From: Tubulanus polymorphus
Taxonomy: Eukaryota > Animalia > Nemertea
DNA length: 64,000 nt
Reading direction: 5' to 3'
Assembly: GCF_964204645.1 (NCBI RefSeq)
Contig: NW_027437431.1
Span: 1 to 64,000, forward strand
Made by a program: the position numbers and the translations under genes
The notes under the pieces: model-generated
The model's database searches: none
What the model was told of the DNA's origin: nothing
What the model saw: the letters and a program-made list of their open reading frames with translations, nothing else
In this document: in pieces, positions 1 to 64,000 of the stretch
Position numbering within the stretch: the first letter of the stretch is position 1
Layout: each line of letters starts with the position of its first letter

Positions 1-506
1 AATGATTTTTCATTATCTAATTCACATTGAATGCCAATATTTGATGAATTTTCATTATAGATAATTTGTTTATTATCAAAATTGAAATAATATAATTGTC
101 TTTTTTCAATTCTTAAGTTAATCAAATCATTGTAATCTTTTGAAAGTATTATATCATCATTTCTTTCATTGAAAGGAGTTTTAAGAATATTAATTATGTT
201 TTCATCTAAAGTTCCTTTAAAATTTAAAACTGTATTGAATACTTTAGGATTTTTAACACCATTATCAAAAGTATCTACTAGTTCAGTGAGTAAATATGTT
301 TCATTTGATAATATTTGATTAATCATAGTTATGTTATCGATTTTATAATGTCTTGCGGACACTAAATTTGTTGCTGAAATATAATTTTTAATGTAAAACT
401 GTGAAAATGATTTATTGGTTTCATTGATTTCGATTTTAAAGTTGGGTTCTTCTTCTTCTGTCTTCATTTCAATAACAAAACTTTTATCAAAATGAATCCA
501 ACGCAT
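1..506 (-). CDS. Unknown AT-rich, Asn/Ile/Lys-rich ORF, open to the window edge (at least 168 aa)
   Basis: ATG at 506-504. My manual translation MRWIHFDKSFVIEMKTEEEEPNFKIEINE...YNENSSNIGIQCELDNEKS has no stop before base 1. No recognisable motif. Confidence 0.35.
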   Translation of the reverse strand, partial: MRWIHFDKSFVIEMKTEEEEPNFKIEINETNKSFSQFYIKNYISATNLVSARHYKIDNITMINQILSNETYLLTELVDTFDNGVKNPKVFNTVLNFKGTLDENIINILKTPFNERNDDIILSKDYNDLINLRIEKRQLYYFNFDNKQIIYNENSSNIGIQCELDNEKS

Positions 507-719
507 ATAAATATAAATATTCAATGATTTATGAATTATTTCACTCACACTTTTTTCTAGCGAGTAAAAATGAAAAATAAATTCGAGCGTGTGAGAATTT
601 ATTTTTAATTTTTATGAGTTTCGCGAGTAATTCAAGTAGAAATTGTTATTATTTTTATGTTTTTCATTTTTTACGAGCTCGACCCTTCGACCTTTGATCT
701 GAAAGCCCATTACCCCTAT

Positions 720-1448
720 TACTGTTGTTGTATCGGCAGGCTGGCTGAAAATGTTTGCACTAGTATTGTCATCTGCGAAATCGAAACAATCATCGTCAGT
801 TACATTGTATGCAAATCCAAGCACATAATCTTTTGAAATTTGAATTGGTTCATTAGTAGGATTCACAATAGTAGCGAAAATTTTACCGTCCGTGATTTTG
901 CATAATGTTTTACCTCCACCTAAACATTTATTCAATAACTTGTGGTTGTATGGTTCAAAAACAACCAATGAACCTTCCGCCAACGTATCGACACTTATTT
1001 GAACTATTTGTTTAGTATTTGGTGAAATAACTATCATGTTAACCGTTTTAGCTTTATTTCTGTACAGCTCTTGTTTATTCCTAAGAATCTTTAATGGAAT
1101 CGAAACATCTTTAAATTCAATTGTGCCTGATGCAAAGTCAATGTTTACATTGTTTTCCTTCAAAAAATCCAGTCCTAGAATGACATCTGTATGTAGCCTA
1201 TCGAATACATAAAAATTATGCGTTAATACATGAGATTGAATGCAAATGGGTACATCAATTCTACCAATTACTGAATGTGCTTCCCCACAAACTCCTCTAA
1301 TAATGTTTATATCCGAATGACTATATATGGGATTTTTGATACACCTTTCGACCGTTGATCTAGCAATACATGAAATTGATGCACCTGTATCGACTAATGC
1401 TCGTTGGGAGTGTTTATTAATATCAACGTTTATAATATTCCGATTCAA
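720..1448 (-). pseudogene. Ty3/Gypsy-type LTR retrotransposon aspartic protease fragment
   Basis: ORF 612..1448 has the retropepsin motifs ALVDTGASISCI and DVILGLDFL. No RT follows, and the C-terminus runs into unrelated AT-rich sequence near 720. Confidence 0.75.
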
Positions 1449-2555
1449 CCCTGAAACTAAGCTTATATCAATCGCATTGATATCAGGTACCCATAATCGA
1501 GATGCTTCTTTGCGACAAACATCCTTACTACAATCACAGGCACTTGAATATGGGCTTTGATAATGGATGAATATTTGATAATTTACCAGCGATACGTCAA
1601 TCCTACTTTAATAGATCCGCCATGTTTTAAAATAAATTTACCCATGATGCAACGCGCGCCGGTCGTTTAGCTATACTATACAGAAAGGCTGGAAACGATC
1701 CTATCTCCGTAATGCTTAAATCTACCCGCAGTTATCGGGACAGCCGAACACTGCCGATGATTGCCGAAGTACGTCCTTAGTGTCAATTTTAATCCTGAAA
1801 TATAGGAGCGCCCATAATTTCAATTGTAGATGATTTTTTGGAAACATTGACACTGTTTTAGCTCCATTAAAGATTTTAAATGGCAACAAAATTGATTTTT
1901 GAAAATTCGCGATGCCTCTTCGGGATTGCTGTGACGTCATCTGTCCCGATAATCCCGTGAATAAGGAAATATACCTATCAATATATATATACATATATAT
2001 ATCTATTTTCTTTGCATCATTGATCAATAAGCTATATACCTGTATATTAACTCATTGTTAAATTTGACAAAATAAAAATAAAAAATCAATTCTCAGAAAA
2101 CGAGCACAATTCGACCAGATTCGTGACTTGAATAGATTCATATGAAAGTTTGAAATCTCACTGAATCTCATTGAATGGTGCTAAATCGGAAAACTGGAAT
2201 CGAATGAAGCTAAGGGAGCCACCGAAAACCGAACAAAACCAGAATGTCCACACAACTAAAACTAAAAAGTACATTGAACTAGCAACTGATAATATTCTCA
2301 TTATATATCATGGGAGGAAGCTAAGTTATGTAATATCTCGGATGTATGTAATTCGCTTCTGTGGTCAGTGGACAGCAGCTACGAAACATCAGGTATGGTA
2401 CTAGCTGTCAAGAACATGGCCATGATCTGTTGTCAACGGCTACAGGAAACGTGCGACTCGATACTGTACACAGTTTGTAGCATGATCTTGCGTAGACTGG
2501 CTCAAAATAGGCCTTTAGGTTGGTTTCCCCTTGGTAAAACTGAGCGAGATTATAT

Positions 2556-2925
2556 CAGGCCCGTAACCAGGGAGGGGGGAGGAGGCAGGGCACCTCCACA
2601 CAAAATCTAGAAATCCACTATTTTTTGTCAAAGAAAATTTCTCAAGACTTGATTTCACGTCTCTCTTCTCTCGCTTGCCCACATTCATATAACTATGATA
2701 TGGATATAGCCCGTTATAAAAAATAGCCAGTCTCCATAAACGAAGGATGAGACTCCAGTATATGTTATTGGAGTAAGACCTACTTAATACAAACTTATTC
2801 TGAATATGTTTCGAGGATCAATTACATTTTTTTCAATGCGCTCGCATTGGCCACGGACGCAATCAAATAAGTTCCACCCTCTTTAAATTTAAACCCACCC
2901 AAAAGAGAGGCTGCGTACGGGCCTG
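2556..2925. mobile_element. MITE / non-autonomous DNA transposon
   Basis: Terminal inverted repeats CAGGCCCGTA...TACGGGCCTG, flanked on both sides by TATAT. Confidence 0.6.
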
Positions 2926-3278
2926 TATATCTCTTGTTATCTTATTCCATGACAGTGAATGAATGTTTAGACCATCTAATCTTTATAGCGTGTTAAATTT
3001 CGATGAAAGTATATTATTAATTATGGCTATATTTTGAGAGAAACATACAACAGTATTGAAAAAGTATTCAACCCCAGTGCAATTTCTCAAAATCAAACTT
3101 GTTTTCTAGGACTTAGATAAACCACTAGTTTTAAATTTTGACCTGAAGGTGAATACATTAGATTTTTTTGTACATTTCAATTCTCCATTAAGTAAACCAC
3201 CAATCAAGAGTCAAAATTTGTGTAAATGAGGTTTCATTTTGAGCTCCAGATTGCCGCTCGCCGCTACGCCGCTCGCCG

Positions 3279-3918
3279 CTACCGCGTCCCCATTGATTGA
3301 AGAGGTTTGTCGAGGCTTTCTTGCGGTATACCATCGTTTAGTATATAATTAACTGAGGGCCTAGGACGCCGGCTAGGGATAGGACGCCTACTGCGCCAAG
3401 TCAGCTGTAGTTTCCCATCTATGGCTTCTTGATCAATAACGCGTTCCTCCAGTAATTTGAACAGGGCATTTTCTACATTAGTGTTCGTACCTGATGACTT
3501 CAACGACTTAACCGATTTTTCGACATCGCTTATCTTTATGGTAAACTCATTTCGTAACTGGCCTACGACAGAATCAATTCTAAAATCGATAGTTTTTTCA
3601 ATCTCGGATCTGGAGTGTTGGATCTCCTCTCTCAGTAGGTTGAACTTCCTATCGATTTTCTTTTCGATGGTTTTTTCATCCCCCTGATCTCATATAGCAC
3701 ATCGTTCAATGTAAGCGCATCCTCGTCGTCGCTGTAGTCCGATGCTTATTCATTTTCCGAGGAAATTGGTTCATCTGGAGCGTTCTGGACGGTAACGACT
3801 TTTTAGCGGGAGGGGTGTTATTTGCCCCAAATGAGCCACGTTTTGAACTTTTGGTCGACTGAGTTTGCGGAGTATTATGGTTTTTACCTTTGTCCTTTTT
3901 CCCGTTTGCAGGCATCAC
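3279..3918 (-). pseudogene. Probable degenerate LINE ORF1 N-terminus (basic, low-complexity segment then coiled coil)
   Basis: Broken minus-strand frames: a basic start MMPANGKKDKGK... followed by a heptad-like segment. No catalytic motif. Confidence 0.25.
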
Positions 3919-4287
3919 GAAATAAACGGTAATACTGCTTGTGAAGAGATTTCTAGTGCATTCACTACTTAGTTTCGAGCGGGTTTATAGCTTCATTCAT
4001 GCGTGACGGAATTTCGCCTATGTCGCGTCTATTGGTAATGATCGGGTCTGCAATGGCGAGAATTACTAAGTCCAATAGCGAATAAAATCACGAAGTTTTC
4101 TAATGTATTTTACAAGTCACCATATTGCGCAAAACTCACAAAATTCATGCATACACATCTCCCGAGATTTACGTACTTTCTCTTGTCCAATCCTTGTGAG
4201 TGTCAGATGTCATATCAAAGGAATTTTGCAAATATTTTCGGACGACATACACACTTTGCGTCTACATACACGCCGCCATTTTGCCCA

Positions 4288-4416
4288 GGATTTTGCTCAG
4301 GATTGTAGATATAGATATTGTCTACGAGTAGAATCGGTCGACAATTAGGATTGTAGACATAGTCGACGAGTAAAATCGGTCGACAATCAGGATTGTAGAC
4401 ATTGTTGACGAGTAAA
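4288..4416. repeat. Short tandem repeat, about 42-50 bp, 3 copies
   Basis: CAGGATTGTAGA...GACGAGTA(G/A)AATCGGTCGACAAT recurs. Confidence 0.6.
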
Positions 4417-5170
4417 TGGGGCTAATTCTCCAGCATTACGTCATAATGCTCGGGATTCCATGAGAAGAGATCACTTCCGGAGTCACTGAGGTCCAACTTC
4501 CTTGTGGGTGACGGACCTATTTTGAGAGTGCTCTCATCAAAATTATTTTGGTTCGTTATCGGTGGTCATCTACTGTTGTAAGGTGAAAAATATTATATAT
4601 TTATATTTGTTTACTTTTTCTTTACCTACTGTTGTAAGGTATGTTTATGCCATGGCGGCTCATAATAAATTAGATTTACTTGACATTGGGTCAGAAATTA
4701 CGGTCGCCAATGAGGACGAGTCAGCTTGTTCTGCTGGTCTTGTGGCTGACGAAATGTCGGTTCAACAGGCTATTGATAAAGGACGGAGTCAGTCTTTTCT
4801 CCTTCTGTCTGACTATTATGGGTCTTCAAATAAGAACACTCAGGCTGTAAGTGTTGATAAAAAAGATAAGGACAAAGCCGCTAAACTGAAAGTTATTCCT
4901 AAAATTGCTCGTCGAGTTGTTAGGTCAAAAAGCTCAGGTTCAGCTCAACCAGAGACTTTATCTGAAAGTCATGTCGATCCTGTTATAACAGAGTTTTTAG
5001 AGATGAAAAAGAGACCTGAGGCTTTAGAGTCTTAATATTTGCAAAATGATTATGATCGGTTACAGGATCATTGTATACGAGTATATCAATATGGCGGCTT
5101 AGAGTCAGACGCACAAATTTCGTGCTCGTTATATTTTCTCAATAATCGTTGTCCAAGTGATCGTAAGACA

Positions 5171-6565
5171 ATGGATGCTGTGCAAGAATCGTTATTAATA
5201 AGAGAGAATTCTGTTAAATTCAGCCTCAGTCAGTTTGGGAAGCAGAAGTTAGGACATCTGGATGTAGTAAATGCGTTAGCGAAATATAAAATTGACGTGA
5301 GTAAAATCCTGTCGATTCAGTTAACTAACTCTAACTGTATAATCACAGCCACTGACAAGGAAACAAAAAATCGTTTATCAAAGCTCCAACTTGTTATCAT
5401 GGATCGGCAAGTTAATTTCACCGATGTGGATGTTAATTACATTAATGTTAAGATAGTTGACGCTCCGATTGAAATGGACGACAAGGTGATCGTTGCGTTT
5501 TTATTGAAATACGGAGATTACGTGGACGGATCAATTAAAAGAGGTGTCATAAAAGGAACTCAGATATTTACAGGTACAAGGTATCTCCAGCTTCGTAACC
5601 TTGCAAACGTTATGCCGACATTTACAAAAATTGGAAATTTTCCAGTGAGATTGGATTGCGACTCTATATGTCATCTCTGTCTGAATTGTGATCACAATTC
5701 TTCAAATTGCCCGCGCCGACCGAACAATCGTTTATGTCACAACTGTAAATCGGCAGATCATTTTAAACGCGATTGTCCGTTGTTGAATGACCATGCTAAA
5801 CAAGAGAGTATTGGTCACCCGGTCACTGAAAGAGCTAATCTCCCAGGACCTGAAAGCACGCAAACAAGTGTAGAATCCGATAGAAACCAATCGCCTGATG
5901 TTGTCATTATTGGAGATTCGAACATGCGAGATCTCCAGTATCCACATAGTAGCAGCGCTGTCATCCACCATTCTGGAGCAGCCGCTGAAAATATTCAGTC
6001 GCTTTTAGAAAAAGCATCATCCCAAATACCGAATCTAGAATCCGTTAAGGAGGTCATCGTTCACATTGGTACCAATGACGTCAATCGCAACAAGTCCGAT
6101 ACCGATGCTATCAAAATGAACATTACCTTCGCCATCGCCAAAGTTCAGGAAAACTTTCCTTCCGCAAAAATATCACTTTCAAGTATCTTCCCTAAGAAAG
6201 GGAACTCAAACGCTGCGAGGGATTTCAATACTGCCGCCTGCGCAGTTAATTCATACATGGGGCGATTCTGCTCCAAACAGAACATCCTATTCATTGATAA
6301 TGACATCATTCTGAAACCCCACGGGGCTTTAAGAGATAGGTTTTACAACATTAGTGACAAATCGGGGATTCATTTGAACGAACTCGGGAAATCAACTGTT
6401 GCGAAGAACTTTGAATCGATGATCACTGCGATTACTACTGAAAACCACACTGAAGTTTTCAGTACCCCTGTGAATACAACGAAAAGAAAAGATCGATCTG
6501 AATCACAGACGCCACCAAGCGCAGGGAAAATAACCAAAAAGCCTTATATCGATGATGATCAATAA
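5171..6565 (+). CDS. LINE ORF1 with two CCHC zinc knuckles and an SGNH/GDSL esterase domain
   Basis: Knuckles CHLCLNCDHNSSNC and CHNCKSADHFKRDC. Esterase blocks IIGDSN, HIGTND and DKSGIHLN. First ATG inside the element is at 5171. Confidence 0.8.
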   Translation: MDAVQESLLIRENSVKFSLSQFGKQKLGHLDVVNALAKYKIDVSKILSIQLTNSNCIITATDKETKNRLSKLQLVIMDRQVNFTDVDVNYINVKIVDAPIEMDDKVIVAFLLKYGDYVDGSIKRGVIKGTQIFTGTRYLQLRNLANVMPTFTKIGNFPVRLDCDSICHLCLNCDHNSSNCPRRPNNRLCHNCKSADHFKRDCPLLNDHAKQESIGHPVTERANLPGPESTQTSVESDRNQSPDVVIIGDSNMRDLQYPHSSSAVIHHSGAAAENIQSLLEKASSQIPNLESVKEVIVHIGTNDVNRNKSDTDAIKMNITFAIAKVQENFPSAKISLSSIFPKKGNSNAARDFNTAACAVNSYMGRFCSKQNILFIDNDIILKPHGALRDRFYNISDKSGIHLNELGKSTVAKNFESMITAITTENHTEVFSTPVNTTKRKDRSESQTPPSAGKITKKPYIDDDQ

Positions 6566-6567
6566 CT

Positions 6568-9486
6568 ATGTTTGTACATGTTATGCATGACATTCCAGAC
6601 CTGATAGATAATTGTAATTACTATTTTTCGTCCGATTTCAACTTGAAATCGCACGATGACTTATTTAGTGTGTTTCATTCTAACATCCGAAGTGCCAAGA
6701 AAAATTTCGACTCGTTAGCTGACTACCTACATTTATTAAAGTTCAAATTTTCTGTAATCGGTCTGACTGAAACGTGGACTGATACTAATCACCCAAATGA
6801 ATGTTTATATAATCTGCCTGGCTATTCCGGTGTTTACCAGAGCAGGCTTAATAAAAAAGGAGGCGGAGTTGGTATTCTGGTTAATAATACTATTCCGTTT
6901 AAACGAAGGGAAGACCTCCATTTAGCAGAATCTCTCATTATAGAGATTCCACAAAGTAAATCATGCATGAAAACTGTTATCGGCGTTGTATATCGTGCAC
7001 CTGATACAAGTATAGCGGCACTTTTATCTGATTTTGAACAATTTGTAAGCCAAGTCGACAATGAAAAGCTACGTGTTATTATATTAGGTGACTTTAATAT
7101 TTATTTCGGTAAATACGGTGATAATTCACCAAATGATTCTTTCTTTAACTATGCAATAAGTAATTCTTTTTTCCCGCATATAAATTTACCAACTCGAGTA
7201 ACAGATACTACATCAACTGTTATTGACCATATATTGACCAATTTTAACGACAATTGCCAATCTCAAAGTGGTGTTTTCTTAGTTGATATATCAGACCACT
7301 ACCCAATTTTTGCTAGTTTTAACTGTATCTATAAAAGACATAAAACAAGTAATAATACTAAGTTAATCCATGATATAAATCCTAGGACCATTGAAAATTT
7401 CTCCCGTTCTTTGCTGACCAATGATTGGCAAAGTGTGTACGAGTATAGTGACCCTGAAGCGTCATGCACGGAATTTTATAAGATTATTAACAATTGTTTT
7501 GAGACGAGTTTTCCAATTAAATCTATACGTGATAAATCAAATTATAGCCATAAGCCGTGGATTACCACGGGAATAAAAAAATCGATTCGTTTCAAGGAAA
7601 AACTGTATAAAAAGTACTTACGAAAACGGACTAAAGAGAGGAAAGATAAATATAATAGACATAGAAATATTCTTAATTCTGTCATCAAGAAGAGTAAATA
7701 TTCATTTTATAGGGACAAATTTATAGCATGTAAATTAAACCCTAGAGAAATATGGCGAAACGTTAATTCTCTACTTAACAAAGGTAAACAAAATCCTGAG
7801 ATTAACTCAGAATTTCTTCTTAATGATAAAGTTCTAAAAAATGAGCAAGAAATTGCTGAAAGTTTCAATGAGTATTTTGTAAACGCTGCGCGGTCATTGG
7901 AATCTCAAATACCTATTTCCGAGAAAAACTTTAAAGATTACTTAGGTGAAAATGTATGTGAAAATTTTTTCCTCTCACCAACATGTACCCAGGAAATTGA
8001 ATTAATTGTCTCTAATTTCAAGTCAAAACCTTCAAGTGGCTTTGATAACATAAGTATGAAGTTACTTAAATCGATTATTTCTATAATTTCACAACCTCTA
8101 TGCCATATATTCAATTGCAGTTTCACTTCAGGGCAAGTGCCCAGTGCATTCAAAATAGCTCATGTTACTCCAATCTATAAAAGTGGAAATAATAATCTAT
8201 TCAGTAATTACCGTCCTATTTCCGTCTTGCCGTCTATATCAAAAATATTGGAAAAAATCGTATATGACAGACTTAACAAATTTTTTGAAAAACTCAAACT
8301 TTTTAATCAACACCAATTTGGTTTCAGGAAAAAGTACTCAACTACACTCGCTTATCTAGTGCCCTTGATAAGGGCCTTTTTACTGCAGGGGTATTTATTG
8401 ACCTGTCAAAGGCATTTGACACCCTTAAGTTTGATATCCTGATTTCTAAACTTGAGCACTATGGAATTCGTGGCATTCCGCTAAACTGGTTTCAAAGTTA
8501 TATCACAGGTCGAAAACAAGCGGTCAAGTATAAAAATGCTTTATCCTTAACTGCGGATATAACATCCGGTGTTCCACAAGGTTCCATACTAGGACCTATT
8601 TTGTTTCTAGTATACATAAACGACTGTCCTAATGCTTGTAAATTATTAGACTCTATATTTTTTGCTGACGATAGCAACTTTTTTTGTAGTAACTCTAATT
8701 ATAAAAAGTTAGAGGGCATTCTTAACCGAGAGTTAAATCAGCTCCTCAACTGGTTTAGAGCGAATCGATCGCCTTTCCGTTAATATAGATAAAACAAATT
8801 AAATTATTTTTGGCAACAGATTTTTTCCGGATCTAAATATACGCTTAGATGGTCAACCGATAAAAAGAGTAACAAGCACAAAATTTCTAGGCATAATTTT
8901 TGATCAAACTTTAACATGGAAGGAACACATCAATTTTGTTTGTAAAAAAGTCTCACGTGGCATTGGCATCATTAACCGGTTGAAAAATTTCTTATCTCCA
9001 GACATTTTGAAAAATTTATACCATTGTTTTGTCCATTCACATTTGGATTATGCCAATGTTATATGGGGAAATGCTTGTTGTACCTATTTAAACCCTCTTT
9101 TTGTTCTCCAGAAAAGAGCAATACGTACTGTAACGCATTCTGACTGGTTAGAACACACGTCACCAATTTTCAAAAGACTCAAAATCCTGAAATTATGTGA
9201 TATTTATAAACAACAGCTTGGAACTTTCACCTTCTGTCAAATTAATAATTTGTTACCTGACCTTTTTGAAGATTTCTTCATTTTTCGGCGTACTAGACCT
9301 AATTGGCGCAACACGCGCAGAATCAATGATCTTTTCATCGAATTTTCCAAAACTAATATAAAATCTAGAAGTATTAAAATTCAAGGTGCAAAATACTGGA
9401 ACAATCTACCATCTGAATTGAAAAATCAGCCCCATTTAAGTATATTTCGTTACAGTCTCAGAAGTCTGCTCTTGTCTAATTACTAG
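6568..9486 (+). pseudogene. LINE ORF2 (APE endonuclease plus reverse transcriptase), frameshifted
   Basis: APE motifs GLTETW, GGGVG, VYRAP, LGDFN, IDHI, SDHYP. RT motifs NYRPISVLP, QFGFR, DLSKAFD, GVPQGSILGP, FADD. Frameshifts or stops near 8355 and 8770-8800. Confidence 0.85.
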
Positions 9487-12400
9487 TAACCATGATTGTG
9501 TGTTCTGACTTCAAGTCTAATTTATATTTATATCTTTTAGAGTGTCTCTAGTAACGTATGTGTGTGGTGTGCGTATGATTGCGAGAATGTGAGCGTATGT
9601 GGTGAGGGATTTCAGACTAGTATAAGCCTTATTGGCTTTTCTTCAATTCCTCGCATAAATTATTGTTACACCGACTATATATTATGTAATAACTATTATG
9701 CTATAATCCTTGTACCAATTATTCATGCAAAATAAATCAAATCGAATTGTGATTTGGGTGATGAGCTCAATGCGTCTGACCAATTTGCGGCTATTTTTTT
9801 CCAAGATAAAGATCGTAATAATAACGTCCAGTTACATGAGGACAATGACTTTATGACCTGTATTACGTCAGAGATGGAGGGTCTTAAAAATGTCGGACCC
9901 CCAACAAAAAATCTACAGTTAGCACAAGCCGTTGATAAACTGATGACAGGGTTTAGGGGAGAGATAATTTTGATATTAAGAAGGATTTGTTCGATAAATT
10001 GGAGAAATCCGTTAGGCAGTATGCTTGCCCTGAAAATGTTCCGAGTTTGGCCGTCGCTAAAGTAAATCAGCCAATTTGTTCTAAGCTAACTAAAGAGTCG
10101 GCTGCTTTCGATTTAAAGTGTCAGAAGATTCAGAATTATAACCTATGAGGTATTACTGCGGTCACACAATGGATCTTTTATCGGGTCTAGAACCTTTAGA
10201 CAAAAATACCTTAGGTATGACGTTATATCACTCCTTGAGTCTCTTTGCGCAAAGCAACTATGAAATGAATTTAAGACGTCGGGAACTATTGAAGCGTGGA
10301 TTTAACGATGTTTATAAGCCAATCTGGCTCCCCTCAAATCCTATTGGGAAAGATCTTTTCGGGGATCAACTTGATGACAACTTGAGTTGCGAGACATAGA
10401 AAGGTCAAGTCGTATGGTTACGAAGATGGTAGATCGAGGTCGTGGGAACTATCGATCTAGAGGTTATGGAAACGGGAGATTCCAGCCATATAGAAGGCCT
10501 GCTTATTCCAATTTCCCTAAACAGGATTTTTGGAAAAGAGGTCAACATCAGAGGAAACAATAAGTTCTCAATTACCATCTGTTGCTGGCCAAATTAAACA
10601 TTTTTTTCTCCTTCTGGGAGACTTTAACTTCTGACAAATCAATTTTGAATTTGGTTTTGGGTTATAACATTGAATGGAATTCGATGCCTCCTAATCAATT
10701 TTTTCCACCGCGTTCAATTAGTTTCAATGAGGTTGAAACTTCTGCTATTGACTCACTATTATCAGATTTTTCGAGTCGTGGAATTATTGAATTGGCTTCA
10801 CCTGACAGGGGTCAATTTTTATCAAATATTTTCGTCGTTCCGAAAAAATGGATCATTCAGACTTATTTCAAATTTGACTTGTTTAAACAAACATGTTCAA
10901 ACATTATCATTTTAAAATGAACTCTTTGAAATCAGTTCTTAGTCCTATGACTCCAGGTTGTTTCATGGCCTCTCTTGATTTGAAAGATGCCTATTATTCT
11001 GTCAATATTGCTTGAAGTGATCGGAAATATCTTCGATTCATTTGGAAGGGTCAACTTTTTTCAGTATACCTGCCTTCCAAACGGAATTTCATCGGCGCCA
11101 AGAATTTTTTACCAGGCTTCTGAAGCCTGTTTTTACTCCCCTTCGAGAATTGGGGTATAATTCCGCAGATTACATTGATGATATTTAAATGCAAGGAGAT
11201 GACGAGCCTTGTTGCGATGATAATGTATGTGTTACAGAAAAACTATTAGTAAATTGTGGTTATGTTATAAATTCGGTTAAATCGGAAAAGAAATCTAGTA
11301 CTCAGAGAAAATGGATTTTGGATGAGTTCCATTACTTGGAAAGTTTTTCTTGGCCAGGCCAAAGTCCATAAGGTTGTGAATGAATGCAGATTATTATTAG
11401 ATACTTCATAACCTTCAATACATCACATAGCCAAAGTTGTCGGAATTTTGGTTTCTGTTTTACCTGCTGTTGTTGGGGTGGAAACGAGTTGCCGGAAACC
11501 ATAAAACTTGAATATTTTGTGTACAACGTGATTTTTGCTAGCTTCTATATTGAAATCACCGATAACTACAATAGGAACATTCATGAATGGTGTTGCTTGA
11601 ATGAGTTGTTCAATGAGATACTTTGTTACATGGAAGTTACGAACTTGCTCTGGAGTTATGTAGACAGTAGCAATAAGTAACTGCATAGAGCTAGTACGGG
11701 TGCAATCAAGTATTCCAGGTTGGGAATTGGTAGATGCTTAAATGTGAACATAGGTAACGTGTTACGCCAGTAAAATGCAATACCACCATGACATTTCCAT
11801 TTCCTTGTTGATTTATCCAGAATGTGATTGTTGTAGGAGTCGATAGGGTCAGCACGTGATATCAGAAAATGATTGAGGGAATAGAAATTGCCGTCGTCTG
11901 AAGGACGACTCCAAGTTTCTGTGAGGGAAATCATATGTGCATGTAGAAAAATATCGTCATTCTGAAAATCATTGATATGGGCAGCCTGCGATTGTATGTT
12001 GAGATAAGCAATAGTAAAGGCCATGTAAGAAGGTTGCTGTAATATATGTGCATGAGGAATCTGTAAACTGTTGTACATCTTCATATCAGCAAGATGGTTC
12101 ATAGTTTCCTGATAAGCCCGTAATTTATTACTATCAAAATCCAGTAAGAAAATACCCTGGGGGCTAGAAACTCTGCTTAGAACTACATACAGTTGGCCAT
12201 CTTGATATCGACCTTCACAAGATATCACTACTTCAGATTAAGTTTGACCTTGAACTTTATAGGTCGTACATGCCCATGCTAGAACTAAAGGGAATAGGTA
12301 TCTAGATAAATCTGCTTTAGAACGTAAATTGAATTTCCCTTCTTCACGCTTGATAGGGACAGCTGATCTGTTATGATGGAGGAGAGCCATTTGCAATCTA

Positions 12401-13760
12401 GTATGTGAACCAATGTTGGGGTTGTCAAACTCAATGAGAATGTATTTAGGAGAATAAATACTTCATCTGAGAAATCAATTGGGATGGGAGGGATGAACCC
12501 AATAACATTACCCTGTGCACCATTTACCAGTCCATCTTTGACATTGACATTTTTGGTAAGCATAACTCTAGCATTCAGGCAAACTTCTAATGTAGTCGGC
12601 AATCCAGCTGTTGCTGCATGGGTACCACGATCAATTGGCTCTTTGATAGGAAGATGAGTATTTCCCTCTTTGCAAGTGTCTTTTGCTTTAACAGTAACAA
12701 CAGGAGTTTGCGTTGCATAGACTGTATTAGCTTTTTATTGTGGGTCTCAACTCATTTGTTCGTCGGGAAAATGTGCAGAGCCTCTCTAGGTTAGGAAATA
12801 TCATCACGAGAGATCAATCTCGAAGAAATCATATTGTGATCATTATGAGTTAAAGCATTGACTCTAGTCCGGTTAAGTAGCTATGCAAAAGACTTGTCTT
12901 CTCTTTGCCGCATTATTTCGCTGAGTTCAATTCTTTTGAAAATCGAACCGTAGCATGGCGCAAGATATGAAGGATTGGCTTTAAAGAGACTTGCCTGAGC
13001 ATCTGGGGCCAATTGCAACATATCACCAATAACAACTAATACAGTGATGCCACCAAATAGAGAGTTGTTACCTTTTATTTCCATTAGGCGTTGATCTATA
13101 TAGAGAAGCATGTCATAACCCACCATAGAAATCTCATCTATTATCAAGATCTTGAGGTTAGCAAAAGCAACTTGGAAAGAGTGTTTGGTTTCAGGAGGGT
13201 AGTAGGTTTTGAAACGTTGATTCACTGGCAAATGAAATGCAGTATGAAGAGTTATGCCTTTGATGTTGAAAGCAGCAGTGCCAGTAGGAGCAGTCAACAA
13301 CACAGTAATGTCATCTGATAATTCATCTGTGTGATGATGGAATCTATGACTAGCAGTATGATAGATAGTTGTTATCAAATGGCTTTCCCCTGTTCCACCT
13401 GGTCCTGAAACAAAAATGCTAAAGGGCTCAGGACATGGACAGTCAGGGTTTTTCTTATGTTGAGAAAATTCAGTTCACCAGGTGACGAGCAGTTGGAAGA
13501 TATTACGTTGTTGGAAGTTCAACTGCTGAGCCATGAATCTCAACTCCTGTAGAGCAGGGACATTATCTTGAACATGAATAGATACATGGGAGGAACCTAA
13601 ATCTACAGACTGTTGACCATGAGGTTGAAAGGCAATTAAAGCTGGAGATAAGCCTTCAACCATAGCATCGAAGTCTTCTTGTTGTGATTAAGAAGCCAGA
13701 TCATTCCAAGGGTCATTATTCGGACCAATAGTTTCATAAGCATCAAGAGCATTATCTATG

Positions 13761-15529
13761 TCAATAAACCATTTTACAGTTGCTAGCCGCCATTTTGTTA
13801 GGGTACTTTTGTCCCGTATTGTTGGGTCATTTTTTTCTATTTTTTAAAAACTGTCCGTGATGTGTGTTGTATCATATTTCATCTGTCCATGGATGGATTT
13901 TGACAACTTCAGCAACATTCAAACTGCGTGAATCTCTAGTTTTCAGTTATGTAAAAATAATTTCTCAAATTTACAACAATGCGACATGAGAGCGATATAA
14001 AAATCGGTGGTCAGTTTTTGCCGTGCGCATAGAAATCAAGGGTACTGAACTTTGAAGTTCGTTATTTTCAGAAATAATTTTCTAAAAAATCCTAGCATTT
14101 CAAGAACTATGCGCATAAATGCCCCCTTTCAGGTGAACTTTGAAATTTTAAGATATCTTGCCTATTTTTTTTTCTATGGCACTTTAACTGCAGCGCGTGT
14201 ATTGTCATTCCGAGATTCGGCGCTGTTTTCTTTGCGTGTATTTCAGTATATGGGTGTTATTTTTTCACTTTTACTACACTTGTCTCTACGGAAAATGGTT
14301 TTAATTGTTGGTACGAGTATCAGGTTTTAATATTACGTCATTTATGCAATATAATAGATCGAAGACATTAGAGATGTTGGAGTTAAAGGGATTTTTTTAC
14401 CAGTTTTAGCAGCGAGACTGAACGGCATTTTGATCACGTATTCGAAGTTGCGCGCGGGAAGAGAATATATGGGCCTATATTGAGATGGAAGAAGAAAAGA
14501 AATATAACACACAAAATCGAGTATGATGACCATTTAAATCAGTAGTCTATCAATAAATTTACATAAAAATCTACTGAAATTAGATGGATGGAGAAGTGGT
14601 CAAAAAGCTGGACAAATGGGTTGGGGCAAATATTCAGCTACTTTCTATGAATACTTTCTATTAAGTACACACAAGATTGATTAGATTGGGAAGAAAATAT
14701 AGGAGAACGTTTTCTTGCTTTGGTGGTGACATATCAAGTATCAAGTCCTAATGTCAGACACCGGTGATAAAAAGTAAAAAGTGACATCTACCATCACAAA
14801 AACGCAAGAAGTGTGTGGATTGCATTTACAACAAAAGAGTGATATTTTGGGTTTTCTTGGGTGCATGTACGTAAGCCTCTGCCTGCTGTAAAAGCGGCTA
14901 CCAATACAGCCATTACGAACTAGCGCCGGAGAACGGAATACAGTATTAATGCCGTAATATTAAAACCTGATACTCGTACCAACAATTAAAACCATTTTCC
15001 GTAGAGACAAGTGTAGTAAAAATGAAAAAATAACGCCCATATACTGAAATACACGCAAAGAAAACAGCGCCGAATCTCGGAATGACAATACACGCGCTGC
15101 AGTTAAAGTGCCATAGGAAAACAAACTAGGCAAGATATCTTAAAATTTCAAAGTTCACCTGAAAGGGGGCATTTATGCGCACAGTTCTTGAAATGCTTGG
15201 ATTTTTTAGAAAATTACTTCTGAAAATAACAAACTTCAAAGTTCAGTACCCTTGATTTCTATGCGCACGGCAAAAACTGACCACCGATTTTTATATTGCT
15301 CTCATGTCGCATTGTTGTAAATTTGAGAAATGATTTTTACATAACTGATACTAGAGATTCACGCGGTTTGAATGTTGCTGAAGTTGTCAAAATCCATCCA
15401 TGGACAGATGAAATATGATACAACACGCATCACGGATAGTTTTTAAAAAAGAGAAAAAAATGACCCAACAATACGGGACATAAGTACCCTAACAAAATGG
15501 CGGCTAGCAACTGTAAAATGGTTTATTGA
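13761..15529. mobile_element. Foldback-type non-autonomous element with about 580-bp terminal inverted repeats, inserted in the Helentron
   Basis: 13761-14337 is a near-perfect reverse complement of 14953-15529 (TCAATAAACCATTTTACAGTTGCTAGCCGCC...). The spacer of about 615 bp is non-coding. Confidence 0.85.
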
Positions 15530-17559
15530 GTTACGGTCAAACTGTTCACGATGTAATGTTACAATATCCAGGTATCTAGGCATTTTTCCATGAAAGTTGA
15601 GGTGATTAGGTCACTGTCTTCATGTCTCCAAGGAAAATACAGCATCAACCTACTATGATAATACCTCTCAGGTTATTTCTGTACTGAAAATTTATGAGTT
15701 CGAATTACAGCAGGCTTAGCGCGTTGAGTTATGTGAATTTGTTCAATACGGTCGATGGTTTTAATAAACTGCTTGCTTTCAGGGTTCCAAGTGTGTCGAA
15801 AACCTTCTATAGAACTATAGTATGATTGATGATAGGTTTAGCATGGTAAAGATGAGACGCAGTGTCACGAGTTCTGTAGGTGATGTTAGCTGTCTGCAAA
15901 CTAAAGTTTTTGATGCTGGGGGCTTTGGAAAGGAGAATCCACACTTTTTACTTGTTTTTCAGCAGGATGGTGAATGAGTGTTTCTCGACTAGTATGACCA
16001 AAATAGACATTTGTTCATCATCATCAGGGATCGAAGCAGTGATGTAAGAATCAACATATTTCTGTACTTCTTCATCGTTTGAGTCAGATAGATGTGAAGT
16101 ATTCTTTATCCAGAAAACAGCATGAATATGAGGAAAACTGAAATGAGGATATATGAAAGTAAAAGATGCAATAATCACAGTAGGAAGTGTTAAACAAGTA
16201 AAAATTGAAGGATAACAAATATCAGTTTCATTGGAAATGAGATTGAATAATGGTGTTTGAGAAATCACCTCGCTGTAAGAACTCAACTCTATATGTATAT
16301 GCTGAAACTGTGCCAATAGGACCATCATCTTTTAGTAGCAGATGTTTGAAAAACAGCTGAACTCTGTAATCAAAGTGACGAGCAGCTGTTACAGGATTCT
16401 GGCGCAACCACTTATTTTCTTCTTCCCATGTCATAGCATTGACATCATCAACAGACAGATAAGACCCATACTGAGCTGCGATGATTTGTATTACATAAGG
16501 CCACTTGAGGTCAGCAGCAGAAAGTGTCAGAAAGAAGGTAAAGATGCCTAGTTGCCGAACCATAGCCAAAAGGTCATAAAACATCTTCTTCAGTAAGGAG
16601 GGGATCCGTGAATATTTTTCAGAAACTGATAACCATCATCAGATGATAATTTTAGGGTTTCTGGCTTTTTCAAAGACCCAGTCCTCACATCTGTTTCCAG
16701 TGTTACTTGATTATTTCTTCAAATGGCTATAGATATACAATCATTAATTTGCTTCATCTCCGTTACATGTTGAGCATAGAATAGGTATGGTATACACCTG
16801 GCAAATCATTGATTATATCCACACAAGCGTGCTTTGAAATATTGCTTCAGTGATAATATTAAGAGGCTTTTGATGCATCATGACCAAAAACTCCATTAGG
16901 GAAGAGTTGTGGGAAAGACAGAACATCACTGGCAGGATCATCGAGGATGCTCAGAGGTTTCTGTGCTTCTCCTGGAGCAATTTCTATAATTTCGTTTCCT
17001 TTATCGGTAGATGTTGTATCAACATTAACTGGAACATTGACAACTGTTTCAAGTATTGCATTTTGCTTTCCTCTAGGAAGAGCCATAATCTTCATGAAAG
17101 GAATTCTTTGTGATATCATAGTAGCTTCCAAATCAGATAAACCTTTGAATTCATCACTTAAAGGTGGAAGATCTAATTTGTTGGCCTTTGCTCCTGCAGG
17201 CATACATCCCCTTTTAATACTGTTATGGCAAGTATGGCAAATATATGTCAAGCCATCAGAACTAGGCAATGCATAACGGATAAGACACTCCTGTAATAAT
17301 GTATCAGGAGTGTTAACGTACTTTGAAGCACCAAAAGGAATGCAGGAAACTTTATACATCAGCATATGACAACAAATGCAGACTAAGGTTGGTCAACATG
17401 AAACAGAAGTTTCAAAGGTTCCCATACTAGAAGAATTGAACGTATTAATATTTTGTCGATATGAGCTTTGAAGCATGTTTTCTACTTTGTCCCGTTTACC
17501 ATTCTTTAAGCTTATTTTCTTCGACTGTAAGTGTAGTTCCTTTTCCTTTTTTTGTTGAA

Positions 17560-17885
17560 CAAGATCAGATCTGGTAAGGTTTTTACTACGTAGTTCCACA
17601 ATGCGTTCTGCTTGACGTTTAGCAGAATCAGATCTGGATGACTGCCGTTGTTGTTAGTCAGCCTTTTTCTTTTTCGCATTTAGCAGGATCAGATCTTGTT
17701 TTGTTTTTACTACGCAGTCCGATGACACGTTCTGCTCGACGTTTAGCAGGATAAGATCTGGATGACTGCCGTTGTTGTAAGTCAGCCTTTTTTCGTGTTT
17801 AGCAGGATCAGATCTGGTTTTGTTTTTACTATGCAGTCCGACGACACGTTCTGCTTGACGTTTAGTGGCATCAGATCTGGCTTTC
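17560..17885 (-). repeat. Coding tandem repeats in the Helentron N-terminal region
   Basis: Recurring GGATCAGATCTGG units that encode RSD(P/A/S)xKRQAER-like peptides. Confidence 0.55.
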
Positions 17886-20049
17886 ATTTTACTCAAAAGC
17901 TCAATTTTTTTTTCTTTTTCACGTTAAGGATCATTTCGAAGTGTTGATCATTTCGATGTGTTGATCGGCGAAGTTTGTCCAAAATTGTCTCCCTTGTTTT
18001 ATAATTGGTATCTAAACGTCTAATCTTTTTACGTAGGGCATCTTTGGTACAGTGATTATCTTGATTCTCTTGAAAGTGCATTGAAGTACTGTGGGCATGT
18101 TGTAATTCCAACTGGTCTGTAGATATGTGCTGAATGGCTTGTAGAATGCCTGAAAATTTAATGAGGGACATGAAACTTAGAATTTCAATTAGTCGATTTT
18201 GTGTGCAGGTATGGAAAAAGACAGATTTTTTTAGCTCGAATACATGGAATAAAGAAATGTGAGAAGAGTATCACATATTGTTCTAACAGGATATGAAGCG
18301 TCGGTGCAAAGATTTTTGTAACAATATGGCAAGAAAATGAAGGCAATGTGAATTGATTGATATTGAACAAAGATACAGCTGAGATTGAGTTGTAGATGTG
18401 GAATTTGAGGTGTTTGGTATTATGTACTGCATCATTTGCCTAAAAGAAAATAAATCAGTAAACTAACTAGGAAAGACCCATATGCAATCTATGAGGACAG
18501 TTATTTCTTATATTTACTCAAGTTACTATTCACAGAGAGTACCAGTACATTAAAAGAAGTAATAAAAACGTAGGATGCTGAGATGATAGATGACAGTGGT
18601 TGATAATGTGTACTATCAATATTAGTTATAACCTTCTCTGGGTAAGTAAGATAAACCTTGAGCTAAAAGAAATCATCTTATTCAGAAATCATGATTCAGT
18701 AGGTTCTATAATGGGCATAGTGGTAATGGAAAGAATAATGAGTTACACTGATATTGCATTGAACAAAAAATAACTGATAACTTACTAAGAACTACCTGAT
18801 GCTGTTTTCGTAATTTATCCTCTTCTCTTTTTTACGTGGGCTTTTTGATTTAAATTTCGGCATCGTTGCTGCATGAAGGTTGAAGAAACTGAAGTGGAGT
18901 AGTTTTGATTAGTTGTGCCTTAAACCAAACTACTGTATTCTGTAGCGTTAAGCTATTATCCATATAATTTCTACCTTTCTAGGCACATGGTTTAACTTCA
19001 CATCACTATAATTGGGAGGTGCAATGGCAGGTTTTCCCGCCAGATGGCGTGACGAATACTCAGTGTTTCGATGTCAATCAAGATCAGTTCATATTTGATG
19101 AACTTCAAACTGAAATTTTAGGCTCCCGAATCCATACATTATCATATGACCCCACAAATATACTTAATATTCATTTTCCTACTTAGATGTCGGTGTAGTT
19201 TCCATAATATCTGATAAGAGAAAAGTCCATTCGGTTTTCATTGAAAAGTAGAAGAGCACGAAAGACCGAGTAACTACTAGCGAAACCGGCGGATTCTTGC
19301 TTGTCACAGGAGTGCTGGTAGTTCCCCATTGCTTAATGCCAATGAATAGAGTAGTTAGGTATATTGACTGCCAGAGTAATGTTATAAAAGTTAGAGAAAC
19401 TTATGTGAAAGTCATCATTACATGACAATCACCCCGAGTAATGATGACTTGCATGCACCACTTGTCATGCATATGTCAAGGTGGCAATGCAGACTTGTAT
19501 TATCACTGCCACAATGCAGACAGAAGTGTTGCATGATCTTACTTAGAAAATATATATATACTAAATGATCTGAAAGTACAATTTATTGTCAAAACCTTTT
19601 TTGATCGTACGAACATTAATACAAGAACTCTAACACATTCGTTCTTCGGATATAGGCAAGTAGGAAACTTTAGCAACTTTTGAATGTAGCATTAAGACGA
19701 GATATAATAACAGTGGTAGACATAATCCTACACTTAAAGTCTAGCCGAATTGACTAGACGATGAAAAAGAACATTTGAAATAATACACGAAACAACTAAA
19801 GTGCCCTGTTTAGCGTTTGTAGTATTAAGCTTTTGTAGGCCTAGTCGAAGTACTGTCAGTACTTGCAACACAATTACAACATCTTAAGTCTAGACAAATT
19901 TTACTAGACTATCAAAAGTTATATAAAAACACAAATGAATTAATGTCAACAGATAGGAAGATATAGCAAATACATAAAACATGTCTACTATGTATGCACT
20001 TGTTTATTCATTATAGTTGTCTGTGGCGATGCTTTGGTCATTAATGTCC

Positions 20050-21190
20050 ATCACATCAGCATTTATACTGAGTCAACTTTAACTGGTGTACTAGTTAGTG
20101 CTTCATCCATAGTGAATTCATCGTCACCAAAATCGACCATGACCAGTCTCCGTCGTCTAGGAATTTGGTCCAGTTGTTGTGACATATTAGTAAGTTTCTC
20201 TTTGAGAGGAAGCCATGCTGATTTGGAGAGATCATGTTTTCTGTTGTCAGGTGATTCATAATTTCGTCTCTTGATGGTTTCTAATATTTTGCAACATATT
20301 GCATGTTAGGCTAGCGGGTCTGTAGTTAGATGATTTGGATTTATCGCCCTTTTTGTGGATCGGTTTAAATATCCCCATTTTTCATTCCGACGGCAGTGTA
20401 CAGGTAGTGAGCGATTTTTGGAATATTATCTAACTTGTCTGCTATTTCTTTCAATAGTCTGGGATCGAGCTTATATGGACCTGGACTCTTACTCGTTTTG
20501 AGGTTTTTGAGTTTCTCCAGAACTGATGCAGCTGTGACGTGTTGATCCACGTGGCCAATATTTCTACCTACTGTCAGAGGGGTAGGGTGGGGGATGTTGT
20601 GAACATCCTCAGTAACGAATACACTGCTGAAATATCTATTAAAAATCTCGGCTTTTTCGGTGTTTTCCGAAGCGATGACCTCATTATGATGAATAGCTGG
20701 AATCTTGGAATTTCTTGATCAATGGCTTTTTCACGGTTTGAAAGAATTAGATCTAAAAGGCTCGGTTGTTGGTTTGGCCGGTACCTTGTTGGCTCATCTA
20801 CGAATTGGCGAAGATAGCAGTCGTTTACCGTTTCGATAAATAGGCTTGATGCATGGTTTCTGTTTGCCATAGATGTTTCAGTCTCCCAATTTATTTCAGG
20901 GAGGTTGAAATCACCAGTAATCAATAGGTCGTCACAAGCCCCCCTTTCATCTGACATACTTCTAATCACGTTGTTTAACTTCATATTGTTTTCGGTGGTA
21001 GAATTTGGGCTCCTGTATATAGTACCGAAGAAGGGAATTTCCATCCTCCTTTGGGACCCTAATCCACTTGTTTTCGGAGGCATTTATTTTCGGGGTTATT
21101 TCGTTAATCATCATATTGTTTCCAACGTATTTACAAATACCGCGCCCGATCTCATTTAAATTATTAACAGGGGCTTGATATCCAGGACCC
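20050..21190 (-). pseudogene. CR1-type LINE ORF2 fragments (APE plus RT N-terminus)
   Basis: IYRSPN, ITGDFNLPEINW, PSLLDLIL, KSPGPYKLDPRLLKE, NYRPASLT. Confidence 0.75.
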
Positions 21191-21297
21191 GGTTTCACAG
21201 TTCCGAATTAAGATTTGACTCAAGAGTTAACTCATTGAAAATGAACTCATTTTAAATCAGAGTTAACTCTAACTCACAACTGTGGGAACTGGATCCA
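21186..21297. mobile_element. Small MITE-like inverted-repeat element
   Basis: Imperfect termini GGACCCGGTTTCACAGTT...AACTGTGGGAACTGGATCC with internal GAGTTAACTC palindromes. Confidence 0.4.
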
Positions 21298-22131
21298 GGT
21301 AACAACAGAGAGTCCGGATTTACGTTCTCTCCGAAAGGGCTAACGCGCTCGACGGTTCTTCTATTTCGCGTAGAAATGTGACCGAGGTTTCTAACCTATA
21401 CATAGTGTTTTCAGCCACGTGACACATTCCAAATCTTTGAAAAGTCATATCTCGTGTAGCCCCTAACCTCCGCGTAAAATATCGTTCCCAATGTCGGCAA
21501 GTCAAACTAACCTACGTAAAATTTCTCTTTCCCAATGTCGGCAAGTAAAAATAACCTACACTGATCTCTGGCGCATTGATTCTTTTTTGTGATAAGTCTC
21601 ATCGTCCTACTTTTCCGTATACGCACATGTACTAAAATGGATACTTGAGCCGGGTTTCACATAAAAATGTCTGTGGATATAACAATAAAATTTCGTAACA
21701 CAAAAAAATATTTGCCCCAACTACAATGCAGGAAGATTTTTAAAAAGGGCAGGAGCAGATACAAAAAGGGCTTTAACCAATATCTCTGGAGAAGGCTAGC
21801 AGTACTGTCCCTGTTATTTCCGACGGCTAGCGGTACTGTCCCTGTTATTTCCGACCCTCAAATCCAAGGCAGAAAAAATCCCAGAGAAATATCAGTTCAG
21901 CATATTCTTCAAATAACTATACCGGTAAATACATCTTTATTTCACAATCGGAAAAACCACAAATAATCTTTTAATGAAATTAGAACAATAGCGTTTACTG
22001 CAACAATTCTAAACGTAATTGAGGTTTTAAGAAAATAGAAACATGACTTGATAACAATGAATTCATAACAGAAAATCTTATTGCTAAAAAAAGTCAGAGA
22101 GTTTGTTGTATACGAGTACGTATGAAAATAT

Positions 22132-25100
22132 CGTCAATAGTAGGACGAAGGGTGAATGGGAATTTTTTACAGTTTTTAACTGAGCCCACTAGGAACATTA
22201 TGGGGATGGTTTCTATGGCCTTATGAAGTATTTTTGTCTATTTTTACTGGAAATACGATTTCTAAAAATCCACTAAGGTCATCTAAAATATTAAGCCCAA
22301 TTACCTCATTCGCCATTTTGTTAAATATGCATTGCTATAGTAACGACTTAGCAACTACAAGTGGGGCGAATGAGTGAAATTTAAAAACAAAAACGATATG
22401 GCCTAAATTTCATTATCGATTCTGTTTGACTGAGTCGTTTAGTAACCTGACAAATTTCAAAAACGTTTCCTATTGGTGGAGATTTCATTCATCGTCATTG
22501 AGTTTTGCTTGTCATCGGTGGTGAAACGAATATAAAAAAATCTACATTATCAAAGGTAAGTTTTGCTTTACGGAGCCTAATCGTATATTTTGATATTTCT
22601 AAATACAATGATTATTATCATATTGAAATTCATTTCACATTATCCGAATACATATTCTTATTTCTATATAGATGGAACCGTCTGAGTTAATCGCTGATCT
22701 AGTTTCTGTAAGCTAGTGCGAACTCGTTAAAGGTTACAGCAGATACAAGATAGGCGCAAGAATTCGTTATCGGTGGAGCAAAAGGTGGTGGTACGGAAAA
22801 ATAGTCGATACTGATATAGTTTCAGAAGATAAAGATAACGATGTTCCCATGACAGTTCTGTTAAAAGCTAATTGTGGAGAATCTCATGAAAATGTAAGCA
22901 TGTTTAATTATATCGAAAATATTCCACCATCTCCTAAGATAGCAGAGGAAACTGAGCGTCCTGTATTCAAGGATATAACAAACGTCTGCTTGTGCGAATT
23001 GAAAAGTTGCGAAGAAGTTTTTGCTGCATGTAACTCATGCAGACCATGCTGTGTTATAACCATTTTACTCAGGAGAATTGCCCAGTTCGTAACCCTCAAC
23101 CTTCGGTGACAGAAGATTCGTTGATGAACGTCGAAATATCCCCAGAAATCTATATAGTAGAAGGTGAAGAACAAGAGCCAATATCACCCCTCCTTCCTCC
23201 AGAAAAACCAACAGAAAAACGATCAAAGGCAAGAAGAAAATTAGTGAAAGAAAATAGAAATCGAGGAATTGAATACTCAACAGAAAAAAGTGACATCACT
23301 AAATCAATGCAATTGGCGATACATGCAAGACGTTAATAGTTTAATCTCCACTTTCGACAACCTAAACCCTACAACCAGCATTGTTCAGCTAGCCAAATTT
23401 ATTAAACTCGGTCTGCCATTGTCCTAATATTTCTTCGATTAATGTTCTGTATATTTTCAATTATGTTTTAACTCTTCTGTAATTAGTGTTAATTATGCTT
23501 CATTTTATTATTTGTTTATCTCCTATTATGTATATACTTGATTTTCCGAATTTGTATCAGTTGCAAACAATGTTTTATTAATGTTTATGCTGAATAAAGA
23601 TTGAATTGAATTGAATTGCAAGAATATAGGAAGATGTCTGCAAAAATCCTATGTTTGCGATAGTATCACTAACGAACGCACAGAGCAAATCTTCCTCTCA
23701 TATTGGCATAAAGGTGATTTGAGGGAACTGCGCCATTGAATTAAGTCTCACATTACATCAAATGAACCCATGAGACAACAAATAAACAGTCGAAAGTCCA
23801 GAACCATCAAATACTTTCTTCCAGATACTGAGGGCCATCTGCTACCAGTATGCAGAATCTTGTTTTTCAATACACTTTGTGTCAGTGAAAAGGTTGTCCC
23901 GACGGTACTTAGTAAAACTGACGAAACTGGTGCCCTTGAAGATGAGCATCGTGGTGGTCGAGTTGCAACTCTTGCAGCACGAGACAATGTATTACGTCAA
24001 TGCGTCGAAGGTCACATCAACAGATTCCCCAGAACAGAATAAAACTACTGTAGGAGAGACACAAAATTTCAGTACCTTTTACCAGACCCCACCCAAAGAA
24101 AAATGTGGGAATTGTATGACCACGAGTGACAACCAGAAAACAAAGTGTCTTTCTCATACTATTGCAAGGTCTTCAAATCTATGAAATTGAAATTTCATTA
24201 TCCCAAGAAAGATGCATGTGGTTTATGCGAATCATATCGTAACGGAAATGAAACAGAGAAGGCCAAACTGAAGGGTCAATTTGAAAGCCACATCAGTGAA
24301 AAGGAGAAAGTTCGGAATATCAAATTGTCTTTGAAATGTCATGCATCATTAAATGACAAGATAACATCTGTTCATTTGATCTACAACAAATAATATTCCT
24401 ACCAAAAACAAACCGCTCGTTAATATTCTACAGTAGAAGATTATCTTGTTATAACTTTACGATATACGATGTCAATTCGAAACATTGTGAATGTTTTTTA
24501 TGGCATGAAGGCATTGCTGGTCGAGGTTCAAACGAAATCGCCTCATGCGTGTATCAGTACTTGAAAAGAATTGACGCATACTCTGTACGCCATTTATTCC
24601 TTTTTGCTGATGGATGTTCCGGGCAGAATAAGATTAGTATTTTATCGTGTATGCTTTTGTACTTTGTCCAGAATAGCGTTAATGTACAACAATGTATAAC
24701 AATACATTATTTTGAACCACACCACGGTCAAAACGAGGGCAATGCTGTACACAGAGTTGCGTCGAACGCGCAATAAAACGAATTCCGGAGATTATGACAC
24801 CGAGCGAATTTTTGGCAATAATCAAAATGGCACGCTTGAGATCAACAACTAGCGTCACTCAAGTGGATACTGGCGATATCCTGAACTGGAAAGATTTGGC
24901 GAAAAATCTGTCCATTCTTCGCATTCGAGAGGCCAGCGATGGTTGGTTGGAAATTGACTGGAAAAAGTTTGCGAGTTGCAAGTGAACAAAGTTCACCCAG
25001 CATAATCGGATTCAAGATGTCGCATCATGATGACGTATTCGCACCTTTAGATCGTAAGTCGAGACGAAACTTCGTAGAGATGGTCCCATATCCAATGCCG

Positions 25101-25691
25101 GCGTACGATGAAAAACCGAAGTTGAGCGCCGGCAAGTTGAATGATCTGATGCGTTTATGTCAGGGAGAAATGCCGGTAATCAGTAATTCGGATACAAAAG
25201 CGTTTTACCAAAATCTTTCCCACAAGAAATTGAGAGTTGAATTGTTTGTTTCGAAAATAAATTTACTTTTCGTGGATTTCCTGTGTTTTGATACTTTTTC
25301 TTTCTAGTAAATGATAGATATCATTTTAAGATACACATTTCCATACACAGAAAGGACAAATGAAGGACGAATCGGAGTATTAATTTGATTCCTGTTATGA
25401 CAAATGGGTGAATCGAGGGCAATTGAACCATCAATGCTAAGTGGTTGATTTTACGAAAGGGCGAATGGGACATCTATATTCAATGAGACCAAACACACTA
25501 AATTCATGTCCAAAATGATAAATATTTGTCATGTTGATAGAAATTATCAAGATTTAATAAATGGTACCAAATAAGAATTAATAGCATACATATTTACTTG
25601 ATTTTAGCGGTCTGAATTCAAAGAAGAATTCAGACACGCAATAACCCAAATGTTCTATTACCCCATTCGCCCCTTCGTCCTACTACTGACG
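22132..25691 (+). mobile_element. Degenerate Sola-like (Sola1) DDD DNA transposon
   Basis: About 30-bp inverted termini CGTCAATAGTAGGACGAAGGG.../...CCCTTCGTCCTACTACTGACG. Transposase motifs FHYPKKDACGLC, DLQQ, YNFTIYD, WHEGIAGRGSNEIASC, FADGCSGQNK, HHGQNEGNAVH. Confidence 0.7.
23331..23616 (+). mobile_element. 5'-truncated LINE 3' end inserted in the Sola transposase
   Basis: Ends in AATAAA followed by (ATTGA)n. Flanked by a 7-bp duplication TGCAAGA (23324-23330 and 23617-23623). Confidence 0.6.
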
Positions 25692-26162
25692 TCATATCAG
25701 AAAATCTTATTGTTAAAAGTCAGAGAGTTTGTTGTATACGAGTATGAAAATATGATATATCTTTATCAAAGTGACATGTGTATATAATAGTTCATTTGCT
25801 TACAATTGTTTGTTTTTATCACCCCCAATAGGTATCTACAAGTCGTTTGGATAAAGCTAATAAAGGACCATGGGTCCAGAAGGATCAACTGAGTACATTT
25901 TAGTTTTGAGCACAAAATCGATTTGTTCTTAGATTTGCAACAAAATCAGAAAAGTTACAACCAAATTTTCAAATGTTCCATAAGATTCTTATACAAAATG
26001 ATACTTGACAGTTTGGTCAATATAAGCATAATATAAAAGCTGTATAAAATGAGAAACTGGAGGTCCAGAGACACGATGCCCACTAGCTGAAATGCTTGAT
26101 AATCTGATCATTTTAATATGCATGACCCTGGTGATCAAATAAAAATTCCATACCAACATTCC

Positions 26163-26580
26163 GGTATCAGGACAATTGCCCCCGGACAATTGCCCCCCAA
26201 ATTAAATCTTCTTAATCTTAAAGTAACACAGATATTTACACAAATTAATTAGACAAAATGAACTAATTCTAGCTAATTACTCTAGGACAGCTTTAAAGTT
26301 TTTGATTGGCTAAAGTAACACTAAAACTAATTCCAATAAATTAGCCGACGTTAACGATTGCACAAATAAGTGGACCTATTAAGTTTTCTTTAATTCGGTA
26401 AGTGAATTATCATTACGCAAGGACTGATTTAAAGTTTTTGATCTGCATACAACATCAGTAATTCTATATCTTATAAATCTATATTCAATAATAGACAAAT
26501 CAATTTCTAAGTAAAGTATTTAGGTGGTGTTAATACAAATCAAAAAGGATTTTATTCGGGGGGCAATTGTCCTAGAATCC
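26163..26580. mobile_element. MITE with an 8-bp target duplication (hAT/MULE-like)
   Basis: Inverted AGGACAATTGCCCCC / GGGGGCAATTGTCCT near the ends. AACATTCC on both flanks. Confidence 0.65.
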
Positions 26581-28173
26581 AACATTCCATATCAATTCCA
26601 ACCCTTTTTCCCTCCTAATGACAAAATAGCAGCTGTGTCAGCTAGTCAGCAATGGCATAAGCCGAAAAACTGTAAATATATGTAATTCAACATTAAAGCC
26701 TACTGGAGGAGAGAAAAAACAACAGGTAATCTTAATTCGACTTGAGATGTGTTCTACCTATAACAGTGCTAACAATCATTATTGAATATAAATACCGGTA
26801 CAAAAACCAAAATCCTACTGTGATATTTCCTCACAAACCTTTTCCCATCTATGAACAAATAATTTGACCAAAACAGACAATAAAGGTCCAATGGCCCTGT
26901 GGCTCACCATCAAATCATAGAGTGTATATTGTCAAAATTATTACACTAACTATGAATTAATTTGGATTGCAATCGAATGTAGGATAGATTACCGAATTAA
27001 AACCATCAACTGACGACGATATGCTGAACAAACTCTTCAAACAACAATCTTTTATTCTTAATCTAATCACTTCATTAATTCTTAGCCCCTTATTACACGA
27101 TTAATACATACTAAGATATTATTATACTCGCAATTTCCAGATTTTATTATCCTTGAATTAAATCAAAATACACGCCCAACGCACGACTTCTCCCAGTCTC
27201 ATATGAGTTTGTTTTTAACAGCACACGTGTGATAACTATGCTGTACGTTCTCTACTGATCGCTCCACACGGATTTCCGTAGTACGATAGCTGTATATATA
27301 AGGGTATAATGTGTGCAGACTAGCTCCCACCTCTAAATCAGTTGAAAAAACTGACTGTTGATTAGATGAAAAGCTGAGAGCATTCCACTGCCCGCTATTG
27401 TCTACAGACTATTCAGTCCATTATTAATTTATTACCGCTCACAATTCTACCTAAGAACGTACTAAAATTGAATAGATTAGAGCAGTAACACGGTTCACAA
27501 AAATCCTGGTTAGCAGGTCTTTTAAGGCATTGACAAGACAAATCTAAGCCAAAACTCCATTGGCATCGCCATACTTGCTATTTGGATACTGAATTGAATA
27601 GCCTACTTGTTTATAATCGTAACACCGAACAAATTATAAGCTAACATACGATACCTAGTCGAATGAAATGCTCGCCATTGGGTTTTCCCAATAGGCTTTC
27701 CCAATTACATCAGAAGTTCCTGGAATTTCCTGTATATCTAACAAACAGCCAATCACATTCAATGTACCTCAGGTAACAAGGTCAACTCGGATGAATAGAA
27801 GCGAGAAAATTTAGGGGGTTTATAAAGTGAGGGCCTATAGGTCGAAAAGTACATCCAGATGAGTCGCACAAAAAACGGCAACATTTCCAGTAAGGATTGA
27901 ACTTTTATATATTTCAATTCCAAGTATGCAAATTCTCATATGTGAAAACGTGCCATTACTTAGTGCTAAAAAGCAGGGTTTTTACATGTTTATCAAGAAT
28001 AAGTCCCCTAAAAATAACTCAATCACTATGAAATTTTTGTGGGCTCAAGAACTCATTAAGCCAAACCATGACACCAAAAATCAACACTATTCGTTCAACA
28101 GCCATGTTTGTGCCTTGTTGAATCACCGATACTCTATTCATTTTCGATGAAAACTGCTTCACCAGATCGTTTG

Positions 28174-28539
28174 CATAGGCAAACCTCATCCTCCCCCGGC
28201 AGGGATTCGAACCTGATGGCATCGAGATTGCCACGGCACGAAACCCTGCCATAATCGACTGTGTGCGCAGATACATGCGCAGTTCAGATGATGTGATTTT
28301 TAGCCAATCAGAAATCCCGTTTTATTTTAGCCCGGGTTTTCCCATTTATAGTTCTTCCTTGAAATTTGCCTCAACGATTATACAACAAGCAATCTGATTG
28401 GTGCCGCCAGTTTTCGTTCGGAAAGCTGCGCATGTACCTGCGCACCCGGTCTACTGATGCAGGGGTTCGTGCCGTGGCTGAGTGTAGCGATGCCATCAGG
28501 TTCGAGTCCCTGCAGAAGGAGGATGAGGCAAACCTATGG
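28174..28539. repeat. Diverged inverted pair of tRNA/Pol III-like units
   Basis: Two roughly 115-bp divergently oriented arms, each with a B-box (GGTTCGA(A/G)TCC). Inverted CCAAT boxes lie between them. Confidence 0.5.
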
Positions 28540-28799
28540 TTCGCCAAAAAGTGATCGCAATAGTCATATGGGGCTTGAGTTCTACTTTAAGAATTTATGT
28601 TAAGAATCTAGCTTAAAACCGATTAAAACAATGTGACATTTGACCCTTAGAGGCTAGTTTGTGTTGCCGTGCAACTGAAACTGGCAGTGTCCTGAAGTGT
28701 TGATCGACTATCAGCTACTGTAGGCAGGTAGAATATTTTGTTATCATTGCTAATTATCGAATTGACTTGACACCAAACTACAATGTTTTGTGGAGTTAA

Positions 28800-29546
28800 C
28801 CCTTTGGTGCCTTGAGATGCTGGAAGCGAATGTCCAAACGACGAATCGTGCATGAAAAAATCTTTTTAGTGTCCAAGCGAAGATAGTTATGAGGACTGGA
28901 CATTCTGAAGGGGCAGGTGATAGCGACTTAGGTGACTATTCTAATCAAAATAACACTGGAAATGGCTCTGAATGAGACTATCATGAACACTGATACCGAA
29001 AATGAGGATAATAGCGATGCTGGGGGGTAGCAACACTGACAGTGACCTTGATTTACCCCCTCATCCCGAGGAAGTGATAATGATAATAAGGATGATATAA
29101 TTTACCACCATTGTGATGAGCGACAAAAGCTGGGAGAGCTGATCAGAGAGAAAGTAGCATAGACAACTAAGGAACATTTTTTAAGTTGTAATAGCATACA
29201 TTTATTATTTAGCTGAAATGAATAAAGCTTGTTGGTAACTGCAAGTGATTGTTCTAATAAAGGTAAGATACTTTTCAAAGAAAAAGTTCTGTTTTCAGAA
29301 TTAAACCCAAAAATTTTTTTGGGTGTTTAAAATTTTCCAGCAGCCCCCCAGATGTATAATTTTGGACAGTGGATTCTAATTCTGCTAGAAGATACCTTTT
29401 ACCTGATACTTGGTTGAATACTGTAGCGCCAAAAATAAAAAAGTAATAGCAATTTCATTATCAGCTGTTTTTGTCTTTCATAAAAACAAAAGAAATGCTC
29501 AGGCAGATTAATAGCTTTACCGGTTGAAAGCTCAGGCACCAAAGGG
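28800..29546 (+). mobile_element. Non-autonomous piggyBac element
   Basis: TTAA|CCCTTTGGTGCC...GGCACCAAAGGG|TTAA, with a decayed acidic Asp/Ser-rich transposase-like N-terminus inside. Confidence 0.75.
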
Positions 29547-30289
29547 TTAACATTCTCTACTACATATCTATGGAACACATGTAATGAAAAAACATCGCAT
29601 GTATTCCACTGTGGTATTTTTAGTTACACACTATGTTAAAATTGCTATTACCCCCCGGTATGCACCGAATGAATACTTGCTACAATGTAGCTTATTTTAC
29701 AATGTGCCCAATGAATTCGCCAAGAAGCAGCTTGTTTGCTGCACTTTGCTTATTTGTAATATAGTTCAAAATCATGTCAAGAGATGGAAGGGCCGTATTT
29801 AGCAGGGGGCAGGGACAATTGCCCCCAAGAAATTTTGGAAAAATGCTCATTTATTGTTATATCCTATAGAACTGCCCTTTTATGGATTCTTCTGCTCTCT
29901 AAAATTCAAATCTTAGGTACAGCTATGGCGCACTAACAAGATGTCTTTTGAACTAGATTGAATTGAATATGATTAATCAGACGCTGATAATTACAGGCAA
30001 AAAGATAATGATTCAAGGTAGGTCAGCATGATTTTCAAGTTGTGACCAGTTAAGTTGAATCAAGGCATGTCACACAGAGACATAAACCAGCCTCTATATA
30101 CAATCATGGATGTATATACATCCATGATACAACAGACAAGATAATGGTCCTGGCATGATGTGCACGATATACATAGAATTAAAAACCATTCCAACATGAA
30201 ATATAAAGTAATGATACGTATTTACAAATTGCTGTTATTACCAGGATAAGTGCTAGTAACTATCAAGTAGTACAACATTATTTACCGCT

Positions 30290-30765
30290 TTAGATGACCA
30301 TACATAAACGGATTTGCTTCTTTTCTAGTTTATCAACCAAATTGGCAATTCGACATACTTTGATGCTATCAGCATTTCCCAGGCTGAAAACTCTGAGTAA
30401 ATCATAATGATCACGCAGTTCATTTGCGCAGCTGATTTGCTGGATGGATATTTCAAGCACTTCTTTTGAATCTGAGACGGTAGCCTTCACTTCGATGTAT
30501 TGTAACTGTTCATCACCATTGACATCTTTGAGAGAGAGCACAAAATCATAAGGATGTCCTATTTCATCTTGTTCGTTCAACCAGGTAACTTCGAGAATTT
30601 TTTTATCATTATAAGTATCCAAGCTCTTCAGGTACTGATGCACAAGTCTTTCCCCAAGATTTCCGATTTCCGGTTGGTCAGCTGCTTTATCGAACACGAC
30701 CTGTTCTGGAATGTTTGGAATGTGTAATTCTTCGAATAGAGTCTCATCTCGGATTTCATAATGAT
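30290..30765 (-). CDS. Terminal coding exon of a host gene with a DUF3883 / NO VEIN C-terminal-like PD-(D/E)xK domain
   Basis: GNLGERLVHQYL...WLNEQDEIGHPYDF...YIEVKAT...EISIQQ. Splice acceptor TTTTCAG immediately upstream of 30765. Intact frame to TAA. Confidence 0.75.
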
Positions 30766-31129
30766 CTGAAAATAGTTCAGTGAAAATTTACAATAAATCC
30801 ACTCTAATCATCATCGATGCATGCAACCTCGTCAGAGAATCACATTTTTTTTCTTAACCCATTTACACTCAAGCCGCCCGTAGCCACCCTGCCTATTACT
30901 CCTTAAGCCGCCCGCATCCGCCCGCCACTTTTTTCGTATGCTGCACAAAAACAGTTATAGTGGGATTTGAACCCAATGGCTTATGATAAACGAGACACCC
31001 AAGTCCTCAAAATACCATACAGAAATCAACATCCTTCCATCATTTTTCGAGTATTTGGAGTATGAACATGACAGATCTGAGCGCTCACTTCAAATCCAAG
31101 TAAGTTTGGATGAATTTTGGGGGCACAAT

Positions 31130-33315
31130 TTTGGTGGTTTACCACAATCATAGAACATGTCAGCAGCTATGATTTTGTAATTGATTGTGAAAACGTTACC
31201 TCGTTACCAATTTAATATGGAAATACTAAGTATTCTACTATTCCAACGCCCCCTGGTGACCATATTCAAAACCCAATGACCTTAAAACTCATCATAATCA
31301 TAGAACATGTCATAAACTACAACTTTGCAATTGATCATGATAACAAAATATGTCTCGTTACCAATTTAATATGGAAATACTAAGTATTCTACTATTCAAT
31401 GCCCCCTGGTGACCATATTCAAAACCCAATAACCTTAAAACTCACCATAATCATAGAAAATGTCATAAACTACATCTTTGCAATTGATCAAGGTAACAAA
31501 ATATGCCTAGGTACCAATCTAATAAGGAAATACTAGGTTATTCTACTATTCAACGCCCCCTGGTGACCATATAGAATAACTAATGTCCTTAAAACTCACC
31601 ACAATCATAGATGATGTCATGAGCAACAACTTTGCAATTAATTATGGTAACAAAATATGCTTAGGTATCAATATAATGTGGAAAAACATTTTCCCACCTA
31701 CCAATGAGTACTGATGATACCAAGATGGCCGCCAATTGCGTCACAAATGGCCGATCAAAAATACCTGGCTCAGGTATAAAACAACCCTTTCCAAGGAATA
31801 CCCATCAAAAATTGCAATGAGAAATGGCAAACCAGTAGGAAGCTACAGGACTCAGAATTTGGGCCAAAATTGACATTTTTGGGCACTAAAAAGGTCATAG
31901 GACGGCCATCTTGAGTCCGATCGACCCAATTTTTCTTATGGTGATGGGCCCTGGGGGGATTCAAATATATATGAAAGATCAAGGTAATTGATTTAAGCGT
32001 CTTCAAAATTTCCCTCAAAAAGTGTAAAAAGTGCTGATTTTGACGAACAACAATGGCTGCCAGTCGGCCATCTTGAATCTGAGAGGGCCAGTTTTTGGGG
32101 TGAAGATGTGTCTAGGGTAGACACATGTATAAACCAAATATCAAGACATTACCTTGAAGCGTCTTCAAAACTTCCCAAAATAACTAGATTCCGTCTACGG
32201 ACGGACGAAAAGTGAACGCAATAGCCCGCTGGGACTAAAGTCCCAAGTGGGCTAAAAACCAATGACCTTGAAACTAACCACAATCATAGAACATTTCAGC
32301 AGCTACAATTTTGTAATCGATTGTGATAACAAAATATACCTCGTTACCAATTTAATATGGACATACTAAGTTATTCTACTATTCAATGCCCCTGGTGACC
32401 ATATTCAAAACCCAATGTCTTTGAAACTCACCACAATCATTGAATATGTTATGAGCTACAACTTTGCAATCGGTCATGGTAACAAAATATGCCTAGGTAC
32501 CAATATGATTAGGAAATACTAAGTTATTCTACTATTCAACGCCCCCTAGTGACCATATGGAATAACTAATGTCCTTGAAACTCACCACAATCATAGAGGA
32601 TGTCATGAGCTACAACTTTGCAATTGATTGTGGTAACAAAATATGCATTGGTACAAATATAATATAGAAATACTAAGATATTAACGCCAATGACCTTGAA
32701 ACTCACCACAATCATAGAACACTTTATAAGCTACAACTTTCTAATTCATTGTGGTCACAAAATATGCTTAGGAATCAATATAATGCCGAAAAACTTTTTC
32801 CCACCTACGAATGAGTACTGATGACACCAAGATGGCCGCCAATTGCGTCATAATTGGCTGATCAAAAATACCTGTCCCGGGTATAAAACATCCCTCTCCA
32901 AAGAAAACCCATCGCAAATTGCAATGAGAAATAGTAAACCAGTAGGAAGCTAAGGGACTCAGAATTCGGGCCAAAATTGACACTTTTGGGCACTAAATAG
33001 GTCATAGGATGGCCATCTTGAGGCTTATTGACCCAAGTTTTCTTATGCTAATGGGCCCTTGGGGGATTCAAATACATATGAAAGATCAAGGTAATTGATC
33101 AAAGCGTCTTCAAAATTTCCCTCAAAAAGTTCAAAAACGTGTAAAAAGTGCTAATTTTGGCGAACAACGATGTCTGCCAGTCGGCCATCTTGATTCTGAC
33201 AGGGCCAGTTTTTGGGCTGAAGATGTGTCTAGGGTAGATACATGTGTAACCCAAATATCAAGACATTTTATTAAAGCGTCTTCAAAACTTCTCAAAATAA
33301 CTGGATTCCGTTTAC
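31130..33315 (+). repeat. Two tandem non-autonomous Helentron-like (HINE/DINE-1-type) units with internal ~120-bp satellite arrays
   Basis: ~120-bp monomers (CTCACCACAATCATAGAACATGTC...CCCCTGGTGACCATAT) and a duplicated unique segment (about 31690-32200 vs 32790-33315). The first unit ends with ACGGACGGACG, a GGGACTAAAGTCCC hairpin and GCTAAAAA. Confidence 0.6.
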
Positions 33316-33658
33316 GCTCCTTGCCACTACGAGATATCTCGTAGTAAGCCCGGAGTGAATGAATTCATTTTTTTTCTGTTTGGCAATGTGGATAACAACA
33401 TAAATCGAAGTCTGGCAACTCAGATAAACAAGTAATTTTAAAAAAATCAATAACTAACTTTTTTTATCAATTCTTTATTTATTTATGAACATCTAAAAAA
33501 TCAAATTATATTACGTGCTTATTTTCACATCAAAGTTTATAAGGCATCAAACGCTTATCAAATACCTTTCCTAATTGGAAAGAAATGATTCACCTCACTG
33601 TGAATCGATAATAAACATAGTACGATAGAAATTATAGCATTGTTGTCATGGCATTTCT

Positions 33659-34243
33659 TTAGTTTTGTACATGGTATCTCCTGAAACAAGGGGTTACACA
33701 TAATGCTGGTTTTCCAGGACAGACATCACAAACGTAACGTGTTTCTTTGCGGTTACCATCTCTTCTGCAAATGCGACATGGCTTTGTGGGGTATTGCTTT
33801 CTATCTGATGGGGGAACACATGAAGATAGTGAAATGCTGCTGGAACATCTGGGTTTAGGGGAGGGGGAACTAATGCAACTGGTGCCAAGGCGGGGGATGT
33901 CGCCAAGCAAATGTTTGACGATGGCTTCACGGAAAGCTAATATCTGAATTGAGTCATTTGCATCATTGTACATCATATGTGCATTGACAATGCTCATTTC
34001 TAGTATGTGCAAGCCAATCTTTTAACCAACTACAAGTCTCGTAGCTGGCAACTGGTATAAAACGTTTACCCCCACTGCCAACTACGAGACTCGATTCAAC
34101 TCTGTTTTCACCATATAATAGGTGTAATACATGCATTAAATGCAATAAAAATCAATATATGTGGTTTCCGCCTGCTTTTCGTTGATTGGTGAAATTGGCA
34201 ATGTTGAGAAAAAAAAATTTTTTGAGTGGCAGTCAACGTGTTA
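33659..34243 (-). pseudogene. piggyBac transposase C-terminal fragment with an element end
   Basis: HILEMSIVNAHMMY...FREAIVKHLL and the cysteine-rich domain CRIC...ETRYVCDVCPGKPALCVTPCFRRYH. Terminus GGCAGTCAACGTG|TTAA at 34243. Confidence 0.75.
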
Positions 34244-34437
34244 AGTCCCAAGTGGCTAAAAAAGGCCTTACCATTTGCAATGTATATTTACATTGCAAAT
34301 AATGACCTTCCCTCGCCATGCATTACGTCGCAAATATGTGGTTACTACAATAGCGGCTGTGGGGAGTCATTACGCCGCTGGCGTGTAGCCGTTCATCTGG
34401 GCTTGTCCGCTTGAACTTAGTTTCAATTCTCACTCAC

Positions 34438-34531
34438 AGATGGAGGAGGTTTAGTACCTCAAATATTGAATTGATTTCAATTGAATAATGCCATCGGGTT
34501 CAAATCCTGGTGAGGGGTGCTGCATTATCTA
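34438..34531 (-). CDS. Candidate internal exon of the DUF3883 host gene
   Basis: CTACAG acceptor and GTGAGT donor on the minus strand. Confidence 0.35.
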
Positions 34532-34672
34532 CTGTAGTGAAGAAGTTAACCCATTGGGTATTCTAACAGAGAACAGACGTACTTTAAATCTGAGGGTAGA
34601 GATTTGAGGAATTTGATTTGACGGCGTATTTGTTGTACGAGAAGAATATTACAATTCTCTATAATATCTTAC

Positions 34673-34826
34673 CAAAATTGAGCCTGAATTTTCGAACGCT
34701 TTGTGGGGTTTTATCATAATCGACCAATTCTGAGGATTTCATGTGTTCCCAGGGGTGTTCTCGACTCGTGTCCATTGCCAAATCTGAATGATTGTTGGTT
34801 GTGGTACTCTGAACAGAGTAACCACT
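34673..34826 (-). CDS. Candidate internal exon of the DUF3883 host gene
   Basis: TTTTTTCAG acceptor and GTAAGA donor. Open frame SGYSVQSTTT...RKFRLNF. Confidence 0.45.
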
Positions 34827-35185
34827 CTGAAAAAAGATCAAGATATCCACATATAAATAAAGTGTTTGGTTTCTATATCTACTGTACTGTAACCTATCAT
34901 AATAGATTATTGTAAATTACATATACCCATTAAGATTATCGCTTTACGAAGCAAAAGCCTAAGAAAGTACAAGTCTTAGACATGTTCTAGATATGTTTCT
35001 GATACAATATTCCCTGAATGAAGTGTATATTGATATTCGAAGGAGGAATTCCTGCCACTCTTAATTCAGGAAATTACTACACTAGTTTACAATATTTATT
35101 TTGACAATGATAGAAATATGTAAATGATAAAGAATACAAGCCCAAATGAAATCCTAAATTCACTGAGACGCTAGAATTCACTTAC

Positions 35186-35313
35186 TAATTCTGCACTATC
35201 AGCTGATCTTGGTCGTTTAGCCGGACGATCAATGTCTGTTCTGTCATTGTCCCGTTTAATTGAACCAGCAACTGCACTGCTACTGCTATCCTGTGCTGAG
35301 CTTATCATTTCGC
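35186..35313 (-). CDS. Candidate internal exon of the DUF3883 host gene
   Basis: CTTTCAG acceptor and GTAAGT donor on the minus strand. Confidence 0.4.
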
Positions 35314-36079
35314 CTGAAAGTACATAGGTCATCTATGATAGAAATGCAAAAGCAGCCAAAATCATCACAATCTATTCATAATTAGGCACCCAGGGATAGA
35401 AAGCCCACTTGGTGAAATGCAATACAAAATAAACAGTGCTGTATCAAACTAATATTTGATCTCTAGATTTTCAGAGTGGAAATCGTCGTATTTGACCTCA
35501 ACGCGAGGTTCGAAATCATTCTCATCTGTGAGAAGCGTTACGGTCGTTCACGTCAGAGTGGAGAACAATGCGATAGACCTCGATGTGAGGTTTGTAACCT
35601 TACTCGCCGGTATGAGAATCATCGGACTTAGCCTCAGCGTGAGGACCGTGACTTTTCTCGTCCGTGAGAAGGTCGTGTCGACCTCAGCATGAGGTTCGTA
35701 ACCATTCTCATTCTAACTCAATTCACATTTATGGCCCCATGCTGTGGAATATGACCCGATGAAATTTCTCAATGTCATATAATCTCAATGAAATTTCATT
35801 GATGTCAAATGCCATTTGAGATTGTCAAATAAATCTAAGAAAGCACAAAACTGTAGTTCAACCGTTTTCATGAGTTATTTAGAACCTAGCAGGAAATTGT
35901 ATCAGCTACTTTTCATGTATGGTTGAAGCCTGCTATGATAGTTGACAGCTGAGAAATTTGGCAATAGCTTTTTCTTGCTTCTGTATTTTCTTCTTCTTGG
36001 GATAATGATAGGAAATTACCGACTGGAAACCGCCCATGAAATATTACAATTTTTGTAGCTAAAATTTGTATTTCCGAGT

Positions 36080-37320
36080 AGTACTTACCCCTTCCTATGG
36101 TGGGAATGATGGGAAATACAAAAGAATTCTGGGGTTGTCGCATAGAAGGTTGAGAAGTGGTAGGAACCATTTCTGAGCTGGCTAATATGGAGCTACCAGA
36201 ACTATGTTGCAATTGACTGATCTCTCTACTTGATCCAGCAGGCACCGGAGGACTGGTGTGGGAGGGAACGCACATGTATGCATCCCTGACCAGTCCAGAG
36301 AGAAGGCATCGACCCCCATGCTTCCACGTCTGAAAACGGGAAATGAACAGCGGACACCTCCGATTGAACTGGGTGGCAAACAGATCCAGCAGAGGATTGC
36401 CGAACATGTCTCGAACCCGATTGGCCACTTTTTTGGTGGTGGACCCATTCTGTCGCAATAGCTTGACCTTGACAAGAAAAAGCATCGGCCATCATGTTCC
36501 TTTTCCCTGCTAGATGTGCCACAGTCAGGGAAACGCCCTTTGTCTGGCAAAGAAGAATTTAGGCTGACAGGTCCATGTGGGTTTCTGAGTGAGCGCCCCC
36601 TTGATTCTGAAGGTAGGCCTTCACTGTTCAGTTGTCCGTGGCTAACCAAAGGTGGTGGCCCTCCACTCTCCTGTGAAAGAACTTCAGAGCCTTCAACACG
36701 GCCAGAAGTTCCAGGAAATTTATGTGGTTGGTGGCCTCTTAGCGAGACCACTTTCTGGCCTTGACTTCGTTCTCCAGATGCGTCCTCGACCCTTGGTGGC
36801 TGGGATCCGTGAATACACGAACAGGAGCCTACGACTAAGATTCATAGTTGCCGCCCACCAACGAAGGTCTGATCTTAGATCCGTTAGAGGTACGGGAATC
36901 AAGGTCTCCCAGCTGCCCTTCGACCGAGACCAGTAGACTTTCCAAAACTGTTGCAAGCGCCTGCTTCTGAGGCGGCGTAAGGGCATCATCAGACCGATGG
37001 AGCTAATGGAGCCTAGAAGCCTTGACCAGTAACGAGCTGTATTCGGGGTTGCGGAAACTCCCGCTACAGCTTCTTGAAGTTTGGCTTGAGCCATGGATGA
37101 AAAGACCTTGCCGATTCGAAGATCGAAGTCCATGCTGAGATACCTGAACTGTTGAGCCGGCGTCAGCTGAGAGTTCCCCGTTTACACAGAACCCTAGCTG
37201 GTGAACTAAGTCCAAGACTGAGGTCATTGCCTCCCGACATTCTTGAGCCGAGTTTTCGACTACTTACCAGTCGTCGAGGTAAATGAACAGTCAAACACCC
37301 CTGGACTGAAGCACCTTCTG
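36080..37320 (-). pseudogene. DIRS retrotransposon RT/RNase H (and downstream MT-like) fragment
   Basis: FIYLDDW, LGFCVN, DLRWW, HKFPG/INFLEL region, HLAGKRNMMADAFS, DLFAT, VDAFSLDWSG..AFPP, VLVAPY. GC-rich and frameshifted. Confidence 0.75.
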
Positions 37321-37328
37321 AAATGACT

Positions 37329-38389
37329 TGTGTGAAGTCAATGTATATGTTATATGTAAAGTTATTTGTTTGTATAAAGTGTAACGGTAGTTGGTCGTTC
37401 TTTTGTTCGTTCTCTTGTCAGTATTCCAGTATTCGGTAGTATTGTGTTGTATTGTTGTTGTTGTCTGGTATTGTTATTTTCCCGCCTCAAAGTTTATTGG
37501 CATATCCGTTTCCGGGTTACTCCCGCATTTTGTGTAATATTTTTGGCACTTGGTCGTTCGAGCTCCTCGGAGTATCAGTGCTTGTCTGTGTGCTTGCTAT
37601 ATTGGAATCTCCCTCAGTCGTCATGTAAGTTTTGTGCAAATTTATATTAATTAATTATTGTAACTGTTTACAACATTTCCTACCCTTATAATATTTGTTT
37701 TTGTAGAAACGTGTAATATTCGTCGTTTGTTTTTTGTCGTCGTAATTTGAAAATAAACGCATCAATGAGAAGTATCGACTGACTTCGTTTGTCATCTGCA
37801 ACACTGTTTATGACGAGGGAGATGGCATCACTTGACGAGAAGGTTAAATCGAGAGCGGGTTTCAAGGCCAACGTCACAAAAAGAAGCAACATCCTTCGGA
37901 AGGCGTTAAAAGAAGGGCTACCGTATGATGATGTAAAGAAATTAATCGACGACGTTACACAATCGTGGGAAAAGTTCGAAAACGCGCACGACGCCGTTCA
38001 TTGTCTGTATATCGAAGATGATGACATTGAAAATTCATATATGTATTTCGATCGGGAAGAGAAAAAGTATCGCGAGTTGCTAGAAAAGGCAACCAAAGTT
38101 CAAAGTCCTGTGGTTTCGGATTCCGTAGCTGCGTCAACAGGTAATAGTGATAGTGATCTTGCTGCGATGGTAAAAAGTCTAAAACGAATGGCTTTACCAC
38201 AACAAGAAGTGCCAATTTTCGGCCATGATCCTATTGAATATTGCTATTTCGTAAAAGCTTTTGAAAATATAATCGAAAGTAAAACCGATTGCAGTAGCCA
38301 AAGGCTGTATTATCTAATGCAATATACGCGCGGTGAGGTGAAAGAGTTAGTGCGAAGCTGCATGGAGCAACCACCAGACATCGGGTACT
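37329..38389 (+). mobile_element. BEL/Pao LTR retrotransposon 5' part (putative LTR plus gag), cut by the viral array
   Basis: Abrupt change from DIRS sequence to a TG-initiated T-rich segment with AATAAA (about 37751), followed by gag. LTR boundaries are approximate. Confidence 0.6.
37810..38389 (+). pseudogene. BEL/Pao gag (DUF1759-like), truncated
   Basis: LPQQEVPIFGHDPIEYCYFVKAFENIIE...QRLYYLMQYTRGEVKELVRSC...GY. The frame is intact up to the junction and then stops in viral sequence at 38424. Confidence 0.8.
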
Positions 38390-38659
38390 CACAGCCCGTG
38401 GTGGTCTGTGACAGTGGAGGTTAGTTAAAGTTCGAGGCGTGTGACTAGTCGGGGGGAATAACATAGGCGGCTACGCCGCGATAGTTAGTCGGCAAGGTCG
38501 GCTGCGCCTCCGGCGGTACAGATTACATCTGAGTGTATTAGTCTACCAACGGAAGCCCAAACCCTAAATAATATTAGTCGGAAAAATCTGAGTTAGAGGG
38601 TCGCAACCGGTTCAAACAATTTAACATCTCATACAGGTGACTCGTACTTTTAGTATCAA

Positions 38660-39742
38660 ATGCCATCGTTGAAACGGAGGCGAAACGGATTTACATTGCC
38701 CGGTTTACCACATTGCGGTCCATTCAACGATATATCCAGTTACAAAAGCGAAGGAATAGACGAAGTGTGCCGTATTCACGACAAAGAGTACGGAGAACTG
38801 CAAGAGAAATACGGTAAATGGGCTCCGTACTTCCAGTACAATTCAGCGGATCAGACATTTTTGGACAGTGCTTCGGGTGTGAACGGTGTAGGTGCGAGAC
38901 TAACGTCGAGTGTATTCAGAGCAAAACGGGCGTTATTTCCAACAATGGCGGAAGAACCGGCATTAAAAAGATCAAAGAGAACGGCGGAAACGGGGAGCGA
39001 AGAAGGGAACGCCCAACAAATGATGACTCACATGACGGAAAAGCCGTCACTACACTATAAGAGCGTGTTAATACATAGAGGTTACCTAACGTTTACGAAT
39101 TGGGATCCGGACCAGGCGTACGGAGCATTCGGAAGAAAAGCGAAGATTTACTGTTCGGGAATGAGAACGTTTAACTTCGGATTAAAAGAAAGAGAAGGAT
39201 GGAGAAGATTTCCAGCCAGCATGGATACCATAGGGATGTGGGATCAATTCAAAGTGACTTCGGGTAAAATAACGTTATACCCCATAGCGAGCGAAAGCGC
39301 GGTAAGCTCTGATTCGAACGCGTTCCAAGATCCGATAGTATGGTTAAAGACGGCAGCCGATTGGGACTTGAAAGTGAAAGACTCGGCCGCCAATACTCAC
39401 CAGGGATCGCCGTACGCCGATATAAATTTATTAACTCAAAAGCAAAGCTACAGGCAATACGAATTAGGTCGGGGATGCGTTAGCATGGGATTACCCATGT
39501 CGACCATAAGAACCGAAATACAAGACACGAGTGACCCGACAGACGTTACCAGATCGGTGAATATCGGGGATAACTCGGCGTGGTTAGACGGAGCGTACCG
39601 CGATCATTGGCAATCAGCCGCGCTCATTATGCAAATGTTAGTGTACAACGATTCGATACACGCGGATTTAAACACGCCCCATACAGAAATTATCGTTCCA
39701 GCGGAAGTGGAGTTTACGATGATTCATAGAAACAGAGTATAA
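38660..39742 (+). CDS. Putative capsid protein with N-terminal parvovirus VP1u-type phospholipase A2 (copy 1)
   Basis: GFTLPGLPHCGPFN (Ca-loop), DEVCRIHDKEY (HDxxY) and PYFQYNSADQTFL. Basic NLS-like runs KRRR and KRSKR. WDQFKVTSGKITLYP resembles a CRESS jelly-roll strand motif. Confidence 0.8.
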   Translation: MPSLKRRRNGFTLPGLPHCGPFNDISSYKSEGIDEVCRIHDKEYGELQEKYGKWAPYFQYNSADQTFLDSASGVNGVGARLTSSVFRAKRALFPTMAEEPALKRSKRTAETGSEEGNAQQMMTHMTEKPSLHYKSVLIHRGYLTFTNWDPDQAYGAFGRKAKIYCSGMRTFNFGLKEREGWRRFPASMDTIGMWDQFKVTSGKITLYPIASESAVSSDSNAFQDPIVWLKTAADWDLKVKDSAANTHQGSPYADINLLTQKQSYRQYELGRGCVSMGLPMSTIRTEIQDTSDPTDVTRSVNIGDNSAWLDGAYRDHWQSAALIMQMLVYNDSIHADLNTPHTEIIVPAEVEFTMIHRNRV

Positions 39743-39743
39743 T

Positions 39744-40052
39744 ATGATAATAACTTTCCTATTCTTGGCATCCGGTTTCCTACACGAGTACAAGTGGCAC
39801 GTATATACTAAACGTATCATGAGTAGAACGCAACGATTCATGAAAATAAGAGACGAAGTGGCGAACGAGTGGGTCATCAAACACGACGTCAACGAAAATC
39901 GGGTACTAAGGGAACAACACATTACAGAAGTAGCGAAAAGGATATTCTACTACCGGGAAAAACAATGGGAACTAAGTCGAGAAACTGGTCGTTCACAACC
40001 GACAATCGAGCAGAAGTCTGCCTCGAAAGTCAAATCGGAACGTCAACAGTAA
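39744..40052 (+). CDS. Small accessory ORF with a hydrophobic N-terminus, overlapping the Rep start (copy 1; present in all 8 copies)
   Basis: ATG lies 1 nt after the capsid stop (TAA-T-ATG). Starts MIITFLFLASGFL, then a charged helical-looking tail. Confidence 0.5.
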   Translation: MIITFLFLASGFLHEYKWHVYTKRIMSRTQRFMKIRDEVANEWVIKHDVNENRVLREQHITEVAKRIFYYREKQWELSRETGRSQPTIEQKSASKVKSERQQ

Positions 40053-41368
40053 CCGTACACATAGGTCCGCAAGAAGATCCGGACGGTTACGCGCACGGAG
40101 TAATAATAACGTTAGCCAAAGGTACGCAACGACCGTTGAAACAGAGCGAAAACGCGATTAGACAACTGTTACACTCGCTAGGCATTAGATTAGTTAACGA
40201 CTACATCAAACCGACGGAAAAATTAGGCGCCTACATTCAATACATGTACAAAGAAGCCGACAAAATACCGGAAGAATTACGAGGTCACTTGGAGGTGAAA
40301 AACTCGAAAACGAACGACGACTTTTTCGGCCAAAAGATAAACGCGTTATACGCGGAATACCAACAAAGACCGGGACTAGCCGATTGGACGGCGAGAATAG
40401 TGAAGGAGTTCGGTTACAACGTACCCGAACTGAAAGTGAAAAGATCGTTTAAAAATTGGCCGGTAAGGGTAAAAGATATTACGAGAAACGCGGGTGACTT
40501 TGCGTTGAAAATGACGGACATAACAGAGCCGAAATTGACGCCGGAAATGGGAGTAGAAATTATAACGAAATGCCTGGATAACGTTCAATCGGCGATGTGG
40601 GATGGTAAACATATAAATAAACGTGACCTGCTGGTAATATTGGTGAACGCGGCGATCGAGGGAGGTACGAGTAAAATCAGAAACGCGCCTCATATAATAT
40701 TTTACGGAGATGCCGGGTCTGGTAAATCGATGTTGGCTAAATTATTGTTCCCGGATTCGATTACGAGCCAAATGCCGACGGATTCGGAAGGCGTAGGAGC
40801 GTGCGAGATGGGAGGAGGACAACGTATATTCAAAGTCGACGACGCCAGCGACGCTTTTTGGCACAACTCGGGGTTGTTGTCGATGATACTCGCGATGTAC
40901 CAGTCCACCTGGGAGGCAAAAGTACATTCTAGTAAACAAAGTAACCCGCCGTGTATGACGGTAATTACGACGAATTGTAAGAATCCGTTAGAGAAGTTCG
41001 CCTCTACAGTAGCTTTGGAAGCTGTGGAAAGGAGATTCTTGTCGGTGTATTTCAAAGGTAAAGCAGATTTGGGAAACGTAGTTTACGACATTACGCCGGG
41101 CGTATGCGAAGAAATATTAGAAATAATAGTTAACGAAATTAGACAAGGTAGATATCTGGACAACCAAGTCCACTTGGACGACTGGGAAACGGATGATGAC
41201 GTGGTGATACCGTTCGAAAAAGAAAGAAACTTCATCGAAGCGTACCACGTAGGTCACATGTCGGACGCGATGCATCAGAATATGGAGGAAAGGTTAAAAC
41301 GTAAACGTAAAGAAGAAGACGATACGAATGAAACTCTTAAGTTCGCTAAACGCGGGGAAATCCTGTAG
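39965..41368 (+). CDS. rep: Replication initiator Rep: HUH endonuclease plus SF3 helicase (copy 1)
   Basis: Motif I RNWSFTTDN, motif II-like GYAHGVI, motif III YMYKE. Walker A GDAGSGKS, Walker B FKVDD, motif C VITTN, Arg finger AVERRF. The first ATG (acaATGg) is at 39965; the track start at 39869 is GTG. Confidence 0.85.
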   Translation: MGTKSRNWSFTTDNRAEVCLESQIGTSTVTVHIGPQEDPDGYAHGVIITLAKGTQRPLKQSENAIRQLLHSLGIRLVNDYIKPTEKLGAYIQYMYKEADKIPEELRGHLEVKNSKTNDDFFGQKINALYAEYQQRPGLADWTARIVKEFGYNVPELKVKRSFKNWPVRVKDITRNAGDFALKMTDITEPKLTPEMGVEIITKCLDNVQSAMWDGKHINKRDLLVILVNAAIEGGTSKIRNAPHIIFYGDAGSGKSMLAKLLFPDSITSQMPTDSEGVGACEMGGGQRIFKVDDASDAFWHNSGLLSMILAMYQSTWEAKVHSSKQSNPPCMTVITTNCKNPLEKFASTVALEAVERRFLSVYFKGKADLGNVVYDITPGVCEEILEIIVNEIRQGRYLDNQVHLDDWETDDDVVIPFEKERNFIEAYHVGHMSDAMHQNMEERLKRKRKEEDDTNETLKFAKRGEIL

Positions 41369-41379
41369 TTGGCAATGTA

Positions 41380-41385
41380 AATAAA
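41380..41385 (+). terminator. Polyadenylation signal after Rep (repeated every 3406 bp)
   Basis: AATAAA 11 nt after the Rep stop codon. Confidence 0.55.
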
Positions 41386-41425
41386 TCTATAAATAGAATT
41401 CTATAAATTTCTCAATTCGTTACTA

Positions 41426-41539
41426 CCAGTGGACCCGCAGACCCGCGGACCCACTGGCTGTTCGTTTTTCATGGTCTACCCCCCCTTATATATATAATAA
41501 GGAAAGAGAAGGAGGGTCCGCGGGTCCGCGGGTCTGCGG
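41426..41539. promoter_or_regulatory. Candidate origin/promoter: inverted 8-bp iterons flanking an AT-rich hairpin
   Basis: GGACCCGC-AGACCCGC-GGACCC, then CCTTAT[ATATATA]ATAAGG, then GGGTCCGC-GGGTCCGC-GGGTCTGC. 41435-41452 is the exact reverse complement of 41522-41539. Confidence 0.6.
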
Positions 41540-41620
41540 TATTCTCTAAACCGAGAATCGAAAAGTTAATGAAACTAGGTCGGAAAGATAACAAATTATT
41601 ATTCAATATATCCTAAAGCT

Positions 41621-41676
41621 TCTACGAGGTTGGTCACGCGCTCGCTACGCTCGCCAGCGTGACACAACCTCGTGGA
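41621..41676. promoter_or_regulatory. Long stem-loop in the viral intergenic region
   Basis: TCTACGAGGTTG-GTCACGC pairs with GCGTGAC-A-CAACCTCGTGGA (about 19 bp). Loop GCTCGCTACGCTCGCCA. Confidence 0.6.
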
Positions 41677-42065
41677 CGCTCCAAAGATAATGAGTATGTG
41701 CTTGATAATGAGTGAATTAATTGGGAACCCTATAGCGGGTAAAAGGTAAGAAGTAGAAATTATAGGGTTAGGGGTTATCATTATACTCGGATGCCCACAG
41801 CCCGTGGTGGTCTGTGACAGTGGAGGTTAGTTAAAGTTCGAGGCGTGTGACTAGTCGGGGGGAATAACATAGGCGGCTACGCCGCGATAGTTAGTCGGCA
41901 AGGTCGGCTGCGCCTCCGGCGGTACAGATTACATCTGAGTGTATTAGTCTACCAACGGAAGCCCAAACCCTAAATAATATTAGTCGGAAAAATCTGAGTT
42001 AGAGGGTCGCAACCGGTTCAAACAATTTAACATCTCATACAGGTGACTCGTACTTTTAGTATCAA

Positions 42066-43148
42066 ATGCCATCGTTGAAACGGAGGCGAAACGGATTTAC
42101 ATTGCCCGGTTTACCACATTGCGGTCCATTCAACGATATATCCAGTTACAAAAGCGAAGGAATAGACGAAGTGTGCCGTATTCACGACAAAGAGTACGGA
42201 GAACTGCAAGAGAAATACGGTAAATGGGCTCCGTACTTCCAGTACAATTCAGCGGATCAGACATTTTTGGACAGTGCTTCGGGTGTGAACGGTGTAGGTG
42301 CGAGACTAACGTCGAGTGTATTCAGAGCAAAACGGGCGTTATTTCCAACAATGGCGGAAGAACCGGCATTAAAAAGATCAAAGAGAACGGCGGAAACGGG
42401 GAGCGAAGAAGGGAACGCCCAACAAATGATGACTCACATGACGGAAAAGCCGTCACTACACTATAAGAGCGTGTTAATACATAGAGGTTACCTAACGTTT
42501 ACGAATTGGGATCCGGACCAGGCGTACGGAGCATTCGGAAGAAAAGCGAAGATTTACTGTTCGGGAATGAGAACGTTTAACTTCGGATTAAAAGAAAGAG
42601 AAGGATGGAGAAGATTTCCAGCCAGCATGGATACCATAGGGATGTGGGATCAATTCAAAGTGACTTCGGGTAAAATAACGTTATACCCCATAGCGAGCGA
42701 AAGCGCGGTAAGCTCTGATTCGAACGCGTTCCAAGATCCGATAGTATGGTTAAAGACGGCAGCCGATTGGGACTTGAAAGTGAAAGACTCGGCCGCCAAT
42801 ACTCACCAGGGATCGCCGTACGCCGATATAAATTTATTAACTCAAAAGCAAAGCTACAGGCAATACGAATTAGGTCGGGGATGCGTTAGCATGGGATTAC
42901 CCATGTCGACCATAAGAACCGAAATACAAGACACGAGTGACCCGACAGACGTTACCAGATCGGTGAATATCGGGGATAACTCGGCGTGGTTAGACGGAGC
43001 GTACCGCGATCATTGGCAATCAGCCGCGCTCATTATGCAAATGTTAGTGTACAACGATTCGATACACGCGGATTTAAACACGCCCCATACAGAAATTATC
43101 GTTCCAGCGGAAGTGGAGTTTACGATGATTCATAGAAACAGAGTATAA
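42066..43148 (+). CDS. PLA2-capsid, copy 2
   Basis: Translation identical to copy 1. Confidence 0.8.
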   Translation: MPSLKRRRNGFTLPGLPHCGPFNDISSYKSEGIDEVCRIHDKEYGELQEKYGKWAPYFQYNSADQTFLDSASGVNGVGARLTSSVFRAKRALFPTMAEEPALKRSKRTAETGSEEGNAQQMMTHMTEKPSLHYKSVLIHRGYLTFTNWDPDQAYGAFGRKAKIYCSGMRTFNFGLKEREGWRRFPASMDTIGMWDQFKVTSGKITLYPIASESAVSSDSNAFQDPIVWLKTAADWDLKVKDSAANTHQGSPYADINLLTQKQSYRQYELGRGCVSMGLPMSTIRTEIQDTSDPTDVTRSVNIGDNSAWLDGAYRDHWQSAALIMQMLVYNDSIHADLNTPHTEIIVPAEVEFTMIHRNRV

Positions 43149-43370
43149 TATGATAATAACTTTCCTATTCTTGGCATCCGGTTTCCTACACGAGTACAAG
43201 TGGCACGTATATACTAAACGTATCATGAGTAGAACGCAACGATTCATGAAAATAAGAGACGAAGTGGCGAACGAGTGGGTCATCAAACACGACGTCAACG
43301 AAAATCGGGTACTAAGGGAACAACACATTACAGAAGTAGCGAAAAGGATATTCTACTACCGGGAAAAACA

Positions 43371-44774
43371 ATGGGAACTAAGTCGAGAAACTGGTCGTTC
43401 ACAACCGACAATCGAGCAGAAGTCTGCCTCGAAAGTCAAATCGGAACGTCAACAGTAACCGTACACATAGGTCCGCAAGAAGATCCGGACGGTTACGCGC
43501 ACGGAGTAATAATAACGTTAGCCAAAGGTACGCAACGACCGTTGAAACAGAGCGAAAACGCGATTAGACAACTGTTACACTCGCTAGGCATTAGATTAGT
43601 TAACGACTACATCAAACCGACGGAAAAATTAGGCGCCTACATTCAATACATGTACAAAGAAGCCGACAAAATACCGGAAGAATTACGAGGTCACTTGGAG
43701 GTGAAAAACTCGAAAACGAACGACGACTTTTTCGGCCAAAAGATAAACGCGTTATACGCGGAATACCAACAAAGACCGGGACTAGCCGATTGGACGGCGA
43801 GAATAGTGAAGGAGTTCGGTTACAACGTACCCGAACTGAAAGTGAAAAGATCGTTTAAAAATTGGCCGGTAAGGGTAAAAGATATTACGAGAAACGCGGG
43901 TGACTTTGCGTTGAAAATGACGGACATAACAGAGCCGAAATTGACGCCGGAAATGGGAGTAGAAATTATAACGAAATGCCTGGATAACGTTCAATCGGCG
44001 ATGTGGGATGGTAAACATATAAATAAACGTGACCTGCTGGTAATATTGGTGAACGCGGCGATCGAGGGAGGTACGAGTAAAATCAGAAACGCGCCTCATA
44101 TAATATTTTACGGAGATGCCGGGTCTGGTAAATCGATGTTGGCTAAATTATTGTTCCCGGATTCGATTACGAGCCAAATGCCGACGGATTCGGAAGGCGT
44201 AGGAGCGTGCGAGATGGGAGGAGGACAACGTATATTCAAAGTCGACGACGCCAGCGACGCTTTTTGGCACAACTCGGGGTTGTTGTCGATGATACTCGCG
44301 ATGTACCAGTCCACCTGGGAGGCAAAAGTACATTCTAGTAAACAAAGTAACCCGCCGTGTATGACGGTAATTACGACGAATTGTAAGAATCCGTTAGAGA
44401 AGTTCGCCTCTACAGTAGCTTTGGAAGCTGTGGAAAGGAGATTCTTGTCGGTGTATTTCAAAGGTAAAGCAGATTTGGGAAACGTAGTTTACGACATTAC
44501 GCCGGGCGTATGCGAAGAAATATTAGAAATAATAGTTAACGAAATTAGACAAGGTAGATATCTGGACAACCAAGTCCACTTGGACGACTGGGAAACGGAT
44601 GATGACGTGGTGATACCGTTCGAAAAAGAAAGAAACTTCATCGAAGCGTACCACGTAGGTCACATGTCGGACGCGATGCATCAGAATATGGAGGAAAGGT
44701 TAAAACGTAAACGTAAAGAAGAAGACGATACGAATGAAACTCTTAAGTTCGCTAAACGCGGGGAAATCCTGTAG
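43371..44774 (+). CDS. rep: Rep (HUH + SF3 helicase), copy 2
   Basis: Translation identical to copy 1. Confidence 0.85.
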   Translation: MGTKSRNWSFTTDNRAEVCLESQIGTSTVTVHIGPQEDPDGYAHGVIITLAKGTQRPLKQSENAIRQLLHSLGIRLVNDYIKPTEKLGAYIQYMYKEADKIPEELRGHLEVKNSKTNDDFFGQKINALYAEYQQRPGLADWTARIVKEFGYNVPELKVKRSFKNWPVRVKDITRNAGDFALKMTDITEPKLTPEMGVEIITKCLDNVQSAMWDGKHINKRDLLVILVNAAIEGGTSKIRNAPHIIFYGDAGSGKSMLAKLLFPDSITSQMPTDSEGVGACEMGGGQRIFKVDDASDAFWHNSGLLSMILAMYQSTWEAKVHSSKQSNPPCMTVITTNCKNPLEKFASTVALEAVERRFLSVYFKGKADLGNVVYDITPGVCEEILEIIVNEIRQGRYLDNQVHLDDWETDDDVVIPFEKERNFIEAYHVGHMSDAMHQNMEERLKRKRKEEDDTNETLKFAKRGEIL

Positions 44775-45471
44775 TTGGCAATGTAAATAAATCTATAAAT
44801 AGAATTCTATAAATTTCTCAATTCGTTACTACCAGTGGACCCGCAGACCCGCGGACCCACTGGCTGTTCGTTTTTCATGGTCTACCCCCCCTTATATATA
44901 TAATAAGGAAAGAGAAGGAGGGTCCGCGGGTCCGCGGGTCTGCGGTATTCTCTAAACCGAGAATCGAAAAGTTAATGAAACTAGGTCGGAAAGATAACAA
45001 ATTATTATTCAATATATCCTAAAGCTTCTACGAGGTTGGTCACGCGCTCGCTACGCTCGCCAGCGTGACACAACCTCGTGGACGCTCCAAAGATAATGAG
45101 TATGTGCTTGATAATGAGTGAATTAATTGGGAACCCTATAGCGGGTAAAAGGTAAGAAGTAGAAATTATAGGGTTAGGGGTTATCATTATACTCGGATGC
45201 CCACAGCCCGTGGTGGTCTGTGACAGTGGAGGTTAGTTAAAGTTCGAGGCGTGTGACTAGTCGGGGGGAATAACATAGGCGGCTACGCCGCGATAGTTAG
45301 TCGGCAAGGTCGGCTGCGCCTCCGGCGGTACAGATTACATCTGAGTGTATTAGTCTACCAACGGAAGCCCAAACCCTAAATAATATTAGTCGGAAAAATC
45401 TGAGTTAGAGGGTCGCAACCGGTTCAAACAATTTAACATCTCATACAGGTGACTCGTACTTTTAGTATCAA

Positions 45472-46554
45472 ATGCCATCGTTGAAACGGAGGCGAAACGG
45501 ATTTACATTGCCCGGTTTACCACATTGCGGTCCATTCAACGATATATCCAGTTACAAAAGCGAAGGAATAGACGAAGTGTGCCGTATTCACGACAAAGAG
45601 TACGGAGAACTGCAAGAGAAATACGGTAAATGGGCTCCGTACTTCCAGTACAATTCAGCGGATCAGACATTTTTGGACAGTGCTTCGGGTGTGAACGGTG
45701 TAGGTGCGAGACTAACGTCGAGTGTATTCAGAGCAAAACGGGCGTTATTTCCAACAATGGCGGAAGAACCGGCATTAAAAAGATCAAAGAGAACGGCGGA
45801 AACGGGGAGCGAAGAAGGGAACGCCCAACAAATGATGACTCACATGACGGAAAAGCCGTCACTACACTATAAGAGCGTGTTAATACATAGAGGTTACCTA
45901 ACGTTTACGAATTGGGATCCGGACCAGGCGTACGGAGCATTCGGAAGAAAAGCGAAGATTTACTGTTCGGGAATGAGAACGTTTAACTTCGGATTAAAAG
46001 AAAGAGAAGGATGGAGAAGATTTCCAGCCAGCATGGATACCATAGGGATGTGGGATCAATTCAAAGTGACTTCGGGTAAAATAACGTTATACCCCATAGC
46101 GAGCGAAAGCGCGGTAAGCTCTGATTCGAACGCGTTCCAAGATCCGATAGTATGGTTAAAGACGGCAGCCGATTGGGACTTGAAAGTGAAAGACTCGGCC
46201 GCCAATACTCACCAGGGATCGCCGTACGCCGATATAAATTTATTAACTCAAAAGCAAAGCTACAGGCAATACGAATTAGGTCGGGGATGCGTTAGCATGG
46301 GATTACCCATGTCGACCATAAGAACCGAAATACAAGACACGAGTGACCCGACAGACGTTACCAGATCGGTGAATATCGGGGATAACTCGGCGTGGTTAGA
46401 CGGAGCGTACCGCGATCATTGGCAATCAGCCGCGCTCATTATGCAAATGTTAGTGTACAACGATTCGATACACGCGGATTTAAACACGCCCCATACAGAA
46501 ATTATCGTTCCAGCGGAAGTGGAGTTTACGATGATTCATAGAAACAGAGTATAA
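45472..46554 (+). CDS. PLA2-capsid, copy 3
   Basis: Translation identical to copy 1. Confidence 0.8.
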   Translation: MPSLKRRRNGFTLPGLPHCGPFNDISSYKSEGIDEVCRIHDKEYGELQEKYGKWAPYFQYNSADQTFLDSASGVNGVGARLTSSVFRAKRALFPTMAEEPALKRSKRTAETGSEEGNAQQMMTHMTEKPSLHYKSVLIHRGYLTFTNWDPDQAYGAFGRKAKIYCSGMRTFNFGLKEREGWRRFPASMDTIGMWDQFKVTSGKITLYPIASESAVSSDSNAFQDPIVWLKTAADWDLKVKDSAANTHQGSPYADINLLTQKQSYRQYELGRGCVSMGLPMSTIRTEIQDTSDPTDVTRSVNIGDNSAWLDGAYRDHWQSAALIMQMLVYNDSIHADLNTPHTEIIVPAEVEFTMIHRNRV

Positions 46555-46776
46555 TATGATAATAACTTTCCTATTCTTGGCATCCGGTTTCCTACACGAG
46601 TACAAGTGGCACGTATATACTAAACGTATCATGAGTAGAACGCAACGATTCATGAAAATAAGAGACGAAGTGGCGAACGAGTGGGTCATCAAACACGACG
46701 TCAACGAAAATCGGGTACTAAGGGAACAACACATTACAGAAGTAGCGAAAAGGATATTCTACTACCGGGAAAAACA

Positions 46777-48180
46777 ATGGGAACTAAGTCGAGAAACTGG
46801 TCGTTCACAACCGACAATCGAGCAGAAGTCTGCCTCGAAAGTCAAATCGGAACGTCAACAGTAACCGTACACATAGGTCCGCAAGAAGATCCGGACGGTT
46901 ACGCGCACGGAGTAATAATAACGTTAGCCAAAGGTACGCAACGACCGTTGAAACAGAGCGAAAACGCGATTAGACAACTGTTACACTCGCTAGGCATTAG
47001 ATTAGTTAACGACTACATCAAACCGACGGAAAAATTAGGCGCCTACATTCAATACATGTACAAAGAAGCCGACAAAATACCGGAAGAATTACGAGGTCAC
47101 TTGGAGGTGAAAAACTCGAAAACGAACGACGACTTTTTCGGCCAAAAGATAAACGCGTTATACGCGGAATACCAACAAAGACCGGGACTAGCCGATTGGA
47201 CGGCGAGAATAGTGAAGGAGTTCGGTTACAACGTACCCGAACTGAAAGTGAAAAGATCGTTTAAAAATTGGCCGGTAAGGGTAAAAGATATTACGAGAAA
47301 CGCGGGTGACTTTGCGTTGAAAATGACGGACATAACAGAGCCGAAATTGACGCCGGAAATGGGAGTAGAAATTATAACGAAATGCCTGGATAACGTTCAA
47401 TCGGCGATGTGGGATGGTAAACATATAAATAAACGTGACCTGCTGGTAATATTGGTGAACGCGGCGATCGAGGGAGGTACGAGTAAAATCAGAAACGCGC
47501 CTCATATAATATTTTACGGAGATGCCGGGTCTGGTAAATCGATGTTGGCTAAATTATTGTTCCCGGATTCGATTACGAGCCAAATGCCGACGGATTCGGA
47601 AGGCGTAGGAGCGTGCGAGATGGGAGGAGGACAACGTATATTCAAAGTCGACGACGCCAGCGACGCTTTTTGGCACAACTCGGGGTTGTTGTCGATGATA
47701 CTCGCGATGTACCAGTCCACCTGGGAGGCAAAAGTACATTCTAGTAAACAAAGTAACCCGCCGTGTATGACGGTAATTACGACGAATTGTAAGAATCCGT
47801 TAGAGAAGTTCGCCTCTACAGTAGCTTTGGAAGCTGTGGAAAGGAGATTCTTGTCGGTGTATTTCAAAGGTAAAGCAGATTTGGGAAACGTAGTTTACGA
47901 CATTACGCCGGGCGTATGCGAAGAAATATTAGAAATAATAGTTAACGAAATTAGACAAGGTAGATATCTGGACAACCAAGTCCACTTGGACGACTGGGAA
48001 ACGGATGATGACGTGGTGATACCGTTCGAAAAAGAAAGAAACTTCATCGAAGCGTACCACGTAGGTCACATGTCGGACGCGATGCATCAGAATATGGAGG
48101 AAAGGTTAAAACGTAAACGTAAAGAAGAAGACGATACGAATGAAACTCTTAAGTTCGCTAAACGCGGGGAAATCCTGTAG
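46777..48180 (+). CDS. rep: Rep (HUH + SF3 helicase), copy 3
   Basis: Translation identical to copy 1. Confidence 0.85.
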   Translation: MGTKSRNWSFTTDNRAEVCLESQIGTSTVTVHIGPQEDPDGYAHGVIITLAKGTQRPLKQSENAIRQLLHSLGIRLVNDYIKPTEKLGAYIQYMYKEADKIPEELRGHLEVKNSKTNDDFFGQKINALYAEYQQRPGLADWTARIVKEFGYNVPELKVKRSFKNWPVRVKDITRNAGDFALKMTDITEPKLTPEMGVEIITKCLDNVQSAMWDGKHINKRDLLVILVNAAIEGGTSKIRNAPHIIFYGDAGSGKSMLAKLLFPDSITSQMPTDSEGVGACEMGGGQRIFKVDDASDAFWHNSGLLSMILAMYQSTWEAKVHSSKQSNPPCMTVITTNCKNPLEKFASTVALEAVERRFLSVYFKGKADLGNVVYDITPGVCEEILEIIVNEIRQGRYLDNQVHLDDWETDDDVVIPFEKERNFIEAYHVGHMSDAMHQNMEERLKRKRKEEDDTNETLKFAKRGEIL

Positions 48181-48877
48181 TTGGCAATGTAAATAAATCT
48201 ATAAATAGAATTCTATAAATTTCTCAATTCGTTACTACCAGTGGACCCGCAGACCCGCGGACCCACTGGCTGTTCGTTTTTCATGGTCTACCCCCCCTTA
48301 TATATATAATAAGGAAAGAGAAGGAGGGTCCGCGGGTCCGCGGGTCTGCGGTATTCTCTAAACCGAGAATCGAAAAGTTAATGAAACTAGGTCGGAAAGA
48401 TAACAAATTATTATTCAATATATCCTAAAGCTTCTACGAGGTTGGTCACGCGCTCGCTACGCTCGCCAGCGTGACACAACCTCGTGGACGCTCCAAAGAT
48501 AATGAGTATGTGCTTGATAATGAGTGAATTAATTGGGAACCCTATAGCGGGTAAAAGGTAAGAAGTAGAAATTATAGGGTTAGGGGTTATCATTATACTC
48601 GGATGCCCACAGCCCGTGGTGGTCTGTGACAGTGGAGGTTAGTTAAAGTTCGAGGCGTGTGACTAGTCGGGGGGAATAACATAGGCGGCTACGCCGCGAT
48701 AGTTAGTCGGCAAGGTCGGCTGCGCCTCCGGCGGTACAGATTACATCTGAGTGTATTAGTCTACCAACGGAAGCCCAAACCCTAAATAATATTAGTCGGA
48801 AAAATCTGAGTTAGAGGGTCGCAACCGGTTCAAACAATTTAACATCTCATACAGGTGACTCGTACTTTTAGTATCAA

Positions 48878-49960
48878 ATGCCATCGTTGAAACGGAGGCG
48901 AAACGGATTTACATTGCCCGGTTTACCACATTGCGGTCCATTCAACGATATATCCAGTTACAAAAGCGAAGGAATAGACGAAGTGTGCCGTATTCACGAC
49001 AAAGAGTACGGAGAACTGCAAGAGAAATACGGTAAATGGGCTCCGTACTTCCAGTACAATTCAGCGGATCAGACATTTTTGGACAGTGCTTCGGGTGTGA
49101 ACGGTGTAGGTGCGAGACTAACGTCGAGTGTATTCAGAGCAAAACGGGCGTTATTTCCAACAATGGCGGAAGAACCGGCATTAAAAAGATCAAAGAGAAC
49201 GGCGGAAACGGGGAGCGAAGAAGGGAACGCCCAACAAATGATGACTCACATGACGGAAAAGCCGTCACTACACTATAAGAGCGTGTTAATACATAGAGGT
49301 TACCTAACGTTTACGAATTGGGATCCGGACCAGGCGTACGGAGCATTCGGAAGAAAAGCGAAGATTTACTGTTCGGGAATGAGAACGTTTAACTTCGGAT
49401 TAAAAGAAAGAGAAGGATGGAGAAGATTTCCAGCCAGCATGGATACCATAGGGATGTGGGATCAATTCAAAGTGACTTCGGGTAAAATAACGTTATACCC
49501 CATAGCGAGCGAAAGCGCGGTAAGCTCTGATTCGAACGCGTTCCAAGATCCGATAGTATGGTTAAAGACGGCAGCCGATTGGGACTTGAAAGTGAAAGAC
49601 TCGGCCGCCAATACTCACCAGGGATCGCCGTACGCCGATATAAATTTATTAACTCAAAAGCAAAGCTACAGGCAATACGAATTAGGTCGGGGATGCGTTA
49701 GCATGGGATTACCCATGTCGACCATAAGAACCGAAATACAAGACACGAGTGACCCGACAGACGTTACCAGATCGGTGAATATCGGGGATAACTCGGCGTG
49801 GTTAGACGGAGCGTACCGCGATCATTGGCAATCAGCCGCGCTCATTATGCAAATGTTAGTGTACAACGATTCGATACACGCGGATTTAAACACGCCCCAT
49901 ACAGAAATTATCGTTCCAGCGGAAGTGGAGTTTACGATGATTCATAGAAACAGAGTATAA
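48878..49960 (+). CDS. PLA2-capsid, copy 4
   Basis: Translation identical to copy 1. Confidence 0.8.
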   Translation: MPSLKRRRNGFTLPGLPHCGPFNDISSYKSEGIDEVCRIHDKEYGELQEKYGKWAPYFQYNSADQTFLDSASGVNGVGARLTSSVFRAKRALFPTMAEEPALKRSKRTAETGSEEGNAQQMMTHMTEKPSLHYKSVLIHRGYLTFTNWDPDQAYGAFGRKAKIYCSGMRTFNFGLKEREGWRRFPASMDTIGMWDQFKVTSGKITLYPIASESAVSSDSNAFQDPIVWLKTAADWDLKVKDSAANTHQGSPYADINLLTQKQSYRQYELGRGCVSMGLPMSTIRTEIQDTSDPTDVTRSVNIGDNSAWLDGAYRDHWQSAALIMQMLVYNDSIHADLNTPHTEIIVPAEVEFTMIHRNRV

Positions 49961-50182
49961 TATGATAATAACTTTCCTATTCTTGGCATCCGGTTTCCTA
50001 CACGAGTACAAGTGGCACGTATATACTAAACGTATCATGAGTAGAACGCAACGATTCATGAAAATAAGAGACGAAGTGGCGAACGAGTGGGTCATCAAAC
50101 ACGACGTCAACGAAAATCGGGTACTAAGGGAACAACACATTACAGAAGTAGCGAAAAGGATATTCTACTACCGGGAAAAACA

Positions 50183-51586
50183 ATGGGAACTAAGTCGAGA
50201 AACTGGTCGTTCACAACCGACAATCGAGCAGAAGTCTGCCTCGAAAGTCAAATCGGAACGTCAACAGTAACCGTACACATAGGTCCGCAAGAAGATCCGG
50301 ACGGTTACGCGCACGGAGTAATAATAACGTTAGCCAAAGGTACGCAACGACCGTTGAAACAGAGCGAAAACGCGATTAGACAACTGTTACACTCGCTAGG
50401 CATTAGATTAGTTAACGACTACATCAAACCGACGGAAAAATTAGGCGCCTACATTCAATACATGTACAAAGAAGCCGACAAAATACCGGAAGAATTACGA
50501 GGTCACTTGGAGGTGAAAAACTCGAAAACGAACGACGACTTTTTCGGCCAAAAGATAAACGCGTTATACGCGGAATACCAACAAAGACCGGGACTAGCCG
50601 ATTGGACGGCGAGAATAGTGAAGGAGTTCGGTTACAACGTACCCGAACTGAAAGTGAAAAGATCGTTTAAAAATTGGCCGGTAAGGGTAAAAGATATTAC
50701 GAGAAACGCGGGTGACTTTGCGTTGAAAATGACGGACATAACAGAGCCGAAATTGACGCCGGAAATGGGAGTAGAAATTATAACGAAATGCCTGGATAAC
50801 GTTCAATCGGCGATGTGGGATGGTAAACATATAAATAAACGTGACCTGCTGGTAATATTGGTGAACGCGGCGATCGAGGGAGGTACGAGTAAAATCAGAA
50901 ACGCGCCTCATATAATATTTTACGGAGATGCCGGGTCTGGTAAATCGATGTTGGCTAAATTATTGTTCCCGGATTCGATTACGAGCCAAATGCCGACGGA
51001 TTCGGAAGGCGTAGGAGCGTGCGAGATGGGAGGAGGACAACGTATATTCAAAGTCGACGACGCCAGCGACGCTTTTTGGCACAACTCGGGGTTGTTGTCG
51101 ATGATACTCGCGATGTACCAGTCCACCTGGGAGGCAAAAGTACATTCTAGTAAACAAAGTAACCCGCCGTGTATGACGGTAATTACGACGAATTGTAAGA
51201 ATCCGTTAGAGAAGTTCGCCTCTACAGTAGCTTTGGAAGCTGTGGAAAGGAGATTCTTGTCGGTGTATTTCAAAGGTAAAGCAGATTTGGGAAACGTAGT
51301 TTACGACATTACGCCGGGCGTATGCGAAGAAATATTAGAAATAATAGTTAACGAAATTAGACAAGGTAGATATCTGGACAACCAAGTCCACTTGGACGAC
51401 TGGGAAACGGATGATGACGTGGTGATACCGTTCGAAAAAGAAAGAAACTTCATCGAAGCGTACCACGTAGGTCACATGTCGGACGCGATGCATCAGAATA
51501 TGGAGGAAAGGTTAAAACGTAAACGTAAAGAAGAAGACGATACGAATGAAACTCTTAAGTTCGCTAAACGCGGGGAAATCCTGTAG
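50183..51586 (+). CDS. rep: Rep (HUH + SF3 helicase), copy 4
   Basis: Translation identical to copy 1. Confidence 0.85.
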   Translation: MGTKSRNWSFTTDNRAEVCLESQIGTSTVTVHIGPQEDPDGYAHGVIITLAKGTQRPLKQSENAIRQLLHSLGIRLVNDYIKPTEKLGAYIQYMYKEADKIPEELRGHLEVKNSKTNDDFFGQKINALYAEYQQRPGLADWTARIVKEFGYNVPELKVKRSFKNWPVRVKDITRNAGDFALKMTDITEPKLTPEMGVEIITKCLDNVQSAMWDGKHINKRDLLVILVNAAIEGGTSKIRNAPHIIFYGDAGSGKSMLAKLLFPDSITSQMPTDSEGVGACEMGGGQRIFKVDDASDAFWHNSGLLSMILAMYQSTWEAKVHSSKQSNPPCMTVITTNCKNPLEKFASTVALEAVERRFLSVYFKGKADLGNVVYDITPGVCEEILEIIVNEIRQGRYLDNQVHLDDWETDDDVVIPFEKERNFIEAYHVGHMSDAMHQNMEERLKRKRKEEDDTNETLKFAKRGEIL

Positions 51587-52283
51587 TTGGCAATGTAAAT
51601 AAATCTATAAATAGAATTCTATAAATTTCTCAATTCGTTACTACCAGTGGACCCGCAGACCCGCGGACCCACTGGCTGTTCGTTTTTCATGGTCTACCCC
51701 CCCTTATATATATAATAAGGAAAGAGAAGGAGGGTCCGCGGGTCCGCGGGTCTGCGGTATTCTCTAAACCGAGAATCGAAAAGTTAATGAAACTAGGTCG
51801 GAAAGATAACAAATTATTATTCAATATATCCTAAAGCTTCTACGAGGTTGGTCACGCGCTCGCTACGCTCGCCAGCGTGACACAACCTCGTGGACGCTCC
51901 AAAGATAATGAGTATGTGCTTGATAATGAGTGAATTAATTGGGAACCCTATAGCGGGTAAAAGGTAAGAAGTAGAAATTATAGGGTTAGGGGTTATCATT
52001 ATACTCGGATGCCCACAGCCCGTGGTGGTCTGTGACAGTGGAGGTTAGTTAAAGTTCGAGGCGTGTGACTAGTCGGGGGGAATAACATAGGCGGCTACGC
52101 CGCGATAGTTAGTCGGCAAGGTCGGCTGCGCCTCCGGCGGTACAGATTACATCTGAGTGTATTAGTCTACCAACGGAAGCCCAAACCCTAAATAATATTA
52201 GTCGGAAAAATCTGAGTTAGAGGGTCGCAACCGGTTCAAACAATTTAACATCTCATACAGGTGACTCGTACTTTTAGTATCAA

Positions 52284-53366
52284 ATGCCATCGTTGAAACG
52301 GAGGCGAAACGGATTTACATTGCCCGGTTTACCACATTGCGGTCCATTCAACGATATATCCAGTTACAAAAGCGAAGGAATAGACGAAGTGTGCCGTATT
52401 CACGACAAAGAGTACGGAGAACTGCAAGAGAAATACGGTAAATGGGCTCCGTACTTCCAGTACAATTCAGCGGATCAGACATTTTTGGACAGTGCTTCGG
52501 GTGTGAACGGTGTAGGTGCGAGACTAACGTCGAGTGTATTCAGAGCAAAACGGGCGTTATTTCCAACAATGGCGGAAGAACCGGCATTAAAAAGATCAAA
52601 GAGAACGGCGGAAACGGGGAGCGAAGAAGGGAACGCCCAACAAATGATGACTCACATGACGGAAAAGCCGTCACTACACTATAAGAGCGTGTTAATACAT
52701 AGAGGTTACCTAACGTTTACGAATTGGGATCCGGACCAGGCGTACGGAGCATTCGGAAGAAAAGCGAAGATTTACTGTTCGGGAATGAGAACGTTTAACT
52801 TCGGATTAAAAGAAAGAGAAGGATGGAGAAGATTTCCAGCCAGCATGGATACCATAGGGATGTGGGATCAATTCAAAGTGACTTCGGGTAAAATAACGTT
52901 ATACCCCATAGCGAGCGAAAGCGCGGTAAGCTCTGATTCGAACGCGTTCCAAGATCCGATAGTATGGTTAAAGACGGCAGCCGATTGGGACTTGAAAGTG
53001 AAAGACTCGGCCGCCAATACTCACCAGGGATCGCCGTACGCCGATATAAATTTATTAACTCAAAAGCAAAGCTACAGGCAATACGAATTAGGTCGGGGAT
53101 GCGTTAGCATGGGATTACCCATGTCGACCATAAGAACCGAAATACAAGACACGAGTGACCCGACAGACGTTACCAGATCGGTGAATATCGGGGATAACTC
53201 GGCGTGGTTAGACGGAGCGTACCGCGATCATTGGCAATCAGCCGCGCTCATTATGCAAATGTTAGTGTACAACGATTCGATACACGCGGATTTAAACACG
53301 CCCCATACAGAAATTATCGTTCCAGCGGAAGTGGAGTTTACGATGATTCATAGAAACAGAGTATAA
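52284..53366 (+). CDS. PLA2-capsid, copy 5
   Basis: Translation identical to copy 1. Confidence 0.8.
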   Translation: MPSLKRRRNGFTLPGLPHCGPFNDISSYKSEGIDEVCRIHDKEYGELQEKYGKWAPYFQYNSADQTFLDSASGVNGVGARLTSSVFRAKRALFPTMAEEPALKRSKRTAETGSEEGNAQQMMTHMTEKPSLHYKSVLIHRGYLTFTNWDPDQAYGAFGRKAKIYCSGMRTFNFGLKEREGWRRFPASMDTIGMWDQFKVTSGKITLYPIASESAVSSDSNAFQDPIVWLKTAADWDLKVKDSAANTHQGSPYADINLLTQKQSYRQYELGRGCVSMGLPMSTIRTEIQDTSDPTDVTRSVNIGDNSAWLDGAYRDHWQSAALIMQMLVYNDSIHADLNTPHTEIIVPAEVEFTMIHRNRV

Positions 53367-53588
53367 TATGATAATAACTTTCCTATTCTTGGCATCCGGT
53401 TTCCTACACGAGTACAAGTGGCACGTATATACTAAACGTATCATGAGTAGAACGCAACGATTCATGAAAATAAGAGACGAAGTGGCGAACGAGTGGGTCA
53501 TCAAACACGACGTCAACGAAAATCGGGTACTAAGGGAACAACACATTACAGAAGTAGCGAAAAGGATATTCTACTACCGGGAAAAACA

Positions 53589-54992
53589 ATGGGAACTAAG
53601 TCGAGAAACTGGTCGTTCACAACCGACAATCGAGCAGAAGTCTGCCTCGAAAGTCAAATCGGAACGTCAACAGTAACCGTACACATAGGTCCGCAAGAAG
53701 ATCCGGACGGTTACGCGCACGGAGTAATAATAACGTTAGCCAAAGGTACGCAACGACCGTTGAAACAGAGCGAAAACGCGATTAGACAACTGTTACACTC
53801 GCTAGGCATTAGATTAGTTAACGACTACATCAAACCGACGGAAAAATTAGGCGCCTACATTCAATACATGTACAAAGAAGCCGACAAAATACCGGAAGAA
53901 TTACGAGGTCACTTGGAGGTGAAAAACTCGAAAACGAACGACGACTTTTTCGGCCAAAAGATAAACGCGTTATACGCGGAATACCAACAAAGACCGGGAC
54001 TAGCCGATTGGACGGCGAGAATAGTGAAGGAGTTCGGTTACAACGTACCCGAACTGAAAGTGAAAAGATCGTTTAAAAATTGGCCGGTAAGGGTAAAAGA
54101 TATTACGAGAAACGCGGGTGACTTTGCGTTGAAAATGACGGACATAACAGAGCCGAAATTGACGCCGGAAATGGGAGTAGAAATTATAACGAAATGCCTG
54201 GATAACGTTCAATCGGCGATGTGGGATGGTAAACATATAAATAAACGTGACCTGCTGGTAATATTGGTGAACGCGGCGATCGAGGGAGGTACGAGTAAAA
54301 TCAGAAACGCGCCTCATATAATATTTTACGGAGATGCCGGGTCTGGTAAATCGATGTTGGCTAAATTATTGTTCCCGGATTCGATTACGAGCCAAATGCC
54401 GACGGATTCGGAAGGCGTAGGAGCGTGCGAGATGGGAGGAGGACAACGTATATTCAAAGTCGACGACGCCAGCGACGCTTTTTGGCACAACTCGGGGTTG
54501 TTGTCGATGATACTCGCGATGTACCAGTCCACCTGGGAGGCAAAAGTACATTCTAGTAAACAAAGTAACCCGCCGTGTATGACGGTAATTACGACGAATT
54601 GTAAGAATCCGTTAGAGAAGTTCGCCTCTACAGTAGCTTTGGAAGCTGTGGAAAGGAGATTCTTGTCGGTGTATTTCAAAGGTAAAGCAGATTTGGGAAA
54701 CGTAGTTTACGACATTACGCCGGGCGTATGCGAAGAAATATTAGAAATAATAGTTAACGAAATTAGACAAGGTAGATATCTGGACAACCAAGTCCACTTG
54801 GACGACTGGGAAACGGATGATGACGTGGTGATACCGTTCGAAAAAGAAAGAAACTTCATCGAAGCGTACCACGTAGGTCACATGTCGGACGCGATGCATC
54901 AGAATATGGAGGAAAGGTTAAAACGTAAACGTAAAGAAGAAGACGATACGAATGAAACTCTTAAGTTCGCTAAACGCGGGGAAATCCTGTAG
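53589..54992 (+). CDS. rep: Rep (HUH + SF3 helicase), copy 5
   Basis: Translation identical to copy 1. Confidence 0.85.
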   Translation: MGTKSRNWSFTTDNRAEVCLESQIGTSTVTVHIGPQEDPDGYAHGVIITLAKGTQRPLKQSENAIRQLLHSLGIRLVNDYIKPTEKLGAYIQYMYKEADKIPEELRGHLEVKNSKTNDDFFGQKINALYAEYQQRPGLADWTARIVKEFGYNVPELKVKRSFKNWPVRVKDITRNAGDFALKMTDITEPKLTPEMGVEIITKCLDNVQSAMWDGKHINKRDLLVILVNAAIEGGTSKIRNAPHIIFYGDAGSGKSMLAKLLFPDSITSQMPTDSEGVGACEMGGGQRIFKVDDASDAFWHNSGLLSMILAMYQSTWEAKVHSSKQSNPPCMTVITTNCKNPLEKFASTVALEAVERRFLSVYFKGKADLGNVVYDITPGVCEEILEIIVNEIRQGRYLDNQVHLDDWETDDDVVIPFEKERNFIEAYHVGHMSDAMHQNMEERLKRKRKEEDDTNETLKFAKRGEIL

Positions 54993-55689
54993 TTGGCAAT
55001 GTAAATAAATCTATAAATAGAATTCTATAAATTTCTCAATTCGTTACTACCAGTGGACCCGCAGACCCGCGGACCCACTGGCTGTTCGTTTTTCATGGTC
55101 TACCCCCCCTTATATATATAATAAGGAAAGAGAAGGAGGGTCCGCGGGTCCGCGGGTCTGCGGTATTCTCTAAACCGAGAATCGAAAAGTTAATGAAACT
55201 AGGTCGGAAAGATAACAAATTATTATTCAATATATCCTAAAGCTTCTACGAGGTTGGTCACGCGCTCGCTACGCTCGCCAGCGTGACACAACCTCGTGGA
55301 CGCTCCAAAGATAATGAGTATGTGCTTGATAATGAGTGAATTAATTGGGAACCCTATAGCGGGTAAAAGGTAAGAAGTAGAAATTATAGGGTTAGGGGTT
55401 ATCATTATACTCGGATGCCCACAGCCCGTGGTGGTCTGTGACAGTGGAGGTTAGTTAAAGTTCGAGGCGTGTGACTAGTCGGGGGGAATAACATAGGCGG
55501 CTACGCCGCGATAGTTAGTCGGCAAGGTCGGCTGCGCATCCGGCGGTACAGATTACATCTGAGTGTATTAGTCTACCAACGGAAGCCCAAACCCTAAATA
55601 ATATTAGTCGGAAAAATCTGAGTTAGAGGGTCGCAACCGGTTCAAACAATTTAACATCTCATACAGGTGACTCGTACTTTTAGTATCAA

Positions 55690-56772
55690 ATGCCATCGTT
55701 GAAACGGAGGCGAAACGGATTTACATTGCCCGGTTTACCACATTGCGGTCCATTCAACGATATATCCAGTTACAAAAGCGAAGGAATAGACGAAGTGTGC
55801 CGTATTCACGACAAAGAGTACGGAGAACTGCAAGAGAAATACGGTAAATGGGCTCCGTACTTCCAGTACAATTCAGCGGATCAGACATTTTTGGACAGTG
55901 CTTCGGGTGTGAACGGTGTAGGTGCGAGACTAACGTCGAGTGTATTCAGAGCAAAACGGGCGTTATTTCCAACAATGGCGGAAGAACCGGCATTAAAAAG
56001 ATCAAAGAGAACGGCGGAAACGGGGAGCGAAGAAGGGAACGCCCAACAAATGATGACTCACATGACGGAAAAGCCGTCACTACACTATAAGAGCGTGTTA
56101 ATACATAGAGGTTACCTAACGTTTACGAATTGGGATCCGGACCAGGCGTACGGAGCATTCGGAAGAAAAGCGAAGATTTACTGTTCGGGAATGAGAACGT
56201 TTAACTTCGGATTAAAAGAAAGAGAAGGATGGAGAAGATTTCCAGCCAGCATGGATACCATAGGGATGTGGGATCAATTCAAAGTGACTTCGGGTAAAAT
56301 AACGTTATACCCCATAGCGAGCGAAAGCGCGGTAAGCTCTGATTCGAACGCGTTCCAAGATCCGATAGTATGGTTAAAGACGGCAGCCGATTGGGACTTG
56401 AAAGTGAAAGACTCGGCCGCCAATACTCACCAGGGATCGCCGTACGCCGATATAAATTTATTAACTCAAAAGCAAAGCTACAGGCAATACGAATTAGGTC
56501 GGGGATGCGTTAGCATGGGATTACCCATGTCGACCATAAGAACCGAAATACAAGACACGAGTGACCCGACAGACGTTACCAGATCGGTGAATATCGGGGA
56601 TAACTCGGCGTGGTTAGACGGAGCGTACCGCGATCATTGGCAATCAGCCGCGCTCATTATGCAAATGTTAGTGTACAACGATTCGATACACGCGGATTTA
56701 AACACGCCCCATACAGAAATTATCGTTCCAGCGGAAGTGGAGTTTACGATGATTCATAGAAACAGAGTATAA
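55690..56772 (+). CDS. PLA2-capsid, copy 6
   Basis: Translation identical to copy 1. Confidence 0.8.
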   Translation: MPSLKRRRNGFTLPGLPHCGPFNDISSYKSEGIDEVCRIHDKEYGELQEKYGKWAPYFQYNSADQTFLDSASGVNGVGARLTSSVFRAKRALFPTMAEEPALKRSKRTAETGSEEGNAQQMMTHMTEKPSLHYKSVLIHRGYLTFTNWDPDQAYGAFGRKAKIYCSGMRTFNFGLKEREGWRRFPASMDTIGMWDQFKVTSGKITLYPIASESAVSSDSNAFQDPIVWLKTAADWDLKVKDSAANTHQGSPYADINLLTQKQSYRQYELGRGCVSMGLPMSTIRTEIQDTSDPTDVTRSVNIGDNSAWLDGAYRDHWQSAALIMQMLVYNDSIHADLNTPHTEIIVPAEVEFTMIHRNRV

Positions 56773-56994
56773 TATGATAATAACTTTCCTATTCTTGGCA
56801 TCCGGTTTCCTACACGAGTACAAGTGGCACGTATATACTAAACGTATCATGAGTAGAACGCAACGATTCATGAAAATAAGAGACGAAGTGGCGAACGAGT
56901 GGGTCATCAAACACGACGTCAACGAAAATCGGGTACTAAGGGAACAACACATTACAGAAGTAGCGAAAAGGATATTCTACTACCGGGAAAAACA

Positions 56995-58398
56995 ATGGGA
57001 ACTAAGTCGAGAAACTGGTCGTTCACAACCGACAATCGAGCAGAAGTCTGCCTCGAAAGTCAAATCGGAACGTCAACAGTAACCGTACACATAGGTCCGC
57101 AAGAAGATCCGGACGGTTACGCGCACGGAGTAATAATAACGTTAGCCAAAGGTACGCAACGACCGTTGAAACAGAGCGAAAACGCGATTAGACAACTGTT
57201 ACACTCGCTAGGCATTAGATTAGTTAACGACTACATCAAACCGACGGAAAAATTAGGCGCCTACATTCAATACATGTACAAAGAAGCCGACAAAATACCG
57301 GAAGAATTACGAGGTCACTTGGAGGTGAAAAACTCGAAAACGAACGACGACTTTTTCGGCCAAAAGATAAACGCGTTATACGCGGAATACCAACAAAGAC
57401 CGGGACTAGCCGATTGGACGGCGAGAATAGTGAAGGAGTTCGGTTACAACGTACCCGAACTGAAAGTGAAAAGATCGTTTAAAAATTGGCCGGTAAGGGT
57501 AAAAGATATTACGAGAAACGCGGGTGACTTTGCGTTGAAAATGACGGACATAACAGAGCCGAAATTGACGCCGGAAATGGGAGTAGAAATTATAACGAAA
57601 TGCCTGGATAACGTTCAATCGGCGATGTGGGATGGTAAACATATAAATAAACGTGACCTGCTGGTAATATTGGTGAACGCGGCGATCGAGGGAGGTACGA
57701 GTAAAATCAGAAACGCGCCTCATATAATATTTTACGGAGATGCCGGGTCTGGTAAATCGATGTTGGCTAAATTATTGTTCCCGGATTCGATTACGAGCCA
57801 AATGCCGACGGATTCGGAAGGCGTAGGAGCGTGCGAGATGGGAGGAGGACAACGTATATTCAAAGTCGACGACGCCAGCGACGCTTTTTGGCACAACTCG
57901 GGGTTGTTGTCGATGATACTCGCGATGTACCAGTCCACCTGGGAGGCAAAAGTACATTCTAGTAAACAAAGTAACCCGCCGTGTATGACGGTAATTACGA
58001 CGAATTGTAAGAATCCGTTAGAGAAGTTCGCCTCTACAGTAGCTTTGGAAGCTGTGGAAAGGAGATTCTTGTCGGTGTATTTCAAAGGTAAAGCAGATTT
58101 GGGAAACGTAGTTTACGACATTACGCCGGGCGTATGCGAAGAAATATTAGAAATAATAGTTAACGAAATTAGACAAGGTAGATATCTGGACAACCAAGTC
58201 CACTTGGACGACTGGGAAACGGATGATGACGTGGTGATACCGTTCGAAAAAGAAAGAAACTTCATCGAAGCGTACCACGTAGGTCACATGTCGGACGCGA
58301 TGCATCAGAATATGGAGGAAAGGTTAAAACGTAAACGTAAAGAAGAAGACGATACGAATGAAACTCTTAAGTTCGCTAAACGCGGGGAAATCCTGTAG
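56995..58398 (+). CDS. rep: Rep (HUH + SF3 helicase), copy 6
   Basis: Translation identical to copy 1. Confidence 0.85.
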   Translation: MGTKSRNWSFTTDNRAEVCLESQIGTSTVTVHIGPQEDPDGYAHGVIITLAKGTQRPLKQSENAIRQLLHSLGIRLVNDYIKPTEKLGAYIQYMYKEADKIPEELRGHLEVKNSKTNDDFFGQKINALYAEYQQRPGLADWTARIVKEFGYNVPELKVKRSFKNWPVRVKDITRNAGDFALKMTDITEPKLTPEMGVEIITKCLDNVQSAMWDGKHINKRDLLVILVNAAIEGGTSKIRNAPHIIFYGDAGSGKSMLAKLLFPDSITSQMPTDSEGVGACEMGGGQRIFKVDDASDAFWHNSGLLSMILAMYQSTWEAKVHSSKQSNPPCMTVITTNCKNPLEKFASTVALEAVERRFLSVYFKGKADLGNVVYDITPGVCEEILEIIVNEIRQGRYLDNQVHLDDWETDDDVVIPFEKERNFIEAYHVGHMSDAMHQNMEERLKRKRKEEDDTNETLKFAKRGEIL

Positions 58399-59095
58399 TT
58401 GGCAATGTAAATAAATCTATAAATAGAATTCTATAAATTTCTCAATTCGTTACTACCAGTGGACCCGCAGACCCGCGGACCCACTGGCTGTTCGTTTTTC
58501 ATGGTCTACCCCCCCTTATATATATAATAAGGAAAGAGAAGGAGGGTCCGCGGGTCCGCGGGTCTGCGGTATTCTCTAAACCGAGAATCGAAAAGTTAAT
58601 GAAACTAGGTCGGAAAGATAACAAATTATTATTCAATATATCCTAAAGCTTCTACGAGGTTGGTCACGCGCTCGCTACGCTCGCCAGCGTGACACAACCT
58701 CGTGGACGCTCCAAAGATAATGAGTATGTGCTTGATAATGAGTGAATTAATTGGGAACCCTATAGCGGGTAAAAGGTAAGAAGTAGAAATTATAGGGTTA
58801 GGGGTTATCATTATACTCGGATGCCCACAGCCCGTGGTGGTCTGTGACAGTGGAGGTTAGTTAAAGTTCGAGGCGTGTGACTAGTCGGGGGGAATAACAT
58901 AGGCGGCTACGCCGCGATAGTTAGTCGGCAAGGTCGGCTGCGCCTCCGGCGGTACAGATTACATCTGAGTGTATTAGTCTACCAACGGAAGCCCAAACCC
59001 TAAATAATATTAGTCGGAAAAATCTGAGTTAGAGGGTCGCAACCGGTTCAAACAATTTAACATCTCATACAGGTGACTCGTACTTTTAGTATCAA

Positions 59096-60178
59096 ATGCC
59101 ATCGTTGAAACGGAGGCGAAACGGATTTACATTGCCCGGTTTACCACATTGCGGTCCATTCAACGATATATCCAGTTACAAAAGCGAAGGAATAGACGAA
59201 GTGTGCCGTATTCACGACAAAGAGTACGGAGAACTGCAAGAGAAATACGGTAAATGGGCTCCGTACTTCCAGTACAATTCAGCGGATCAGACATTTTTGG
59301 ACAGTGCTTCGGGTGTGAACGGTGTAGGTGCGAGACTAACGTCGAGTGTATTCAGAGCAAAACGGGCGTTATTTCCAACAATGGCGGAAGAACCGGCATT
59401 AAAAAGATCAAAGAGAACGGCGGAAACGGGGAGCGAAGAAGGGAACGCCCAACAAATGATGACTCACATGACGGAAAAGCCGTCACTACACTATAAGAGC
59501 GTGTTAATACATAGAGGTTACCTAACGTTTACGAATTGGGATCCGGACCAGGCGTACGGAGCATTCGGAAGAAAAGCGAAGATTTACTGTTCGGGAATGA
59601 GAACGTTTAACTTCGGATTAAAAGAAAGAGAAGGATGGAGAAGATTTCCAGCCAGCATGGATACCATAGGGATGTGGGATCAATTCAAAGTGACTTCGGG
59701 TAAAATAACGTTATACCCCATAGCGAGCGAAAGCGCGGTAAGCTCTGATTCGAACGCGTTCCAAGATCCGATAGTATGGTTAAAGACGGCAGCCGATTGG
59801 GACTTGAAAGTGAAAGACTCGGCCGCCAATACTCACCAGGGATCGCCGTACGCCGATATAAATTTATTAACTCAAAAGCAAAGCTACAGGCAATACGAAT
59901 TAGGTCGGGGATGCGTTAGCATGGGATTACCCATGTCGACCATAAGAACCGAAATACAAGACACGAGTGACCCGACAGACGTTACCAGATCGGTGAATAT
60001 CGGGGATAACTCGGCGTGGTTAGACGGAGCGTACCGCGATCATTGGCAATCAGCCGCGCTCATTATGCAAATGTTAGTGTACAACGATTCGATACACGCG
60101 GATTTAAACACGCCCCATACAGAAATTATCGTTCCAGCGGAAGTGGAGTTTACGATGATTCATAGAAACAGAGTATAA
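59096..60178 (+). CDS. PLA2-capsid, copy 7
   Basis: Translation identical to copy 1. Confidence 0.8.
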   Translation: MPSLKRRRNGFTLPGLPHCGPFNDISSYKSEGIDEVCRIHDKEYGELQEKYGKWAPYFQYNSADQTFLDSASGVNGVGARLTSSVFRAKRALFPTMAEEPALKRSKRTAETGSEEGNAQQMMTHMTEKPSLHYKSVLIHRGYLTFTNWDPDQAYGAFGRKAKIYCSGMRTFNFGLKEREGWRRFPASMDTIGMWDQFKVTSGKITLYPIASESAVSSDSNAFQDPIVWLKTAADWDLKVKDSAANTHQGSPYADINLLTQKQSYRQYELGRGCVSMGLPMSTIRTEIQDTSDPTDVTRSVNIGDNSAWLDGAYRDHWQSAALIMQMLVYNDSIHADLNTPHTEIIVPAEVEFTMIHRNRV

Positions 60179-60400
60179 TATGATAATAACTTTCCTATTC
60201 TTGGCATCCGGTTTCCTACACGAGTACAAGTGGCACGTATATACTAAACGTATCATGAGTAGAACGCAACGATTCATGAAAATAAGAGACGAAGTGGCGA
60301 ACGAGTGGGTCATCAAACACGACGTCAACGAAAATCGGGTACTAAGGGAACAACACATTACAGAAGTAGCGAAAAGGATATTCTACTACCGGGAAAAACA

Positions 60401-61804
60401 ATGGGAACTAAGTCGAGAAACTGGTCGTTCACAACCGACAATCGAGCAGAAGTCTGCCTCGAAAGTCAAATCGGAACGTCAACAGTAACCGTACACATAG
60501 GTCCGCAAGAAGATCCGGACGGTTACGCGCACGGAGTAATAATAACGTTAGCCAAAGGTACGCAACGACCGTTGAAACAGAGCGAAAACGCGATTAGACA
60601 ACTGTTACACTCGCTAGGCATTAGATTAGTTAACGACTACATCAAACCGACGGAAAAATTAGGCGCCTACATTCAATACATGTACAAAGAAGCCGACAAA
60701 ATACCGGAAGAATTACGAGGTCACTTGGAGGTGAAAAACTCGAAAACGAACGACGACTTTTTCGGCCAAAAGATAAACGCGTTATACGCGGAATACCAAC
60801 AAAGACCGGGACTAGCCGATTGGACGGCGAGAATAGTGAAGGAGTTCGGTTACAACGTACCCGAACTGAAAGTGAAAAGATCGTTTAAAAATTGGCCGGT
60901 AAGGGTAAAAGATATTACGAGAAACGCGGGTGACTTTGCGTTGAAAATGACGGACATAACAGAGCCGAAATTGACGCCGGAAATGGGAGTAGAAATTATA
61001 ACGAAATGCCTGGATAACGTTCAATCGGCGATGTGGGATGGTAAACATATAAATAAACGTGACCTGCTGGTAATATTGGTGAACGCGGCGATCGAGGGAG
61101 GTACGAGTAAAATCAGAAACGCGCCTCATATAATATTTTACGGAGATGCCGGGTCTGGTAAATCGATGTTGGCTAAATTATTGTTCCCGGATTCGATTAC
61201 GAGCCAAATGCCGACGGATTCGGAAGGCGTAGGAGCGTGCGAGATGGGAGGAGGACAACGTATATTCAAAGTCGACGACGCCAGCGACGCTTTTTGGCAC
61301 AACTCGGGGTTGTTGTCGATGATACTCGCGATGTACCAGTCCACCTGGGAGGCAAAAGTACATTCTAGTAAACAAAGTAACCCGCCGTGTATGACGGTAA
61401 TTACGACGAATTGTAAGAATCCGTTAGAGAAGTTCGCCTCTACAGTAGCTTTGGAAGCTGTGGAAAGGAGATTCTTGTCGGTGTATTTCAAAGGTAAAGC
61501 AGATTTGGGAAACGTAGTTTACGACATTACGCCGGGCGTATGCGAAGAAATATTAGAAATAATAGTTAACGAAATTAGACAAGGTAGATATCTGGACAAC
61601 CAAGTCCACTTGGACGACTGGGAAACGGATGATGACGTGGTGATACCGTTCGAAAAAGAAAGAAACTTCATCGAAGCGTACCACGTAGGTCACATGTCGG
61701 ACGCGATGCATCAGAATATGGAGGAAAGGTTAAAACGTAAACGTAAAGAAGAAGACGATACGAATGAAACTCTTAAGTTCGCTAAACGCGGGGAAATCCT
61801 GTAG
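60401..61804 (+). CDS. rep: Rep (HUH + SF3 helicase), copy 7
   Basis: Translation identical to copy 1. Confidence 0.85.
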   Translation: MGTKSRNWSFTTDNRAEVCLESQIGTSTVTVHIGPQEDPDGYAHGVIITLAKGTQRPLKQSENAIRQLLHSLGIRLVNDYIKPTEKLGAYIQYMYKEADKIPEELRGHLEVKNSKTNDDFFGQKINALYAEYQQRPGLADWTARIVKEFGYNVPELKVKRSFKNWPVRVKDITRNAGDFALKMTDITEPKLTPEMGVEIITKCLDNVQSAMWDGKHINKRDLLVILVNAAIEGGTSKIRNAPHIIFYGDAGSGKSMLAKLLFPDSITSQMPTDSEGVGACEMGGGQRIFKVDDASDAFWHNSGLLSMILAMYQSTWEAKVHSSKQSNPPCMTVITTNCKNPLEKFASTVALEAVERRFLSVYFKGKADLGNVVYDITPGVCEEILEIIVNEIRQGRYLDNQVHLDDWETDDDVVIPFEKERNFIEAYHVGHMSDAMHQNMEERLKRKRKEEDDTNETLKFAKRGEIL

Positions 61805-62501
61805 TTGGCAATGTAAATAAATCTATAAATAGAATTCTATAAATTTCTCAATTCGTTACTACCAGTGGACCCGCAGACCCGCGGACCCACTGGCTGTTCG
61901 TTTTTCATGGTCTACCCCCCCTTATATATATAATAAGGAAAGAGAAGGAGGGTCCGCGGGTCCGCGGGTCTGCGGTATTCTCTAAACCGAGAATCGAAAA
62001 GTTAATGAAACTAGGTCGGAAAGATAACAAATTATTATTCAATATATCCTAAAGCTTCTACGAGGTTGGTCACGCGCTCGCTACGCTCGCCAGCGTGACA
62101 CAACCTCGTGGACGCTCCAAAGATAATGAGTATGTGCTTGATAATGAGTGAATTAATTGGGAACCCTATAGCGGGTAAAAGGTAAGAAGTAGAAATTATA
62201 GGGTTAGGGGTTATCATTATACTCGGATGCCCACAGCCCGTGGTGGTCTGTGACAGTGGAGGTTAGTTAAAGTTCGAGGCGTGTGACTAGTCGGGGGGAA
62301 TAACATAGGCGGCTACGCCGCGATAGTTAGTCGGCAAGGTCGGCTGCGCCTCCGGCGGTACAGATTACATCTGAGTGTATTAGTCTACCAACGGAAGCCC
62401 AAACCCTAAATAATATTAGTCGGAAAAATCTGAGTTAGAGGGTCGCAACCGGTTCAAACAATTTAACATCTCATACAGGTGACTCGTACTTTTAGTATCA
62501 A

Positions 62502-63584
62502 ATGCCATCGTTGAAACGGAGGCGAAACGGATTTACATTGCCCGGTTTACCACATTGCGGTCCATTCAACGATATATCCAGTTACAAAAGCGAAGGAATA
62601 GACGAAGTGTGCCGTATTCACGACAAAGAGTACGGAGAACTGCAAGAGAAATACGGTAAATGGGCTCCGTACTTCCAGTACAATTCAGCGGATCAGACAT
62701 TTTTGGACAGTGCTTCGGGTGTGAACGGTGTAGGTGCGAGACTAACGTCGAGTGTATTCAGAGCAAAACGGGCGTTATTTCCAACAATGGCGGAAGAACC
62801 GGCATTAAAAAGATCAAAGAGAACGGCGGAAACGGGGAGCGAAGAAGGGAACGCCCAACAAATGATGACTCACATGACGGAAAAGCCGTCACTACACTAT
62901 AAGAGCGTGTTAATACATAGAGGTTACCTAACGTTTACGAATTGGGATCCGGACCAGGCGTACGGAGCATTCGGAAGAAAAGCGAAGATTTACTGTTCGG
63001 GAATGAGAACGTTTAACTTCGGATTAAAAGAAAGAGAAGGATGGAGAAGATTTCCAGCCAGCATGGATACCATAGGGATGTGGGATCAATTCAAAGTGAC
63101 TTCGGGTAAAATAACGTTATACCCCATAGCGAGCGAAAGCGCGGTAAGCTCTGATTCGAACGCGTTCCAAGATCCGATAGTATGGTTAAAGACGGCAGCC
63201 GATTGGGACTTGAAAGTGAAAGACTCGGCCGCCAATACTCACCAGGGATCGCCGTACGCCGATATAAATTTATTAACTCAAAAGCAAAGCTACAGGCAAT
63301 ACGAATTAGGTCGGGGATGCGTTAGCATGGGATTACCCATGTCGACCATAAGAACCGAAATACAAGACACGAGTGACCCGACAGACGTTACCAGATCGGT
63401 GAATATCGGGGATAACTCGGCGTGGTTAGACGGAGCGTACCGCGATCATTGGCAATCAGCCGCGCTCATTATGCAAATGTTAGTGTACAACGATTCGATA
63501 CACGCGGATTTAAACACGCCCCATACAGAAATTATCGTTCCAGCGGAAGTGGAGTTTACGATGATTCATAGAAACAGAGTATAA
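62502..63584 (+). CDS. PLA2-capsid, copy 8
   Basis: Translation identical to copy 1. Confidence 0.8.
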   Translation: MPSLKRRRNGFTLPGLPHCGPFNDISSYKSEGIDEVCRIHDKEYGELQEKYGKWAPYFQYNSADQTFLDSASGVNGVGARLTSSVFRAKRALFPTMAEEPALKRSKRTAETGSEEGNAQQMMTHMTEKPSLHYKSVLIHRGYLTFTNWDPDQAYGAFGRKAKIYCSGMRTFNFGLKEREGWRRFPASMDTIGMWDQFKVTSGKITLYPIASESAVSSDSNAFQDPIVWLKTAADWDLKVKDSAANTHQGSPYADINLLTQKQSYRQYELGRGCVSMGLPMSTIRTEIQDTSDPTDVTRSVNIGDNSAWLDGAYRDHWQSAALIMQMLVYNDSIHADLNTPHTEIIVPAEVEFTMIHRNRV

Positions 63585-63806
63585 TATGATAATAACTTTC
63601 CTATTCTTGGCATCCGGTTTCCTACACGAGTACAAGTGGCACGTATATACTAAACGTATCATGAGTAGAACGCAACGATTCATGAAAATAAGAGACGAAG
63701 TGGCGAACGAGTGGGTCATCAAACACGACGTCAACGAAAATCGGGTACTAAGGGAACAACACATTACAGAAGTAGCGAAAAGGATATTCTACTACCGGGA
63801 AAAACA

Positions 63807-64000
63807 ATGGGAACTAAGTCGAGAAACTGGTCGTTCACAACCGACAATCGAGCAGAAGTCTGCCTCGAAAGTCAAATCGGAACGTCAACAGTAACCGTAC
63901 ACATAGGTCCGCAAGAAGATCCGGACGGTTACGCGCACGGAGTAATAATAACGTTAGCCAAAGGTACGCAACGACCGTTGAAACAGAGCGAAAACGCGAT
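63807..64000 (+). CDS. rep: Rep, copy 8 (cut by the window end)
   Basis: Same sequence as the copy 1 N-terminus. Confidence 0.75.
   Translation, partial: MGTKSRNWSFTTDNRAEVCLESQIGTSTVTVHIGPQEDPDGYAHGVIITLAKGTQRPLKQSENA

Follow-up and report, generated by a model that had tools for sequence, protein, structure and literature searches.

A young head-to-tail array of an intact, probably undescribed single-stranded DNA virus genome, likely inserted into a chromosome of Tubulanus polymorphus

The array and its composition

From position 38390 to its end at 64000, the window (the whole stretch of 64,000 nucleotides that was analysed) consists of head-to-tail copies of a 3406-bp unit. In a self-comparison of the 64-kb window, 99.99% of the array positions are identical to the position one period away, 7.52 units are present, and a single base, at position 55538 in the non-coding part of the unit, varies among the copies. 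This length is a lower bound, because the right end of the array and the right junction are located beyond the window; very roughly, the whole array may hold about 25-50 copies. The unit has three open reading frames, all on the plus strand (38660-39742, 39744-40052 and 39965-41368), and because the copies are otherwise identical, all three are open in every whole copy in the window. The original prediction of a 3406-bp unit in at least 7.5 tandem copies with intact reading frames is thus borne out. The features, given for the first unit, are as follows.

37810..38391, plus strand: interrupted multi-copy host ORF and left junction; 2 bases (38390-38391) are common to the unit and the uninterrupted host sequence in contigs of the public sequencing runs X1 and X3
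38390..64000, plus strand: head-to-tail array, 7.52 units of 3406 bp, from the periodicity; continues past the window end
38390..41795, plus strand: the unit next to the junction, followed by the others at intervals of 3406 bp; contigs of runs X1, X2 and X3 link 41795 to 38390
38660..39742, plus strand: capsid gene, 360 aa; PLA2-like domain at aa 10-89 with a His-Asp pair, basic linker, predicted single jelly roll at aa 129-360
39744..40052, plus strand: ORF2, a putative ORF of 102 aa overlapping the Rep start
39965..41368, plus strand: Rep, 467 aa; HUH-type motifs I-III, SF3 helicase (Walker A, Walker B, motif C, Arg finger), acidic/basic tail
41380..41385, plus strand: polyadenylation-type hexamer just past the Rep stop, putatively used
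41424..41541, no strand: hairpin 1; GC-rich stem of 18-21 bp made of short iterated repeats, asymmetric centre, small inner palindrome
41617..41680, no strand: hairpin 2; second GC-rich imperfect palindrome (z -5.39)

The array is richer in GC and CpG than its flank, as had been predicted: the GC content is 44-47% in the array and mostly 31-43% in the flank (one 1-kb flank window reaching up to 50%), and the observed/expected CpG ratio is 1.40-1.69 in the array and 0.40-1.21 in the flank. The array also has a strong purine skew. The high CpG ratio, together with the near-zero divergence between the copies, implies a short residence in the host, which agrees with the earlier description of a very young tandem array formed by a whole, intact ssDNA-virus genome that combines parts of different kinds. 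The array also adjoins host transposon DNA, as described earlier, the flank containing broken retrotransposon, LINE, Helitron and DDE-transposase fragments. It is noted that integration of the telomere type was considered and rejected, since a motif count gives a single TTAGGG and a single CCCTAA per unit, which are too few.

Genes, hairpins and genome form

The capsid protein matches PF08398 in Pfam (E 2.4e-11) over its PLA2 domain and its N-terminus is similar to the VP1 N-termini of bufavirus and AAV, a pattern that points to a VP1-type PLA2 as in Parvoviridae. In its Atlas features the protein resembles cressdnavirus clusters (0.92-0.95), and its structure model, which is of low confidence (pLDDT 46.6), scores higher against circovirus capsids (Z 7.7 and 6.6) than against a parvovirus capsid (5.2), so that the predicted fold is a circovirus-like, circovirus-sized jelly roll of ~230 aa. 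With the same low-confidence model, the first-ranked BFVD match is a parvo-like hybrid virus capsid, aligned over the full length (E 6e-10). Word-based protein searches gave no match for the capsid protein or Rep, and the capsid profile search gave only 4 proteins, which resemble those of the metagenome loci of relatives that were fetched; in one group of these loci (L007/L013/L014, checked for L014) the capsid has no PLA2. The relatives carry an ORF at the same place as ORF2, the homology between the two being not significant. The stretch from the capsid stop to the Rep start has no polyadenylation-type hexamer.

The Rep family comprises 48 relatives at 22-42% identity; the first His of motif II, missing in part of the family, is replaced by Tyr in the window protein. 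None of the 48 matches Viral_Rep (PF02407) or RNA_helicase (PF00910) in Pfam at E 0.001, and Parvo_NS1 (PF01057) is matched neither by the window Rep at E 1 nor by the 48 relatives at E 0.001. No parvoviral Rep occurs among the 60 best PDB sequence matches of the Rep profile, and no Rep of a named parvo-like hybrid virus among the best 50 BFVD rows, many of which are nameless. In the Rep structure model (pLDDT 81.8), the helicase aligns with E1 (Z 12.7), AAV Rep40 (12.2 and 11.9) and B19 NS1 (11.0) over 178-186 residues at rmsd 3.5-4.0, while with PCV2 Rep (Z 8.8-9.3) only 126-131 residues are aligned; the predicted helicase fold is closer to papillomavirus E1 and AAV Rep than to circovirus Rep.

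Only 1 of the 30 Rep relatives looked up as representatives bears a name, which is non-viral (another is a 'hypothetical protein'). One relative is an annotated protein of Styela clava, and others sit on contigs that are 41 kb, 175 kb and 1.94 Mb long. No relative turned up in viral_contigs, and a literature search with most subscription papers outside its scope found no description of the gene order or the Rep family. The virus lineage fits none of the families with which it could be compared and is probably undescribed, and this apparent lack of classification, which the original prediction underrated, appears to be the point that holds best.

Hairpin 1 folds better than any other 120-nt window of the unit (z -5.45, with 0 of 200 shuffles as good) and is present in 7 copies in the window, all in a single orientation; it is likely the origin or telomere, and hairpin 2 may be the other genome end or a promoter or origin element. 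If the unit were an integrated circular cressdnavirus, hairpin 1 would serve as its rolling-circle origin, flanked by iterons and nicked at a non-standard site, and rolling-circle replication would have produced the array directly. This would account for one main hairpin per unit in one orientation with iterated stem repeats, for the circovirus-like capsid, for the Rep_OBD, Viral_Rep and Gemini_AL1 clusters as the top Atlas matches of Rep, and for the YxxK motif III, the acidic Walker B and the Arg finger, which are cressdnavirus-like types of motif. However, the canonical nonanucleotide, which forms the apex of the cressdnavirus origin stem-loop, is found in neither hairpin, its two occurrences in the unit both lying on the minus strand inside the Rep gene; the helicase model aligns longer and with higher Z to E1, AAV and B19 than to PCV2 Rep; and in the relatives the palindrome occurs in either orientation and sub-terminal sequence is copied in inverted form. 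We therefore consider the circular form improbable.

The evidence from the relatives is drawn from 22 metagenome loci, in which, wherever both genes are present, the capsid gene precedes Rep on the same strand. The inner palindrome is found in 9 of the 22, 5 in one orientation (two of these being one locus) and 4 in the other; among them are the half-hairpins of L006 and L021, for which an assembler cannot confuse the orientation. In L011, sub-terminal sequence recurs in inverted form over 71-74 nt ahead of the capsid gene. The large, parvovirus-like palindromes in both orientations point to a linear rolling-hairpin virus more than to a classic circular one, so that the circular genome of the original prediction is not the preferred form. 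The linear reading rests on relatives at 24-35% Rep identity in short-read, possibly chimeric assemblies. The window hairpin is much shorter than those of the relatives and different in sequence, and the window unit has neither flip/flop nor an inverted terminal repeat extending past the hairpin stem.

Several of the metagenome loci run into host-like DNA (a P450 exon, a DDE zinc finger, an integrase zinc domain), some are frameshifted, and all 15 pairs formed by 6 intact copies have a Rep dN/dS of 0.02-0.05, with dS up to 1.1. Purifying selection on Rep together with host-like flanks and frameshifted loci is as expected for repeated entry of circulating viruses. Alternatively, a transposon with a capsid gene, multiplying within the genome through Rep-driven rolling-circle transposition, could produce the many dispersed related copies and also the tandem arrangements, the sequence of L005, L006 and L016 among the 22 loci re-entering itself head to tail; the acorn worm parvovirus-like repeat with over 50 copies (PMC3198968) offers a parallel. 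By contrast with what would be expected of such an element, the ends of the relatives are not fixed, being in or near the hairpin in many loci, in the middle of Rep in L019 and L022, and short of the hairpin in L008; the window junction lies apart from either hairpin; a dN/dS near 0.03 at dS values of up to 1.1 fits a diverse virus population; and sequence comparison in the window finds no second copy of the unit in the 38-kb flank. HUH transposons such as Helitron and Replitron have fixed termini and are not known to carry a capsid gene. With a capsid gene in the unit and variable ends in the relatives, the view that this is not a known non-viral transposon stands, and transposition as the source of the array is very improbable.

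The left junction and the sequencing runs

The array begins inside a host ORF (37810 onward) which is multi-copy in the public runs and which we take to resemble BEL/Pao gag, a likeness not confirmed by Pfam. Contig 6 of X1 and contig 18 of X3 align up to 38391 and then continue into other sequence, and the window flank has 3 differences from the uninterrupted host contig, as expected of a separate, junction-bearing copy. The join at 38389/38390 is visible in the assembly only. No bridge over it is present among the 24 listed of about 3,950 run contig pieces, which, as contigs drop rare branches, is no proof of its absence.

X1-X4 belong to one study, X1 being possibly the source of the assembly, and X5 is a different sample of the same species. 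In contigs of X1, X2 and X3 the unit joins end to start (41795 to 38390), and such a self-closing contig is equally compatible with a free circle or an array. A comparison of read depth between unit and flank, suggested with the original prediction, gives contig depths of 1980 versus 80 (on a low-copy flank contig) in X1, 1047 versus 19.5 in X2 and 332 versus 8.25 in X3, i.e., ratios of about 25, 54 and 40, within about two-fold over two samples, though contig depth does not amount to a copy number. The likewise suggested comparison across samples finds the unit in X1-X3, X1 having additionally a diverged relative at depth 81. X5 has diverged partial relatives, with zero reads on 41232-41795 and no unit-to-unit joint, and the exact unit is absent from it. 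Note also that the depth is halved over 40810-41626 in X2 and X3; restriction-site bias was considered for the contig breaks in these two runs and does not clearly account for them, since GATC/TTAA sites coincide with or adjoin some of the breaks but not clearly the ones at 40810 and 41597-41626.

These data bear on whether the unit is a free virus or episome, whose circles or long concatemers (or a library-amplification product) became linked to the host repeat through a single chimeric read or in the course of assembly. The absence of a bridging piece among the listed contigs, the uninterrupted host contigs in X1 and X3, the virtual identity of the copies, the extension of the array to the window end and the lack of the exact unit in X5 would all be accounted for in this way. 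However, two samples give similar depth ratios of unit to flank, the host sequence adjoining the junction is a variant of its own, the diverged relatives are at low-copy depth in X1 and X5, and the relatives elsewhere sit in host DNA. We thus regard a free episome as unlikely. The chromosomal integration that was originally claimed is likely, although no piece among the 24 listed spans the junction.

Proposed pathway and comparison with known systems

The explanation that we consider reasonably probable is that a head-to-tail concatemer was very recently inserted into a chromosome, its units being genomes of an unclassified, hairpin-ended ssDNA virus lineage with a PLA2-bearing, predicted circovirus-sized capsid and an HUH-SF3 Rep. 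The lineage likely has relatives in other animal genomes as well, and its replication would start at a terminal hairpin, in the manner of parvoviruses. Based on this explanation, the virus genome would be linear ssDNA ending in a palindrome, at which Rep would bind the iterated stem repeats, nick and unwind, so that the palindrome centre would become inverted (flip/flop, as in the relatives). Inside the nucleus, a duplex genome could circularise by joining its two ends, hairpin 1 being then present once in the circle. If this one template were copied by a rolling-circle or recombination-driven mechanism, the concatemer would result; the identity of the copies and the single orientation of all hairpins would arise because one circle was copied. 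A broken end of the concatemer would then be captured by end joining, with a 2-base overlap, at a chromosome break within the host repeat. The junction follows hairpin 2 at a distance of 110 bases and hairpin 1 at about 250, which implies that the entry was not at the putative telomere. As two copies of hairpin 1 enclose six units in the window, release of genomes by Rep is conceivable in principle, by analogy with AAV Rep, which releases genomes from tandem proviruses.

A wider reading, which we hold to be rather doubtful, is that of an undescribed animal ssDNA virus lineage at family or order level between Cressdnaviricota and Cossaviricota, combining a helicase of the parvo/papillomavirus type, rolling-hairpin ends and a circovirus-type PLA2 capsid, and inherited as an intact tandem provirus able to re-release genomes. 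It would bear on the open question of how parvoviruses and papillomaviruses arose from circular Rep-encoding viruses: if true, a Cossaviricota-type helicase with hairpin ends and a circovirus-type capsid would represent a living intermediate or further module swapping. The lineage's own insertions would point to animal hosts. Moreover, the array would catch endogenisation at its first step, being intact, unmutated, apparently in one sample set and absent from another of the same species, which would open the inheritance, silencing and latency of such a provirus to direct tests.

The closest known kinds are Oomyviridae for the capsid plan and the tapeworm densovirus concatemers for the form of the array. 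The capsid-before-Rep order of the unit is the reverse of the order in PHV. Oomyviridae (order Lineavirales; the 'parvo-like hybrid viruses', NIH-CQV/PHV) have, according to PMC12451638 and PMC13426907, a linear ssDNA genome, a capsid that contains PLA2 and a Rep of the HUH type. Their Rep is placed in Arfiviricetes, and stramenopiles are their likely hosts. The unit shares with them the PLA2-containing jelly roll, as reflected in its top BFVD match; by contrast, its Rep family has no Viral_Rep or RNA_helicase match in Pfam and a helicase nearer to E1/AAV Rep by predicted fold, and the adjoining DNA is animal-like and a relative is annotated in Styela clava, both being indirect pointers to a host other than a stramenopile.

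Among Parvoviridae, AAV forms tandem proviruses and head-to-tail episomes. The unit and its relatives resemble Parvoviridae in this tendency to head-to-tail integration, in the predicted VP1-type PLA2, in the SF3 helicase fold and in the palindromes of the relatives (flip/flop as defined in PMC12297876), while the unit differs in having no Parvo_NS1 match in Pfam, in its jelly roll of about 230 aa, nearer to circovirus, and, if the genome ends at hairpin 1, in a capsid gene upstream of Rep. With Circoviridae and circular cressdnaviruses it shares the small jelly-roll capsid, HUH motifs I-III and an SF3 domain with Arg finger, and differs in lacking the canonical nonanucleotide origin, in having its genes on one strand, and in the PLA2 extension and additional helical elements of the helicase.

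Finally, we note that head-to-tail ssDNA-virus arrays of an invertebrate, and a multi-copy parvovirus-like element, are already published. According to PMC6880638, EmuDNV of Echinococcus multilocularis has >20 integrated loci, mostly head-to-tail concatemers with ITRs, a VP of 321 aa and, preceding it, an NS1 with Parvo_NS1 and PPV_E1_C domains, many copies being truncated or frameshifted; the present array is similar in its concatemeric form, short VP and invertebrate host, whereas its copies are intact and near-identical and its Rep belongs to another family. The acorn-worm repeat, DENSOV_HM and PIVE/PEVE are, according to PMC3198968, multi-copy invertebrate elements with a PF08398 capsid and a terminal hairpin; the acorn-worm element, unlike the unit, has PF01057 and is dispersed, and DENSOV_HM is placed there near papillomavirus helicases.

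Tandem array and host flank

From position 38390 to the end of the window the sequence repeats with a period of 3406, at which 99.99% of positions match as against 29% for the next-best period, giving 7.52 copies of the unit with a single variant base across them (55538, in the non-coding part). The head-to-tail array of at least 7.5 copies of 3406 bp that had been claimed is thus a real feature of the window. The unit (GC 44-47%) has an observed/expected CpG of 1.40-1.69 versus 0.40-1.21 in the flank to its left, bearing out the CpG excess in the original prediction, and the decayed transposons described beside the array are there, the flank consisting of remnants of transposable elements (retroviral-type protease, LINE ORF1/ORF2, Helitron, DDE zinc finger). 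No second copy of the unit was matched in the 38-kb flank, and the array start interrupts a host ORF from 37810, which we take to be BEL/Pao gag-like (no Pfam confirmation).

Note also that the flank holds a near-complete LINE (5036-9486), whose ORF1 encodes a GDSL esterase and whose ORF2 is frameshifted, a decayed minus-strand Helitron (11400-17400) with an endonuclease-like segment, and an exon-like ORF (30290-30787), perhaps part of a host gene, that encodes a NO VEIN C-terminal domain (PF13020). Host repeats of very high copy lie at 33000-33600 and 35940-37330 (depth up to 390,000 in X1, a public run of the species), the latter resembling a DIRS-type retrotransposon (no Pfam match).

Proteins and hairpins of the unit

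The three ORFs of the unit are all on the plus strand, and its two best-folding windows are both non-coding, as listed for the first copy.

38660-39742, plus strand: capsid ORF, 360 aa, with PLA2-like domain (PF08398, E 2.4e-11)
39744-40052, plus strand: ORF2, 102 aa
39965-41368, plus strand: Rep, 467 aa
41424-41541: hairpin 1, fold z about -5.5
41617-41680: hairpin 2, fold z -5.4

The best solved matches of the PLA2-like domain are the bufavirus and AAV VP1 N-termini, and the remainder of the capsid resembles cressdnavirus clusters (0.92-0.95 in language-model features). The capsid model, which is of low confidence (pLDDT 46.6), is best matched by bat circovirus and BFDV capsids (Z 7.7 with rmsd 4.9 over 170 residues, and Z 6.6), with parvovirus capsids below them at Z 5.2; in the structure database BFVD this low-confidence model retrieves a parvo-like hybrid virus capsid at rank 1, followed by circovirus-like capsids. 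A short capsid form without PLA2 may arise from in-frame methionines downstream of the domain.

The window Rep matches no viral Rep family in Pfam, and none of its 48 relatives (22-42% identity, among 1.84 billion representatives) matches Viral_Rep, Parvo_NS1, Gemini_AL1 or PPV_E1_C at E 0.001. At the level of motifs the predicted HUH and SF3 architecture is there, the family having kept HUH-type motifs I-III, the Walker A and B motifs, motif C and the Arg finger; the first His of motif II is missing in the window Rep and part of the family, the conserved Glu and second His being retained. Features from the Atlas database place Rep near HUH Rep clusters. The SF3 helicase in the Rep model (pLDDT 81.8) matches papillomavirus E1, AAV Rep40 and B19 NS1 over 178-186 residues (Z 12.7-11.0) versus 126-131 residues for PCV2 Rep (Z 9.3 and 8.8), a gap explained in part by the shorter PCV2 constructs. 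The canonical origin nonamer is in neither hairpin. With the circovirus-like capsid matches for it, and the helicase matches, the missing nonamer and the two palindrome orientations of the relatives (below) against it, we consider an integrated circular cressdnavirus improbable.

Related loci and the virus lineage

The metagenome scan confirmed 23 of 33 pattern matches, giving 22 loci (L-numbered below), which are non-independent and may have few host sources because a number of them represent one place met in more than one assembly (L003/L004, L007/L013/L014, L008/L011, L017/L018). Wherever both genes are present, the capsid precedes Rep on one strand, and a small ORF that overlaps the start of Rep matches ORF2 by position only. 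The PLA2 region is found in L005 (partial gene), L008, L011, L016, L017, L018 and L020 and is absent from the L007/L013/L014 group. It is noted that in this second group the capsid has a long, Arg/Ser-rich N-terminus, ORF2 is longer and the palindrome differs, and that an ORF of about 230 aa overlapping the Rep tail (3' third) in another frame is conserved in L005, L006, L008-L012 and L015 and is lacking in the window unit.

Palindromes 120-300 nt long lie downstream of Rep in the relatives, with the inner core detected in 9 of the 22 loci. Their asymmetric centre has one orientation in L003, L004, L005, L006 and L009 and is inverted in L010, L015, L020 and L021; a loop enclosed by long perfect arms may be flipped in assembly, yet L006, L021 and L003/L004 miss the full closing arm and still represent both orientations. 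Judged from sequence, these would be the flip/flop sign of rolling-hairpin replication (described as such in part of PMC12297876). Sub-terminal sequence is copied inverted upstream of the capsid gene in L011, and L005, L006 and L016 re-enter the element head-to-tail. As separate observations, copies end exactly at the inner-palindrome tip in L006 (3049-3070) and L021 (1304-1325), and L009 and L010 carry Rep fragments in inverted orientation, attached at the hairpin in a manner that resembles template-switch junctions.

Rep dN/dS is 0.02-0.05 in all 15 pairs among six intact Reps (dS 0.12-1.09). Host-like DNA adjoins several loci, with frameshifts in some copies; among 30 representatives checked, one proved to be a protein annotated in Styela clava, and one family member sits on each of three contigs (41 kb, 175 kb and 1.94 Mb). 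Because of this evidence of genes, selection, palindromes and host surroundings, the lineage is viral, animal-associated and often endogenised. A self-amplifying transposon with a capsid gene is very improbable.

Probable integration, proposed mechanism and comparison

The stretch is present in four runs of one study, and it was compared with the contigs of three of them (X1-X3) and with X5, a raw-read run of another study and another sample, of which 12% was read. In X1, X2 and X3 the unit has zero differing letters in the listed pieces, with 41795 closing to 38390. Its depths of 1980, about 1050 and 332, with low-copy flank contigs at 80, 19.5 and 8.25, give ratios of 25, 54 and 40, which are loose, contig depth not being copy number. 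X1 also has a diverged relative of the unit at depth 81. X5, with low-copy flank at depth 6-11, does not contain this unit but contains relatives: depth over the genes is patchy (1-40 at >=88% likeness) and zero over 41232-41795, and there is no unit-to-unit joint.

A free episome chimerically joined to host sequence would agree with the closing of the unit and with the junction 38389/38390 being bridged by none of the 24 pieces listed, the X1 and X3 host contigs aligning up to 38391 and then continuing into other sequence. Three differences between these host contigs and the window, immediately 5' of the junction, suggest that the flank joined to the array is another copy or allele; moreover, where a branch of depth 40-80 meets a contig at 1980, contig simplification would tend to discard it. 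We consider the episome rather unlikely and the array probably integrated in the chromosome, an intact tandem provirus being the likely reading.

It is also seen that in X1 the contig of the unit is interrupted where Rep begins (39956-39982), and that the depth-81 contig has patchy matches only (40111-40880), probably coming from a diverged, older relative at another site in that genome. X2 and X3, both from sample S2, show half depth over 40810-41626, which X1 does not; this may reflect either bias of the library or a second variant in which the Rep 3' end and hairpin 1 are missing or exchanged for other sequence.

For the provirus, we envisage a linear ssDNA virus ending in a hairpin, the ends of which would be joined into a circle with one hairpin 1. 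A concatemer would be copied from that single circular template and captured where a host repeat had broken, with a 2-base overlap and away from both hairpins; the true array would be longer than the assembly shows. Since six units lie between two hairpin 1 copies, Rep-driven release might be possible, for which AAV provides an analogy in release from tandem proviruses. Latency of the array is speculation.

In its way of working the closest known system is a parvovirus integrated as a concatemer, and in build an oomyvirus, described as linear with a PLA2 capsid in parts of PMC12451638, PMC13426907, PMC4419787, PMC9896142 and bioRxiv 10.64898/2026.04.22.720165. The virus is assigned to neither family. 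By sequence, Rep shows no match to parvoviral NS1; kinship with the oomyvirus Reps is possible, and the animal-like host surroundings do not suit an oomyvirus. The array form is not new, because tapeworm densovirus loci forming head-to-tail concatemers (portions of PMC6880638) and a multi-copy parvovirus-like element in an acorn worm (portions of PMC3198968) precede it. Viral PLA2 is known from parvoviruses and some RNA viruses (PMC11903649, in part), and the circular genomes called 'dark matter' in PMC7000223, among which PLA2 clusters are mentioned, might include members of the Rep family. What is firmly new is an unclassified virus lineage, for which the literature search found no published description among the papers it covered.

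Finally, we note that telomere-like short G-rich and C-rich words occur in the non-coding part of the unit (41760-41775 and 38553-38568), the former about 20 bases ahead of the junction position in the unit, and that the telomere hexamer also lies within the inner palindrome of metagenome relatives.

What the first reader, a model, noticed from the sequence alone, without database searches (positions are those of the whole stretch)
38660..39742. Chimeric capsid: parvovirus VP1u-type PLA2 fused to a short CRESS-like capsid body
Seen: residues ~10-68 (GFTLPGLPHCGPFN...IDEVCRIHDKEY...PYFQYNSADQTFL) are colinear with the parvoviral PLA2 signature (AAV2-type GLVLPGYKYLGPFN...DAAALEHDKAY...PYLKYNHAD). 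The catalytic His-Asp and the downstream Asp are retained, and the Ca-loop Tyr is replaced by His. The rest of the protein is only ~265 aa, much shorter than typical parvovirus major capsid proteins, and WDQFKVTSGKITLYP resembles the F/Y-D-x-Y-R/K-I-x-x-V-K-V-x-F-x-P strand of circovirus-like capsids. Inference: a CRESS-like virus has acquired the parvoviral endosome-escape module. Circo/parvo hybrids have been described (e.g. parvo-like hybrid virus NIH-CQV/PHV) without a clearly established host, so a chromosomal copy would tie this design to an animal host. The capsid assignment of the C-terminal part is my inference.
Basis: partly seen in the sequence, partly recalled or inferred. Interest (0 to 1): 0.85.

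Follow-up and report, generated by a model that had tools for sequence, protein, structure and literature searches.

The report
PLA2-tipped capsid of unclassified circular virus
An animal genome assembly holds at least seven and a half near-identical head-to-tail copies of a 3.4-kb virus-like unit whose likely capsid carries a parvovirus-type membrane-cutting enzyme domain at its tip but sits beside a replication protein more like that of circular ssDNA viruses; the pairing is already known from one virus family thought to infect non-animal hosts, and this looks like a second, unclassified, probably animal-infecting lineage.

Summary
The PLA2 is real (Pfam PF08398, E 2e-11; VP1 hits only over residues 1-116). 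The ORF lies in a 3,406-bp unit (cap, small ORF, Rep; two strong hairpins) repeated 7.5 times with one SNP, starting inside a Bel/Pao-like gag. The Rep (motif I, YxxK, SF3 helicase with Arg finger) fits CRESS profiles better than parvoviral ones and forms its own clade. The CRESS assignment of the 265-aa body is not shown: folds failed (pLDDT 33-34) and profile tests were negative but insensitive. One relative shares the body under a non-PLA2 head, so head and body are separable modules. Nine metagenome loci share the PLA2; six also carry the related Rep after the cap gene. PLA2-capsid plus CRESS Rep is already known in Oomyviridae (NIH-CQV/PHV; linear, likely stramenopile hosts), so the design is not new; this lineage is distinct from Oomyviridae-like comparators in Rep, body and gene order. 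The unit closes on itself in read contigs, a second family occurs in another sample of the species, but the host junction was not independently seen. Verdict: new variant, likely a new animal-associated lineage.

The parts
38660..39742 (+). Likely capsid gene, 360 aa (VP1-like): PLA2 head, basic/Gly-Ser linker, beta-rich body; first of 8 copies
38687..38926 (+). PLA2 domain (aa 10-89): HCGPFN loop at 38711, His-Asp at 38777, YNSAD at 38837
   Evidence: Pfam PF08398 E 2.4e-11
38945..39742 (+). Predicted shorter form from Met96 (265 aa, 30 kDa) without PLA2; Met1 has a weak and Met96 a strong start context
   Evidence: inference of leaky scanning
39744..40052 (+). Small ORF overlapping the Rep start (102 aa; a second Met at 39819 behind a TATATA at 39802); function unknown
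   Evidence: loose ends of the second family show an ATG in this region
39965..41368 (+). Rep, 467 aa: NWSFTTDN (motif I), YAHGV (motif II, Tyr for first His), YMYKE (motif III), SF3 helicase GDAGSGKS / FKVDDA / VITTN / ERRF
41432..41534 (.). GC-rich hairpin with repeated arms, enclosing a TATATA
   Evidence: z -6.5
41617..41680 (.). Long hairpin whose loop holds GCTCGCTACGCTCG; candidate origin element
   Evidence: z -5.9; origin role inferred
38390..41795 (+). One 3,406-bp unit; closes on itself in read contigs
   Evidence: joint 41790 to 38390 in X1 and X2
38390..64000 (+). Head-to-tail array, 7.5 copies to the window end, one SNP (55538)
37810..38391 (+). Interrupted ORF resembling a Bel/Pao gag start (resemblance recalled, no Pfam hit); 2-nt overlap (CA) with the unit at 38390-38391; putative LTR about 37380-37803 (TGT...ACA)

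Best explanation
The gene likely encodes the capsid of an unclassified circular Rep-encoding ssDNA virus of animals: a parvovirus-type PLA2 domain is fused to a short, predicted jelly-roll body, and the PLA2 would cut the endosome membrane during entry. Weak Met1 and strong Met96 contexts would give a minor PLA2-bearing VP1 and a major PLA2-less VP2 by leaky scanning, as in parvoviruses (inferred). The Rep would nick and copy the circle by rolling-circle replication, and a multimeric product likely became joined to host DNA inside an LTR retrotransposon gag, giving the array (inferred). Shown: PLA2 match, unit, array, Rep motifs, relatives. Inferred: jelly roll, capsid role, enzyme activity, two starts, ssDNA form, integration route.
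For: PLA2. Unit closes on itself in X1 and X2; 7.5 copies, one SNP. Rep helicase vs CRESS profile E 3.6e-12 over 111 columns including the Arg finger, vs parvoviral NS1 9.4e-6, reversed controls 0.25-0.65; N-terminal domain aligns motifs I and II with CRESS Rep (P 0.0095) and only off-target with NS1. In the helicase tree parvoviruses plus densoviruses are one side of a 98-supported branch without this Rep (quick tree). Body: one homolog among 1.84 billion representatives, P0001, 28% identity, E 1.7e-11, with a non-PLA2 N-terminus. Low-confidence model is almost all strands with long first and last strands. 9 of 23 motif-scan loci share the PLA2 (E about 1e-24 to 1e-26), 6 of these 9 also the Rep (E 1.6e-50 to 1.3e-34 among 818 ORFs), cap before rep on one strand; their bodies score above shuffles against the window+P0001 profile (0, 0 and 4 of 2000); 8 of 9 keep an in-frame Met just behind the PLA2; L142 and L125 run from the rep end through non-coding DNA into the cap start. 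Positive control: Oomyviridae-like bodies L199 and L140 do hit a CRESS capsid profile (E 1.5e-6, 9.3e-6). Host tie: a second family, about 80-85% alike, lies at depth about 450 in X1 and covers most of cap in X6, a different sample and study that lacks the exact unit; deleted relatives show at depth 81, like single-copy flank at 80.
Against: The body matched no CRESS capsid profile (E 6.1; P 0.33-0.82; best of 128 clusters P 0.027 against 0.045 for the reversed control) and no PDB sequence. No canonical nonanucleotide in a stem-loop among 17 motif-like sites. Motif II has Tyr for the first His. The tree cannot reject this Rep as sister to parvoviruses (p-AU 0.40) or to Oomyviridae-like Reps (0.70), and Hamaparvovirinae were not sampled. 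No long basic arm (7 R/K in the first 45 aa). No contig bridging 38390 was listed, X1 depth bins leave no room for one, and three window letters in the gag are not seen in X1, X3 or X6. The reciprocal body test is weak (5 of 2000 for the window, 258 of 2000 for P0001; global HMM-HMM no better than shuffles).
Confidence: 0.6

Rival explanations
1. Same virus, but the chromosomal array is an assembly product: an episomal circle or its concatemers, of the animal or of a symbiont, joined to a host contig by a chimeric read.
For: No bridging contig listed; the unit is one uninterrupted circle in X1. Copies are near-identical over 25.6 kb. Unit-to-flank depth is about 25 in X1 (1980/80) and about 40 in X2 (332/8), rough figures only. 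Three gag letters of the window are not seen in X1, X3 or X6.
Against: Contigs drop rare branches, so a missing bridge is no proof (tool note). Deleted relatives at flank-like depth in X1, also seen in X2 and X6, and a second family in another study's sample point to long residence in this species. Related loci are frameshifted, rearranged and two run into non-viral flanks. Long tandem CRESS integrations are on record in Giardia (PMC7493932, passage).
Confidence: 0.3
2. It is a very divergent parvovirus (hamaparvovirus-like small VP plus PLA2) whose genome was concatemerised, with the hairpins being its termini.
For: VP1u-type PLA2 with a Met behind it, Gly-rich linkers in the relatives, long hairpins; sister position to parvoviruses not rejected (p-AU 0.40); apparently circular parvovirus-like genomes are reported (PMC11071296, passage).
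Against: Rep carries a motif I-like segment and an Arg-finger-like ERRF and fits CRESS better; it lies outside the 98-supported parvovirus+densovirus branch; no Parvo_NS1 Pfam hit in 4 of 4 family members; cap lies upstream of rep; all copies keep one hairpin orientation; body does not match VP profiles (P 0.41 and 0.23).
Confidence: 0.15
3. The protein is not a capsid but a membrane-active accessory protein (like adintovirus PLA2X) of a plasmid-like rolling-circle element.
For: The PLA2 has two Cys (CGP, VCRxHD) like PLA2X sequences seen in the supplement of PMC11071296; the fold of the body is unproven.
Against: It is the only large non-Rep ORF of the unit; the body persists under another head in P0001; it is predicted beta-rich, and the segment after His-Asp follows the VP1u pattern.
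Confidence: 0.08
4. It is a member of Oomyviridae (PHV/NIH-CQV), possibly a kit contaminant.
For: Same domain pairing; 30 columns around Walker A match Oomyviridae-like Reps (E 1e-7); PHVs are common silica-column contaminants (PMC13141889).
Against: Full Rep scores only E 0.15 against L133/L136 versus 1e-50 against its own family; bodies do not match (1163 of 2000 shuffles as good); gene order and topology differ; depth is far above host flank in two samples, with decayed relatives at flank depth.
Confidence: 0.03

Closest known systems
Oomyviridae (Lineavirales, Cressdnaviricota; parvo-like hybrid virus NIH-CQV/PHV) - PMC13426907 and PMC12451638, passages read
   Same: PLA2-containing capsid protein together with a CRESS-type Rep. 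The comparators L199, L133, L136, L140 show this build (their label is my inference from recalled architecture, not from a named record).
   Different: Linear genomes and likely stramenopile hosts there; here a unit that closes on itself, cap before rep, in an animal assembly. Rep and body are not detectably close; capsid 360 aa against 446-545 aa; PLA2s do not group together.
Parvovirinae / Densovirinae VP1u PLA2 (PMC11945456, passages)
   Same: PLA2 at the capsid N-terminus, His-Asp and downstream Asp, a predicted second start behind the domain.
   Different: PLA2 branches apart with the relatives (99/93), 30-39% identical to parvoviral ones, His for Tyr and two Cys; body 265 aa without VP similarity; Rep not NS1-like.
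Circovirus-like CRESS viruses and their endogenous tandem copies (PMC7493932, passages)
   Same: Small circular unit, HUH+SF3 Rep with motif I and Arg finger, whole-genome tandem integration.
   Different: No canonical nonamer stem-loop found, no long basic arm, PLA2 head, Rep in a long separate clade.
Other phospholipases in small DNA viruses: bacilladnavirus PLA1 (PMC11903649), adintovirus PLA2X (PMC8502044), separate PLA2 ORFs of AdSDV and SwaBA-MePV-1 (PMC13426907); passages read
   Same: A phospholipase gained as a membrane-breaching module.
   Different: Separate genes or a different enzyme class, not fused to a short capsid body.

Membership tests
Parvoviral VP1u PLA2 (PF08398) | Profile match above cut-off with His-Asp and downstream Asp | tested here: met
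   44.2 bits vs 23.9; motifs
Parvoviral VP1u PLA2 (PF08398) | Ca-dependent phospholipase activity | not testable with these tools
   needs an assay
Cressdnaviricota | Rep with HUH endonuclease (motifs I-III) and SF3 helicase | tested here: met
   motifs present, motif II atypical; helicase E 3.6e-12, nuclease P 0.0095 vs CRESS profile; no Pfam Viral_Rep hit
Cressdnaviricota | Circular single-stranded genome | tested here: inconclusive
   unit closes on itself in contigs, which a tandem array also gives; strandedness untested
Cressdnaviricota | Single jelly-roll capsid | tested here: inconclusive
   pLDDT 34, strand-rich; profiles negative but only 1 of 45 presumed CRESS capsids is found by another group's profile
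Cressdnaviricota | Nonanucleotide at a stem-loop apex | tested here: inconclusive
   none of 17 motif-like sites at a stable apex; two other strong hairpins; several CRESS families deviate (recalled)
Oomyviridae | Rep belonging to the PHV clade | tested here: not met
   E 0.15 vs L133/L136; separate clades, though a sister position is not rejected; comparators unnamed
Oomyviridae | Linear genome | tested here: inconclusive
   head-to-tail closure seen; virion DNA not available
Oomyviridae | PLA2-bearing capsid | tested here: met
   body not homologous by profile
Parvoviridae | NS1 within the parvoviral SF3 clade | tested here: inconclusive
   outside the sampled Parvovirinae+Densovirinae branch (98), sister position not rejected, Hamaparvovirinae not sampled
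Parvoviridae | VP aligning end to end with a parvoviral VP | tested here: not met
   similarity only over aa 1-116; body vs VP profiles P 0.41, 0.23; 0 PDB hits for the body profile
Parvoviridae | Linear genome with terminal hairpins, NS left of VP | tested here: inconclusive
   hairpins lie between rep end and cap start, which would put cap first

The most novel reading that the evidence does not exclude
An undescribed order-level lineage of animal-infecting circular Rep-encoding viruses uses a parvovirus-style VP1/VP2 scheme with an exchangeable PLA2 head on a minimal jelly roll; it is an independent holder, and possibly near the source, of the PLA2 that parvoviruses acquired, and it enters animal germlines as intact rolling-circle arrays at LTR retrotransposons.
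Probability: 0.25. Interest if true: 0.8.

Novelty: new variant of a known kind. Interest (0 to 1): 0.58.

Why it matters
A 2026 paper treats the capsid PLA2 as a derived trait of two parvovirus subfamilies plus transfers (PMC13426907, passage); in the papers I read, the only cressdnavirus family with a PLA2-bearing capsid is Oomyviridae, assigned to stramenopiles and mostly met as kit contaminants. A second lineage, tied to an animal genome, with intact genes, a PLA2-less relative sharing the body, and a PLA2 outside the sampled parvovirus clade makes the question of where the endosome-escape module came from, and whether it works on a 30-kDa shell, directly testable. It would also add a Rep clade that word-based searches of 5.8 billion proteins did not reach.

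Full report
Observation. The ORF at 38660-39742 is real (360 aa). Residues 10-89 match the parvoviral PLA2 family PF08398 at E 2.4e-11. In the PDB, 32 of 37 rows are parvovirus or AAV capsid chains, best 9cuz at E 1.3e-12, and in all of them the best stretch ends by residue 116. The Ca-loop reads HCGPFN, the catalytic pair HD is at 40-41 and YNSAD at 60-64. So the head is a VP1u-type PLA2 and the protein does not align end to end with a parvovirus VP.

Surroundings. The gene is part of a 3,406-bp unit starting at 38390 and repeated to the window end: 7.5 copies, one SNP at 55538. The unit holds cap, a 102-aa ORF and a 467-aa Rep on one strand, and a 697-nt non-coding stretch with two hairpins far more stable than shuffles (z -6.5 and -5.9). 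None of 17 nonamer-like sites sits at a stable stem-loop apex. The array begins 580 nt into an ORF that I read as a Bel/Pao gag behind a TGT...ACA LTR (recalled resemblance; Pfam gave no hit), with a 2-nt overlap. The left part of the window holds transposon-like ORFs (read by eye; zf-Tnp_2 and NOV_C by Pfam). Earlier notes on this genome call it a ribbon worm (unchecked here).

Reads. Four runs of one study hold most of the unit. In X1 and X2 it closes on itself with no differences; depth is 1980 against 80 for single-copy flank in X1 and 332 against about 8 in X2 (the tool warns that depth is no copy number). A second family, about 80-85% alike, lies at depth about 450 in X1 and 390 in X3 and covers most of cap in X6, a sample of another study that lacks the exact unit. 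Of the 30 listed differences in cap (from 40 rows shown, 249 not shown) 16 are at third positions, no indels were listed, and the one in the HD codons is silent. Deleted relatives of the Rep region appear at depth 81 in X1, one of them also in X2 and X6, which fits old single-copy relics. Against integration at this very site: no contig bridging 38390 was listed, X1 bins leave no room for one, and three gag letters of the window are not seen in X1, X3 or X6. Contigs drop rare branches, so this stays open.

Relatives. The body has one homolog among 1.84 billion representatives: P0001, 367 aa, 28% identical, E 1.7e-11, whose first 100 residues are not a PLA2. A scan for PGxx[YH]CGPFN in metagenome contigs gave 23 loci. 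Nine share the PLA2 (54% identity for L125); six of these carry a Rep related to the window's (E 1.6e-50 to 1.3e-34; 28-29% identity), with cap, small ORF and rep in the same order. Their capsids are about 540 aa with a Gly-rich linker; several are frameshifted or rearranged, and L142 and L125 run from the rep end through non-coding DNA into the cap start. Their bodies are weakly homologous to the window's (0, 0, 4 of 2000 shuffles; reciprocal 5 and 258 of 2000; not seen by global HMM-HMM). Three other loci (L133, L136, L140), and L199, have rep then a PLA2 capsid of 446-545 aa and a different Rep; I take them as Oomyviridae-like from recalled architecture. One locus (L138) has a PLA2 in another context; the other ten were not characterised.

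Rep. It has NWSFTTDN, YAHGV, YMYKE and SF3 motifs with ERRF. Against a profile of 64 CRESS-type Reps (unnamed contigs picked by a recalled motif) the helicase scores E 3.6e-12 over 111 columns; against 52 parvoviral NS1 9.4e-6; against three Oomyviridae-like Reps 1e-7 over 30 columns; the nuclease part aligns motifs I and II with CRESS at P 0.0095. In quick trees the window and its relatives form a long clade of their own (99-100), parvoviruses and densoviruses form a 98-supported side without it, but its sister group is unresolved: p-AU 0.40 with parvoviruses, 0.70 with Oomyviridae-like.

Capsid body. AlphaFold gave pLDDT 33-34; the body model is strand-rich with long first and last strands, which fits but does not show a jelly roll. 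Profile tests were negative: best of 128 clusters P 0.027 against 0.045 reversed, E 6.1 against the CRESS group that does detect L199 and L140. The test is weak: only 1 of 45 presumed CRESS capsids is found by another group's profile, and 8 of 53 belong to none. The capsid role rests on position (only large non-Rep ORF), the PLA2 head, and the shared body under another head.

Mechanism. Met1 has a weak context and Met96 a strong one, with one out-of-frame ATG between; 8 of 9 relatives keep an in-frame Met just behind the PLA2. Leaky scanning would give a 40.6-kDa VP1 and a 30-kDa VP2 beginning with a basic patch. By analogy with parvoviruses, where VP1u is externalised in endosomes and the PLA2 allows escape (PMC11945456, passages), a few VP1 copies would breach the endosome. 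His in place of the loop Tyr likely matters little, since that residue binds calcium through its backbone (recalled). The PLA2 groups with the relatives (99/93) outside 19 parvoviral and the Oomyviridae-like sequences and has a Cys pair as in PLA2X sequences, so a parvoviral donor is not shown. The array would be a rolling-circle multimer joined to host DNA; its identity says recent, or collapsed by the assembler.

Comparison. PLA2 capsid plus circovirus-like Rep is the build of the parvo-like hybrid virus, now Oomyviridae, with linear genomes and likely stramenopile hosts (PMC13426907, PMC12451638, passages), mostly met as kit contaminants (PMC13141889, letter read). Bacilladnaviruses have a separate PLA1 (PMC11903649, passages), adintoviruses PLA2X (PMC8502044, passages); Tisza et al. 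list a PLA2 cluster among dark-matter circles without detail (PMC7000223, section 10); tandem CRESS integrations are known in Giardia (PMC7493932, passages) and cressvirus pieces beside retrotransposons in an anemone (PMC11071296, passages). PMC11323972 and PMC11097642 (passages) added nothing. Ten searches showed no paper on this lineage; unseen supplements and the ICTV proposal may bear on that.

Verdict. The chimera is real at the level of PLA2 head plus non-parvoviral body plus CRESS-like Rep, and known as a design. What is new is an unclassified lineage, apart from Oomyviridae-like comparators, with an animal tie, intact genes and a swappable head. Fold, activity and the junction remain to be shown. 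Interest 0.58.

Noticed in passing
window 38390-64000; runs X1, X3, X6: A second, 80-85% alike family of the same virus-like unit is present in the species at high depth, and deleted relics of the Rep region lie at single-copy depth: repeated invasions of one host lineage.
   Followed up: partly
L137:690-1121 (-) and L128:3821-4018: A truncated cap of the related family runs into an ORF resembling a Bel/Pao protease (recalled resemblance, no Pfam hit), and L128 shares that flank; with the window's site in a Bel/Pao-like gag this may hint at a link to these retrotransposons.
   Followed up: partly
window 41617-41680 and L142 (non-coding stretch between rep end and cap start): Both have a long stem whose loop holds a GCG(T/A)AGC mini-hairpin motif; candidate conserved origin element despite no overall DNA similarity.
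   Followed up: partly
L125, L126, L128, L129, L139, L143 (Rep C-terminal part): The relatives' Rep has a long C-terminal extension overprinted by a 240-250-aa ORF, and a 130-aa ORF overprints their PLA2; neither is present in the window's unit.
   Followed up: no
P0001: Same capsid body with an unrelated 100-aa N-terminus (no Pfam hit); only a 1.5-kb contig is on record, so its Rep is unknown.
   Followed up: partly
L138: A 161-aa ORF with a CGPFN-type PLA2 outside any small-virus context, PLA2X-like in look.
   Followed up: no
window 35900-37330: High-copy repeat (depth 40-70 times the flank in X1 and about 100 times in X6) just left of the putative LTR; by eye a DIRS-like fragment.
   Followed up: no
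window 30290-30787 (-): Exon with the NO VEIN C-terminal domain (PF13020, E 1.3e-14), a host-type gene piece in a window otherwise read as decayed LINE, Helitron and piggyBac-like remains.
   Followed up: no
window 41763-41776 and 38553-38566: Short TAGGGTTAGGGGTT / AAGCCCAAACCCTA inverted pair with telomere-like letters in the non-coding stretch; meaning unknown.
   Followed up: no

Follow-up and report, generated by a model that had tools for sequence, protein, structure and literature searches.

A Rep protein without the first motif II histidine in a tandem array of a small DNA virus from Tubulanus polymorphus

The Floreoviria are defined, in the text of PMC13595969, by a Rep that combines an HUH endonuclease and an SF3 helicase. 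According to the main text of Buck et al. (10.1101/2024.03.25.586562), RepE1 cressviruses carry a papillomavirus-like helicase, are endogenised beside retrotransposon sequence in invertebrates and are defined by BLASTp matches to E1 with E-values of 1e-6 to 1e-12; circular parvovirus-like contigs are described in the same work. These two are the closest kinds in print to the locus analysed here, and the elements mapped in that work may include its family. The Parvoviridae have genomes that consist of 4-6 kb of linear, single-stranded DNA (PMC6537627), and a parvovirus of ~3 kb has been described (PMC13426907). Endogenous head-to-tail parvoviral arrays are also known, for example in whitefly, where an NS1 piece of 1.1 kb is present in 29 copies (PMC12297876). 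A PLA2 cluster, which may overlap with the family analysed here, was reported among dark-matter circles by Tisza 2020 (PMC7000223).

Concerning the active site, 10.1101/2020.09.01.278671 describes that the PCV2 Rep binds Mn via Glu48, His57 and Gln59 (a single histidine), that the WDV Rep uses Glu110, located after motif III, and that Lys99 may act as a base. The metal sites of PCV2 and WDV mean that flexible ligand sets have precedent. An HUH site lacking the first histidine was not found in the open-access papers searched.

The window (the whole stretch of 64,000 nt analysed, from contig NW_027437431.1) contains a virus-like array encoding such a protein. Our preferred reading, to which we give a probability of about 0.7, is that it is the intact Rep of an unclassified lineage of small DNA viruses, where the loss of the first histidine is inherited and common, and that the enzyme probably still nicks with a one-His metal site.

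The array and its genes

The array occupies 25,611 nt of the window and extends past its end. It is made of at least 7.5 near-identical copies of a 3,406-bp unit, with one variant base (55538) in its whole length by period match and blastn, and its GC content is 45% versus 37% in the flank, where a LINE and fragments of other retroelements are found, as is usual for animal DNA. The features are the following:

37789..38391, forward strand: ORF on the host side, interrupted by the array at 38390 (2-nt overlap, CA)
38390..64000, forward strand: head-to-tail array of the virus unit
38660..39742, forward strand: VP, 360 aa, with PLA2 (residues 10-89, PF08398) and a C-terminal domain of ~235 aa
39744..40052, forward strand: small ORF of 102 aa that overlaps the start of Rep and matches no family
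39965..41368, forward strand: Rep, 467 aa, with HUH-type nuclease, oligomerisation/helical region, SF3 helicase and acidic-basic tail
40073..40105, forward strand: Glu37 and motif II, G41-YAH-GVI47 (Glu and His44 conserved, first position variable)
40241..40255, forward strand: motif III, Y93-M-Y-K96-E97, with the predicted catalytic Tyr and Lys (alignment; helix 87-95)
40256..40690, forward strand: central region of Rep, residues 98-242 (a helical bundle at 117-163, then a linker, then helices with a hairpin at 176-234)
40706..40729, forward strand: Walker A GDAGSGKS of the SF3 helicase (K254 in 24 of the 24 rows reaching it)
41380..41385, forward strand: AATAAA, probable polyadenylation signal, 11 nt past the Rep stop
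41425..41539, no strand: imperfect inverted repeat whose GGACCCGC-type units flank a core rich in A/T, a candidate for an origin or for the hairpin of the right end
41617..41680, no strand: 64-nt hairpin (-22 kcal/mol over 80 nt), the other candidate for an origin or a terminal hairpin

The three ORFs of the unit are open and lie on one strand in the order VP, small ORF and Rep, with ~700 bp of non-coding DNA 3' of Rep that holds the AATAAA, the 115-nt inverted repeat and the 64-nt hairpin. The VP stop abuts the small-ORF start, so the genome end, if any, would lie 3' of Rep and the order would be VP-first. The arms of the inverted repeat (41432-41452 and 41514-41534) are 95% complementary, and it folds with -31.4 kcal/mol over 120 nt. 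A search with three nonamer patterns, one mismatch allowed, found no canonical nonanucleotide on a stable hairpin of the unit, other nonamers being possible. There was no Rfam match in 36000-45000, and scans of IMG/VR with Rep, VP, P0006, P0017 and alignment A3 returned no relatives.

The open 467-aa frame of Rep bears every motif listed in the first-pass annotation: RNWSFTTDN (residues 6-14), GYAHGVI (41-47), YMYKE (93-97), the SF3 set GDAGSGKS (248-255), KVDD, AKVHS, ITTN and ERRF, and RLKRKRK (443-449) in the tail. The AlphaFold2 model (pLDDT 85.7) presents HUH and SF3 folds, and both domains have fold matches, which corresponds to the two-domain Rep of the Floreoviria. In the model, motif I is on strand 7-12, Glu37 ends strand 27-36, motif II is on strand 43-50 and Tyr93 is on helix 87-95, the layout described for Reps in the text of PMC10288648. 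The nuclease matched the RepB OBD (Z 8.2, rmsd 2.8, 92 residues aligned) among the 50 structural matches listed per search, which were filled by helicases and did not include circovirus, geminivirus or parvovirus nuclease domains. It had also been claimed that Tyr42 (codon 40088-40090) is present in all copies. This is true of the full copies, but the seven full copies encode identical proteins and the eighth, cut at the window end, has the same start, so they count as one observation and not eight.

The N-terminus of VP matches PF08398 above the cut-off (E 2.4e-11) and parvovirus VP1 N-termini (E 1e-12), and its PLA2 has the HD motif and the downstream D motif. The C-terminal ~235 aa are likely a single jelly-roll capsid. 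The nearest ESM Atlas neighbours of residues 110-360, taken as a lead only, are Cressdnaviricota/Circo_capsid clusters (score 0.93-0.95), and the single-sequence fold reached a pLDDT of 33. The VP profile did not match seven circovirus-type Caps or partial parvoviral VPs, and the VP alignment A4 gave no capsid match among PDB sequences. The first-pass annotation mentioned neither the parvoviral PLA2 on the capsid, nor a family-wide central region, nor parvovirus-like hairpins of relatives.

Motif II in the homologue family

A scan of 1.84 billion proteins returned 48 Rep homologues at E<=0.001, 18 of them at E<=1e-30, with identities of 22 to 42%; the family is more than chance. None of the ten homologues looked up had an informative name. 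Alignment A1 comprises the query and the 26 homologues holding the nuclease region, while the other 22, which matched only downstream, were left out. Viral_Rep, Gemini_AL1, Rep_N, Parvo_NS1 and PPV_E1_C were found at E<=0.1 in 0 of the 27 A1 rows, and the RNA_helicase Pfam in one. Word-based searches gave nothing with Rep or VP and one protein with the A1 profile, and PDB sequence searches with Rep, A1 and A4 gave Walker A-level matches or none. Since the family goes undetected by Pfam and word-based searches, it has probably been overlooked in viromes and in the genomes of animals.

Position 42 is His in 10 of the 27 A1 rows and another residue in 17 (query included); that is, the first motif II histidine is absent in 16 of the 26 aligned homologues. 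Ten kinds of residue replace it (Thr, Leu, Ala, Ser, Gly, Tyr, Gln, Cys, Pro and Glu), Tyr being found in the query only (1 of 27). The best two matches, P0004 and P0005, are among the His-less rows and read GTAH and GTVH. The remaining catalytic positions are conserved: Glu37 and His44 in 25 of 27 rows each, and Tyr93 and Lys96 in 26 each. All four are retained in 15 of the 17 His-less rows, and Y90 is present in all 17. The exceptions are P0008, where two are gone, and P0010, close to the query on the tree, where the four are gone, which indicates that dead nucleases occur near the query. Position 43 is Ala in 13 of the 17 His-less rows, as in the query, whereas the ten two-His rows have Arg (8) or His (2) there. 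The textbook HUH is thus seen in neither branch, the two-His rows having Arg or His between their histidines instead of a hydrophobic residue.

The register of motif II was confirmed by two approaches. The hhalign profile alignment places xAHG onto HLQG, and Glu37 onto the upstream Glu, of circovirus-type Reps (GEE...HLQG; 57%, E 1e-4, 86 columns), and the structural model agrees. A different segment as motif II is ruled out by both. The candidate replacement ligands are not universal, with an Asp four residues before His44 in 9 of the 17 His-less rows and an acid at position 97 in 3 of the 17.

In a tree of 24 rows, which leaves out three short A1 rows, the His/non-His label needs 2 changes compared with a mean of 7.9 after shuffling, and 0 of 500 shuffles were as low. 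The query belongs to a His-less group of eight with support of 88/90 (not starred), its placement having values of 85/80 and 88/90, and eight two-His rows form a starred clade. From this clustering, the loss of the first motif II histidine is almost certainly a feature of the lineage and not a lesion.

The first-pass annotation had left two options for Tyr42: a new Rep lineage with altered metal coordination, or a single H-to-Y change that killed nicking before amplification and stabilised the array. The former is supported by the 16 His-less homologues with their other catalytic residues conserved, the altered coordination as such being a prediction, and inspection of the aligned homologues showed that residues other than His at 42 are common among relatives. 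The lesion could be defended because no other row has Tyr at 42, ten homologues have His, and identical copies cannot date the change. Nevertheless, the query stands among His-less relatives at ~30% identity, including P0004, P0005 and the seven other rows of its tree group; the label forms clusters in the tree, Ala43 agrees with the His-less rows and no damage was found in the unit besides position 42. A lesion is thus very improbable, and that reading is largely refuted. It could also be argued that a HUH domain without its first histidine, as in 17 of the 27 rows, no longer cuts and only binds the origin, like those of papilloma- and polyomaviruses, the unit being a small double-stranded circle. 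This would fit the helicase fold, which among the matches listed is nearest papillomavirus E1 (Z 13.1, with AAV Rep tied within 1), the self-closing unit contig described below, the unit hairpins on which no canonical nick site was found, and P0010 with its missing catalytic residues. Against it, E37, H44, Y93 and K96 are retained in 15 of the 17 His-less rows at ~30% identity, no BLASTp or profile closeness of the Reps to E1 was found, and the papilloma- and polyomavirus origin-binding domains lack all three motifs according to the text of PMC6668415. We consider an origin-binding protein unlikely, and the His-less Rep, judging from its conserved residues, would probably be an active nickase.

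Placement among HUH-SF3 viruses

The central region had been described as a long insert of about 150 aa. Its length was confirmed, with 155 aa from Tyr93 to the Walker A Gly248 (161 aa to Lys254), but it is not an insert of the query alone, as the spacing is 151-178 aa in all 24 A1 rows with both motifs (three truncated rows left out). Circovirus-type references have a spacing of 83-95 (measurable in 10 of 13), and those of the Parvovirinae one of 175-231 (measurable in 44 of 60). References were taken from IMG/VR by Walker A patterns and 18 were Pfam-checked; the papillomavirus labels rest on contig size and Walker A pattern. No reference set gave a profile match to the region before Walker A (probability <1%), and its likeness to other proteins is structural only. 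Residues 190-426 of the model matched BPV E1, the best among the matches listed (Z 13.1, rmsd 3.4, 183 aligned), residues 112-420 matched AAV2 Rep40 (Z 12.1, or 12.1-12.6 over listings, rmsd 6.1, 232 aligned) and residues 2-174 matched the RepB OBD+OD (Z 8.0, rmsd 7.9, 140 aligned). B19 NS1 also matched (Z 10.5-11.4), whereas the PCV2 structure aligns over the ATPase core only (Z 8.6, 124 residues). The helicase is not simply CRESS-like in build but has a helical subdomain as in E1 and AAV Rep40. D5-type and phage SF3 helicases share this subdomain (Z 10-11), so it is not diagnostic and is no proof of parvovirus kinship.

The profile of the ATPase core is nearest CRESS references (96%, score 56), followed by papilloma (40) and parvo (39), the three references scoring 59-80 among themselves. 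In a helicase tree of 61 rows, with few of the CRESS families and no hamaviruses or densoviruses, the family forms a single clade (SH-aLRT 98) on a long branch, not resolved against 13 CRESS, 15 parvo and 11 papilloma sequences. The phylogenetic placement proposed in the first-pass annotation thus yielded a clade of its own against a narrow reference set.

Regarding the Cressdnaviricota, motif I (UUTU) is on strand 1 (WSFTT, 7-12) and YxxK on a helix (Y93xxK96, 87-95), but motif II is xAH in the query and 16 of 26 homologues where HUH or HUQ is expected. With circovirus-type viruses (Cressdnaviricota, Arfiviricetes; PCV2 Rep) the family shares the compact nuclease of ~100 aa, motif I, the upstream Glu and YxxK, an ATPase core nearest to them of the three reference sets and, as a lead, the Atlas neighbours of the capsid domain. 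Motifs I and III are CRESS-like, as had been noted, with the nuclease matching circovirus-type Reps at 57% versus 2% for Parvovirinae. PCV2 also has a one-His metal site (HUQ), but here it is the first histidine that is lost and not the second. The longer Tyr-to-Walker A spacing of the family, the PLA2 on the capsid and the lack of any Viral_Rep match set this system apart, as may the apparent lack of a canonical nonanucleotide.

Like the RepE1 elements, the family is CRESS-like with a papillomavirus-like helicase, but RepE1 capsids belong to other classes and the main text of 10.1101/2024.03.25.586562 describes them without PLA2. Against 65 E1 sequences, a small database, the best E-value among 22 family Reps was 0.002 and that of the query 0.45, so the separation from RepE1 follows the published E1-similarity criterion and not a comparison with RepE1 sequences. 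Papillomavirus E1 and polyomavirus LT (Papovaviricetes) provide the best structural match of the helicase among those listed and share the OD-helicase layout; however, their HUH domain lost all three motifs, while here motifs I and III and half of motif II (with Glu37 and His44) are conserved.

Monosense parvoviruses usually have NS before VP. The unit has VP before Rep on one strand, is 3.4 kb and head-to-tail instead of 4-6 kb, and encodes a short nuclease and a small capsid domain. The family spacing of 151-178 aa also differs from the 175-231 of Parvovirinae. PF01057 (Parvo_NS1) was found at E<=0.1 in 0 of 27 rows versus 5 of 5 control NS1, and the family HMM scored at most 8.7 bits on 60 NS1, all Parvovirinae-type references. 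On the other hand, a PLA2 in the VP N-terminus, which is an optional trait of VP1 in the Parvoviridae, the helical subdomain of the helicase and a small accessory ORF are shared. Terminal hairpins of the Parvoviridae have 120-600 nt; the hairpins of the query unit have 115 and 64 nt, and those of relatives 190-280 nt, in two orientations in six loci.

These relatives come from 22 metagenome loci that are not independent, since they belong to few related assemblies and two Rep types. VP lies upstream of Rep by 135-175 nt on the same strand in 17 of the 22 and on the opposite strand in none; four lack upstream cover or match and one is rearranged. A further VP is downstream of Rep in four loci. 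The PLA2 is present in the P0015-type VP and absent from that of L014, and an ORF of 119-235 aa occupies the position of the small ORF with no sequence similarity to it. Palindromes of 190-280 nt are found 3' of Rep (-119.6 kcal/mol in L008), with an asymmetric bubble in one orientation in L007, L008, L010 and L011 and in the inverse in L003 and L012. Parvoviral ends show flip-flop in a similar way, as described in the text of PMC12297876. All 16 Rep frames of these loci showing motif II are two-His; the gene order and hairpins of relatives are known from the two-His type, and the His-less context from the window only. The relatives are located in long contigs beside retrotransposon pieces (with an integrase in L019).

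From this comparison, the virus could be a very divergent parvovirid, whose linear genome would end in hairpins, replicate by the rolling-hairpin mode and appear here as concatemers joined end to end. The VP1u-type PLA2, the relatives' palindromes with their bubble in one orientation in four loci and inverted in two, a helicase built like those of AAV Rep40 and B19 NS1, and the ~3-kb parvovirus and circular contigs that the texts of PMC13426907 and 10.1101/2024.03.25.586562 describe would all agree with it. Against this, neither Parvo_NS1 nor Rep_N was found in any of the 27 rows, the nuclease and ATPase core profiles lean towards CRESS (57% versus 2%; score 56 versus 39), motif III is YxxK, the capsid domain has ~235 aa and VP comes first. 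Moreover, the query hairpins are short, the unit contig of run X1 is unbroken at them, and the bubble inversion could come from assembly or host recombination instead. A parvovirid is therefore rather doubtful. On the tests run, the family is best regarded as a new lineage of HUH-SF3 small DNA viruses that could be assigned neither to a Cressdnaviricota family nor to the Parvoviridae. It is possible, but we propose it only tentatively, that it represents a family- or order-level lineage of animal single-stranded DNA viruses between CRESS viruses and parvoviruses, combining a nuclease and capsid of CRESS size with a helicase built as in parvoviruses, a PLA2, flip/flop hairpins and a leading capsid gene, with endogenisation as whole-genome arrays and a large xUH-nicking branch without the first histidine.

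Integration and proposed replication

The ORF interrupted at 38390 presumably resembles the gag of a Bel/Pao retrotransposon, a label for which Pfam gave no support. The host-virus junction is ~110 nt past the second hairpin and not at a hairpin. The unit is present in four runs of one study, and none of the RNA datasets among the runs listed contained it. The unit contig closes on itself in X1 (it goes back 3406, at depth 1980 versus 77-124 for the flanks, not broken at the hairpins) and in X2 (332 versus 11); unit depth in X3 is 1107 versus 36, and X4 has the unit without the flank. In X5 a small share was covered, on three short bins only. In X6, from another study with the same species label and with ~12% of the run read, the flank is covered, depth is zero over 41064-41900, and diverged reads map within portions of VP and of the small ORF. 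Since a self-closing contig is also expected from a tandem array, contig closure does not imply a circle.

A true integration of the array is what we somewhat favour. A serious, though less probable, alternative is that an infection supplied free circles or concatemers made by rolling circle, which one chimeric read or the assembler connected to host DNA. None of 12 contig pieces of X1-X4 bridges 38390, and this missing bridge favours a free form, as do the host contigs of X1, X2 and X3, where the interrupted ORF continues without virus, the virus contigs that continue as a circle, the near-perfect identity of the copies, the absence of the unit from X6 and its presence without the flank in X4. 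On the contrary, the virus/gag depth ratio is similar (16, 29 and 31) in three runs of two samples, as expected for a fixed copy number, and this steadiness favours a fixed array, although contig depth is a poor measure. Furthermore, links of low depth are lost during contig building, the interrupted ORF exists in multiple copies (with several variants in X3), and the relatives also adjoin retrotransposon pieces in long contigs.

The following mechanism can be proposed. Glu37 and His44 would bind Mg or Mn, and water or a nearby acid, with Asp40 and Glu97 as candidates, may replace the missing ligand. Tyr93, assisted by Lys96, would attack within one or the other non-coding hairpin, and the template would be unwound by the SF3 ring, of which the central helical region would form part. 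If the template is circular or joined at its ends, copying round it could then produce head-to-tail concatemers, one of which probably joined the host retrotransposon ORF at 38390 very recently, away from the hairpins, resulting in an array of perhaps 16-31 units per flank copy.

These results would widen the known range of HUH active sites, as loss of the second histidine (HUQ) is known, but a branch-wide loss of the first with the other catalytic residues kept was not found in the open-access papers searched, and natural one-His and two-His enzymes are available for comparison. The mixture of traits is relevant to the proposal, made in the text of PMC6668415, that parvoviruses arose from CRESS viruses. 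Finally, a near-identical whole-genome array present in one study and absent from another animal with the same label may offer a rare view of ongoing endogenisation or infection.

Repeats and retroelements on the host side

The host-side DNA to the left of the array contains a LINE-type retrotransposon with two ORFs that have domain matches, a further ORF with a retroviral-type protease, two short tandem arrays and a high-copy repeat identified by read depth:

612-1448 (-), ORF with an aspartyl protease of retroviral type
4562-8442 (+), LINE-type retrotransposon
5039-6565 (+), LINE ORF with a zinc knuckle and a GDSL esterase
6568-8442 (+), LINE ORF with an endonuclease and a partial RT
17545-17880, short tandem array of 124-bp units
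31205-32795, short tandem array of 154-bp units
35928-37425, high-copy host repeat

The last of these lies a short way to the left of the host-side ORF that is interrupted by the viral array (37789-38391, +). Its depth is in the thousands in run X1 and about 1,000 in X6, a run of a different study under the same species label, and its ORFs gave no match in a Pfam search.

Composition and variants of the viral unit

The unit (38390-41795) has a CpG observed/expected ratio of 1.54, versus 0.83 in the flank, and its coding strand shows strong A and G skews. In X2, which belongs to the same study as X1, a contig spanning 40810-41626 has a depth of 153, half that of the remaining unit (332), and its 3' limit is the 64-nt hairpin at 41617-41680. 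It may represent either another variant of the unit or an isomer of the hairpin.

Relatives that have diverged from the unit also occur within the same species label, as X6 reads and as an X1 contig at single-copy depth. They match the following stretches, and some of them touch the codons of motif II (Rep 41-47):

38710-39993
40082-40111
40787-40880

Gain and loss within the family

In relatives of the unit from metagenomes, the Rep gene is overprinted towards its 3' end by an ORF of some 230-240 aa (L001:3016-3729, L003:1600-2316 and likewise at further loci), for which Pfam returned no match; the unit in the window has no counterpart on that strand. The parvoviral-type PLA2 domain is absent from the VP that accompanies P0017-type Rep at L014:4181-5779, so this domain was gained or lost inside the family. 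Regarding Rep itself, the family member P0010 has lost the conserved nuclease residues Glu37, His44, Tyr93 and Lys96 and keeps the full helicase. A switch of the nuclease to an origin-binding domain is possible in this protein.
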